Shown: positions 1 to 64,000 of the stretch, piece after piece
Layout of the letters: each line of letters begins with the position of its first letter
Numbering within the stretch: the first letter of the stretch is position 1
NCBI GenBank assembly: GCA_051294905.1
Contig: CM119371.1
Location: 18,292,001-18,356,000 of the forward strand
DNA from: Botryllus schlosseri
Lineage: Eukaryota
Reading direction: 5' to 3'
Length of the DNA stretch: 64,000 bases
Translations under genes and position numbers: made by a program
The notes under the pieces: model-generated
Database searches by the model: none
Told to the model about the DNA's origin: nothing
What the model saw: only the letters and a program-made list of their open reading frames with translations

Positions 1-141
1 CGGTCAATGTACTTTCTTTGTTCTGGTTCTGTCAGTTAAAATGCAAAACTGCAATATCAGATTCTCCGTATCATTGGTAATGACCAGGAACGCCTGGATA
101 TGCGACCAATAGAACTCGACCGATAAAGGTTGATATCACAT

Positions 142-680
142 TAAGGATTGCATTTAAAACAAACGATGTTTTAAAACGCTTTGTTTAAAATATGTTTTAA
201 ACAGTTTTTTAAACAAATGCCTTTTTTCAAAAAACAATTTTCTTTTAAAGCGTTGTCTAATTATGCCATAATTATGGAAATATATCCGAAAAACATGATG
301 CTACGGTCGATTTCCGTCCAATATAGTCGACGTATACGTTGTGGGGTGGCTGGAACCCTCAAAATCGTCGTCGGTTCAGCAGTTACAGCATATATATTAT
401 ATATCATTGATCCGGAATGGATCTTCTGATGATGAAGACCACCGACCGCGAAAATGCTGCATAACGATGTAGTCCTGGTTAAGGATAATTTTGGTCTGTC
501 TATGACAGTGGTCGGAATCGGAAGCCCTTTTCGTCTAAGAAGCCATTATTTACCCTACATTTTCAATTGTCAATGTCAATACATTGAGACGTCACAATGA
601 AATATTCGTGACGTCATCGCTAAAATTCATTTTTAAACGAGGGCCAATATTTAAACATTTTTGTTTTAAATACAACCCTA
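142..680. mobile_element. Degenerate MITE with ~30-bp TIRs
   Basis: Left taaggattgcatttaaaacaaacgatgtttt vs reverse complement of right end tagggttgtatttaaaacaaaaatgttt; flanks atcacat/atcacac resemble a decayed TSD; related internal sequence at ~19380-19510. Confidence 0.5.
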
Positions 681-1412
681 ATCACACATCGAATGAAATA
701 TCGGTATCAGCCATTTGAGTCAATTTTGATATTGTCGCGCCTTGTCGCGCCATCTGGCTTACAGGTTTCCAGAGATGAAGCGTTTGTAGTTTATTCCATT
801 GAACAAGCATAGCAACGGCTGTAAAGCTAGTCAAATAAGTGCTCTGAACCTTTGGAAATGTACCGCCGCTAGATGTTAGATCTTTTGAAAGGACGCTAAT
901 GAAGGTTTTAGCGGTATCGGCCCAAAAATCTGATATCGTTCGTGCTCTAGCGACCAAAAATTGGCAGGGTGAAGGATTTTGATTTCTAAATATACAATAT
1001 ATAAGAAAGTTAGAATAGTAGTTCCAATGCGGTCACTGCCGCGAAATAGTTCGCGACTTCCTCGCATACGAATCGAAAACGCATAATTACAGGACAGGCG
1101 CGTCCTGATAGTACAATTACAATATATTGAGCGCTAATTACAACAGAACACATCGTTCGATAAAGTATATGACGGACCACGACTGAGGAACAGTATTTCG
1201 CCGGCAATCCAACAGTGTTCGAGCATGTTCCCCACATTCAAGTCAAAACACACGTAGATTCTACTTGCTAAATCCTATAGTCAATGCTTGAGAATACGTG
1301 ACCACGATCTGACATATCGACGTCGCCTATACCAACTTAATTTCGTCGCTTTACCCTTTTATCTTATCTACTATTGCTTGCATGCAGCACAAAGTGGTGT
1401 CTGATTGAGCGC

Positions 1413-1700
1413 TCAATCAATCAATCAGTTTTATTAATATTTTCATCATTTCAAAACATCACAAGATTGCGATGCAATGAAAAGATAGGAAGGTGTCGAA
1501 ACAACTTGGAGATCAGACACCCACCTTAGCCTAGACGAAGTAAAGAAGAGGCCTGCACACTGAATGAAAAGTAATGCAGAGAATATAAGACGCAAGCTGG
1601 TTACTACAAGTCGTTTCGATTTCCTTCCTATCTATTCATTTAATATAAATCTTGTGGTGTTTTAAGATATTAAGAATATTAATTAATAGACCGAACTGAA
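1413..1700. mobile_element. Two inverted 3'-end fragments of a LINE/SINE (CR1/L2-like tail)
   Basis: 1450-1510 is the reverse complement of 1607-1665; the minus-strand copy ends in AATAAAA + (TTGA)n. Confidence 0.45.
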
Positions 1701-3824
1701 GAGCTACCAGCCATCTCTCACGGTACGACCATAGCTATAGCTATAGCCCCAGAACCAAGCTCAAATTTCTGTGTGAGGTGAGTACTGGTACCACTGCGCA
1801 GTAGTGTAGAATATTTCGTAGTCGCAGATATTGTGAGCGAATGTCATCATGATCAAATGAGGTTCGTCCATTCCATAGCTACATTGTTTACAACGGAGGT
1901 AATTTTGGTGACGATATCGACTGGCCCGCGTAATCCACTTTATAATCACCTTATTCGGATTATTTCATGTTTGTAAAATTTTGATTTCGACATCCGAGTG
2001 GGTAAAATTTTTTAAGATCAGCATTTTCATGATGCGGAAATAGTACGTTACGCTTTGAAGCCGAAATGTACAGCGAACCGTGCATAAGTGCGGAGAATGA
2101 CATTCAGGTTTATACCGACAGCAGAGTGGTTATCTGAACGAGGTCGCAACCATTACAGTATGAAGCAAATTTTACATTACAGTCACAGCGTCGCGAGCTT
2201 GGGAAGACATTCCCTAGGAAAATTTTGCCATCGCCCGGTATATTCGTGCAATATCATTGAAAGAAGATTACGGTTTGTTATAATGATGGGGATAGACAAA
2301 ATCTCTTCGTTTGAGCATACCATGATACCAATTCACTATTATCACATAGTATCCATGAAATACCACCGTCGACCGACGCAATATCATGTATATTGTATAT
2401 TCTTTAGCTGAGTTAGTGCAAAAAATTATAATTAAAATCTTGTGAGCAATCACCGTGGTTTCACACTGCAAAATTGCTCGATACATACATATCAGTGAAC
2501 CTACAACTATACGAATTCATGTGCAGCAGAATACTGATTTGCAAGCAGAATACTGATTTGCATTAGCCGTCTAACTCGTTATGTTTACAGTATATCAGAT
2601 CGATCGGCAAATAAATAAAGTTGTGTGCTGGCTGCTGATGTTACTGAAAGAATATATCGCATTGATACAATACGCTGGACTGTGTATTGGTCTGTTGAAC
2701 TAACTATCAAGGTCAAAAGCTGACTGTTCCAGTACTCGACTAACATTGCCACTCGCGAAACTATATACTGCGAATGCACTTGTAAAGCAACATATGCGAA
2801 GGACTGCTTAGTGCTAATTACCGGGAATACAGGATGTCTTCTACAGCCCTCAGAAATAAGTATAAGCGCCCTGCAACACGTAACAGTCCATTATTTATTG
2901 CTGAGCAGCGGTATCTGTCGAACCGCAGGTTGCTGGCGACTTCGCGTGTTTACTTAGCCATAAAAATACCGTTACATCGGTGATATAAACACAAATCGCC
3001 AGATCAATGCGGGCTTAATGCTCGCTCCATTTCCGGGTGGATGTCTGACGTGAATCACGGTGTATTCAAAGCTGCTTGTCTGTCGTAGTCTGGCCCAAAC
3101 CATCTAGTTTCGTACCTATGCATATGCAAACATACAATGAGCAACTTGAATAGGCAAGGTAATTACGCGGTTGCCTCAGAAAAGATATCGGTACATAAGG
3201 AACACACAAAGCTACCTACGCTAGCTAGTCACTCAACTCAACACCGTGAACAACGCTAGTGAACATCAGTAGATTGAGAGAACAATCGGACAATCATTTA
3301 GTAACGACGACGTCGCGAATGCCAGTGTCGAACACGGCACACTATACCTCAAGTCTGCAGACAGATTTCAGTTGGTTTTACATATTGTCTTCAGCCTGTA
3401 TACGTTCAACTAGCAAGCTATGCCCTACACTTGCATGATCATTCGTCGTCAATGCTAATCGTGTTTGTAGAAGGCGCAACAACATGCACGATGGCTTTAG
3501 GGCAAACCAAACATACAACCAAGCGGTATCGTGACTCGTGAGATCGTCATATCTGCGACACAATTGCAAGCTAAATACAAGACATGGATATGGAATTCTT
3601 CCCATCCACATTGTGACATCACGTCATGTTCTAGTCCAGAAGACGCTTCGGTAATAACATACAACACTTAACTCGGAAACGAGGAAATCAACCCCATTTA
3701 AAAGGACAGTTATATTCTTTAGTTTAAAGATTTGCTATTTACCTATGTTGCTGTTTCATTGTAAACTATAGGCCTGCATGCCCTTTCCACTGCCCAGTTG
3801 CGTACTCGGTATGATACAGTGGGG

Positions 3825-4576
3825 CAATGGTTCTCTACCGGGGTCCGCGAAGCATTTTCAGAGGGTCCGCGAAACCTCTAAAGTTGTCAAATGTTGATAA
3901 CTAGGGCAAGTTTTTGCAACTTTTGCAACTTTTTTTTACAGCTTCCGGCAGCTTCCTAAATACTCGTAAGATTAGAATTCTGTTTCAAGCCCGTTGAAGG
4001 AATCTTATAGTGCAACTTTTTGCAACTTTTGTCCATTTTTTTCATGCAACTTTTTGCAACTTTTTCGATTTTTCATGAAAGTATTCTCGATTTTGGTGAA
4101 ATACACGGCCAAATTCGACTGAAACACTGTAAATCAGCACCGAAATAACGCTTTTACGGGTATTTCGGGAGCTGAGCCGGAAAATTGCCTTTTATTAGTC
4201 AACCGAGCAAAATGTGGTCAAAGTGCAACTTCTGCAACTTTTGTTAAGATTAAAAAAATAAATGCAACTTTCTCAGGTTTTTAGTGCAACAAAAACTTGC
4301 CCTATTGATAACCTATTTTGTATTTTTTTAATTAGAGAAAGCATGAGACAGTTTCGCTTCACAATTGCTACAACTTTAGGACTCACATCATTAAAATGGT
4401 CGTCTGAGATGAAATGTCCTACTGTACAAACTCATTTTAATTGTCGAATTGCCAATAGCCTGCCAATGCAAACATATTCCTGCTTCAAGCCGTTGTGTTG
4501 GGGTTTGAGGAAAAATTAAATGTTGACGATAGCAAGGTCAAACGGTCCGCGAAGATAAAAAGGTTGAGAACTATTG
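3825..4576. mobile_element. hAT-like MITE ('ggtccgcg' family) with nested MITE
   Basis: Ends caatggttctc / gagaactattg; decayed TSD cagtgggg/tagtaggg; absent from the paralogous site near 27441; related copies at 5207, 29618, ~37100-37510, 39071 and ~50640-51910. Confidence 0.75.
3902..4304. mobile_element. hAT-like MITE (TAGGGCAAGTTTTTG TIR, tgcaactt subterminal repeats)
   Basis: TIR tagggcaagtttttg / caaaaacttgcccta; perfect 8-bp TSD ttgataac (3894-3901, 4305-4312). Confidence 0.92.
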
Positions 4577-4789
4577 TAGTAGGGTAAGCTAATTCAATGG
4601 GCTACGCGTCGGCATCGGCAACGGCAATCTTTCTGCCAATGTCATAATATTACCAACCGGCCTGTCAAGCATTATTAGTTTTGTCATATTTATCGTTTGA
4701 AGCAAAATTTATGATAAGATCTATCTTCTGTGGTTGATTTGGTCGTTTCCAAGTCCACTGTGTTCGGTACCATAGCCAATAAGTATAGG

Positions 4790-5144
4790 TAGGGTTACCA
4801 TATTTTGGAATCGGCAAACAAAGACACTTTTACCATAACATAAAAGTTAAATGTCCGAAATTGAAAACAGCTGATTTTGAAACATTCATTGGAAATCTAT
4901 GGTGTTGACTTAAAAAAGTCATTACTTTTATTCGACTCCAAATGACCCGCCCCAACGTCCGTATTACCCATTTCACGTCATTTTTTCCGGTTTTAAGTTG
5001 ACTCTGTCCTTTATCCTAGTTGTAAAAGCTGTAAAGGTGGGCGAATTGCCAAAAATGGAGGACATTTAGGCGTTTCGTAGGACATTTTCAAAAACCGGAA
5101 AAAGAAGGACAGATCCTCCTGGAGAAGGACGTATGGTAACCCTA
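4790..5144. mobile_element. hAT-like MITE (TAGGGTTACCATA family)
   Basis: Perfect 13-bp TIR tagggttaccata / tatggtaacccta; aggac subterminal motifs. Confidence 0.85.
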
Positions 5145-6386
5145 AATAAGTGACACGCGCACCAAAGTTGTTACGGCGATATGGCTTGATCATGAAGGTC
5201 CTAGCCCAGTAGTTTTCAACCGGGGTCCGCGAAGCATAATCAGGATGTCCGCGAAACCTTTATTATTGAAAAATGATTGAAAACCGAAATTGTGAGTTTT
5301 AAAACCATAGGGAAATCACGAGGCAGTTTCACTGAGTCACATCAACAGAATGGCGGTCTGAGATGAAATTCCTACTTTGCCAATTCATTTCAATTGCCAA
5401 TAGCCTACTGTCATAGGCATATCGCTGCTTAGAGATGTTTTGTTGGAGTTTCTGGAAAAATAAAAAGTTGGAGTAGTAAGGTCAATCGACTTCAAAATAT
5501 TTGCAAAGCATTTTGGATTTGAAGTTGTCAGTCTCATTAAATTAGTGGACGTGAACAGTCGTTTGAACTAAAATTCTGAAGTCATTTTCCTAATCTTAAC
5601 AAATATAGGGATTGAAACCTCGCCGCGGAATCCATTTTCTCTCGTGATATACATAACCGTAGTATTCCAGAATAACATCAAGGTTAGCTGGTAAATAAAA
5701 ATAACTAGGCTCGACGTGATAAATCTGTTTCTCAATTTCAGTGCCAAATACGTTGCGATCAAAGCCAATGGTGTCGCCGAGTGCTTTATGCATTCATATT
5801 ACATTCGCCACCACCTATCTCTGTCGAACTGGATTATTTATCGGTACTCGTCTGACGACTAGCGGAAAATATTATCCACGAACCGTGCACAATACGGTTT
5901 CACATCAGCGTTTTCTCTCTCTGAATAGCCGTTTTTTGGTTACTTTTTCGAAAACTTATGAATACAGTGTGCACTTTTTAACCTTCGCGGGATGTGGTGT
6001 CAATGTCACCGAATGTTGACTGGAGTGAAAGCTAGACACTGCCGACGGATGCTTATATTGTGGCCTATGGCCAATTGACCATGTGCGACATTTCCTGCCT
6101 TGAGGGATTGTTTATATTTCTTACGAAAAATCTTAACTTTTGCTATAAATGTACTGGATATTACAAGCATTTCTGCATTTGCTCACAATTGTTTCGCGGG
6201 TTTGAGTAGCTGAGGGTAAATATGGCCAAATTTAACAGTCCAATTGTATTTATCATTGTGGCTCGTTAGCCAATTCCTAAAATTGTAGGCTGGGGGCCGA
6301 CAGCATAGGCTTTTATTATCAAATTGAGTATCAACGACCGCAGCATAATTCATCAACGAGCGCAGGTTGGACACCGTTGCTATAAG

Positions 6387-7436
6387 CAGGGCTGTGGGGT
6401 CGGAGTCGGAGTCTCTTTTTAGCACGCCTTGGAGTCGGAGTATTGAAAACTATAGTGTCTGGAGTCGGAGTCCTGGAAAATACTCACTAGTGTCGGAGTT
6501 GGAGTTTGTGAAAATGACCCGGACTCTGACTCCGACTCCGACTCCCAACTTCTTTATTATGTAAACAAATGCTTTCAAAGCTATCTTTAAATTACTATTA
6601 ATAACTAAAATAGGATTTTTATGTACCATCAACCACTGTCATTAGTATCGATATAGATACAATTGTACATTCTTTGCAAATTATAATTCAGTTGCATAGA
6701 GGATGTAAATCGCAATATGCATCTTCGGTAAGCAGTCACAAATTGGAATTATACCATGATACTGTGGTAGAGTAAATACATCGTCTGGTTTTGTGAAGTT
6801 GTAAAATTGATGTAAATCTAACCAAACTCTTCTTCCCACATGACAAAATTAAAACTGTTTGTAGTCTAGCTTAGCGGCTTGGGTCGAACAAATGATTAAG
6901 TAAGATTGCAAGTCCTAGTCCTTGAATACTTTAGTAAGTGCATGTAGACTAGACATATGCTATTTCACTACTTCCTAAATTTCGTTTCTGATCGATGTTT
7001 ATTAGTGTAGTGTGTGTGTTTGTAATCAGTATAGTGTGTAATGAGAAAATTAGTAAGTTACATCTCTGTATTAATGGCTGACTCGTGCACAAGAGCTGCA
7101 CTTCGATTGTTTTGTATGTTAATTATACATAACAGGATTGGATAGGTGTCATGTTTGAATGATTCATAACTATTAAGATATTAGAGAGTCCCTGTTATAT
7201 TCAGAAAGGCATTTTTTCGTATTAATTGCATAGTGGATAATTCGAGTTGTGTCACAATGAAACAATTTTACATACCATCGTTAATAATATGTTCAATGGT
7301 TATCTGAAAGTCATTCTAACAAGGCGTATAATTTTCGCAGGTAGTGCTGTAGGCATCGGAGCCAGAACGTTGAAGACTCAGGGGTTGGTATATTGAGGAT
7401 ATCTGGAGTCGGTGGCAAAATTTCCCGACTCCACAG
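6387..7436. mobile_element. hAT-like non-autonomous element with GGAGTC subterminal repeats
   Basis: Left cagggctgtggggtcggagtcggagtc, right cgactccacag (truncated); internal sequence recurs at ~29360-29610 and inverted at ~32410-32820. Confidence 0.7.
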
Positions 7437-7462
7437 TCAGTGGCGTAGGAGCATATGCTGCC

Positions 7463-8072
7463 TAGGGCTGTTCAAAAATAACTTATTTTTATGGATTCCA
7501 GTCGTTCGGTTATCAAATTGTCAGGTTACCCTAAGAAATGCTACACACCAAATTTGGTTCAATTTTAACAAGTATAGGGCTCCGCAGATCCAATTAAATT
7601 TTATAATTTAAACAGGAAAATTTAAAAAAAAAATTCAAAATTTTCTGTCAACCGGCCCCATGAATTTGTTGAGCTGTCTTCAGAGACGATGCAAAACAAA
7701 TTTGACTCAATTCCAACTAGTAGAAGCGGAGTTATTGAGGTTTTTCGTTGATAATCCTTGGATTATCCACCAATCAATCCGAGAAATATCAACGAAAAAC
7801 TCCAATAACTCGGCTTCTACTAGTTGGAATTGAGTCAAATTTGTTTTGCATCGTCTCTGGAGACGGCTCAACAATTTCATGGGGTTGACAGAAAAATTTG
7901 AATTTTTTTTTTAATTTTCCGATTCAAATTATAAAATTTAATTGGATCTGTGGAGCCCTACACCTGTTAGAATTGAACCAAATTTAGTGTGCAGCGTTTT
8001 TTAGGGTAACCTGACAATTTAATGACTGAATGGCTGGAATCCAGAACAAAAAGTTATTTTTGAACATCCCTA
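7463..8072. mobile_element. ~610-bp foldback (palindromic) MITE, hAT-like
   Basis: Two ~300-bp inverted arms (tagggctgttcaaaaataactt ... aagttatttttgaacatcccta); TSD atgctgcc/atgctacc; single-arm relic at ~17900-18180. Confidence 0.9.
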
Positions 8073-9629
8073 ATGCTACCGCCCCTGGCTTTCGTTGAAA
8101 ATGCCTGACAAATTTTTGAATAGTTTCAATCTTTTCAATTATATTTACTGAGAGTCTCGTTTTGTTAGCTAAAAAAGTCCATAACCTCGCCTCGACACCC
8201 GCATTACCCACCTTTTTCTGTACTTCTGTAGTGTTGACTAAAAACCGGACATCATCTCACATTTGCCACCCCCTTGCAGCCTGCCGCAGAGCCAGAACCT
8301 AGCTGAGACAATTACGCAGAAGTGGCAGTTGGTTTAGAGACGTAACCAATTTAGTAAGTATAGCACAAATCAGTAGAACCTACTTGGGTACTTGGAAAAG
8401 TACAAGTACTTCGTTACTGACGGTGTTGGGATCAACTCACTACCTCCTAGTCACAAGTCAATTCGAGTCATTGCACATTGCACAACTTGCTCGAGTTATA
8501 GAGTTGATAATCGACTAAGGTGAAGTTATATCGTTTTCCATAACCAAAGTCCTGGTCTGGCACGAAAACAAAATCATTGCTACGATTCATCTTGTATTGG
8601 AGTTACACCAGAAAGCATGGCAAAAAGGGTAATTCACACACTGCTTAGTCTTTGCAAACCAATAATTTACAGGTATGCGCATAACGCGAATTCAAAAGCT
8701 ACCAATTATGTCGCAACGTAGTTCGAAACAAATCGATGAATGTCACAACACATCTCCCTCGTACAAATAATGCAAATCTGCGAAAACATTACACCACACG
8801 TGACGCATCTTCGTAGCAAATGATAACGATGCTAACGAAGTAGAGTGAAAATAGTAATGGAAACACGAGATATATTTCGGACATGTTCGGATATCTTTTT
8901 GTTATCCTAATCATCTCAAAATTGTGTTTGTGCATATCTTGTCCGGAAACGTATCTTGAGTACATCTTTTTCTTATCCAACAAATTTCGTTAAAATGCCG
9001 AAAATACATTTGTGAGGAATCAAATTCGATTATTGTTTCATTTTATGGTATAATTTATCTATACTATCAATTTTATTGATGTCTTACTCTTATGGGGTGA
9101 TATGTCACCATAATTGCCACTATCGAATCATAACAATTTACATCGTTGTAAATTGCTATGATCGAATGTTTTTCCTTTTGTCACACGCCGCTTTCGCGTG
9201 ATTTTGCAGATATTTTGATTCTTGGCCATCCCAAATTTTGGAATCCGAATCCAGGCGGCAATTTGAAAATCTTATGAATTCTGGGTAACCCGAAAAACTG
9301 CTGCCAAAAAAAAGACAGAAGCGCTCTGATAATGGCGGCTTGCAGTGCAGATATCGTTGTCGTTTTGGTTTTAGTAGCGTTCAGGGAAATCGCAGTTAAT
9401 CGAGGCTAATCCAAGCATATTTCTATATAAGAATACCGAAAACTTCACTGTGCAAGGTAATTTATATATGCTTGTTATATAATCATAGTGAAGGATTTGC
9501 TGTAAATGAATATAGGTGGGTATTAGTCGATCAATAAATCGAGCAATCATTTGCTGTTGTGCTTTTTGTTGAACAAGAACAACCGGTTGCTGTTGCTGTA
9601 ATACATAAAAGCGATGTAGAAGTGATCTC

Positions 9630-12431
9630 ATTGATTCCTAGCTTATATCTTATGAATTGTGAATTGTGCGAAATTGTTTGTATCTATAATAGAATTGCAT
9701 GGCTGGTGGTTGCGTAAGAATGCAAATAGCACGGTAAGGCCAAGAACAAAAAGCAACCATAATATGATAATCGCAATTGGTCTCTGTATAAAAGATACAG
9801 ATGAAATGCTCATCCAGTAAGTTATAAACTCAGAATTAGCGTACTGTTTTCCAAGTGGGCCTACCTTGCCATCTACATTATCCATCTATTTTAGATGTAC
9901 GGAACGTAGCTTTTAGTGATATAATAAAAGTTGCGGAGAGTAGTGGCTTGCTCACGTCTTTGTCATAGTCTGGACTGAAAATGAAGCGCAGCGGCCAAGA
10001 CGAAAACGTCAGCGGAACAAACAATTTTTGAATAGTTCGGCGTCAACTGATGGTCAAGGTATACCCTTTTATTCTGTGCAATATGGTATATATATATGTA
10101 AAACGTTTATAATTTGTAGATGATGTTTTTCCTGCAAGGAAGAAACGTAATCCAAGTATTCAGATACAAGACATGCCAATTTCAAGAATGCGGTCATCTT
10201 ATGATTCTGGCAAGCTGGAGTGATATCAATGATGCTCGCAATGCAAGTTTGCCATCATTAACGAAAATAGTGTTCAAGAATGGCATAATCCCATCATTGA
10301 ATGTAACGGCCAGAGATCTAAGTCCTGCAGTAAGTTCCTAGCACTTTGATGCGTTCTCGAATTTGAGAATAAAGTCTCGCTGTTTTTCAGATGCTCCTTC
10401 ATTTGAAATCATCGCTGAACTACAAAATTTTGACCATCAACAACGCGGCCTGTCATAAAGTAATGGTAAGTTTATCACATAGGAAGATCAATCCAACTTC
10501 CTTGTAATCGAATCCTTTTTAGCTTGTGCATCAAAGACATAAAGTTGCAGAAAAACCAGATGATGGATTTCCTCAGACATCATATCGACAATTACTCCAA
10601 AAGACCTCAATCGAGTGCCCCAATTTTGCTGAAAGATATAATTGAAAATCCCTGTGAAACCTTGTCACAGCTGGAACACCTTTGAACAACGGCAAAGTCT
10701 GAACTGGTATGTTTTTGTTTCTCATTCGAACAAAGCGATTGACAGTCTAAATCAGGGGTGTCCGCCGACACCAAGGAATCATTTTCAGACACAGCAGGGG
10801 TCCGTCTCGAAATTAGTTCTATTATCCAAAATTGAATTGCCAATGTGATTTATTGCGAAATCGCAAAGTCAACCAAGCCATTGATGAGCGTGACCATGAA
10901 ATTTATGGTGTGGATGGTTTTATCTAGAATGCCCATAAATGTCATTGTTAATTCTGGTGCAAACCATTAATGCAAGGCAGTACCATCTGTATTGTGTACC
11001 ACTAATATAATGTTGTTACAGGTAGCCGCTTTAATGGGATTCCGGGGTGTACAATTGCCGGAAACTGTCGAAAATATGATGACCAGCGTAGCTGTAAAGA
11101 AAGTATGGAAATCCTAGTCTTAAGGGTCAAAAAAGCAAGAGTGACACTTGAAAAGACTATTAGACGTAAGTTATCAACGGTTATTGACGGAAATTGAACG
11201 TAATCAACGTAAAAAAAGTTGAGCCAAAGCCTCGATTTTTCAGCATTTTAATCGTTTGACGTCATATGTCGTCACTGATGTGCAAAGTTATCTACTTTAG
11301 TACTCTAGTTGTTGACGAGTTTTGTTCGTTGTCTGATGGCTGATGTATAATATACCATGACTGTGACTGGACAGTGGATATCTTCGTCCAATTATATCTC
11401 TTTTTAGAAGCATGCAGATCGGCTCATCCTGACCTCGAGATCCCAGATAAAAGAACTAAAGATCAGGTTGCAAGATCTCTAACTGTTGCTGGATCTTGCA
11501 AGGTAATTTTGTTATTAAGTTTGATGATTGTGTGGTGTGACAGTTGTGTCTTTTATGATATGAGTGGACTGTAAATGAATTGTTCTTGCCGCTCATCTTC
11601 AGAACATTGTATATCAGTGGTCCCCAAACTTTACGAGAAAATTTACGTGACAATTTCCCTCCGCGGGTCGCATTTGTCTCGCACGGGGAGAATAAAATTT
11701 AATTTGAATAACTCTACTTCATATTGATTTACAAAATAATTTTAAGCAACTTCGATTTTGGTTCAGACAATAACCTGTCTAAAAAATTTTATACTCTGGG
11801 AATTAAAATATTCGAAAATTTCTGGATCGTGTGAATTTTTGGAAGGTACTTTGCAGTCATAAAAATTGTCTCGCAGACCCCAGTTTGCGAACCACTGCAT
11901 ATATTTACTATGCCGTACATGGAATGAGCGATCATTATCACATCAGCCTCTCACAGGCAACTATTACCATATTAATAATAAAATGATAATGTAAAGAACA
12001 ATCTTCACCCCGTGCCCAAACGATAGGTTTTGAAATCCGTTCCCAGCAACACGTCTTCATGACGCCAATAGCATGAAAATCTTCTCTATAATGACAGGCA
12101 TTATTGAACTTGAACAGGTTCTGGTTTCTCATCTTGAAAGCGTAACTGCGTTAGTTATATCTTCAGTGTAAAAGTAAAGGTCATGTCGCTTTTGAAAGAG
12201 GGCTTGAGGTCTTTTGGTTAATGTAACTCAGATCACCATCCCATTTTACCCACAACCAAACACATAACGACTTCTGTTCTACAGTGATAATAATCAATTG
12301 TAGTAATTTGCTCATTTATGTTATAGGGTGGCGATAAAGAAGATAACAGGAGCAAGGCTGTCATCACAGAGTCTGACAATTCCGACAACGATTTCGAACT
12401 TATGCTTGGGCAGCAATATTTGCTGAAGTGA
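9630..12431 (+). pseudogene. Decayed multi-exon DUF4806-like gene (EnSpm accessory ORF)
   Basis: GT-AG-bounded relic exons: 9974-10058 TENEAQRPRRKRQRNKQF; ~10642-10706 IPVKPCHS; 11022-11165 VAALMGFRGVQLPETVENMMTSVAVKKVWKS/SLKGQKSK (stops, frameshift); 11408-11502 EACRSAHP...KDQVARSLTVAGSCK; 12327-12431 GGDK...stop. Domain recognised by eye only; 5' limit approximate. Confidence 0.6.
11615..11897. mobile_element. hAT-like MITE nested in the EnSpm-like element
   Basis: TIR cagtggtccccaaact / agtttgcgaaccactg; TSD not clear. Confidence 0.65.
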
Positions 12432-13019
12432 TTGCGCAGTTCTGTGCTGATTTAATACACGAACAAAGCCATGCATGATTTGTAAAATCATTAGTCAGTC
12501 TTCATTGATAAGGGCAGTGCAGGGTGTGGCAGGTCCAGGTACCCAACCAGGGTCAGGGGTCACCTAGGGTCAGGGTTCATCTAGGGTCAAGCAAGATATC
12601 ATGACAATGTCATACAGGTATCTTTGAAGATGTCCTATATATGTGCAAATGTGTCGATAGATTTATATAAACAATACATATGACTAGATATATTTTGAAG
12701 TAGTTGAGTCATATACAAAATATATCTGCAATATATTCTGTGTTTGCTGGGGGAGTAGGCTACTTCTGACATGAAAAAACATTGCCAACAAAACCTCATC
12801 ATTTACACATATACAATAGGAAAATTGTCAATCAGCATATAAATATTATGCCCGATAGATAACAGGCTTCCTTCGGGTAAACCCAAAATATTAGGCTCCA
12901 CTCGCACCGGATGTCTTGTCCAGAATGCCCAGCTGCAACCATGCATTCAAATACAGCCGACTTCTCTTACTCCGTAAACTTTGGTTCCGCTCACGTTTCG
13001 CTGAATCAAGTGGATATGG

Positions 13020-13430
13020 TAGGGTTACCATAGGTCCTCTTTTAAGAGGATTTGTCCTCTTTTTGTTACTTTTTTGAAAGTGTCCTCGGAGGACGCCCTT
13101 TTGTCCTCTTTTTTGAAAATTTAGGTCACATTTAGAGCGAAATGCGAGTGATATGCCGTAAATTAGCACAGAAGTGAAGCTCCGGCGGGTATTTCGGAGC
13201 GTAAAACGGTGCTTTAGGCTCTGAGCTAAAAGTTGACCCATTTTTAGCAAAGTGGAGAGGAAAACGGTATTTTGTGCTCTGAGCGGAAAGTTGACCTTTT
13301 TTTTTGTTTTAGTCAACCGGTCACAGAGTGGGAAAAATTCACTGATTTTGATAATTCTTCTCCGGTTTTGCAAGTCTCAAATTTCTGAAAAAGTGTCCTC
13401 TTTTTAGATTTCCAAAATATGGTAGGCCTA
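13020..13430. mobile_element. hAT-like MITE (TAGGGTTACCATA family)
   Basis: TIR tagggttaccata / tatggtaggccta; perfect TSD ggatatgg; near-identical inverted copies at 27990-28429 and 53443. Confidence 0.93.
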
Positions 13431-14637
13431 GGATATGGGCTTAGTCAAAATCAATCGGAAAAATTAATCGTTCGTTTCATGGTCATGCGAGAATGCGGCA
13501 ACGCATTTAAAATACTGTACTGTTGGGTAACAAATGAATTGCACCTGCGGCACTAGACTGCCGTAGTCGGCACTGACCGCATAATACGCACACAAGTTAT
13601 ACTATCAGGATAGTATAGTATTGTACAATATTGTGATACAATAGGACTCAATACTATAAATTGTATTACATCTGTTTATCAATAGCAGTAGCAAGCCTTG
13701 CAGCAACGGCTGAAAGGGTATTTTCACTTGATAAAAGTATACCGAAAAACAATAGGTATTAAAGGCTTAACGCCATTCGTGTGTTGAGCGCCGTCGAGAT
13801 AGGACGTCTCATCGTGATCTCGTATAGTGATCTCGCTTTTAGTCGTGCGAAAACATCATTAATGGTAAAGCTAACAACTGAGGGCGAAATACATAAAACA
13901 CGATGAATCGGTGGGCCCGTACACCCTTATACGAGTTGCTTGTCGTTTGTTACTGCGTGGGTCATCATTGCTTCGCCATAGTCGTTCATCCTACGTTGAA
14001 ACCAACAACTTACTTCGAAGTGAGTCATATCCTGATGATAAGAGTTGCCAGCCTGTGCCCGGATTAAGCGGAGGATTGTCTGAATTATACTTTTGTTTCG
14101 TTCCTAAGCATTTTGGCCGAATAAAGCGGCTGTTCGAATAACGGAGATTCAAGTGTATCGAATCTTCTGATATTATAGATGACAAATTACATGGCGATTA
14201 TAAAGTGTAGCGGGTGGTCCATGGACAAAAGACGGCTCAAGGCAACGCCCTTGTGGGACAAGCGTTGTACTGCGTTACTGTCATCAACGCGATGTGGAAA
14301 CATATTGCCAAATATGATACTACTTAGACATCGACCGATGGGACCACTGTTGAATAATTGGTTGACCACTATCACTATGGCACATCACAAGAGAACATCA
14401 ATTGCATGTATATGCTCACTGTAAAATAGTCTCAAGATTGTTCCTTCGAGAGTATTCCGTCTCGCAAAAAATAAGAGTAGAAGATTTCCATTACCTCATC
14501 AGCATGTCTCTTCGTAGTGGTCAAGGAAGATTTTTTTTGCAAATTATCTCCCACATAAAATATGGCTATGATGCTTACCACGGGTATGCATATCTATCTA
14601 TATATGAATCATGATATTATTGTTACCTACAAACATC

Positions 14638-16068
14638 TTAATTACGACTTTTTCCGCCACTATGAACATCAATATGAGCTTTCAAGTGCGATTTTCTATT
14701 GAATTTTTTCTCACAAACATCGCATTCATAATTTTTGATACCAGCATGAATTTCAAGATGCTTCCTTATGTTCGATTGCGTAGTAAATCGCCACCCGCAA
14801 ATACAACATTCGTGATTCTTGACACCTGTATGCATATCCAAATGATTGTTCAAGTTCTGCTTTTGAGAAAATTCTCTCCCACAAATATCACATTTATGAT
14901 GTTTGATACCAGCATCTGCAGCATGAGTACCGAGATGGCACCTCAGGTAAGATCTTGAAGTAAATCCTCTCCCACAAACACCACAGATTATATTATTCTT
15001 GATACCAACATGCACATCCATATGGATATTGAGGGATTGCCTGGTAGTGAATTCCTTTCCACAGACAATGCAGCTATGACTCTTGACACTTGCATGCACA
15101 TCAGTATGAGTTCTGAGTTGACTGCTATGAATAAATTCTTTTCCGCAAATTTCACACTCATATCTTTTGACACCTACATGTATAGCGAAATGATTCCGGA
15201 GACATGACTTCTGAGAAAATCTTTTCCCACAAATTTCACATTCATGATTCTGAACACCAGCATGCTTATCCAAATGATTCCGGAGTCGCCACCTCTGAGC
15301 AAATCCTTTCCCACAAATATAGCATTTATGATTTTTGACATCATAATGAATACCAACATGAATTTTCAAGCTAGATCTTGCAGTAAATACTTTCCCACAA
15401 ACGTCACAGCTATGATTGACTCCAGCATGCATGTCAGTATGAACCTTCAGATTACTACTTCGAGCAAATTCCCTCCCACAAATTTCACATTCATGATTTC
15501 GTATGCTTGTATGAGTATCAAGATGCCTCTTCAAATCTTGTTTTACGGTAAATTCTTTTCCACAAACATCACATTTATGATTTTTGACATCAGTATGAAT
15601 ATCAAGATGATTTTTCAAGTTGGATCTTGCAGTAAATACTTTTCCGCAAACACCACAGCTATATTTGACACCGAGATGCCTATCGGTATGAACCTTCAGA
15701 TTACTTATGGCAAATGCTTTCCCACAAATTTCACATTCATGCTTTCTCACGCCAGTATGAATACCAAGATGATTCTTCAAGCTAGATCTTGCAGTAAATA
15801 CTTTCCCACAAACATCACATCTATGATTGACACCGATATGCCTATCAGTATGAACCTTCAGATTACTACTTTGAGCAAATGTTGTCCCACAAATTTCACA
15901 TTCATGATTTCTCACGCCAGTATGAGTATCGAGATGCCTCTTCAAGCCCTGCCTTGCGGTAAATTCTTTTCCACAAATAGAGCAATTGTGATTTTTGATA
16001 AGTATACGTTGTTCACCGACTGTATGCATCATCATATGCCTCCTCAAGCTGAATCGATAAGAGAACAC
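14638..16068 (-). CDS. Tandem C2H2 zinc-finger protein, 16 fingers (paralog 1)
   Basis: Uninterrupted ORF with 16 CxxC-x12-HxxxH motifs (finger 4 is one residue short); first in-frame ATG at 16035; true 5' structure unknown. Confidence 0.93.
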   Translation of the reverse strand: MFSYRFSLRRHMMMHTVGEQRILIKNHNCSICGKEFTARQGLKRHLDTHTGVRNHECEICGTTFAQSSNLKVHTDRHIGVNHRCDVCGKVFTARSSLKNHLGIHTGVRKHECEICGKAFAISNLKVHTDRHLGVKYSCGVCGKVFTARSNLKNHLDIHTDVKNHKCDVCGKEFTVKQDLKRHLDTHTSIRNHECEICGREFARSSNLKVHTDMHAGVNHSCDVCGKVFTARSSLKIHVGIHYDVKNHKCYICGKGFAQRWRLRNHLDKHAGVQNHECEICGKRFSQKSCLRNHFAIHVGVKRYECEICGKEFIHSSQLRTHTDVHASVKSHSCIVCGKEFTTRQSLNIHMDVHVGIKNNIICGVCGRGFTSRSYLRCHLGTHAADAGIKHHKCDICGREFSQKQNLNNHLDMHTGVKNHECCICGWRFTTQSNIRKHLEIHAGIKNYECDVCEKKFNRKSHLKAHIDVHSGGKSRN

Positions 16069-16310
16069 TGAGGCGACTGAGCAGCAATTGTCTCAATATC
16101 TCAACGATGACGAGTCACAATGAAGGCTCACAACACGTGGCTCAGTGTCTGGCCTTTCAGAAAAATTCTTTCCATGAACACGCGGCAGGGTTTTTGATGA
16201 CACGGAAAGTTGATGTTAGAGTCCAAGATACAGTGCGCGGGTTGTGCAACGAGCCTGTATTTGTTGTTCCACTTGAAAGGTCTACGCATTGGGTTTCGTA
16301 TAAAGCTAGA
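16069..16310 (-). other. Conserved 5' part of the ZNF exon with candidate splice acceptor
   Basis: Minus-strand ...cattctag|cttt conserved in all three paralogs (exon would start at 16305, 44820, 61458); no shared open frame into the fingers. Confidence 0.45.
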
Positions 16311-18480
16311 ATGGATGTGATATAAAATAAAGCACAGCTTGCTTTTGGTGTCAACATTTTATGGAAATCAGAATGACCAAGAAAGTCAACCGATAACACA
16401 TATATCTCGAGCCCCAAAACACACCAAGGTTTCAAAATGGAAATGTCAGGAAGAAGTATCTGTCTGCAATTTCCGACAATACAGGCCATAGGTAATATTT
16501 AGATTTCATATCGAATTGTATTAGCTAGCAAGTAGAATTAGCTGTTATATATTGTTAAATATATCCAATAACTGAAGACAACAAGACACCTGGATACGCC
16601 AGGAAGACGTCAGTTTTTGCGGGGTATCAGTCGGCAACCTAAACAGAAATTTGGATTACACCTTCGTCAGCTACACATGACGGAAGACATGCAATGTTCG
16701 ATTTTGAAGATTTAGTTCTGCATTAATCAGTTCGGAGACACTCTCAAAATTAAAGGGATCCAAGTATAGTTTCGACTTACATTTAACACAGTCAATTGTT
16801 TAGGGATAGTCGCAATTATCAATCCCCTGGGAATAAAAATTACACGTATACACTATACACATATGTTAGCTGTAACAAGCTAATAAACATCTGTGGCTCT
16901 CAATCGGGCAAATCATTTCTATGGGGTCTGAGAAGCCAAGATGAATAAGCTAAATGATCCGAATTCGCGTTAAAATTTGAGAGTGTCCGCAGGGACCTTC
17001 ACGGACAAAATAATATTTGCAAAGGCAAGAAGGTTGCGAGCCACTGTAACATCCTATGCTAAGCTCAAGTTATATTATAGTTTTGGGCTTTTATTAATGA
17101 AGATTTCGATTGAAGACTGGCATTTTCTCCAGCCACTAGGTCGGATATAGAAAAGCGACATAGACCAATATTCAGTGCTTCGGATTATTAGGGGCAAATT
17201 GGTTCCAGCATAACGGGAAGTCGCAAATCGACTGTGAACAAAATTGTACAAACTACCGATCTATTCAACTACCTACTGTTTTTTTTTGAGTAATTCTGGT
17301 TGCATATTTTTAAATGTGTGTATTTCTAGTTTCAGTAGCACACTGAAAAATGATTGCCGAACAACTAGAAAAAATATGTCGTTTGGCGTGACCCGTAATA
17401 GTGTTGTTCTGTCGTGTGATATTCATACAGCCATCGCTAGCTCAGAGTCATATCTAATAACAGTAGCGTAGCCTGAGAGCTGAAAAAAATTAGTATGATG
17501 CAATAGACCAGTGTTGGAATGACCCGTGTCATGACTTGATTTGAGTCACCTTGCAAAAATGACTACTCTTTGACTTGACGTTACAGAAATGCGGAAACCC
17601 ACTCCTTTTCAAGCGCGGAACCCTGTCCACTGAAATGCCCATTTGAACTCTTATATCCGATCGCAATTCATTATTTCATATTATCAGTGCTGCGTGTAGC
17701 CAACCAGCGAAAAGCGTGTTGCCGATTAGCGAGCTCGTCTGCGTGGACCGTAACGCGATCCTTCGCTGATGTTGTTTTTCATTTTGTACGCGAAATTATG
17801 TCATTGATTGCTGTGCGCTCGCCGCAATCTTCCCAAGCCTGATTTATCGGGTCTCCACCAAGCCTAGCTCCACTAGCCTGCACACTGTGCACAGTATGGT
17901 TGTTCAAGAGAAACATTTTTCCGGATTCCAGTCATGCACTTATTACACTGTCAGGTTACTCTAACAAAAACGCTGCACACCAAATTTGATTTAATTCTAA
18001 CAAGTATAGGCAGCCGCACAGCCACGTAAAAATTTTAATTTATTGAAAGAATAAATCACATTTTTCTGTTAACCCAGTGAAAAATGTGGAGTTGTCTTCA
18101 AAAACGCTGCAAAATAAATTTGACACATTTCCAATTAGTAGAATTGGACTAAATCGGATTGAAGATTTTCGTTGATAATTTTCTTAACAACTCTACTGCA
18201 CATTGCAATACACAATCGTATCTGCAATGGGCCTGGGGTAAAAGAAATTATCGCTGGCTTAACTATCGCGTCTCGAGCCTCGCAGGCTTTTGCTCCTATA
18301 TCTTGATAGCTTGAAGCAGGGTTGTAGCCAAGTCACAAGGTTCCGAGTCACAAGTCAAACTCAATTTTAGAGTTTTGATTCGAGTCATTTTCAATTCATC
18401 AGCGAGCCAAGTCGGAGCCCAAGGCATTCATGTGTAGCAGACTGCTGATGCGTCGAATGTCTAACTCATCATGTTTACAG

Positions 18481-19712
18481 CAGTGGTGTCAAACATACGG
18501 ACCGCCAGACGATTTCATCCAGTCCGCGAAGCAATTCTGGGTACACTGAAAAATTCGTTTATTATCCAGGTCATTTCTAAAAAATATTAGGATTTTCTGT
18601 AAGAAATACTTCCAATAAATAATCCCTCGCCACTACAAAAGTAAGCAATATTCATGGGCCCCATTCTAACCGTCCGACAGCGGTGTTGTGATTTCGCTCT
18701 AGTCACCTTTAGCAACAAGTTGCTCACATTGACACCACATTCCGAGAAGGCGGAAAATGTACATACAGAGGTCAGTACGTTATGGAAAATGGACCTAAAA
18801 CTAGTTATTCACAGGGTTTAGCATACGTCCTCTTTCAGAAGGATTCTTCCTCTTTTTTTCACAAAATTTAAAGTGTCCTCGGAGGCGTATAAGTGTCCTC
18901 TTTTTTGGAATTTGTCTTATCTTTTCCGAAGAAATATTAAAATGCCATCGATAAGTCGTCTATGACCGTTAGACAGAATTGTTGGAAAGTGGGTAATGCG
19001 GGAGTCGATCACAACGATGACATTATTTTAGTCAACAAAGTATTGGCGGAAAATTTTTCAAATCCACTAGTTATTTTAGCCAGTCGCAGAGCTTTCAGAA
19101 TTTTTGTAAAGTGTCATCTATTTTGGGATCTCAAAATATGGTAACTAGGCTTGCATTCAAATAATGACTTTGGCACTACGTTTAATAAAAAATTGTGCAT
19201 TTTTCAATTTGTAAAATTATACCATGATTGTGCAATTACTTTCCAAAAAACATGTTGTATTAGCCTGCGGACAATTACCACCCATAATAAGGCGACGTAT
19301 CGATATGGGATGGTTGGAACCCACAAATAGTCGGTTCAACAGCTATAGTACAGATACTTCGTCAAAGGAGCTATATTTACCCTATATATTTTCAATTGTT
19401 AATTTCAGTTCATCATGACGTCACAATTGAATATTCGTGACGTTATGGCTTATAAAAACAAGTTTGAAACAAGGCCCTTGTTTGTTTCAAATTAATTTTT
19501 TTAATGCAATCATGATAGTAACGCTACCCTATGATCCATAATATAATGCAATATATTATTGCGTATAGCAGCCTGATAATAAAGTATTCTAATGAAAATA
19601 ACATGGGCATCGATTTTGAGTTAATATTTTGGAATAATTTGACTGGTGCGGCCCGCGAGCGATCTGAAGATTTGAATCCGTCTCGCGGCGCAAGTTGAGT
19701 TTGACACCCCTG
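18481..19712. mobile_element. hAT (Charlie-like) MITE with nested elements
   Basis: TIR cagtggtgtcaaac / gtttgacacccctg; perfect TSD gtttacag; empty paralogous site at 2581-2600; nested TAGGGTTACCATA-family relic 18812-19147. Confidence 0.92.
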
Positions 19713-19896
19713 GTTTACAGCAAATCAGATCGACGGGCATATAAATAAGTTGTGTGCTAGATCTTGATGTTACTGAAAGAATAAATTGCAATACTTATAT
19801 TATAACGCGAAACAATAACTTCATATTGTCAATTTATTCTCTAAAAGCTTTTCGACTGACTCTCATCAGTAGCGAACGTCAGTAATAGGGTGAAAC

Positions 19897-20475
19897 TATA
19901 GATAACTAACCTTCGGATAGATACGCAACACCCGTCGTCACGCTTACTTGCCCGGAGTGAATTACTTCTCAGCAATCTGAACGCAGCACAATTGTTAATC
20001 CCATAGCTGACGACCCACGTGCTTAAATTCAATAAAGTTGATCTTATTTGAAAACTACTGTCGCACTGATTCCGAAAATATACATTAAAATGTTATCAGG
20101 ACAATGGAACTCCTTGAAATACACCTCAAAGTCTGAAAATCGGCATTGTTCTAAACAATCGCAGCGACGCGGCACAATGACCATAACAATGCTCTTTGCG
20201 TGGTTGCGATTGTTCAGAACAATGCCGATTTTCAGACTATGAGATGTATTTTTTCAAGGGGGTTTCATTGCCCTGATTAGATTTTATTGTATATTTTCGG
20301 AATCAGTGCGACAGTAGCTTTCAAATAAGATCAACTTTATTGAATTCAAGCACGCAGGTCGTCAGCTATTGGATTGGCAATTATGTTGCGTTCAGATTGC
20401 TGAGCAGTAATTGCCTCCGGGCAAGCAAGCGTGACGACGGATGTTGCGTATCTATCCGTAGGATAGTTATCTATA
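19897..20475. mobile_element. ~580-bp foldback element, P-superfamily/Galileo-like
   Basis: Near-perfect palindrome tatagataactaacc ... gatagttatctata; 7-bp direct repeat gtgaaac at 19890-19896 and 20476-20482. Confidence 0.85.
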
Positions 20476-20710
20476 GTGAAACAAATTCAAAGTGTATGAA
20501 ATATTTTGTCTGTACTGTGAGGTGAAATATTTTGTATGACGTAATAATAACATAAACAAACAGCTAGTAGACAGGCAAGATGCGGTAGTAACGATACAAA
20601 ACAAAAGAATGGATTAACAATATGAATAGACAATATGAAGTTACTGTTTCGCGTTATTCTGAAGTTCTGTACCCCAAACGGCTTGTTCAAATAATTTTAT
20701 TACACATTTG

Positions 20711-21095
20711 TCTAGATGGTGGTCTAGGAACCTCGAGCCCTGAGTAGTATTTAGCATTTCCCGTGCGTTGCAGCCTTGCTCATCCTCACTTCGATTAGGC
20801 CAAGGCTGGCCAACTTGCGACCGTCAATATATGCAATTTGAATTTACAAATTACTTACATAATCTTTGAGGGATTCTAATTCAACATAACAATTTTCTTC
20901 ACAGTTCAGGGTGACATGGATTTTTCGTGTCAATATAATAATATGTCCTCGCAATCTGAGCCAGATCGCGTACAAATGCAAACTGGAGGGGAAAACGATG
21001 CGCCCCATAAAAAGACTAAGTCGGAATCGTGTGCGTCACACGAATGAAGGTTTTTCAGACACATTTGGGCGACTCGCTTGACTCTACCGACAATT
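20711..21095. repeat. Segment duplicated at 63601-64000 (upstream of paralogs 1 and 3)
   Basis: tctagatggtggtc.aggaacctcgagccctgagtagtatttagcattt... aligns closely by eye over ~390 bp. Confidence 0.95.
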
Positions 21096-22874
21096 TTACT
21101 GGGAGGTCAAGATCTAACGACATGTAACAAAGTGATCTATAGAAACCGAAAGATGCGTTAACAATAATATCGCGGCCGAAGTTTTCGAAGACACTCCTTC
21201 CATCAGCTCTGCTGATTAATCTGATTATGTTGGCTGAGATTGAATAATATTTTAATAGTAATATAGGAAACTACCAACACTATCGACGACGATGAAGTGC
21301 GATCGAGGGAGACAGGTGAGGCTACTGCCCAGCCTGTCGCCAGGATGAGTAAAATTGTGAAAACCTCCAATTTTATTATTGATATTTACCGTCGATGCTT
21401 ATGAATGAATGAATTTGAATATTTTTTCATCCAATATCAACTAATTTTCATATTAATTGTTAGATATACGCGAAATGAGAGGTGAGGCACACCTACCACA
21501 ATGCAATTCATCATTAACAGCTCAGAATTCGTATTAACTGGTATCTATCAAAAGTTAATGTCGCATCGATTCCGAACATCCTAATATTAACCATATAAGA
21601 GCACTGGAACCCCTCACAATTGCCAAGGAATGTGAAATTCGGCATAATTACGTAAAATGGCGCCGCACAATAGCCTGGTAAGGCGCAATCGAATCTCCCT
21701 CACTAACTATTCGCTATCAATATGTACAAGTACAATCGCAGCATAGTGAAACGCGCTATCGATTTCGGAAACCGACAGTGTTGCATGAATTGTATAGTAG
21801 CGATGGCCAATACGTAACGAGGAGCACATACTGATGTAGCTGTTCTGTACTTTCCATGCATATAGCTACGTTAAATTGTGGTTGTGATAGCAGCGTAGGC
21901 TACATAATCTGCGTTGTGGCCTTTGTGGTGTCTTCGACTGCAAAAAATATTTACAGCAGGTCGATTTTCTATGTTTGATTCCATATCTACCAACTTGTGG
22001 CACGGCCCACTTATAGGTATGTGTAAGACCCGATTACATGGTGCGGATGGCGAGGAGTAGCCTAGCCTGCGTGTGATGATGACTTATGTTGTGTTAAGAA
22101 ACAGAACGCCAAAACACTCAGTTAACCTTGTACGTTTTATATATTTAGTGAATCATAATCCATATACATCTGCATCGCCGATCACAATCATGAATCTAAC
22201 CCTGAATGACGCCTTCAACGAAGTTTGATGTTAGCGAGTGACATATTTAGTTTTCCTGACACAGTGTCCATTTAAATCTCGTAAACATGGAGATTGGACG
22301 AGCGATGGGTAATTAAGAATATAAAACCAAAATTAGAATCTTCAATAAAATATTTTGATGTTTTTCGTTTCATCCTTTTCGTTCAGCAATCAGTATCAAA
22401 TAACTGTATTGAAGGGAAAAAAAATTAAATATGTATTGCAGAATGTTGAATTGTAACGTATTACATGGTGCAAATAGAACTTTCTCGCCTTGCGATTTCT
22501 CTTGCTGTTGTTATCCACATATTTGTGTATATTTAATTATTAATCAGTTACTTTGAACGTGTTTGTGTGAGTGTATATAGGGGGGTCAGTGCCTCACCAG
22601 CTATGAACCTCACAGCACGTCACCGATCGACTAAATTCATTCAAAAGCCTGAATGAAAACATTTTTACGTTCCGCGCGACTAGAAACCTCATCTCAATAA
22701 TTTTTTCCTGATATTTATACTCGCAATTTTTATGCATGCATAGTAAGTATGCGGCCCGAGTATTTGTCGTCCCGATTGGCTATGACGTATCTCCGTTGGA
22801 ATACGCCAGTTATGCTATATGAATGCAATCGAAGTGTGTCTTAATACGGAATCGGTGTATTATATGGTCAGGGG

Positions 22875-24811
22875 CAATGTTTCCTCTAATTTTTCACGAG
22901 TCTGCGCAAACACGCCAACTCACTGCGCAGGCCCTTGGACAACAGTGCGCAACCAGGCCCCCATAGTGTGATATATATATGTTCTGGGGGACTTCGACCC
23001 CCAGACCCCCCTTGGGCTGTGCGGTTTTTACCGCTGCGTATCATTTACATTGGCAGACCGTTCGGTGGGTGTGACGTCTGAACGCGCGAAGCGCGAAAAA
23101 GTTATGTAAGTCATGATTGAGTCGGTATATTGCTATCAACTTTTTATGCTCTCTCTGCTCACGTAATCAGATTTACTGGTTGAGCTGATCGAGTCAGGTA
23201 TGTTGAAAAATGTATAGGACCCCTAAATAGTACTTAAAGGTATTCGGGCGTAACTACTTATGTCTTCCGTTTTCACATGCTGCGACAACCATTCCATGTA
23301 AAATGGCTCTCCCCTCTTTGTTAATTTGGCTTGGTGAAGGGATGAGCATGAGAAACTACCCATTCGTTTTGTCATCATTAAAAGAGATCATTATAAACAG
23401 TGACAATCAGAATTAGCGAGTATTCACTCAACGTTGGCCACACAGGCAAGCAGCTAGCCGAAACATTTGTTGCGACACAAATGGACGCTTGTAGCCGCAA
23501 GTACTATAGACCAGTGGTTCTCAACCTTTTATTAGACACGCCCCCCTGTTTGATAGTGAAAAAGTTCGCGCCCCCCTTATCGTCATATCACAAAATCCAC
23601 CCGGGAGGCTAGCAACCCCAACAGATTCTTTGATGGTATGGACGGTTATGAATGTTGATGAGAGAATAAAAATATATGAAATTGGGTCTATATAGAGAGA
23701 AACACGCAGGCATTGGAGGTAAATCGCGCGAAGCGCGAAAATTTTTTTCAGGTGACCGCATCTTCGCGCCCCCCTTCAGATGTTTCACGCACCCCAAGGG
23801 GGCGCGCCCTCCAGGTTGAGAACCCCTGCTATAGACGGCGAATCGTAATTCTGTGCGACCGTATGTGACATGGGGACATATAGATTACTAGTAGACATAC
23901 ACGGTTACACACACACACGACTGGCACGAAAACGCACTTCAAATCAATACATGTGATCGATGTTAAAACACTGATGTGACGTCTTATTAATACCGGCAAT
24001 ACACTCATTACTATCAAGACATACAGTAATTTATATTGATACGAATATTCAAGTCTGACCGAAGCAAGAACAATATTAGCGTATGACCTCATCGACAGAA
24101 CATTCCCGTTCAAACGAATCGAATAAAATCAAAATTTCTGCTGCTGAAAAGCTGATTTAATTCAACGCCCCACAGTGCGCAGTTAAAGCATATGCCGATA
24201 CACGTTTGCAAGGGGATGGATTTTTTCAAAAATATTGGTGCTTGTACTTGCATATTCTGCATATTATGCTATCTCACCATACGTGATCATATTTGCCTGA
24301 TGGAAGTGATGACTTCGAAAATTCACATGTAATTGTACAGTAAATCTTATGCAATGTTCATGCCACGCGAAGAATACTATTCGTTAGTTTCTCGCAGATT
24401 AACTTCGAGTTAGTCCATTGTTATTTATAACTTTGTTAAACCATGTTATTTCACCATTCCCAGAAAAAGACACCGCTACTAAAATGATATCAGTATCGCT
24501 GACGCGTACGAGATCATACTAAAAGAAAAATGTCTTTCGTGAGGCCCACGTCATTGCAAATTATCATTTGTTCACAGTGCGCAATTGTACCTCGGTTTCA
24601 GACTTCAGCGAGAACACTATCTGCCCTTGGCAATGTTCCCTCTAATTTTTCACGAGTCTGCGCGCTTGCGCGGTACCTTGGAGAACAGTGCGCAACGATT
24701 AAAAAAAATGTCATCACTTCAGATTTTTTGTGCGCAGCTTAGATTTTCTGTGCGCAGAGACCGTTTCAGCACTGCGCATTTGCGCACGTGCGCAGCTTAG
24801 AGGGAACATTG
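22875..24811. mobile_element. Composite hAT-like element (CAATGTTCCCTCTAA TIR) with two left ends
   Basis: Perfect TSD gtcagggg at 22867-22874 and 24812-24819; complete 181-bp MITE at 24631-24811 plus an extra left end at 22875. Confidence 0.75.
23512..23828. mobile_element. hAT (Charlie-like) MITE
   Basis: TIR cagtggttctcaacct / aggttgagaacccctg; perfect TSD ctatagac; relative at 54781-55093. Confidence 0.93.
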
Positions 24812-25779
24812 GTCAGGGGTGTACGAGTTTTGGGTGAACGTTAAAAAGATGTATCACGAAAGAGGTTGAAGAGCCCTGATGTAGTTTTATACATATGCAT
24901 TATGCATATGCAAACACAGAATGGGAAACCTGAATAGGCTCCTTAATCACGGTTCACAGGGAAAAGATATCGGTACTTGAGGCAGTGTTGGGATCAAGTC
25001 ACTACCTTCGAGTCACGAGTCACATCGAGTCATTGCACATTTTGACTCGAGTCAAGTCAAGTTAATCGATCTTTAAAGGTGACTCGAGTCAAGTCAAGTC
25101 ACTCGATTTTTGGAGGTGACTCGAGTCAAGTCGAGTCAAGTCAAGTCAAGTCACGAGTCAAGTCACATTTCAAGTCAAGTTGGCTTTTCGAAGTGTGAGA
25201 CATGATTACGTCATTTCAATTTGCTAGCTGTCTGATATACAAATTGAGTGGTTATTGATTCCGAACCGATGAATGAATATAGAGTTAAATACACATACAC
25301 GCAAGAAGGCGCTGCATCGCTCACATATACGTAAAACTGTTAAACTGCGCAATTGCATAGTCTCAGTTTATAGTTACCAGACGAAATCGAGAATAGAGAA
25401 AAAATTGATAAGATGCAATACATTACCCATTTACAAATGGATATGATACAATTCGAGCCTGCGTCAATGGTTGAGAATTATAAACTATATTCGAATTCAA
25501 TTTCAATAAAACAAGAGGTTTGGATAAGGTAAGAACAGAGAACAGAAATAGATGTTTTGCTATATTATTACTTTACAACTAGAGTTACGACAACGTAAGC
25601 TGTAAGTGTCGATCACTTCGTTTGCGGTCAATTTATTTGTGAGGGAACAATCGAGGCTCAGTGAAATGCACTATCATTCAATGATTGGTCGTTCTCACGG
25701 GTGGTGCACCGGCGTTTCGCGAAGAATCCGAACATATGCAAGATACAGTGATTTTTATCGACACCGATTACTTGATGAC

Positions 25780-26660
25780 TAGGGCAATTTTTTTTTGACA
25801 TGTCAAAAAAAGTCAAAATTAGGTCAAAATTGTAGCGTTAGGTCAAAATTTGTCAAAATTGTTTACAAAGTCAAACATTTTTTGACCTCTGCATTTCGTT
25901 TGTATCGTAGATTTTGCGCTGTCGGTGAACTTAACATTTGATATTTTACAGCTTGTAGCCTACTTTATAAGCCTACCGTTGTAAACGGACCATCGTCTGC
26001 TCATTATGAATCATAAATGGTCAAATGAAACAAATAGTGACATGGTTTTATGGTCAACGTACCGCAATATCCTAGCTGAAGCAAGACTGCTTGGACATTG
26101 CATGGTTCTTATATCAAGAAGTGCAAGCTGAAAAATTGTGATATAGACAACATTGTCAGAATGAAGCAACACGGTTTGTCACCAGCAGTGTGCATACAAC
26201 TTGAGTGTTGTCAGCCAACAAATGCTGCTGTTGAACGTTCTTTCTCCGTTCTTGGCAAGCTACGTAGTAAGGACAGACACTTTCTACCCGAGAATGTAGG
26301 AAAGGATCTTTCGTTGTACTACAACAAATTTTAATTATTTCCACCAGAATACGTAATGTAACTACTGGAATTCTTCATAGGGCCAGATTTCGTTAAAATA
26401 CTAGTTTTTCATGTCAAAATCTGTCAGTTTTTGAGGCCAAAACGTTTTTTTCAGGCCAATCTACTTTGTAAGGACAGACATTTCCAACCAGAAATGAAGA
26501 TAAGTAGTACAATTTTAACATTATATGCGAAAACACCTAATTTGCATACGTGAGGTCAGAATTTGGTCAAATTTCAGTATTTTTTAGGTCAAAAAAGGTC
26601 AAAATTTAGATTTTTTAGGTCAAAATCTTCCGTTTTTTAGGTCATAAAAACATTGCCCTA
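25780..26660. mobile_element. hAT deletion derivative (TAGGGCAAT TIR, ggtcaaaa repeats)
   Basis: Perfect TSD ttgatgac; TIR tagggcaat / attgcccta; nested in 24983-26839. Confidence 0.92.
26098..26334 (+). pseudogene. hAT transposase C-terminal dimerization-domain remnant
   Basis: QPTNAAVERSFSVLGKLRSKDR matches the P(T/S)S..(V/C)ER.FS motif of hAT dimerization domains; lies inside a TIR/8-bp-TSD element. Confidence 0.8.
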
Positions 26661-27766
26661 TTGATGACTTAAAATTGACTCGTGAATTTTGCTCCGAGTC
26701 ACGAGTCAATCCACATTTCTGATACGCCAAGTCAAGTCAAGTCATTTTAGCAAAGTGACTCGAGTCAAGTCAAGTCATGCGAAAAAGGTGACTCGAGTCT
26801 GACTCGAGTCAAGTCATGACTCGAGTCATCCCAACACTTACTTGAGGAACACAAAAAACTACCTACACAAGCTAGTGACTCAACTCAGCACTGTTAACAA
26901 CGCTGAACAACAGTTTGAAGGGTCAGTCAGACAACAATGTAATATCGACGCCGTCACGAATACCACTATCGCACAAGACACACTACCTCAAGTCTGCAAA
27001 CATATTTCAGTTGGTTTTACATATTGTCTTCCGCCTATCTGTATAAGTTCAACTAGCAAGCTACCCCTACACTGCCACGAGCAATTGAGCAATGAGCATT
27101 CGTCGTCATTGCTAATCAGGTTTGTAGAAGGTGGAACACGACGCACGATATAGCTTTAGGGCAAACCAAACATACAACCAAGCGGTATGGCGAGATCTTC
27201 ATGTCTGCGATACAATTGTAAGCAAAAGTCAAGACATGGATATGGAGTTCTTGCCATCCACAATGCATCATGCTCTAGTCTAGAACACGCTTCGGTAATA
27301 ACATAGAGTTCTTAACTCGGAAGCAGGATATCAACGCCATTTAAAAGGATAGTTATAATATAAGAGATTTAGTATTTAGCCGAGTGCATGTTCGACTGGC
27401 CAAGCCCAATCCACTGCCCAGTTGCGCACACGGTATTATACAGTAGGCTAATTTGGTGGATTGGGAATCGGTACCAGCAACCTTCGTTGCGCAGCGTGCC
27501 AAAATTTGTCAATATCATAATATTGCCAACAGACGTGTCAAGCATTATTAGTTTTGTCATATTTAGCCTAATTAGTTATCGTTTGAAGGAAAGTTTATTT
27601 GCGATGAGATCTATCTTCTGTGGTTGCTTTTAGTCGTTTCCAACCTCAATGTTCGCGCGGTAACATAGCCGATGAGTGAATATCAGCCTGGTGTAAATGA
27701 CCATAGTAGTCGAAAACGCCGTGAATACCACAAACATACAAACTTAGGTACGAATTCTGGAGTCGA

Positions 27767-27842
27767 CCTCGGTCACGGTCGGACTCGAACCAGCCACCCA
27801 TTGGCGTTGCACCTGTGGATTATACCACTACGCTGTCTCGCC
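27767..27842 (-). mobile_element. tRNA-related SINE head / tRNA pseudogene
   Basis: Minus strand ggcgagacagcgtagtggt (A-box-like) ... ggttcgagtcc (B-box); cloverleaf stems incomplete. Confidence 0.55.
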
Positions 27843-27989
27843 ACTCATCATCGCTTGTATTGTATAGTATTGTATTGATAAGGTACGGCAGTGGTGCTTA
27901 TAGCCTTATGTGGCTTTGCGCTCCACGACAATGGCACGATCGCAATTTCAACATGACAAATGTAATTTCAACAGTTCAATTATAGCTAG

Positions 27990-28429
27990 TAGGCTTACCA
28001 TATTTTGGAAATCTAAAAAGAGGACACTTTTTCAGAAATTTGAGACTTCAAAACCGGAGAAGAATTCTCAAAAACCGGTGCATTTTTCCCACTTTGTGAT
28101 CGGTTGACTAAGAAAAAAAAGGTCATCTTTCCGCTCAGAGCTCAAAATACCGTTTTTCTCTCCACATTGATAGGCGGATGACTAAAAAAAAGGTCAATTT
28201 TTCGCTCAGAGCTCAAATCGCCGTTATTCACTCCGAAATACCCGCCGGAGCGTCACTTCTGTGCTAATCTATGGCATATCACTCGCATTTTGCTCTAAAT
28301 GTGACCTAAATTTTCAAAAAAGAGGACAAAATCTCAAAAAAGAGGACAAAAGGGCGTCCTCCGAGGACACTTTCAAAGAAGTCAAAAAAGAGGACAAATC
28401 CTCTTAAAAGAGGACGTATGGTTACCCTA
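27990..28429. mobile_element. hAT-like MITE (TAGGGTTACCATA family)
   Basis: TIR taggcttaccata / tatggttacccta; inverted near-copy of 13020-13430. Confidence 0.9.
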
Positions 28430-28432
28430 AAT

Positions 28433-29009
28433 TATAGATAACTAACCTACGGAAAGATACGCAACACCAGTCGCCACGCTTGCTTGCCCGGAGGAAATTA
28501 CTGCTCAGCAATCTGAATGCAATATAATAGCTAATCCCATAGCTGGCGACCCGCGCGCTTAAATTCAATAAAGTTGATCATATTTGAAAGCTACTGTCTC
28601 CCTGATTCCGAAAATATGCAATAAAATCCAATCAGGGCAATGGAACTCCCTTGGAATACACCTCAAAGTCTGAAAATCGGCATTGTTCTAAACAATCGCC
28701 GCGCCGCCACAGAATGACCATAACAATGACCCTTGCGTGGTTGCGATCGTTCAGAACAATGCCGATTTTCAGACTTTGATGTGTCTTTAAAGGGAGTTTC
28801 ATTGCGCTGGTTGGATTTTAATGTATATTTCCGGAATCAGTGCGACAGTAGCTTTCAAATAATATCAACTTTATTGAATTAAGGCACTCGGGTCGTCAGC
28901 TATGGGATTAGCAATTATGTTGCGTTCAGATTGCTAAGCAGTAATTTCCTCCGGGCAAGCAAGCGTGGCGACTGGTGTTGCGTATCTATCCCTAGGTTAG
29001 TTCTCTATA
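28433..29009. mobile_element. Second copy of the P/Galileo-like foldback
   Basis: Palindrome closely matching 19897-20475; partial third copy at ~35630-35908. Confidence 0.88.
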
Positions 29010-29617
29010 ATTGAACTGTTGAAATTACATTTGTCATGTTGAAATTGCGATCGTGCCATCGTGCCAATGCGTTTTTTCATGACGACTTTTCTTGCACTCT
29101 CTCTTCCACGAATCAGTCTCTCTTCCACCAGTCTCTCTTCCACTCTCTTCCATGCGTCTTCCTTCATTGGATCATTGCTGCCGACTTTCAAGCTCGGCTC
29201 ACTGTACTTTCCGGCTTTTTGAGTCACTGCAATCGCAGTGAGGTCGGCGATGAGGAGCCCAGATAAACCTCCGACACATAGAAACTAGGTAGAGCCGAGA
29301 CTCGAACCAACAAATCATATCGCTCGTGAAAGTTATCCAAATAGAGCCAAGCGCTGCTTCCCACTTGACAAAATCAAGAATATGTGTAGTTGTAGCTCAG
29401 CCGCTTGGGTCGATCAAATGTTCATGAAAGACTGTAAGCATAGTCCTAATCCATTACTATATAGCCTACATATCTGAGTATGTGTAGACATGTATGCTAT
29501 TTGCCTACTCCCTAAATTACCACCTCCTATTAGTAATGTGAGAGTGCGTGTGTGCTTGTCATCAGTATAGCGTGTATTGAGAAAATTAGTACATCTCTGT
29601 ATTAGGCCTACTTACTG

Positions 29618-30432
29618 CAGTGGTTTTAAACCTTTTTGTCTTCGCGGACACCTTTCGAACCGTCCCGGCTCCCCGCGGACCCCTCGGAATTTTATTCCAA
29701 ATTTAGCTCAAATATCATGCAATCGTCATCTTTCTTGTGCAAACGATAACTGTAGGCTTAGTGGTAAACAACACCAAAATGACTTTTCTTTAAAATAAGA
29801 TCATATACTATTCATGTATAAATTGAGTTGACTAATATCTCAAAGCGAATTCTGCAACTGCATTTCTTGAAATACGTGGTCGTGTCTTGAAAATTCGCCC
29901 CTCGTTGATATGAAGGAGTGCCGAAAATTCATTTCCGCACATTTAGTTGGAGGTAAACGTAATATTAACGCGTAACGCTTCCAACCACACATTTGGGTAT
30001 GATCGCAACAATTATGGCACCAAAATTGACGACCAAATTTCTTAAATGAACATATAACGTCAAGCCTGGTCATTCTATCTTGCAGCTTATCTCGAAGTTA
30101 ATATGGAAAAAGTGACAGTGTATCACAGGAGAAAATGGATTTTCGTAAATATTTCGAAGCAATCGTGATTTACCATCCAACTTTTTTCCACAATCCGCAA
30201 CAAAACATCTCTAAACAGCAACATGTTTGCGTCAGTAGGCTATTGGCAATTAAGCAATCAAAATGCCTTCGCACAATAACATATTTCATCTCAGATGGCC
30301 ATTCCTTGATGTGAGCTCTGGAGTTTTACTAGCAATGAAACGAAACTGCCTTGTGAATTTCCGAATTTAAAAAATACAAATTATGTTATCAACTATTTTG
30401 AGGCTTCGCGGACCCCCGGTTGAGAACCACTG
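29618..30432. mobile_element. hAT-like MITE ('ggtccgcg' family, reverse orientation)
   Basis: TIR cagtggttttaaacc / ggttgagaaccactg; TSD acttactg / acttttactg (slipped). Confidence 0.85.
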
Positions 30433-30551
30433 ACTTTTACTGACTCACACAAGAGCCAGGGATACAGAGTCGGTAAATTTTACCGCCGACTCCAAGTCCG
30501 GCTCCCGACATTTTAAATATTCTGACAACAATTCCGACTATGACTCGCGAG

Positions 30552-30986
30552 TAGGGCTGGGCACAATGATTCGAGTAGGCTACTCGTAGTTAATTTATTA
30601 ACGAGAATGATAGTTTCGATACTATTTTCCGCTGTGGAAGTCTTGGAACCTTGATTGGCCGTATCGCAGCATACGGAACATGGTATAAAGCTACGAACAT
30701 TACTAGAAATAACACATTTCCGAATTCATAACCATCCAACAGCATTATCACAAAGGCAATGAAATCGGTATGGCCGAAAAAGTGCCAAAGTATATATATA
30801 TCTTTAATATGATGGGAAATAAGCAGGCATTATATTCTTTGTTGTGGCATAAAAGGTGCATATTTGAACTTTGACATATTACAGTCTGTTATGACGTCAC
30901 AATTAGGTATACTCGAATACTCGACTCGAAGCATAATATGTGATTCAGACTAGAATCACTTAAGTATTCGATTTTGCCATGCCCTA
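30552..30986. mobile_element. hAT-like MITE (TAGGGCTGGGCA family)
   Basis: TIR tagggctgggca / tgccatgcccta; TSD ctcgcgag/cacgcgag; same family as 39232-39671. Confidence 0.85.
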
Positions 30987-31408
30987 CACGCGAGTCTTCA
31001 AGCGCATCTACTCCGACTCAGGCTTCGGCAATTTTCCTCACAGAACTCCGACTCCGACTGTAGGCCTACCACAGATTGACATCGAAAATCATATGCCGCA
31101 GTGACGGTTAAATGACTTTTGTATAACCACACATACGCAAGCATATTATTCAAGATGACATGCAAAATTGTTTCGCTCGAAATATTCACTGTGTAATAAA
31201 CATATGGAAGTATTCATTTGGAAACATACTTCCTTTTTTCATGTGTAATAAGTTTTTATAAACATAGACAAGCCACTGATTTTCTAATATGTGTAAATAA
31301 TTCACACATGTTGTATATCCCATTCTGTATAATACAAATGTGGATATATAAACAATAGCGTGAGTCAGCAACGAATACAGAGATGTACAAATGTTCTCAC
31401 TACATAGC

Positions 31409-32410
31409 TAGGGATCGTGTGAACCTCTGAAAGGTTCAGGTCCGTGTGAGCGTGAACCTTTTTGAAAGGTTCTGTGTGAACGCGAACGTGAACCTCATGA
31501 CGTCACGTGACGTCATATTGCTAATTGCGATCGCATCTTTCATCGAAGTGATAGCCTATATTAATGTGACGCAGTGTGTACGACTGTACGTACACTATAC
31601 CTAGAGACGACTTGGGCCACATAATGCCACGATGCTGAAGTACATATTGGCGTTTTAAATGTCGCTAAATGTATTATCAACCGAGGCAATCCAAGGATAT
31701 AATAATCCCATGAAATCAATATCCTCCGTCGCTTAGCCAACAATTTCGACGAGGACTTACCAAGGAATATAAGCTTAATCCTTAACGGTCTAGGCCAGAC
31801 CGGACAATGTGTCTCAGCGTCTGAGTATTGCTACATTGATATTGAGCTGAGTGTAAAACGGGTTTCTATACTTGCTGCCAATATTACCCCTTAAGTTATA
31901 CAGTAGTAGCCAACACCTCAATGGCACGGATTTTGTTAATGATACAGTAAAATATGAAGTCAAGATTGATCCCGTACGCCTGCTATACATCAGAAAACGA
32001 TACCAATATCATTGATTGGTTGAATAAGCATCATTCGCTGACTACGCATTTCGCTCGTGATGTTGTGTGATTGCGGGTCAAGCTCACAGCAGAGAGTCAC
32101 TAAATATTCACAACCGGTAAGCTGGATATTTCGAGCAAACTTTTGTAACAAAGTAAGTAAAAATTTTGAGATTGTCAAGGTGCATGCTCGTTTAGTGTTT
32201 TTTTATACTGCAAGCGCCATGCATGGAGTGGCCCGCAGTTGAAATGCAATAACTTTGAACGAAAGATGTTATCATGAAGTGAAAATTGTAATATATGAAA
32301 AAGGTTCACAGTGCAGAACCTACCAAGGTTCTGTTGTGAACGCAAACCTCTAAATTTCCGAGGTTCACACACAGAACGCGAACGTGAACCTCACGTTCAA
32401 ACCATCCCTA
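31409..32410. mobile_element. hAT deletion derivative with GTGAAC subterminal repeats
   Basis: TIR tagggat / atcccta; TSD ctacata(g)c / ctacatac; internal relic NDTNIIDWLNKHHSL..HFARDV (~31995-32065, +) resembles the start of a hAT dimerization domain. Confidence 0.75.
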
Positions 32411-32945
32411 CTACATACTATGTTACTATACTGATAAGAAGTACACACTCTCGCTACTGATGAAGATGGTTAGAAATTTAGGAAGTAGTCAAGTAGCATA
32501 TGTCTGTGACTACATGACGCACTTACTGGCCTATTACTGATTTGTTCGACTCATTCGGCTGCGTCACTTACTAGAAATATTTTTGTTTTTTTTCAAGTGG
32601 GAAGAAGCGTTTGGTTATATTTGTATCCACTTTTCCAATGATGTTGTCACTTACAAAACCAGATGATGTATTTACTCTTTCACAGTATCGTGTACAATTC
32701 TAATAATCTCTCAAATTTGTGATCGCATCAGTAATTTTGTGTTGGTCACGACTCACGAAGATACATCTTGCAACTTTTTTCCTCTATGCAACTGACTTGT
32801 AATTTGCAAATGATGTCCAATTTCATCAATATCGTAATGCAGGACCGTAACTGCCGCACCCTAAACCCCCAATTTGGGGGAAAAGGGACGAGCTCGAACG
32901 GGGCCCAAAATTATTTCGTGAATTAACATAAATCATAGCCTGTAG

Positions 32946-33863
32946 CAGGGGTCACCAACCTTTTTGTAACCGAGGGCCATTATTTGCTCCCGCCGTTTAC
33001 CCGCATCACACTCAATTTCCGCTTTGATATTCATAGCACTGGGCAGGCCTGGGCATCATGTTATCTGTTTCTATAGCAGTCAGTGGGAAGCCTGGCATTG
33101 TATGATATCAACTAGTGCGCTGCACTCTGGTATTTAACTTGACACTGCAATTCTGAGTGAGTGTTCCAGATGTGCATTAAATAAGCGTGTTTTGTGTTTG
33201 TTTTTGATGAAGTTCATGTCCGAAAAGGCTGATTCACAACGATAAGTTGAACCATAGACGCTTGCATTCTTCATAGCTGCTGCGCATACACCACTGTAGG
33301 CTACTTTTCCGTATCAACATGCACCAAACATTTGCTGCAGACTGAGATGGGGGTCATTTTGTAGTGTTACAATTTCAATCTCCAACTGTTCAGCATCCAG
33401 AAATTACAAGCTTTCATTATACCGGACAGCAGCAACGATTACAGAAAGTTAGAAACATGATATATCAAACTGCGTTGAGTGTAACAGAAACAAGCTGTGC
33501 CAAAAGATGCAATATGTAATGGGTATACAGATATCGAAAATCTGCTAGTACTTCACGGCTATCTGACTCCGAATAGTAATATTGTTTACTACTTTGGCAT
33601 TGTCCTGGTCGTCGAGCTATCGCAACGGAACCCCCTACCATTTCAAGAAGACCGTGGACGGCATTCCGTCATGTCGCCAGTGTCTTGTTTGGAACAAGAA
33701 TAGCTGAATCAATCAATCTATATATTCAAAAACTCACTGGCAATAATCTGACGAACATTGGTAAATGCTGCTATTCCAACTATTTTTAGAATGGGCTCGC
33801 GGGCTACTCATCTAGTCCCCACGGGCTACCTGGTGCCCGCGGGCACCGGGTTGGTGACCCCTG
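32946..33863. mobile_element. hAT (Charlie-like) non-autonomous element
   Basis: Perfect 15-bp TIR caggggtcaccaacc / ggttggtgacccctg; TSD gcctgtag/gcctatag. Confidence 0.9.
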
Positions 33864-34057
33864 GCCTATAGTATTTCTTCGGATATTCAAGCAACTTTTA
33901 CAATTTCGTTTTCGCGCTTTGCGCGATGTAATGTTGCCAAATATCGATCATTGGGTATCATTCCTCCAGCAAAAAATAGCAATGATTCATGGAAATGGGC
34001 ACATCGACGTCGGCCATTACCACGTCACGACGCACCGAGACATATTAAGTTATAGGC

Positions 34058-34868
34058 CAGGGGTGGGCAGACCTGCTTCATGCGCGTGCCGCACATCAAA
34101 AATCTTTGCTTTAAAAGAGTCAGAACAAAGAAAGTCAAAAATACGAATTTATTAGGTCACAATGAAAAGTAGGCTATCGAATGTATAGCTTATTATTATG
34201 TGGTGATGCCTGGGCTGTAATGTGTTTAAAATCAGGCTGATATGACGACAAAGCAGTTCCTTCAAGTGTTTGCTGATGGTAAGGTAGATTTCAACTCGGC
34301 AATCTTGTTACTCCATAAATCTGTCTTCGTCGGGCAAAGTTTTGGTGTTTGGTTTCGTAATGACGTTTCAAGTTACTGTTCTATTTTCCTGTTGATACTT
34401 CCTTTACCTGCAATTATCGCTCGAGGATATTTTCTGGGTCAAACTCTGCAGTTATTGCTAGCCTTTACAATGCAAATGGAATAGCCGTATTATTCACCAT
34501 TGCTAGCCCGGAAATCATGCATGACCTGCGCTGGCGTGCTTAATTATGTTCATTGTTGAACAAAATGATTTATCATTGATTGATGACCTGGCAGCATTGT
34601 TGCGGGTAAAACGTTTATGTGCACTCCATTCGAGAGTTCAATTGCTAAGATCTAACGTTGTAGTGCCACTACCCCTAAATTACAAGTCTTGCGTAAACCA
34701 TTAAAAAACCATATTGTTAATACGCGACAGAATGCATCAATTTTATAATCAGGTTAAACCTCTCCAGCAAACGGTGAAACGCATGTGCATTGTGTAATAA
34801 TCAAAGAGCCGTAATCAAACGCTCAAGGAGCCACATGCGGCTCGCGAGCAGCGGTGTGCCCAACCCTG
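34058..34868. mobile_element. hAT-like non-autonomous element
   Basis: TIR caggggtgggca / tgcccaaccctg; TSD ttataggc / ttatatataggc (slipped). Confidence 0.8.
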
Positions 34869-37800
34869 TTATATATAGGCCATGTAACATGCGACTCCGA
34901 AAAGTGTGCCAGAACGATCACAAGCGAGAGACCTTGGCCGAAAAGGATTGCCCTTGAGCCGACCGATAACTTACACATGCGTGTATGTTTAATTGTCCAC
35001 TGGCGCCGAAGGTTCCTGCCCTGGCGATCTGAGCCGCACAAGACAAACGCCATCCCGCAGCGAACAATAATTGTCAGTAAAGAAATACCAATTTGAAATC
35101 GTGTACGTCTTTTAGTTCAGTATGTATGGAAGATTTTAAAATCTTTTGACATAGCAGAGCTGGTTACGAAATAGCATCGTGTAACGATCTAAGTCATTCC
35201 ACCAACGGATACACCCGAATATGTTTTAATTGTTATCTAGCGGTCCTACGTACTTTTCCAACACACCTCACTCAGCTCTAACGGTTAATCTGGTTACGTG
35301 AGCAGAGAGAGGATAAGAATTGATATCAATATATATATGCAATTCCCGATTACGTTGTTGACCGATTCAATCATATATTATAGACATTTTTCGGGCATGG
35401 CGCGTTTAGGCGGCACAAGCTCGCCCGCTAAACGGACACGAAATGTAGATGATAAGTAGCGGCGAACACCCTATAGCAGTGGTTTCCAACCTTTTTCGGT
35501 GGCAGGGCCAAATTTAGAATTTCACAGTACGGTCGGGACCGCACGAATACCAGGGCAATGAAAGGAACCCAAAATAGTCACCAACATATGAAGATTCGCA
35601 TTGTTCCGATCATTCGCTTGGCGCCATTGGCCATTGTGTTGCCGTGCTCCCGTTGTTCAGAACAATCAACATTTGCTGGCTATTTCGGAGTAGTTTTATT
35701 GCCCTTGCGAGATTTCAATTCGTATTTTTGGAATCAGTGCGACACCCCCTTTCGATAAACACCGTCATATCAAATTATTCGGACGCTAGGGTCGCGAGCT
35801 ATAGGACTACCAATTATGCTGTTTTTGCCGGCTAAGCAGTATACGCATCTCGGCGTATTTTATAGTGAGTCACTTGTTGCACATCTATCCGTAAATTAGT
35901 TATCAATACCCAGGGCCGTAACAGCACTTCGTCAGCCCCCCCCCCCAAAAAAATTGCTCTTGGCCCCCTCAGGCTAGATGGCTGTTTACCGCTATTTATC
36001 ATCTAAATCGGGTGTCCGTTTTAGGCAGCATCACGCGATTAATCGCGCGAAGCGCGACAAATTTCTATAATTCATGATTGAATCGGTCAATATGATCGGG
36101 ACTTGAAAATATATTAGTATCAATTTTTATCCTCTCTCTCCTCACGTAATCAGATTGACCGGTTAAGCCGAGTGAGTTGTGTTTGAAAAGGTAGGACCAC
36201 TCAATAATAATAAACATCTTCGGGCGTATACCCGTTGGCAGGAACGAAACAGCACTTCGTCAGGCCCCTCAAAATACTTAGGTCTTGAGCTCCCATAGGG
36301 TGATAAACCGACCCCCCGTCCCGTTGTTCGCTTCTGCCACGAAATCAGGATCACCGTTTAGTGAGCCAGCGTGCAGAGCGAGAATTTTAGATAATTCAAA
36401 ATAAAATAGGTCAATCAGATCGGGAATTGCATGTATATTGCTATCAATTACTCGTCCTCTCTGCTCACGTAATTAGATTTACCGATAGAGCTGAGTGAGG
36501 TGTCTTGGAAACTGTAGGGCCCGTAAATATTAATTAAACATATTCGGACGGGCGGACCCGTTGGCACGACTTCGTTATGATGTTATTTCGTGACCTCCAG
36601 TCTGCTATATCAAAAAATATGGAATCGCCCAAACGTACTAAACCAAAAGATGCACACGATTTCAAATTGGTAGTTCTTCACTGGCATATAATTCTTCCCT
36701 GCGGGATGGTAGCCTATTTGTCTCGTGAGGTTCAGATTGCCAAGACAGGAATATTCGGCGCCAGTCATTTAGGCGCCTATGGTCAATAGGGTTGTCCAAA
36801 ATTTGGAAAATCTTAAAAAGTCTCCGTGATTGTGTCTCATTCTATAGATTATCGATGAAAAACAACAAGTAGCCTGAAAGAAGTTTACAGGAAAGCCGTT
36901 AAGATTTTGGGCAAAGCGTTTGAAAGTAGCTGCTCAAGAATGGGCGTGCCACCGACCATAGAACGGCGAGAAGACTAGTAATCAAACAACCACAGCTCTT
37001 GATTGGCTAATAGGCTATGCGTCAATGATCACGGCAGCAACAGCTTGCTGATTAGGTGCTGACTGACGAATGTAGGCCGATCGACGCGTAACGCTTCAGA
37101 CGATACCTTAGGATATGATCGCAACATATATGGCACCAAAATTGAGAAACAGAGTATTTATTGGACATATAACGTCCAGCCTAGAAATTTATATCTATTT
37201 ATCTTCGTGAAGTTATTCTGGAATAAGTTATGTATATCAGAGGAGAAATGGATTCCGTGGCGAGGTTTCAATCCCTTCATTGGGAGAAATCACGAAAAAA
37301 ACTTAGGAATTTATTCAGTATGCCATTGGCAATTAAAATGAGTTTGGACAATAGGATATTTTATATCAGACGACCATTCTAATGATGTGAGTCATGAAGT
37401 TTTATGCTTTCTCTAATTAAAAGATACAAATTAGGTTATTAATCATTTTTCACTTTTAGCGGTTTCGCTAACCCTCTAAAAATGCTTCGCGGAAGCCCGG
37501 CTGAGAACCTCTGAGAGTATATGTTATAAAAAACTTATAAGACATAAACAATGACGGATTTAGAAATGAATACTTCTATATTAATTGCATGCTGCACAGT
37601 GAATATTTCGAGTCGTGGTCCCACAATGAAACAATTTTGCATACCGTCGTTAATAATATATTTGCGTATGTTCAATGATAATATGAAATACATTTATCAG
37701 TCAGCGTCGCATATAATATTCGAAGTAAATTGGTAGTACTGTTGGAGTCGCAGGAAATATTCCTTGAATATTAAGCAATTGACTCTTGCAATCGCAACCC

Positions 37801-37879
37801 AAATTTATAGCCTTCGCGGCCCATACGTTAAGAATCGCTGGCCTGAACAATTACGTGTCATTGGCAATAGGGTATAGAG

Positions 37880-38924
37880 CAGGGGCGGGCAAAATACGAC
37901 CCGCAAGAGGATTTTGAGTGTCCAGCTGACAGTTTCAGGTCTTACATGATAATTGAGGCCCGCGGCCAAAGTCTTCCGCCACCCCTCTGCTTGCTTACTG
38001 CGTCAAATTATAGTGACTGCATGTTATTCTTTAGTTCTTTGTGTTGTTCGTTTATGCGTCACTGAATGAATTCAAGTTGCCAACCCTTGAAAGATGGCTA
38101 CGAAACTACCTGTTCTCTTCGGGTCGATATTCATTTGCGAGCGAACATTTTCGACCATGATCAATAAGACAAATCTGCGTTCCAATCTAACTGACGTTCA
38201 GTTGTAAACTTTACTAAGGGGTTCTACGTTCGACATGCAGCCAGAGATCAAAGAACTCGTCGATAACTTTGACCACAGATTTCTCAATGACTTCAACAGC
38301 TATTGAAGTTCATTACGTTAATAAATTCTTTGAATATACTGTTTTGGGGCTGTATGCTTTAAATTAATGTTAACACATAAAATACGATATATTAATCGTA
38401 TAGGTGGAAAAATTTGCGATTAATCCATCGATTCAGTAATACTGGAGCCAAGTACATGTACTTAAGCTTCCAACATGAGGTCCGCCGACTGAAGAAGTTG
38501 CTATAGACCAGGGGCGGGCAACTTCTCCAGTCGGCGGGCCGGATATGGCGAATTGAAGATTACTGAATCGATACAACGCGTATTTATCCACCTATACAAG
38601 GGTTAATTGTATTTATTGTAAATTTTACGTTTGAAGCATAATAAAAACCAAAACAGTATTCAATGAATTTATTGATGTAGGTAGCTATTGAAATCAATGA
38701 GACATCTGTGGTCGATCAAAGTTGTGAAAAGGTTCTTTGAACTCTGGCTGCATGTCGCACACAAAGAAAACAAAGAACTGCAGAATAACTAAAAATCACT
38801 ATTATTTGTGTCCGAAAAATATAATAAATAACCCACAGTCACTATATAGTTTGACGCTATAGTGAGCAAGTAGTGGAGAATCGCGGCAGACTGTGACCGC
38901 GAGGCCGTATGTTGCGCGCCCCTA
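37880..38924. mobile_element. Two inverted copies of one hAT-like MITE
   Basis: 37880-38500 and 38509-38924 are diverged reverse complements (catgcagccagag/ctctggctgcatg; tatagtgactg/cagtcactata). Confidence 0.7.
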
Positions 38925-39231
38925 GTATAATGTGTATGCGAATGAGGGGTTGGGATTTTTCCAAATTTACCATATCAACTCAGTACGGTTGAGTACATGC
39001 GTAAATGCCGGTAATAAAATCCTTTACGCGTAAGCTCCACCCGCACTCCAATCACAGATACACGCTGAAACAGTGGTTCTCAACCGGGGGTCCGCGAAGC
39101 ATTTTCCGGGGGTCCGCGAAACCGCCAAAGTTGTAAAATGATTATTAACCTAATTTGTACTTTTCAATCAGGGAAAGCATACTAGAAAGTTTCGCTTCAT
39201 AATTGCGAAAGATTTGGGACTGACTCGTATC

Positions 39232-39671
39232 TAGGGCTGGTCACAATGATTCGAGTACTCGAATCTGAATCGAGTATTAATTTTAATGGTTCGAGTCGAG
39301 TAGCAGAAGACGATTTTATCGAGTACTGAAATCATACGCAACTGAGTGTTAATTTACTAACGAGAACTATAGTTTTGATACTATTTTCCACTGAAAAAGC
39401 CTTGAAAAATAGATTGGCCGGATCGCAGCATGCGAGACATAGTAACAAAGCTACGAACGTAACTAGAAATATCACATTTCCGAAGTCATGATCATCCCAC
39501 AACATTGTCAAGAAGTGCAATGAAATCGGTACGGCCGTATCCTTAATGTGACGTAATAATAGGCATTATATTCTTTGTGGTTACATAAAAGGTACATATT
39601 TGAACTTTGAAACAGTGTATTCTGTTGTGACAGTGTTGAATCACTTAGGTATTCGATTTTGCCCAGCCCTA
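39232..39671. mobile_element. hAT-like MITE (TAGGGCTGG family) nested in a 'ggtccgcg' element starting at 39071
   Basis: TIR tagggctgg / ccagcccta; perfect TSD ctcgtatc. Confidence 0.92.
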
Positions 39672-40123
39672 CTCGTATCATTAAAATGGTCGTCTCAGAT
39701 GAAATATCCGACGGGGCAAACTGATTTTACTTGTCGAATTGCCAATTGCCTGATGACAATGCAAACATATTGCTGTTTTGTTGGATTTTGTGGAAAAATG
39801 AAATGTTGGATAGATATAGCAAGGTCAAACAGGGTGACTTCGAAATGTTTGCAAAACATTTTGGATTTGGAGTTGTCAGTCTCACCAAATTAGTAAACAC
39901 TCGTTTGAATTAGAAATTCTTGAAAAAAGAAGGAATTGAAAACTCTACGAAATCCATTTCCCCCTGAGATGCTAGATAGAAATGACTAGGCTGGAAGTGA
40001 TATGTTCACAGAGGCTGTTTACCACAAGCCTGTTGATATTTGCAAAGACAGATGGCTCACAGCACAGTGCAGAATAATTGGGCTAATGTTGAACGAAAAC
40101 TTGAGGTCCACGTGTCTATGTAG

Positions 40124-40591
40124 TAGTGCGGGGCGGATCGACAAATTCTCTGGTCCGGCTCCGATCCGGTTGTTCAATTCTCTGGTCCGGCTCCAATCCG
40201 GCTCCGGCCGTATCCGAAAAAGTACTGATCCGGCTCCAATCCGGTCCGGCCAAAACTGAAAAAGTCCGGCCAGAAATCCGGCCCTACTCGGTACGGAATT
40301 GATAAATATGCCTCCTTTATGTTCACACTGGCTTGGAGGTTACTTACGTGTGGTTGGTTGGTAGTTATATAGTTATAAAAGTTATGTTTATCCATATAAA
40401 AGTCATGCTTATCCATATAAAAGTCATGCTTATCCATAAAAATTCTGGCCGGATCAAAAAAGTAGTGATCCGGCTCCGATCCGGCTCCGGCCGTAAGAGA
40501 AAAAGTACTGATCCGGCTCCAATCCGGTCCGGCCAAAATTGTAAAAATCCGGCCGGATATCCAATCCGGCTCCGGTCCATGCTCCGCACTA
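40124..40591. mobile_element. hAT-like MITE with TCCGG subterminal repeats and a 21-bp internal tandem repeat
   Basis: TIR tagtgcgg / ccgcacta; perfect TSD ctatgtag. Confidence 0.9.
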
Positions 40592-41209
40592 CTATGTAGG
40601 CCTACGGCCGGAAACCCTCTGCGGGCCGCTCCAAATCACGTCGCGGGCCGGATCTGGTCAGCGGGCCGTATGTTGCCGACCCCTGCTACAGACCTATCCA
40701 ATTGACTAAGTATAGTACAAGGAAAACCTACTTGGATACTTGGAAATGTACGTACAAGTACATCGTTGATGAAAATGTTGGGATCAATGTAAAACAATCG
40801 ACTCAGATCTACAGGTCAAGTCATATCGTTTTCATAATCAAAGTCCTGCTCTCGCACGAAAACAAACGCATTGTCGCCATTCAGCTTGTATTATTAGAGT
40901 AACACCAGGAGAGCATGGTGAAAGGAAAAGTCAGACACTGAATAATACGTGGAGTGAAATTGACTTTATCTATAAATCGAAAAAGGCGGGGTTCTCAAAC
41001 CCCTACAAATGTCCTAAACCTTCAACAAAATTGAATTTAAGGGATTTCCACCATTTTCCTACAAGCGGGAGGGGGGAGGGGGATAAATTGCATATCTCGG
41101 CAAACGCTGGTCGTAGAGTCATGTCACGTTTATATACGTTTTCTCTATTGTGAACACAAAACTAGTAGTAAAACTTAGGGTAAACGACGGGAGTAACTAC
41201 ATTTTCAGG

Positions 41210-41423
41210 TGTTGGGGCTGCGAGGAGCCCATCCTGGTGACGCGAGGTACCACTCGTTTGCAACCGAGGTGACTACAAGGTTGCAATAAGAGGATCCTTT
41301 TCCAACAAGGGTATTCGGCGGGTTGTCGTCAGCAGGTCGGGGAGTGCCGCCGACTACGTCCGGTTAGTTTATATAGCTAGAAACGGCTGTTGAAGGACAC
41401 CCTGAGCCCTGCAACCCAATACA
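41210..41423. mobile_element. Short GC-rich solo-LTR-like element
   Basis: TG..CA ends with inverted termini tgttggggctgc / gcaacccaataca; minus-strand CTATATAAAA; no TSD seen. Confidence 0.4.
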
Positions 41424-41524
41424 ATTGTGTATGTGGGTACTTCCGTCGTTTACCCGTATTTAACTGTTTTTATTTTTGCTGCACCTAGTTTTGTGTTCAC
41501 GTGAGGGAAAACTGTCTTCTTAGG

Positions 41525-41841
41525 TAGGCTTACCATATTCTGGAAATCTAAAAGGGGGACACTTTTTCCGAAATCTGAGGGTTGCAAAACCGGAGAAAAA
41601 TTCTCAAAAACCGGTGAATTTATCCCACTTTGTGACCAGTTGACTAAAAAAAAAAAGTCATATTTTCGCTCAGAGCTGAAATCACCGTTTTTCACTCCGA
41701 AATACCCGCCGGAGCTCTTAATCTGACCTAAATTTCTTACGGCCTTAAAAAGCGGGACGCTTTGCTGACTGGGCGGGACGCCGGGACAAGACGTTAAAAA
41801 GCGGGACTGTCCCGCCTAAAGCGGGACGTATGGTAAGCCTA
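41525..41841. mobile_element. hAT-like MITE (TAGGCTTACCATA family)
   Basis: Perfect 13-bp TIR; perfect TSD ttcttagg. Confidence 0.93.
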
Positions 41842-43560
41842 TTCTTAGGACTTGTATAAACATGATGTTTCTGCAGCTTTTAAGCTATATATCATGACTC
41901 AACGACAAGCGGTAGCTGAGACATGCAATCTTACGCACTCGCGCACAGAAATTGGGGGTGGTTGCCGGCTGCAAAATCCCCTAAATTCAATTTTCATTGA
42001 ATTTTCAAGTCATTTGTCGGGATTCAAGAAACCCTTTTTTTTCGATTTAAAAAAAGCCAACTTCACTCCACCCTGCTGCATAAAGTCTTTGCAAACGAAA
42101 AATTTAAGGGTGTGCGAATAACGCGAATTGAAAAGCTACAAATTATATAGCGCAACATACTTTGACACAAATCGAATAATGTCACAACACATCGCGCTCG
42201 AACAAATGATGCAGATTTGGAAAAAAATGCATCACACGTGACGTGACGACTCTTCGTAGCAAATAATATGGCCTTGACATTCAAAGAAGTTGAGTGAAAA
42301 TAGTAATGGAGAAGGCTACTTATGATAACATGCAAAAAATAACATTGCCAACAAAGCCTCATCATTAGTGCGATTTAATTTAGACATGTCATAAAAAGTA
42401 AAAAAAATTGCCACCAGCATTTCGTTTGCATCGTTGATTCTGCCCGGTCGGTGAACTTATCATTTGACATTTTACAGCTTGTAGCCTACTTTATAGGCCC
42501 ACTGTTGTAGACGACAATTTTCTGCTCATGTCGGTTTTTTTTTCAACCAGAAATAAAGATACGTGGTACAATTATAACATTGTGTGAGAAAACAGCTAAT
42601 TCGCATACGTTAGGTCGAAATTGAGTTTTTCAATGTCACAAAATGTCAAAATTTTGATTGTTAGGTTAAAATCTTCCGTAGTAGAAATGTTTGTCAGCAT
42701 ATTCATGTTATGCCCGGCAGATATCAGGCTTCCTTCGGCTAAATCCAGAAATTAGGCTACACTCACATAGGATGCCTTGTCCTGTTGTAAACATGCATTC
42801 AAATACAGTCGACTCCGCATACTTTGGTACAAGTATACCGCAAAACAATAGCGATTATCAGCTCAAGGTTTTTGGTCGTGCAAAAAATCATTCAAGGAAA
42901 AGCTGAAGGCTAAATACATAAAACACGATGCTTCGGTGGATCCGTACGCCCTTCTATGAGTTGGGAGGGTCATCATCGGTCCAAACAACTCACTTCCAAT
43001 CGTGTCGTATCCTAACGATAAGAATTACCAGCCTGTGTCCGGATTAGGTGGAGAATTGTCCAAATTACCGCTAGTTTTCTATTTGTAATTTATACTCATG
43101 TTGTATTCTCGAGCATTTTGGCCGAACAACGCAGATTATTGTGCTTAATTGAAGTGGATCAAGTCTAATGAAATTATAGATGACAAACTACATGGCGATC
43201 ATAAATTGTAGCGGGTGACAGCAACGCCATTGTGACACAAGCGTTAGACTCCATCAACAACGAAACAGCAAGCCATCACTGTCATGATCATTGAAGCATA
43301 GCCGATTAGCGAATCAAGAGCCGTGATTTCTAGTCTTGTCGCCGTTCTATGGTCGCTGGAGCGCCCACTCGTCGGCAGCTGCATTCATACGCTTTGCAAC
43401 AAATCTTAACGACTTTCCTGTGAGCTTATTTTAGGCTCATTGCTGTTTTTTTTTATCAATAATCTATTGAATGAGACATTGATACCCATCATTTTTGAGA
43501 TTTTTCAAAATTTGGACACACCTAATGCATATCTACATATAGGAATCGTGATTTTCTTTC

Positions 43561-44601
43561 CTACAAACACCTCCATTTACGATTTTTCACACCACTATGG
43601 ATATAAAAATGATTTTTCAAGTCTGATTTTCTACTGAACTTTTTCCCACAAACATCGCATTCATGATTTTTGATGCCAGCATGAATATTAAGATGTTTAG
43701 TAAGGTTCGGTTTATAAGTAAATCCCCATCCACAAATACTACATTTGTGATTCTTGACACCTGCATGGATATCTAAATGAATCCGGAGACTCCACTTTTG
43801 ATCGAATTCTCTCCCACAAACATCACATTTATAATTTTTGGTAACACCAACTGCAGCATGAGTACCAAGATGCCTCCTCAGGGAAGATCTTGAAGTAAAT
43901 ACTTTCCCACAAACACCACAGATAATGTGATTATTGACACCAACATGCCCGTCCATATGAATATTGAGAGATTGCTTTGTAATGAATTCTTTTCCACATA
44001 CAATGCAGCTATGACTCTTGACACCCACATGCATATCGATATGAATCTTGAGATTATTTCTATGACCATATTCTTTTCCACAGATTTCACATTTATATCT
44101 TTTGACACCTGCATGCATAGCCAAATGCTTCATGAGAGGTGACTTCTCAGCATATCCTTTCCCACAAATCGCACATTTATGTTTCTGGACACCAGCATGC
44201 ATATCCAAATGATTGTGGAGACGCCACCTCTGAGCAAATCCTTTCCAACAAATTTCACATTTATGGTTTTTCCGGTCAGTATGGGTGTCAAGATGCTTCT
44301 TCAAGCTAGATCTTGCACTAAATACTTTCCCACAAACACCACAGCTATGATTGACACCGGCATGCCTATCAGTATGGACTTTCAGATTGCCACTTCGAGC
44401 AAATGCTTTCCCACAAATTTCACATTCATGATTTTTCACGCCAGTATGAGTGTCTAGATGCCTCTCCAAGTCAGATTTCGCGGTAAATTCTTTTCCACAA
44501 ATATCGCAATTATGATTTTTGATGCAAATTTCAAATATACGTTGTTTACTGGCTGCATGCATCATCATACGCCTCTTCAAGCAGAATTTATATGAGAACA
44601 A
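43561..44601 (-). CDS. Tandem C2H2 zinc-finger protein, 11 fingers (paralog 2)
   Basis: Intact ORF with 11 C2H2 motifs; first in-frame ATG at 44568; flanks homologous to paralog 1. Confidence 0.93.
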   Translation of the reverse strand: MFSYKFCLKRRMMMHAASKQRIFEICIKNHNCDICGKEFTAKSDLERHLDTHTGVKNHECEICGKAFARSGNLKVHTDRHAGVNHSCGVCGKVFSARSSLKKHLDTHTDRKNHKCEICWKGFAQRWRLHNHLDMHAGVQKHKCAICGKGYAEKSPLMKHLAMHAGVKRYKCEICGKEYGHRNNLKIHIDMHVGVKSHSCIVCGKEFITKQSLNIHMDGHVGVNNHIICGVCGKVFTSRSSLRRHLGTHAAVGVTKNYKCDVCGREFDQKWSLRIHLDIHAGVKNHKCSICGWGFTYKPNLTKHLNIHAGIKNHECDVCGKKFSRKSDLKNHFYIHSGVKNRKWRCL

Positions 44602-46039
44602 TGACCATCAGTTGTCTCATTGATAAACTGTCAGAATGAAGGTTCACAACATGTGGCTCAGTATCGGGCTTTTCAGAAAATTATCTCCATGAACACGCAG
44701 CAGGGTTTTTGATAACACTTCAAGTTGTTGTTTAAGTCCAAGATATAGTGCGAGGGTTGTGCAACGATCCTGTATTTTGTATTCCACTTCAAATGTCTAC
44801 GCATCAGGTTTCGTACAAAGCTAGAATGAAGGTAATCTAAAATAGAGCACAGTTTGATTTGGTGTCAACATTTTATGGTGAAGCAATGGAATTCAGAATG
44901 AGTAATAAAGCCTATCGAAAACACATTCTTCAAGCGAGCAAGTAGAATTAGCTGTCATATCTTGGTAAATATATCCAGGAATCCAGCAACTGACGACGAC
45001 AAGATACCTGGATATACCAGGCTGACATCAGTTCTTTTGGAAGTGCCAGTTGGTAAGCTAACCACATTTAGACAACACTGGGGAGCCTTTGTCAGCCATA
45101 CGGAAGGCATATAAGGTTAGGCTAAAGATTCAGTTTTGCATGACTCAGTTGGGCGACACTCAAAATTAACGCGAGCCAACTCAGCCAAGTTTTGACATAC
45201 CCATAACAAAGTCAATGGTTTAATTAGAGAAACGACTAACAAACACACGCACAGTCACACACAGATGTTAGCTGTAACAAGCCAATAAACATCTCCGACG
45301 CTCTCAACCATTCAAGTCATTTTAGGGGATTAGAAAACCCCTGAATTTGCAAGATAAATAATTGAGCTTAATTCGAACTAAAGCACGGGCGGTGCGCAGA
45401 GACCTTCACGGACAAAAGGGTTCGCGAAGGCAAAAAGGTTGCGAGCTACTGTAACATCTAATGCTGTGCTCAAGTTATGTTACAGTTGTTGGCTTTTATT
45501 AATGAAGATTTCGATTGAGGGCTGGCATTTTCTTCAGCCACCAAATCCGATATAGAAAAGTGAAGTAGACTCAGTGGGACGGATTCCTAGGGGCACATGA
45601 GCCATGGATTCCAGAGGAACTGGTCCAGATATGGTGAACCGGAAGAAATGTGAGCCCCGATTTTGGTCATGGTGAAGAGGCAAGTTATAACGTAGCGAGT
45701 TTCATTAAATAAAGAGGTAACTGCATTGCATAATAAAAAGTGTAGCATTCAAACAGGAAGTGAAAACAGGGCTGGGCAAAGTGATTGGAATGCCAGTAGT
45801 GGAATCTGCATTGAGTATTTATTCACATGATTCGAGTCACAAGAGAAGATTTCTCAGAGTACCAAAACTATATGCTCCTTGCCACCCGGAGTTAATTTAT
45901 CAACAATAACTATAATTTCGAAACTCTTTTCCACTGGGGGAGTCTGCATGATAGAGAATACACGGTACCCCACAAAGCCACGCACGTTGGTGAAAATAAC
46001 ATCGTAATCAGCATTCAGCATCAGAATTGTACAATATAC

Positions 46040-46690
46040 CGGATTTCAAAAACAGCAACTAGAACAAGAACTACTTGCTTTTCGAAACCCGCAACTAGAA
46101 CTAGAACTACTCGAAACTAGGCCTAACAACATTTAAAAATTGATACATCACAGAATATATCGCAAACTTTCGACTTGGCCTATCAACGTATTTCCTGCTT
46201 CTCATTCCCAGAAAACTAATTGATCACCTCTGACGTAGAGGCTGGGTTCCCATGTCATTAAATGTTAAGAAACATTCTGAACTGGATTTCATTCTCCTGG
46301 GCAACACATTAACGTTTATTTGATCGGAAAAGATATATCAGACATAGATTTGTCATTTCAAAAGGACGGGGTTTCGAGTTTGAAATGGGAGAGATTTGTA
46401 TAGTAGTGAGTAGTGACGACTTCGAGCTAGTAATGGCTGCAGAAACATCATTCAACTGAACACCGGTATCTCGATGCACGCAAAACGTCGACACGTAGGC
46501 TAGTTGCTTGTCGTTTGGCAAGTAATATTTTTCCGATGTGAAACTAAAACTAGAACCATTGAATTTTTAAAATCTGCAACTAGAACTACTCACTTTTCAA
46601 TATCCGCAACTTGAACTAGAGCAGGTAGAACTAGAACTACTCAATTTTTAAAATATGCAACTACAACTACTAAAAAAAAATGTTACTGTA
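46040..46690. mobile_element. MITE relic with AACTAG/AACTAC subterminal repeats
   Basis: Clusters of caactagaactagaactact at ~46055-46120 and ~46540-46670; termini not resolved. Confidence 0.45.
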
Positions 46691-47007
46691 GTTAGTTGAC
46701 CGTACAAGTCAGTACAGCATTGTCACAAAATGCAATGCAATAGGTATACAGTCGAAAAAATAACAAAATATCTCTGTGATGTATTAACTGGCATCATATT
46801 CTTTATGGTAGCATAACAGGTATTTAAAACTATACATATTATCCATACTCTTGTGACATCAGAGGGTTGCATGGAACTTTAGTCTGGGTAGACAAGTGCC
46901 GCTTCATAAATTCTGCATATGAAGAATCATATGAATGTATGATAGACTTCGTTCTGCAATGTTCATTCGTACATTCAGCATCTTATACATCAAGTTAAAC
47001 TCTATAC

Positions 47008-47344
47008 CAGGGGTGGGCAAACTTTTTGGCTCGCGGGCCGCATACAACATCTGAAGCCATTTGCAGGCCGCACTGAAGGCTCGGTTACACGATGAGTTGG
47101 CGCGATGCTTTCTTTGTTTATTTCAAAGACTCCCGGTACTATGACTCTATCTGGAGTGCACTGTAGGCGCGAGCTAACGCGAAAATCTCGCCGCGCCGGA
47201 GCGCTTGATAACGCTCTTGTAGCGTCTTCAAACTGAAATCGATTTCAACACTTCCAAACGCTTAACTAAGCTTTCTTCCAATATCTCAAACGACTTCGTC
47301 GTCCGCAAAACATGACCCTTGCGGGCCGCATGTTGGGACTCCTG
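47008..47344. mobile_element. hAT-like MITE
   Basis: caggggtgggcaaac ... gcgggccgcatgttgggactcctg; no TSD seen. Confidence 0.6.
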
Positions 47345-48505
47345 CGGACTCGAGTCGCGATTTGTAGGTGACTCGAGCCAATTTGTGTATGAACTCGACT
47401 GGTACTCGAATCATTGCGCATGACTCGGACCAAGTCATATGACTCGAGACTGGGTCCACCAAGACAGACATTTCATTGTAATTTCGAAAAATATTGAAGT
47501 TATCACACTATTATTATTTCGTCTATCAGTAGGCTACTGGTGCTTGAAAATGCTACCAGACACTGTTGAAAATTAGGAAAATTAGTACCGGTATATTATG
47601 AATGGGAAGCATTCAATATCACCGAGCAAAAAAAGTGGCTTTTACATGACAATAACTCGGAACTGAACAAGTCAACACAATGAGTTGGACTCGAGCCAAA
47701 CACTATGACTCGACACTCTACTCCATGACTTGGACTTGACTTGGCGATAATTGAAAGGACTTGACTTGACTCGAGTCAAAACTATAAAAGTGAGATTGAC
47801 TTGTGACTCGGAACCTTGTGACTTGGTTACAACCCTGGTATAGTATGTAGCCTATGTTCATAGGCCACATTATAAACTCCCGGCAGCGGTGTTGTTATTT
47901 CACTTTAGTATTCACCATTAGGAACAAGTCGCTAACATTGAGATTAAATTCTGAGAGGGCAGAAAAAGGGCATACAGACTTAACATTTTCTCAGAATTGT
48001 ATGGAAAAAATGTATCGAAACTAGTTATACTCACTCAAGCAAAAACGCCAATGCGAAATCGTGACATGCAGGTAATGCAGGTTACATGGAGAATATAATA
48101 CCTACACAGAAATATAATTCAAATATCTGTGGTCACACTGCTGCATCACTTCCAACTCAAATGTCCCCGAACTCGAGAGACACCCGCAATGGCGATTTGA
48201 TAATAAGGATGCAGCTACATCTCAAACATAAGACATTAGGATGATTTGGTCTCCATTTTCATCAATTTGAGTCCTAATGATGAAGTGAGGTCCTAAAATT
48301 GAGGCTGATTTTCAAGACCATATAGAATTGACACGGCTATTCGGTCTTCAAAATAAGACCAGCAAGCGCTTCTTATAAGACAGGTTGTGCTTATTAGGAC
48401 CGTTTTTTGATGCATACATTTTTTGGTCTTGCTATGAATTTTGCTATGATCAAGAAACAATATTGTCTGTCTGTGGTCCTAAAAATGAGACCAGATAGTG
48501 GCTAC

Positions 48506-50244
48506 AGGGTTGGTTCGATTTGTTTGAAATAAGGTCACATTCGTTAGAAATAAGGTCAGTCTCATGTTTGAAATAAGGTCAGTCGCTATATTCACTATAA
48601 GGTCACTTGCAGTACCAAGGCACGATTTCCCAGTGGTACCACAGTCCGAACACATTCCAGACATGATGTACGAACACGCCCCAGACACGGTGTCCTAGTG
48701 GAACACTGAACACAAAACGAAAATACCCAGACCAGGGCTGGCCAGCCTTTTCGACCAAACGGCCACATTCGATTGACGAACTTTTGCGCGGGGTACTATC
48801 CGCGCTAAGGGCGAAAATTTTTCAAGTTCATAGGTCAATAATATTGTCATTTGACTATATTGCGGGCCTGCTGTATATCGCTGGGCTATGTTTGCGAGGA
48901 CTTGGCTATTCGGCACATGGACATATCGATATCGAAAGCTGCGACCAACATGCGTCAATCATTTCGTGCCTATAGATTTCATAGTCGACGGTCTTACTGC
49001 GAGCGCAAACGCAAGGTCGCATATGTTGAACGACACTTTGTCTCGTAATCGCGAATATAGCTAGACTCAATCTGATACATTGGGTGTTCTTCCATTTTCA
49101 CAAAAGGGCAACAATATTAAAAACAAGAAATCGAGTGACAACATTTTGCGCTAAGTTTATAGAAAATTTTTACCTTTGATAAATGAATCGCAAATTATTC
49201 TGCTTTATTGTAGTGTACGAAGATATACCAATATGTGAATGGCTGATGGATCTGTCAATGCGCCGAAACTGATATTTTAGTCACCACATCCTAAGTGTTG
49301 CGGCCAGACTAATCAAAATTTTGGATGGCCTTGCAAGTTCGCAATCTGTGCAATCCATTTTTGATGATATTAGAACTTTCGGAAATGATCTCGCGGGCCA
49401 CGGGTTGGCCGGCCCTGCCCTAGACTATGTCCGAATGACAGCATAGGCCGAACACACCCCAGACACGATGTCCGAGTGTCAACACAGTCCGAACACACCC
49501 CACACACCATGTCTGCATGGCAACACAGCCCGAACACGCCACCTCAGACATGATGTCCGAAACCCAGACGTGATGTCCTGGTACTGCAACTGACCTTGTA
49601 GTGAATATAGCGACTGACCATATTTCAAACATGACTAACCTTATTTCAAACATGAGACTGGCCTTATTTCAAACATGACTATCCTTATTTCAAACATGAG
49701 ACTGTCCTTATTTTAAACATGAGACTGACCCTATTTCAAACATGAGGCTGATCCTATTTCAAGCATGAGACTGACCCTATTTCAAACATGACTAACTATA
49801 TTTACATTGCGTCTGGGGTGTGTTCGGACTGCAATTCCAATCGGACATTGCGTCTGGGGTGTGTTCGAACATCATGTCTGAGGTATGTGTCGGCCTGTGT
49901 TGCCATTCGTACATGGTTTCTGAGGTGTGTTCGGCCGTGTTGACACTCGGACATAGTGTCTGGGGCATGTTCAGACTTGAGGTGTGTTCGGGCAGTGTTG
50001 CCATTCGGACATCATGTCTGGAATGTGTTCGGACTGGGTTACCACTGGGAAATCGTGCCTTGGATATCTTGGTACTGCAACTGCCGTTATAGTGAATCTA
50101 GTGACTAACCTTATTTCAAACATGAGACTGACCTTATTTCAATCATGACCAACCTCATTTCAAACAGGAAACTGACCTATTTCAAACAAAACTGACCCAT
50201 TTCAAACAAAACTGACCTTATTTCAAACAGATAGAACCAACCCT
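48506..50244. mobile_element. Foldback-type element with 20-22-bp internal minisatellites
   Basis: Termini agggttggttc / gaaccaaccct; inverted arms of ~170 bp; arrays of tttcaaacatgagactgacctta (49620-49790, 50105-50230) and inverted ccgaacac/gtgttcgg repeats. Confidence 0.8.
48733..49417. mobile_element. hAT-like MITE nested in the foldback
   Basis: TIR cagggctggccagcc / ggttggccggccctg; TSD acccagac/ccctagac. Confidence 0.8.
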
Positions 50245-50716
50245 TCCCGATAATTGTCATATTCCTCACAACGCATACGCAGGGTTGCCAGTAGCCTATA
50301 CGACAACAACAGTGGAGGTGCATAAATATATGACAACTGAAGCCACTGTTTCAACGGTGTATAACTGTATTCAACTGCCGATGCAGTTCTCTAATCCGGT
50401 GTTTCTCGATATGTCTTGTGCAAATACTACCAGTAGACTAGAGATTAACAGCAGCAAACTTTTCTTGAAAATACCAAATGCAATGTTGCAATGTTGCAAA
50501 AAATGGGTAGACTTTTATTATGTCAAAACGAATTCTGCAGCGGCATGTCTTGAAAATCCGTGCCTTCGATTTCATATGAACAAGTGCCGAAAATCCATTT
50601 CCACAAAGATGGGTGGTGGTGAATGAAATAATACCGCAAAACACTTCCGACGACACTTTTGGGTATCGTATGATCGCAACATATATTGCACCAAAAACGC
50701 CCAGCCTAGTAGATTC

Positions 50717-51615
50717 GGCACTTCTTCGTTATTCCCCACCCATCGAAAAAATGATCCCCATGACACCAATAAATGCTCCCCATGAACAATAACAGAAAAA
50801 TTTATAAACGTCAAAATGAATTGTTTTTCGCGTTGGGGTGGGGTAGACAGATATTAGGGATGGGGGAGGGAGATATTAGGGTGGGTCAGGATATCCTAAG
50901 ATTAGGGGTGGGAGGGGGATATTAGGGTAGGGTAGGTTAGCGTTAGTCTTAGGATATCCTAAGATTAGGGTAAAGGTTGGGGTTAAGATATATTAAGATC
51001 AGGGTTGGGGATATTTAGGGGGGGTTAGGTTAGGATATCTTAAGATTATGGATGGGGAGGGGATATTAGGTGGGTTAGGTTAGGATATCCTAATACTAGG
51101 GATGGGGGAGGGGATATTAGGGTCAAGGTTGTGGTTAGGATATCCTAAGATTAGGGTTGAGGATATTAGGGTCGGGAGATATTAGGGTGGGTCAGGATAT
51201 CCTTAAGATAAGGGTTGGTTAGGGTTAGGATATCCCAAGATTAGGGTTGGGGGTGAAGATTACAATACTCCCAACCCTAATCTTGGGATATCCTATCTCA
51301 ACCTTGAGCCTAATGTTAGGATATCCTCCCACCCTACTAACCCCAACCCTAATCCTAGGATATCTAGACCTTGACCCTAACCCACCCTAAAACGTAATGC
51401 CCCCTTCCCACGACCCTAATATCTCCCACCCCAACCCTAATATTCCCTTCCCTGACCCTAATATCTCCCACCCGACCCTAATAGTCCCCTAGCCCTAATC
51501 CAAATGCGAAAAACAATTTATTTTGACGTTTATAAATTTTCACATGTTCCTGGGAATCATTTATTGGTTTTATGGTGATCACTTCTGGATGTGTGGGGAG
51601 TAACGAAGAAGTGCC
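50717..51615. mobile_element. Merlin-like MITE with internal head-to-head telomere-like repeats
   Basis: ~115-bp TIRs starting ggcacttcttcgtta / taacgaagaagtgcc; perfect 8-bp TSD gtagattc; TTAGGG-rich 50833-51255 then CCCTAA-rich 51268-51500. Confidence 0.85.
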
Positions 51616-53877
51616 GTAGATTCTACCTAGCAGCTCATTATGAAGTCATTCTAGAATACGGGTCATGCATATCACAGGAGAAACATTGCAAACATTTCGA
51701 GGTCACCCTCTGATCGACCTTACTACTCCAACTTTTAATTTTTCCACAAACCCAAACGAAACATCTCTAAACAGTAATATGCTTTGTCTCAGTAGGCTAT
51801 TGACAATTTGGCATTTCAAATGAATTTGCACATGTGTATTTAATCTCAGACTGTCATCCTGTTGATCTGAGTCATGAAGTTTTAGCAGTAATGAAGCAAA
51901 ACTACCTTGTGATCCCTTAGCAGCCTCCCAAGACATTAGCTTAGAACTTTATATTTTTCACTCTTGTCTTACCTCTTTCATAACACAGCTTGCATTAAGT
52001 TATTACTCACCTCAGTTAGGCAGTCTTCTAGGGACTTAGCCGCGAAACATACTACTCGAAAATTGAAGTACTCGAATATCTAGCAATTAGATACATCACT
52101 GACATGAAAGAACAGCAAAGACTCTCTCCAAAATGTCAATGCCTATGCCCAAAACATCTCGAAAGTTCAATGTAAAGTAAAGGCTCTTGACACTCTGGAG
52201 TCTCGATGGAGCAGTGGTTCTCAATCTCAACCATCTCTCCAGCGCCCCCTAGAGGGTGATTTTGATGGGGCTGAAACTATACATTACTAAACTACGGAGG
52301 TTCGTAATCTATTGAAGCGCTCAAGGAGCGATATGAGGGGCGCTGCGATCAGAGCGTGGTATAAGGACGCTGGGGAGAAAATCGTCGCAGTAGATGATGA
52401 TCTAGGGACATGTGATTAAATAGTAGAACAATAGTTCTATACAGTCATCACCGAATTCTCATTGCAAATTAGCATTCGACAAAATCTGTCAAATCTCGAA
52501 ATTTATCACCACGCCCTGCGCGAAATACCGACGATGTTTGCGATATGTTTACATGAATGCAATCAGGACCGTAACTGCCGCACCCCAAACCCCAAAATTC
52601 CGGTGGGGTGAGCTTGAAGAGGACCCAAAATTATTTCATGAATGAACATAAATTATCCAACTTTACCAACAACAAAAATCGCGCTGCAGATAACATGCGA
52701 CTCCAAGAAGTGTGCCAGAACGATCGACAGCGAGGAAGATTAAGCCGAAATAACGACTGTCCGGATGCTGATCGAAAACTTCTATATATACACAATTACA
52801 TATATGTCTTATTGTCCATCGGCGCCTAAATGTCTGGTAGCGAATGTTCCTTTCCTGGCAATCTGATTAACCCCACAAGTCAAATGCCATTCCGCAGAGA
52901 AAAATTATTTCCCATTAAAAAAATACCAATTTGAAATCGTGCGGCAGGGGTTCTCAACCCGCGGCCCGCAGACGGGCATTTTGCGGTCCGCGACATCTCT
53001 CATTGTAAACGCAATTGCTGCTGGCACGATGTTGTTGAATAATAATTTAGCTACTTAGCTCTTTTGTCGCACATGCAGTCTCTGTCTCGTTTGATTACTG
53101 ATTCTTTGATGTTTTCTGGTTTTTTGATATATGTCCGAGTGTAGATTGTTATTGTGTTGAATCGGTATTCGGTTAGACTCTGGTTCAAGACAATTCCGTT
53201 GTGTAGTACACTTTTAAAGAGTGTTTCACTCACCGCGAATGGTTTGAATAGATACAAGAACAAGGAAGGGTAAATGAAATGGCGGGAACTGAGTTGGTAA
53301 GTCTGCGTGGAACAATCAATTTGCTTTCTCATGTACAAATGGAAAACCGATGAGACATATTTGTCGATGATCAGTTGTCGTAACGAAGCGTAGATGCTGA
53401 CTCACAGACATTGCATAGCAAATTATCTGGGTGCTTTTTATCTAGACTTACCATATTTTGGAAATCTAAAAAGAGGACACTTTTTCAGAAATTTGAGACT
53501 TGCTAAACCGGAGAAGAATTCTCAAAAATCAGTGAATTTTTCCCACTTTGTGACCGGTTGACTAAAAAAAAGGTCAACTTCCCGCTCACAGCTCAAAATA
53601 ACGTTTTTCACTCCACATTGCTAGGTGGATGACTAAAAAAAAAGGTCAACTTTTCGCTCAGAGCTCTAATCACCGTTTTTCACTCCGAAATACCCGCCGT
53701 AGCGTCACTTCTGTGCTAAATTCCGGCATATCATTCGCATTTTGCTCTAAGTGTGACCTAAATTTTCAAGAAAGAGGACAAAATGTCAAAAAAGAGGACA
53801 GAAGGGCGTCCTCTGAGGACACTTTCAAAAAATTCAAAAAAGAGGACAAATCCTCTTAAAAGAGGACGTATGGCAAC

Positions 53878-55499
53878 CAGAGTTGGATCAATTACAATAT
53901 TTTAAATCAATTACAATTACAATTACTTCATTGCATGTTTCAATTACATTACAATTACAATTACTTAATGCTAAAAATATCAAATGGCAATTACAATTAC
54001 AATTACTGTTAAACTTGTAATTATTTACAATTATAATTACTATTACAATTACTTTTAAATAGGGAATTGATTCAGTAAAGAGGTGTTCTTTGACAACCGT
54101 AGCGACGTAATTAGCAACAATCTCGAGCTATTCCTGTTTCATTCCTGATATGTAGAATACCCTTTATATAAAAAAAGTCGAACGTATTCGAACTATTCCT
54201 AATCACGAGTACTGAAAACTACAAGCACAGAAAAACGTTTCAAGCGACTGTTAAGAACCAATTGATTTGAGCGACTAACAGCGAATATAGGCCCCAGGAC
54301 AGTCAATGAAATGTAATCAAACGATTAGGCTACTCAGAGCTGAGTCAGGATCATGAAATGTAATTGGTATGGCGTCAGCGATAAGGATGATACCGATACG
54401 GTGCGTAAAATTAAAATAAATGCAAAAGGAAAGAACCTCCTGATAACTAAGAATTACAATATTTTGGTTCGCATTTACATTTTCACTTGCTCGGAAACTG
54501 TTAGATTGCATTTGATGAATATTAGGGTGCGAAAAGTTTTAGGCTCCAGTAAATTTGGCCAAGATTGGAGGTAAGATTGAGATAACATCTCTACGTGCGT
54601 GATCAAGTTTGATGAAGCCATGGTTGGAAACTTGATTTTTTTGCTGTTGTTGCAACAAGCCTCGGTACTGGTCAGAGATTTAATACTTTGACCGTGGTGT
54701 AGGAAAATGGTTCAGCACACGTTTCAGAACAGTTTATTTCCTGTTCATCCATTTTTGAAATATTAAGATTTAGTTTAGGCCACTGGTTCTTTAACTTTTT
54801 TAGACACGCCCCCTTATGACAGTGAATATTTCGTGCCCCCCTTATCGTCATAGCACACAATGAACATGAAAGTTAGCAATCCTCACATATAGTTTGATGG
54901 AATGGAAAGGTTATGACTGTGTAATGAAAGAATTCTCCAATACGAAAATCAGACTATGCACCGAGCAATAACCATAAAACGGAGGTGAATCGGGCCAAGC
55001 GCGGAAAAGATTTCAGTTCACCGGAGCGTCGCGCCCCGTTCAGATGCTTTCACGCCGCCCAAGAGGGGACCGCCCCCAGTTTGAGAACCACGGGTTTAGC
55101 CTATATTGTAATTCACAAAGTTTGCTGTGGCTACTAAAGTATGGGAAACAGTTTAGCGTGACCGAATTATCTAGTTATAACGCAGCACGCATAGAACACC
55201 GATGTAAATAGGCCAATTATTACATGTGGTGACTGTTTACTAAAACCTTAACACCCCTCGTCGTCATCCTGGTTCGTACCAAATTTTCCTGGTGCGACGA
55301 ATAAATGATTGATTGAATGATTATTTTATGTTGTGATTGTCAGGTTTCCATGAAAATGTAATTGATATTGTAATTGAGCAAAATTTTGATCAAATTACAG
55401 TTACAATTACACAAAATAGAAATGCATCAATTACAATTACATGAAAAAATGTATATATTACATTCAGCTCAATTACAAATTACAATTGATCCAACTCTG
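53878..55499. mobile_element. hAT-like element with CAATTA subterminal repeats
   Basis: TIR cagagttggatcaatt / aattgatccaactctg; TSD atggcaac/atggtaac. Confidence 0.9.
54781..55093. mobile_element. hAT-like MITE (relative of 23512-23828)
   Basis: Ends cactggttct / agaaccacgg; TSD gtttaggc/gtttagcc. Confidence 0.8.
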
Positions 55500-58389
55500 A
55501 TGGTAACCCTATTTTTATCAGAGTGGAAATGCGGGCAGGGCAAACGCGGGGAGGGCCGAGCGAAAAACATCAACTTGACAAAGCTGACTCCTATCTGTAT
55601 GACTATTGGTGCATGGCTCTAGCCATGGAAGTAAGGGAGTAGGGTTGATTGGTTTGTTCAGAAATGACCCGAATGCCAGACTTCTTCTCATGTCACTGAT
55701 AACTCAAAGTGATAATGGCGTCTTTGTAACGAAAAAGCTACCGTAATTTGATACTTGCTCGCTCACGTATTGAAACAGAGAGTTCGGTTCTCTGGTGGAA
55801 GGGCTTGAAGGTCCATATACCGACTTGGCAACTAATGCAGTGTACCCTAAATGACGGGATATACTTGCGCCGCTGTAAAATAATATTCTCACAAAAATAA
55901 CCGCAAACTCACGAACACCGTCCATTAATGCTTTAGAGAGCAGAAAAATGTACTAAACGCCCGTATACGACTGTTAAATATGCTAGAGTAGCCTAAATTT
56001 AATAGTAGCCCACAAATTATCGGAAATAATGTTCTGCGGCCCTCAATGTATTTTGCTGTTAAAATGCGGCCCGTTATGCAAGGGAAGTTGAGAACCCCTG
56101 TCGTACGGCATCGTGGAACATGACCTACCTTATTCCATGATTTTTATTTCGGAATATTATTGTTACACCTCATTCAAACCTTAATATTCACCTATTCATT
56201 CGTAGTCGTAGTATGACTTAAATATGTAAGTCATGATGACATTACCTATAGCAGTGGTTCCCAACCTTTTTCTCTTCATTCCCCACTTCAGATATATTCC
56301 GAGCCTTCATTCCCCACCAGGACTGTAACAGCACTTTGTCAGCCCCCCCAAAAAAAACGTTGGTGTTGCCCCCCCCCCACAGGGTGGTAAACCCAACTTC
56401 TGAGGGGTACGCCCCCAGAACCCCTTCATCCTGTACGCTTTCCCCCCGTCACTTATCAGCTACATTGGGTCTACTGTTGCGAGCGTCGCCTTATTTCGAC
56501 CAAACGAGCGAAGCGCGAAAAAATTATATGATTCATGTTTGAATCGGTCAATATGATCGGGATTTGCATATATTTTGCTATCATTTTTTTTTATCTCCTC
56601 TCTGCTCAGGTAATCATATTTACCAGTAGAGCTTAGTAAGGTGTTTTAGAAAAGGTAAGACCCCTAAAGAAGTAGCCTATTAAACATCTTCGGGCGGACC
56701 CGTCCGTATATTGACTTCGTTACAATATGTTATTTCGTGACCTCCCACATCTGCTATTTCAAAAGATATGGAAATCGCCATAACTAAAAGGCACACACGA
56801 TTTCAAATAGGTATTGCTTTACTGGCAAAAAAATTGTCATTTAGGGTTCAGATCGCCAGGACAGGAACATTCGGCGCCAGCTTTTTAGCCACCTATGGAC
56901 ATCGGACAATTGAACAGATATTTTTTCGGTTCTGGTTTTTGTGGTATTCACTATTCATGGCGTTTCTCGACTACTATGGTCATTTACACCAGGCCGATAT
57001 TCTTCATTATTTTCCGTAACTTCTGACTTATAGCACGGCCCTCCTCTAGGCCTTTTGTAAGACGCCGCTTGCGCGGTCGAGAATTAGACATATATATATT
57101 TGTATATTGCATTCCTTCTCGGTTCTCGGCCAAGCTATTTTCGCTGCTGATTGTTCTTGCACACTTCTTGGAGTCGTATGTTACGTGGCTTATAACCTCA
57201 TAGGTGCTGGTGCGTCGAGGCGCAGTAATGGCCGACGCCGAAGTCTCCATTTCTATCAAATCTGCGGAGTTTCGTGGGGGAAGGGTACATTAAATCGCGC
57301 AACCAGTGCGAAAATATTCTGAAAAAGTGCTTAAATTGAAAAAAAACCTCAATTTATTTCAATACACGAAATAATTTTGGGCCCCTTAGAGCTCGCCCCC
57401 ACTTGCGGGCAGTGGTGGCTTTTGGGGTGGGTGAGGTGGGCGGTCGCCCTGCCCCCCTTTTGGATTATGCGCTTTTTTCAAGGATAATAACGAATAAACA
57501 TGGAAATACGTGTACCAAGCGGTACAGATGTGTCAATCATCATCCAATTTCTGCATTTGTTAAAAAAGTCCCGTATCCCGATAATCATCAAGTCTCTGCA
57601 TGCGGTAGAATTACTTAGTTTTGATAAAGTCTATCCTTACACGCATGCAATAACAGACATGGCCGAATCCAGCACCTGACCAAACTTTGGTGGGGTCGAA
57701 GATAGATAATAATAACAGAGCCTCCCCCATAAGTTACGGTTGAATACCTGAAGTCCCCCATCCCCCCCCCCCCCCGATAAGTCTCGCCCGTACAGTCAGT
57801 ATTTGACCCGTGCGCTGTGAAAGGCCCAGGTATGCCCTACGCTAATCTACAAGCCTTCGGGGACCCCTCATTTTCAGGAAGTCACAAAACAAGTCTACCT
57901 CAAGTGTACAACTGTACGATCTAGCCTACATTGTACATATAGCCTACCATGTGCTGTGTGCAGGAATGTACCAGTGTAAAGCTACTCAGGAAGACTTGTA
58001 CCCCTTTAGTTAGTTAACTGTCGATTCATTAACGTTTTTTATGCGGCTGTCAGGATAACGGAGATACCTGTGTTTAAAAGTGAATCGACTCTTCCGATAT
58101 TAAAGATGACAAACTACATGGCGATCATATTTTGTAGCGGGTGGTACATGAACAAATGACGGCTGAAAGCAACGTCATTGTGAAACGAGCGTTCCTGCCA
58201 TCCACGCGAATAGGAAACTAAGTGCTAAATTGCGGAAATATTACACTCAAAGATTTTTATTACCACATCAACATGCCTCTTCGTAGTGTTCAAGGAAGAT
58301 TTCCCACATAAAACATGGCTATGATTCTTACCACCAACATGCATATCTATATAAAGGAATCATGATATTATTCTTTCTTACATAACATC

Positions 58390-61222
58390 TCATTTACAAT
58401 TTTTTACACCACTGTGAACATCAATATGAACTTTCAAGTCATATCTGCTATAGAACTTTTTCCCACAAACATCGCATTCATGATTTTTGATGCCAGCATG
58501 AATTTTTAGATGCCTCCTTAGGTTCGATTTATCAGTAAATCCCCTGCCACAAATATAACAATTGTGATTCTTGACACCTATATGCATATCCAAATGATTC
58601 TTGAGCCCCTCCTTTAGAGCGAATTCTCTCCCACAAATGTCACATTTATGATTTTTGATACCAGCATCTACAGCATGAGTACCAATATGGATCCTCAGGT
58701 AAGATCTTGAAGGAAATCCTTTTCCACAAACACCACAGAATATATGATTCTTGACACCAACGTGCACATCCATATGAATATAGAGGGATTGCCTGGTGGT
58801 GAATTCTTTTCCGCAGACAATGCAGCTATGACTCTTGACACTGGCATGCACTTCCGCATGAGTTCTGAGATGACTTCTTTGAATAAATTTTTTTCCACAA
58901 ATTTCACACTCATATCTTTTTACACCTGCATGCATAGCCAAATAGGCCCGGATACCTGAATTCTGAGCAAATCCTTTCCCACAAATATCACATTCAAGAT
59001 TCTGGACATGGACACCTGCATGCATATCCAAATGATCCCGGAGACGCCCCCTCTCAACAAATCCTTTCCCACAAATATCACATTTATGATTTTTCACGCC
59101 AGTATGAGTGTTAAGGTGCCTCTTCAAGTTAGATCTTGCAGTGAATACTTTACCGCAAACGCCACAGCCATGCTTGACACCGGCATGCCTATCAGTATGA
59201 ACCTTCAGATTACTACTTTGAGCAAATGCTTTCCCACAAATTTCACATTCATGATTTCTCACGCCAGTATGAATACCAAGATGATTCTTCAAGTAAGGTC
59301 TTGCAGTAAATATTTTCCCACAAACACCACAGCTATGATTGACACCGACATGCCTATCGGTATGAACCTTCAGATTACTACTTTGAGCAAATGCTTTCCC
59401 ACAAATTTCACATTCATGATTTCTCACGCCAGTATGAATACCAAGATGATTCTTCAAGTAAGATCTTGCAGTAAATATTTTCCCACAAACACCACATCTA
59501 TGATTTACACCGATATGCCTATCGGTATGAACCTTCAGATTACTACTTATGGCAAATGCTTTCCCACAAATTTCACATTCATGCTTTCTCACGCCAGTAT
59601 GAATGCCAAGATGATTCTTCAAGTTAGATCAGTGGTTCTTAACCTTGCCCCCAGCGCCCCCCAGGGGGCGCTGGCGATTTTGAAGGGGGGCGGAAACGCT
59701 CAGGGGGCGATATGGGGGGCGCTGGGCTCAGGGGGGCGGTATGGGGGGCGCTGGAGAAAAATGGCGTCGCAGTAGATGATGTGGTGATGGGACATATCCT
59801 TAATGAGTATTCAGAGCAAATTAACCCCGAAAACTTCGTTACATATAGCCTTCAAAATACATATAGGTTTAATTGTCCATGGGCGCCTATATGACTGACA
59901 CCGAATGTTCCTGTCTTGGCAATCTGAACCCCAGAAGACGAATTCCATCTGGCAGGGAAAAATTATATGTCAGTGAAAAAATACCAATCTGAAATCGTGT
60001 GCGTCTTTCAGTTTAGTACGATTGGGCGACAGGGATATTCCTGTTGGGCGATATCCCCGTTGAGCGATTCTATATTTTTTTGATATTGCAGACAGGGGGT
60101 CACGAAATAACATCATGCAACGAAGTCATACCAACGGGTTCGCCCGCCCGAATATGTTCAATTATTAGTAACGGGCCCTCCAGTTTCCAAGAAACCTCAC
60201 AATGTTCGCTTTAAGTTTTGATGAGTCTGCGCACACTCAACAACTCACTGCGCTGACCCTTGGACAACAGTGCGTAACGACTAAAAAAAGGTATTATTTC
60301 CGGATTTATTGTGCGCAACGTAGATTTTCTGTGCGCAGAGACCGTGTCAGCACTGCGCACGTGCGCAGCTTAGAGGGCACATTGCACCTCACTCAGCTCT
60401 ACAGGTAAATGTGTTTACGTGAGCAGAGAGAGGATAAAAATTGATCTCAATTTACATGCAATTCCCGATGATATTGACCAATTCAATCATTAATTAGTGA
60501 AATTTTTCGCACCCGAATATGTTTAATTATTAATTACGTGCCCTTTATTTTCCTGTACAACAGCTCACTCAGAGCTACTGGTAAATCTGATTACGTGGGC
60601 TGAGAGGATAAGACGTTTATAGCGATGTGATTACCACCTATTCATTCATGCATTATAGGAAATTTAGGTACCTAGGGCGACCAGGCCACACAAACTTTGC
60701 TGACCATCGAAATCACGCCATGGGATTCGTGGGGGCGAAGCCCTCAGAAGTTTGGTTTATCACGGTATGGGTGCGCAAGGCAATCGTTTTTAGGGGGGTT
60801 GACGAAGTGCTGTTACGGCCCTCCCTGTTACTCATTGTCTTTATTACATTCCTGACAATATGAAGTTGGGGGGCGCTGGAGCACAATAATTATTGAAAGG
60901 GGGCGCTGGAAGAAAAAAGGTTAAGAACCACTGAGTTAGATCTTGCAGCAAATACTTTCCCACAAACATCACATCTATGATTGACACCGATATGCCTATC
61001 AGTATGAACCTTCAGATTACTACTTTGAGCAAATGCTTTCCCACAAATTTCACATTCATGATTTCTCACGCCAGTATGGGTATCGAGATGCCTCTTCAAG
61101 TCCTGCCGTGCGGAAAATTCTTTTCCACAAATATAGCAATCGTGATTTTTGATAAATATACGTTGTTCACCGACTGTATACCTCATCATATGCCTCCTCA
61201 AGCTGAATCGATATGAGAACAC
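58390..61222 (-). pseudogene. Tandem C2H2 zinc-finger gene, 17 fingers (paralog 3), disrupted in finger 3 by a transposon
   Basis: ORFs 60890-61222 and 58390-59622 rejoin in frame (...VFAARSN-LKNHLGIH...) once 59630-60941 is removed; no other stops; finger 11 has H>Y. Confidence 0.88.
59630..60933. mobile_element. hAT (Charlie-like) non-autonomous element inserted in ZNF paralog 3
   Basis: Perfect 17-bp TIR cagtggttcttaacctt / aaggttaagaaccactg; perfect TSD agttagat (59622-59629, 60934-60941); nested CAATGTTC MITE 60200-60384. Confidence 0.97.
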
Positions 61223-61943
61223 TGAGGCGACTGAGCAGCAATTGTCTCAATATCTCAATGATGACGAGTCACAATGAAGGCTCACAACACGTGGCTCAGT
61301 GTCTGGCCTTCAGAAAAGTTCTTTCCATGAACACGCGGCAGGGTTTTTGATGACACGGCAAGTTGATGTTAGAGTCCAAGATACAGTGCGGGGGTTGTGC
61401 AACGACCCTGTATTTGGTGTTCTGCTTGAAAGGTCTACGCATAGGGTTTCGTATAAAGCTAGAATGGATGATATATAAAATAATAAAGCACAACTTGCTT
61501 TTGGTGTCAACATTTTATGGAAGTCAGAATGACTAGGAAAGTCTACTGATAACACATATATCTCGAGCCCCAAAAAACACCAAGGCTTCAAAATGGAAAT
61601 GTCAGGAAGAAGTATCTGTCCGCAATTTCTGACAATGCAGGCCAGAGGTAAGAGTTAGATTTCATATCGAATTGTATTAGCTAGCAAGTAGAATTAGCTG
61701 ATATATATTGTTAAATATATCCAATAACTGAAGACAACAAGACACCTGGATACACCAGGGAGACGTCAGATTTTGCGGGGTATCAGTTGGCAACCTATAC
61801 ATAAATTTAGATTACACCGTCGTCAGCTACACTTAACGGAAGGCATGCAAGGTTCAATTTTGAAGACTTAGTTCTGCATTAATCAGTTCGGAGACACTCT
61901 AAAAATTAAAGGGATCCAAGTATAGTTTCGACTTACATTTAAC
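61223..61943. repeat. 5' flank of paralog 3, close duplicate of 16069-16787
   Basis: Aligns almost base for base with the paralog 1 flank up to ...cgacttacatttaac. Confidence 0.95.
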
Positions 61944-63599
61944 CAGGGCTTTGGAGCCAGAGCCGGAGCCCGGAGCCCCGGAGCCGTGCATTTTTACCAG
62001 ATCTGGAGCCGGAGCCGCAGCTCCACATAGAATTCAGCCGGAGCCGGAGCCGGAGCTGGAGCCAGTTATTAGAGGTTTAGCTCCGGCCCCAACGTATTTC
62101 ATAAGATACTCTTATATATATGCAACAACCACATCTGCTGAGTTCAGATAATTCAACAGCAGGCCTTCGCGAAATTACGAATCTTTTCCTCCTTTCCGAC
62201 CAACCATGTTCCTTGGGATTTACCAGCAGAGCAGTCATATGTTCGATGTTCAATTTTCATACATGAGTGCAGAACCTCGGTATGCTAAATATGCCTGAGA
62301 ATATTGTGGGTATTCGGCATACCCGCAATTTCATCGCATCACAACCTTGATGGCCAATCGTACGGTTCGAAAATAATGATCGCTATGTATTACGCGAATG
62401 GGAGAGAGGATAAAAACGCGATTTCGTTGCACATGTAGATGTGACAACCACGGGCCGAGAAATTCCAACTCATCGTTGCTATGAATTGGATGAGCACAAA
62501 CTCGTTCTTTCGTGATAGTTCTTTAAAGCGGGCCGCGAAATTGGACAGTGTTATTGTGTATGCAATTATACATGCGAATTGGAATTCATTACTGCGAAGT
62601 GCGCATGATCGTCATTCACTACAGTGAGGATTTTCGAATGGAAATAGGGGATGGCAGAAGAGTAGCCCAAAACGCCGGTACACTCAGCAAAGAATTGTCG
62701 CGGTGCGAACTAATCAATGCGATGTCAAGACCCCATGGTGTTTTATGTTGGAGACAAATTATCGCGCACTGTGACTTGTAAATGTGCCTTGTGCAATGTG
62801 CTTACTGCATAGTTTAATTCGTTATGGGTATGGCGCAATGTGCATGGCGCAGTGTCTAATTCGATTATCCGATTCGTGTAAACGAGAAAATATTATATTC
62901 GGATAAACTTGATCGACACCGGATGGACTGGTAACGAGTGCACCAGTACTGAACGTCAAACCATTGACCATTTGAACAATTTGGTACATATCGAATTCCT
63001 ATTCATGATGTCGTGATATCCCCCCATATTGCTCTTACTACATCTACAGTTGAATAATATAATCGCACATTTAAAGATTGAATTGAGCTGTATGGCTTAA
63101 TGTTAACGAGTGCAGTGCCAGTGCTAAAACGCCCAATCAGAATGCCGTACACAGCAATGACATGGAGTAAAGTGCGTTCTAGTGCAACTATGATGCTATC
63201 GACAATTGTCAAGTATTCATTATGACGTTACCAGCCGGCCATGCGACACCCACGCCAGGCGCGTAAAATTGTCGAAGTTAATATTATTCTCACTTCGGTA
63301 TATTGTGCTCATGATGCATCCTCTCGCATGATGTCTATAACTCATTCATTGAAAAAATCATGCCCGACCCAAGAACAATTTTATTCAAATATTTGAAAAT
63401 GTGATTTTTTCCGCGTCAAGCGTGAATAGTAAATTGCATTTCCACGATGTGCATGGAATGCATGTCTGCATGGTCCTGTCAAATAACGCCTATACTTCGA
63501 AATTATTCATTGAATATCCCTATTATTGATGCTGCGGCCCGCGGCGTCATCAAAAACTAGGAAATTGGCCCGCGAGCACATTTGAGTTTGAGACCTCTG
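61944..63599. mobile_element. Fused relics of two hAT-like elements (GGAGCC-repeat left end; Charlie-like right end)
   Basis: Left cagggctttggagccagagccggagcc; right gcggcccgc...gagtttgagacctctg followed by atctagat; ends do not match each other. Confidence 0.65.
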
Positions 63600-64000
63600 A
63601 TCTAGATGGTGGTCCAGGAACCTCGAGCCCTGAGTAGTATTTAGCATTTTCCGTGCGTTGCAGCCTTGCTCATCGTTACTTCGATTAGGTCAGGGGTGGC
63701 CAACTTGCGATCGTCAATATATGTGCAATTTGAATTTACAAATTACTTACAAAATCTTTGAGGGATTCTAATTCAACATAACACTTTTCTTCACGCTTAG
63801 CGCGATTCAGGGTGACTTAGATTTTTCGTTTTTAATATAATAATATGTCCTTGCAATCGAGGCTTGATCGCGTACAAATGCAAACCGGAGGGGAAAACGA
63901 TGCGTCTGATAAAAATACTAAGTCGGAATTGTGTGCCTCACACGAATGAAGGTTTTTCACACACATTTGGGCGACTCGCTTGACTCATACCGACAATCCT

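What the first reader, a model, noticed from the sequence alone, without database searches (positions are those of the whole stretch)
14638..61222. Rapidly diversifying, KRAB-less C2H2 zinc-finger cluster in a MITE-dense region (candidate transposon-surveillance array)
Seen: the last 8 fingers are positionally equivalent in all three paralogs. Scaffolds are conserved while recognition helices diverge, e.g. SQKQNLNN/DQKWSLRI/ALKEGLKN, TTQSNIRK/TYKPNLTK/TDKSNLRR, NRKSHLKA/SRKSDLKN/YSRYDLKV and SQKSCLRN/AEKSPLMK/AQNSGIRA. No KRAB, SCAN, ZAD, BTB or SET domain is visible. Known: clustered duplication plus helix divergence typifies KRAB-ZNFs and other TE-responsive ZNF families. Inference: a lineage-specific invertebrate ZNF family in an arms race, possibly against the short subterminal motifs (GACTCGAGTC, GGAGTC, TCCGG, CAATTA, GTGAAC, AGGAC) of the surrounding DNA transposons.
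Basis: partly seen in the sequence, partly recalled or inferred. Interest (0 to 1): 0.75.

Follow-up and report, generated by a model that had tools for sequence, protein, structure and literature searches.

The report
Three diverging zinc-finger gene copies
Three duplicated zinc-finger genes, one broken by a small jumping element, keep their structural residues while their DNA-reading residues change freely; this is the usual pattern of animal zinc-finger families, and nothing here shows that they target the neighbouring transposons.

Summary
The observation largely holds. Three minus-strand C2H2 genes (A 16 fingers, B 11, C 17) share their last 8 fingers in register, and Pfam finds no KRAB, SCAN, ZAD, BTB or SET domain. 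Structural codons are under purifying selection (omega about 0.1). Contact codons change about 2.6 times faster than the remaining ones (omega 1.1-1.7), but omega >1 is significant only under one codon-frequency model (p=0.025 versus 0.11), so positive selection is suggested, not shown. Contigs of a probable RNA run tile B and its stop-containing 5' leader, which favours a finger-only protein. No link to the named transposon motifs was found; a crude binding-code test gave chance results. Effector-less clustered ZNF families are known (hemipteran ZF271-like), and ZNF-transposon conflict is already published as a metazoan-wide model. The scan noted a similar pattern elsewhere in this genome (e1-7804400). 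Verdict: new member of a known kind.

The parts
14638..16035 (-). ZNF gene A: single ORF, 465 aa, 16 C2H2 units (A4 one residue short), no other domain
43561..44568 (-). ZNF gene B: single ORF, 335 aa, 11 C2H2 fingers; shortest and probably ancestral layout (B1-B11 correspond to A6-A16)
   Evidence: tiled by contigs of probable RNA run X7
60934..61189 (-). ZNF gene C, 5' part: ATG, fingers C1-C2 and first half of C3; the frame runs into the insertion and stops at 60890 (99 aa)
59630..60933 (.). Non-autonomous hAT-type element, 1,304 bp, identical 16-bp terminal inverted repeats, perfect 8-bp target duplication (59622-59629 and 60934-60941), inserted in finger C3; gene A shows the matching empty site
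   Evidence: the hAT label rests on the 8-bp duplication and the TIR type (recalled criteria)
58390..59629 (-). ZNF gene C, 3' part: rest of C3 and fingers C4-C17; C4-C9 are recent two-finger (165-bp) tandem duplicates; C11 has His->Tyr
16036..17199 (-). 5' flank of A, homologous to B 44569-45598 (JC distance 0.19-0.29) and, for 16037-16787, to C 61190-61943 (0.058); contains a dead finger whose HMMMH supplies the present ATG, and an upstream in-frame stop shared by all three genes
44569..44838 (-). Probable 5' leader of B: covered by X7 contigs (44321-44585, 44612-44838), with stops in the finger frame
   Evidence: X7 is RNA only by the tool's guess
61190..61943 (-). 5' flank of C, 94% identical to that of A; zero depth in bin 61192-61858 in X23 and X7
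15658..16787 (-). A/C high-identity tract (5' flank to finger 4, 94-98%), pointing to recent gene conversion or unequal crossover
20711..21094 (-). Far-upstream block shared by A and C (63601-63997; JC 0.083), with a GTAAGT donor-like site at 20858/63750; frames broken by indels; role unknown
13837..14637 (-). 3' flank of A, partly homologous to B 42870-43217 and C 58043-58389 (JC 0.14-0.24)

Best explanation
A small piece of a lineage-specific, birth-and-death family of finger-only tandem C2H2 DNA-binding proteins in a repeat-rich marine invertebrate genome. An ancestral 11-finger gene was duplicated with several kb of flank. A and C then grew by tandem copying of finger pairs or triplets and exchanged their 5' ends. 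Zinc-ligand and core residues stayed under purifying selection while base-contacting residues changed at or somewhat above the neutral rate, so the copies probably read different DNA sites. Copy C has since been knocked out by a hAT-type MITE. Shown: anatomy, duplication, mosaic tract, class-specific rates, the insertion. Inferred: translation from the MM start as a finger-only protein (B has RNA-like support, A has none), sequence-specific DNA binding, and a repressive or chromatin role through unknown partners. Targets are unknown. Transposons are a plausible target class by analogy (I put about 0.35 on some intact copy binding some repeat family), but the named motifs have no support.
For: ML omega: structural 0.11, rest 0.66, contact 1.73; contact vs rest p=3.5e-8. 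NG86 contact dN 0.35/0.38/0.52 against dS 0.33/0.24/0.26 and structural dN 0.034. Flank divergence 0.14-0.29 outside the A/C 5' tract. The indels found in four pairwise coding alignments were 6, 6 and 3 bases (the two 6-base gaps are one event in C), whereas flank alignments hold many non-triplet indels. A/C tract 94-98% identical, then 86% or less. Insertion with perfect TIR and target duplication. X7 contigs tile B 43850-44838 with zero depth at 45184-45850. Published parallel: milkweed-bug ZF271-like genes occur in clusters of 4-8, include pseudogenes and carry no other domain (PMC6444547, passages read).
Against: Only three genes, so site classes are small (32 contact codons). RNA support is thin: X7 is RNA only by guess; 2,406 of 2,439 X23 reads fit only partly, so ORF-bin depth cannot be assigned to B or C; gene A was not in the laid stretch. 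An upstream coding exon outside the window or beyond the contigs is not excluded, and no search for longer homologues was run. The upstream 113-aa frame shows a weak synonymous excess between A and C (11 of 24, p=0.02 before correcting for six frames), which may mark a formerly coding N-terminus.
Confidence: 0.68

Rival explanations
1. Transposon-surveillance array: the intact copies are under positive selection to bind subterminal repeats of this genome's non-autonomous DNA transposons and silence or block them without a classical effector domain.
For: Contact omega exceeds 1 in all 18 fits (1.14-2.22, counting the wider-helix class) and reaches p<0.05 in 5 of 8 leave-one-finger-out fits under F1x4. 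Wells et al. (bioRxiv 10.1101/2022.11.29.518450; parts 1-5 of 7 read) report ZNF-TE copy-number correlation across metazoa, a strongest correlation with DNA transposons in cyprinids, and predicted TE binding in octopus, weevil and sea urchin. The two-finger repeat unit in C would suit a 6-bp periodic site, and 6-bp periodic repeats exist in the window (53908-54052).
Against: 0 of 5 F3x4 fits are significant (p=0.11-0.60); dropping the degenerate and the possibly converted finger columns gives p=0.16-0.41. In the young N-terminal repeats contact pN/pS is 0.74 (variant counts). The crude code test gave 2 of 35, as by chance. Three of six named motifs are not enriched. The copy with the largest two-finger expansion is the one destroyed. 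The same paper notes ZNF groups that do not track TEs (dipteran ZAD-ZNFs; about a third of KZNFs target non-TE DNA).
Confidence: 0.2
2. Mostly decaying duplicates: the genes lost their original N-terminus long ago, only zinc-fold integrity was kept for a time, contact residues drift neutrally, and finger-to-finger conversion inflates the apparent helix divergence; the cluster has little current function.
For: Omega(contact)=1 is not rejected in most set-ups. There is a dead finger and a shared stop just upstream of the ATG. A4, C3 and C11 are damaged. The helix half of B6 is closer to the SSNLKV-type fingers than to A11/C12. No depth over the C-type 5' flank in X23 or X7.
Against: Structural omega 0.02-0.13 and overall omega <1 (0.64, p=0.023). 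ORFs of 335 and 465 codons stayed open across dS 0.24-0.33. B is tiled in X7.
Confidence: 0.12

Closest known systems
Hemipteran ZF271-like / APEZ subfamily (Panfilio et al. 2019, PMC6444547; passages read)
   Same: Finger-only tandem C2H2 proteins, tandem clusters of a few genes, pseudogenes among them, lineage-specific expansion, no KRAB or other domain, targets unknown.
   Different: Different animal lineage and an independent expansion; no orthology tested or expected; linkers here are HTGVKNH/HAGVKN-like rather than TGEKPY.
Cyprinid FiNZ-ZNFs and the metazoan ZNF-TE conflict model (Wells et al., bioRxiv 10.1101/2022.11.29.518450; parts 1-5 of 7 read)
   Same: KRAB-less clustered paralogs, variable base-contacting residues, gene conversion and internal rearrangement, repeat-rich setting.
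   Different: FiNZ genes have a conserved N-terminal exon and knock-down evidence of TE repression. Here no such exon was found and there is no functional evidence.
Tetrapod KRAB-ZNFs (as described in the introduction of the Wells paper)
   Same: Clustered duplication, helix divergence on a conserved fold.
   Different: No KRAB domain, so no TRIM28 route; invertebrate host.
PRDM9-type minisatellite finger arrays (recalled, no call)
   Same: Near-identical finger repeats in the N-terminal half of C (92% over a 165-bp period).
   Different: No SET, KRAB or SSXRD domain; the repeat unit is two fingers; the C-terminal 8 fingers are not homogenised; contact pN/pS within the repeats is below 1.

Membership tests
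Tandem (poly-) C2H2 ZNF genes | Five or more C2H2 fingers in one ORF | tested here: met
   A 15 canonical + 1, B 11, C 3' part 13 canonical
KRAB-ZNF | N-terminal KRAB domain | tested here: not met
   No KRAB hit in 9 ORFs at E<=0.01 or in the upstream 114-aa and 59-aa frames at E<=1; exons outside the window not testable
ZAD-, SCAN-, BTB-ZNF and PRDM (SET) | The respective N-terminal domain | tested here: not met
   same limit
Finger-only ZNF (ZF271-like type) | No domain besides the finger array in the mature protein | tested here: inconclusive
Finger-only ZNF (ZF271-like type) | Tandem clustering with turnover and pseudogenes | tested here: met
   Three copies in 47 kb, one disrupted
TE-targeting arms-race ZNFs | Positive selection at helix positions -1, 2, 3, 6 | tested here: inconclusive
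   omega 1.73 p=0.025 (F1x4), 1.47 p=0.11 (F3x4)
TE-targeting arms-race ZNFs | Binding sites enriched in TE families | tested here: inconclusive
   Recalled rule-of-thumb code on one window: 2 of 35 sub-arrays beat shuffles; too weak to decide
TE-targeting arms-race ZNFs | Germline or early-embryo expression and TE de-repression on loss | not testable with these tools
   Tissue and stage of the runs are not given
Non-autonomous hAT element (insertion in C) | Short terminal inverted repeats and 8-bp target-site duplication | tested here: met
   16-bp identical TIRs, perfect 8-bp duplication; criteria recalled
Transposon-borne (cargo) ZNF gene | TIR/TSD bounding the duplicated gene unit | tested here: not met
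   None of the 6 TIR pairs with target duplication found by the hAT-type scan (span under 6 kb) encloses a ZNF gene; other TIR types were not scanned

The most novel reading that the evidence does not exclude
An effector-less invertebrate ZNF family that tunes itself to periodic subterminal repeats of non-autonomous DNA transposons by amplifying a two-finger (6-bp) module and diversifying its C-terminal fingers, and that blocks transposase access or nucleates silencing without any known effector domain; the MITE insertion in copy C would be a hit by the opponent.
Probability: 0.1. Interest if true: 0.65.

Novelty: new member of a known kind. Interest (0 to 1): 0.27.

Why it matters
As it stands, it adds one more invertebrate example of a fast-turnover, finger-only ZNF cluster, with a clean record of how such arrays are born, reshuffled and killed. 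It would matter more if binding to MITE subterminal repeats were shown: whether KRAB-less, effector-less ZNFs repress DNA transposons in invertebrates is open (the Wells paper has predictions but no functional test outside fish). These three genes do not make that question more testable than other such clusters.

Tried and rejected
Whole genome: none held, so no genome-wide paralog set or TE library.

Close homologues: none. No search for longer forms was run.

Upstream 113/114-aa open frame as an N-terminal domain: no Pfam hit; ESM Atlas best score 0.76, a lead only; two HMMER hits were summed weak matches to tandem-repeat proteins. No third-position bias in the three-way block (11/8/10 variable sites by phase), and B has stops in this frame. 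Rejected as a current coding exon, though a weak A/C synonymous excess remains.

Far-upstream block as a coding exon: frames broken by indels of 1, 1, 9 and 2 bases, no Pfam hit, no RNA joint among the 15 joints shown (1,235 not shown).

Rescue of C by splicing out the insertion: inspected by eye; the two obvious GT..AG choices at the element's ends leave an in-frame stop. Polymorphism of the insertion could not be read (most rows not shown).

No RNA holder listed; not used as evidence. Rfam: 0 matches. PLK1 debris, a lead from earlier notes: no Pfam hit in the 5 non-finger ORFs or the frames; no dedicated search.

Discarded results: the codon view and frame counts at the end (B out of register) and the 'first 84 codons' count (start off by one base). 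A random-position permutation test was, which returned nothing, and was not rerun.

Literature: searches listed no paper on this family in ascidians; the library lacks most subscription papers. bioRxiv supplements of the Wells paper were not seen and may hold ZNF counts for this lineage.
Full report
Observation. A six-frame scan found 41 canonical C2H2 motifs on the minus strand, in three groups, plus one spurious plus-strand match. With three degenerate units these make gene A (16035-14638, 465 aa, 16 fingers), gene B (44568-43561, 335 aa, 11 fingers) and gene C (61189-58390, 17 fingers, interrupted). Pfam reports zinc-finger-type families as the strong hits for the four finger ORFs and no KRAB, SCAN, ZAD, BTB or SET family; five other ORFs had no hit. 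The last eight fingers are in register: 21 of 24 have a positional partner as their closest finger at DNA level. They are a selection, however. One column (A12/B7/C13) has identical contact residues in all three genes, and the quoted AQNSGIRA belongs to finger C11, which has Tyr in place of the first zinc-binding His.

Gene C is split inside finger 3 by a 1,304-bp element (59630-60933) with identical 16-bp terminal inverted repeats and a perfect 8-bp target duplication; A shows the empty site. The 5' frame then stops after 99 aa. The same scan found 6 TIR pairs of this type with target duplications in the window, none enclosing a ZNF gene. A and C are mosaics: from the 5' flank to finger 4 they are 94-98% identical, then 86% at finger 5 and 86% over the last eight fingers, not far above the 82% each shows to B. 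The 5' flank distance is 0.058 against dS 0.24 in the last eight fingers. This points to recent conversion or unequal crossover. B1-B11 correspond to A6-A16, so the 11-finger layout is probably ancestral; A and C grew by copying finger pairs and triplets (periods 162-165 and 249 bp). The helix half of B6 resembles the SSNLKV-type fingers more than its positional partners, so some helix divergence may come from finger-to-finger conversion. In all three genes the ATG lies in the HMMMH-type end of a dead finger, downstream of a shared in-frame stop.

Selection. For the 8 shared fingers (208 codons) a three-class codon model gives omega 0.11 at Cys/Phe/Leu/His positions, 1.73 at positions -1, 2, 3, 6 and 0.66 elsewhere; contact against the rest is significant at p=3.5e-8. 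Counting gives contact dN 0.35, 0.38 and 0.52 against dS 0.33, 0.24 and 0.26, and structural dN 0.034. Flanks outside the A/C tract diverge by 0.14-0.29. The excess over neutrality is fragile: p=0.025 with window base frequencies, p=0.11 with F3x4. Across five set-ups, 2 of 5 F1x4 fits and 0 of 5 F3x4 fits reach p<0.05, as do 5 of 8 leave-one-finger-out fits (F1x4 only). In the young N-terminal repeats, variant counts give pN/pS 0.74 at contact, 0.48 at other and 0 at structural positions. The fold was therefore maintained and the reading residues were at least free to change. Positive selection is suggested, not shown.

Expression and gene structure. No indexed holder of B was on record as RNA (no evidence either way). 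Four runs were laid on 43850-63849, which excludes A. Contigs of X7, which the tool guesses to be RNA, tile 43850-44838 with 9-15 differences per 227-325 bases at depth 4-9, with a 26-base gap between listed contigs, and depth is zero at 45184-45850. This fits a transcript of B or a close allele or paralog whose leader of at least 270 bases contains stops in the finger frame, that is, a finger-only protein. The most upstream contig stops at an AG behind a pyrimidine-rich run, a hint of a splice acceptor and no more. In raw RNA run X23, 2,406 of 2,439 reads fit only partly; ORF bins show low depth skewed to the strand expected for these genes (1.73 vs 0.81 in B; 2.92 vs 0.96 in C), which cannot be assigned to these copies. 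The C-type 5' flank has zero depth in both. In DNA-like run X1 the ORF bins show summed depth of 612 and 2,950 against about 90-120 for single contigs, which hints at more paralogs elsewhere; the tool warns that this is no copy number. An upstream 113/114-aa open frame in A and C has no convincing homologue, is broken by stops in B, and shows only a weak synonymous excess (11 of 24, p=0.02 uncorrected).

The transposon link. Repeats cover 41% of the non-ZNF window, and repeat bins have summed depths of 10^4-10^6 in X1 and X5, so these elements are abundant genome-wide and proximity is no sign of targeting. GACTCGAGTC (9 vs about 0 expected), GGAGTC (30 vs 15) and TCCGG (95 vs 61) are in excess; CAATTA, GTGAAC and AGGAC are not. 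A rule-of-thumb recognition code, from recall and not a trained model, put 2 of 35 four-finger sub-arrays above shuffled controls for repeat DNA, the number expected by chance. This neither supports nor excludes binding.

How it most likely works. These are finger-only, sequence-specific DNA-binding proteins in a birth-and-death family: segmental duplication in repeat-rich DNA, finger-module amplification, conversion between copies, change at contact residues, and death by insertion. Anatomy, rates and the insertion are shown; translation, binding and a repressive or chromatin role are inferred (confidence 0.68). Rivals: selection to bind MITE subterminal repeats (0.20) and slow decay with neutral helices (0.12).

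Comparison with known systems. No database protein exceeds 42% identity among the 120 of 526 hits listed, or 51% over a quarter of the length among 14 shorter hits, so the family looks lineage-restricted. The host is an unnamed animal; a marine metagenome is among the weak holders, and earlier scan notes call the genome ascidian-like (not tested here). The milkweed-bug ZF271-like genes are the closest described type: clusters of 4-8, pseudogenes, no domain besides fingers (PMC6444547, passages). Wells et al. (bioRxiv 10.1101/2022.11.29.518450; parts 1-5 of 7 read) already propose ZNF-TE conflict across metazoa independent of accessory domains, list exceptions, and warn that conversion inflates dN/dS. 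Three searches listed no paper on such a family in ascidians, within a library that lacks most subscription journals. An earlier scan note from another locus of this genome reports the same contact-residue bias (e1-7804400; unchecked).

Verdict. A real, ordinary example of a known kind; interest 0.27. The surveillance-by-module-amplification reading is not excluded (probability 0.1; interest 0.65 if true).

Noticed in passing
window 16035-16092, 44568-44607, 61189-61246 (- strand): The start codon of all three genes sits inside the His-x3-His end of a decayed finger, just downstream of a shared stop: an apparent case of start-codon recruitment after loss of the N-terminus.
   Followed up: partly
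window 16160-16498 and 61313-61654 (- strand): Open frames of 113 and 114 aa; in C this frame is continuous with the finger frame except for two TGA stops. Weak synonymous excess between A and C, stops in B, no homologue.
   Followed up: yes
window 20711-21094 and 63601-63997: Block shared by A and C upstream, with a GTAAGT donor-like site at 20858 and 63750; possibly a non-coding first exon.
   Followed up: partly
window 7463-8072, 19895-20477, 28430-29012: Long fold-back elements (arms 181-270 bp, 86-90% complementary); the last two are copies of one family, and the third sits beside or within another repeat at 27928-29062.
   Followed up: no
window 3825-4576, 23512-23828, 32946-33863, 47008-49417, 52945-56100: Five more hAT-type TIR pairs with 8-bp target duplications (0-2 mismatches), some with nested inserts.
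   Followed up: partly
window 33070-33400 (- strand): Inside the 32946-33863 element, a stretch read by eye looks like a decayed C-terminal hAT transposase fragment; not tested.
   Followed up: no
window 3192-3823 and 26839-27447: A 630-bp repeat pair at 76% identity, not classified.
   Followed up: no
window 48506-50244 and 50716-51616: Complex nested inverted and tandem repeats (21-23-bp and 40-bp units; 50-bp G-rich units forming a fold-back).
   Followed up: no
window 44381-44750 and 61050-61469 in run X5: Contigs from another sample differ from the window by 21 of 370 and 18 of 421 bases, about as much as A and C differ in their 5' tract: high polymorphism or close paralogs.
   Followed up: no
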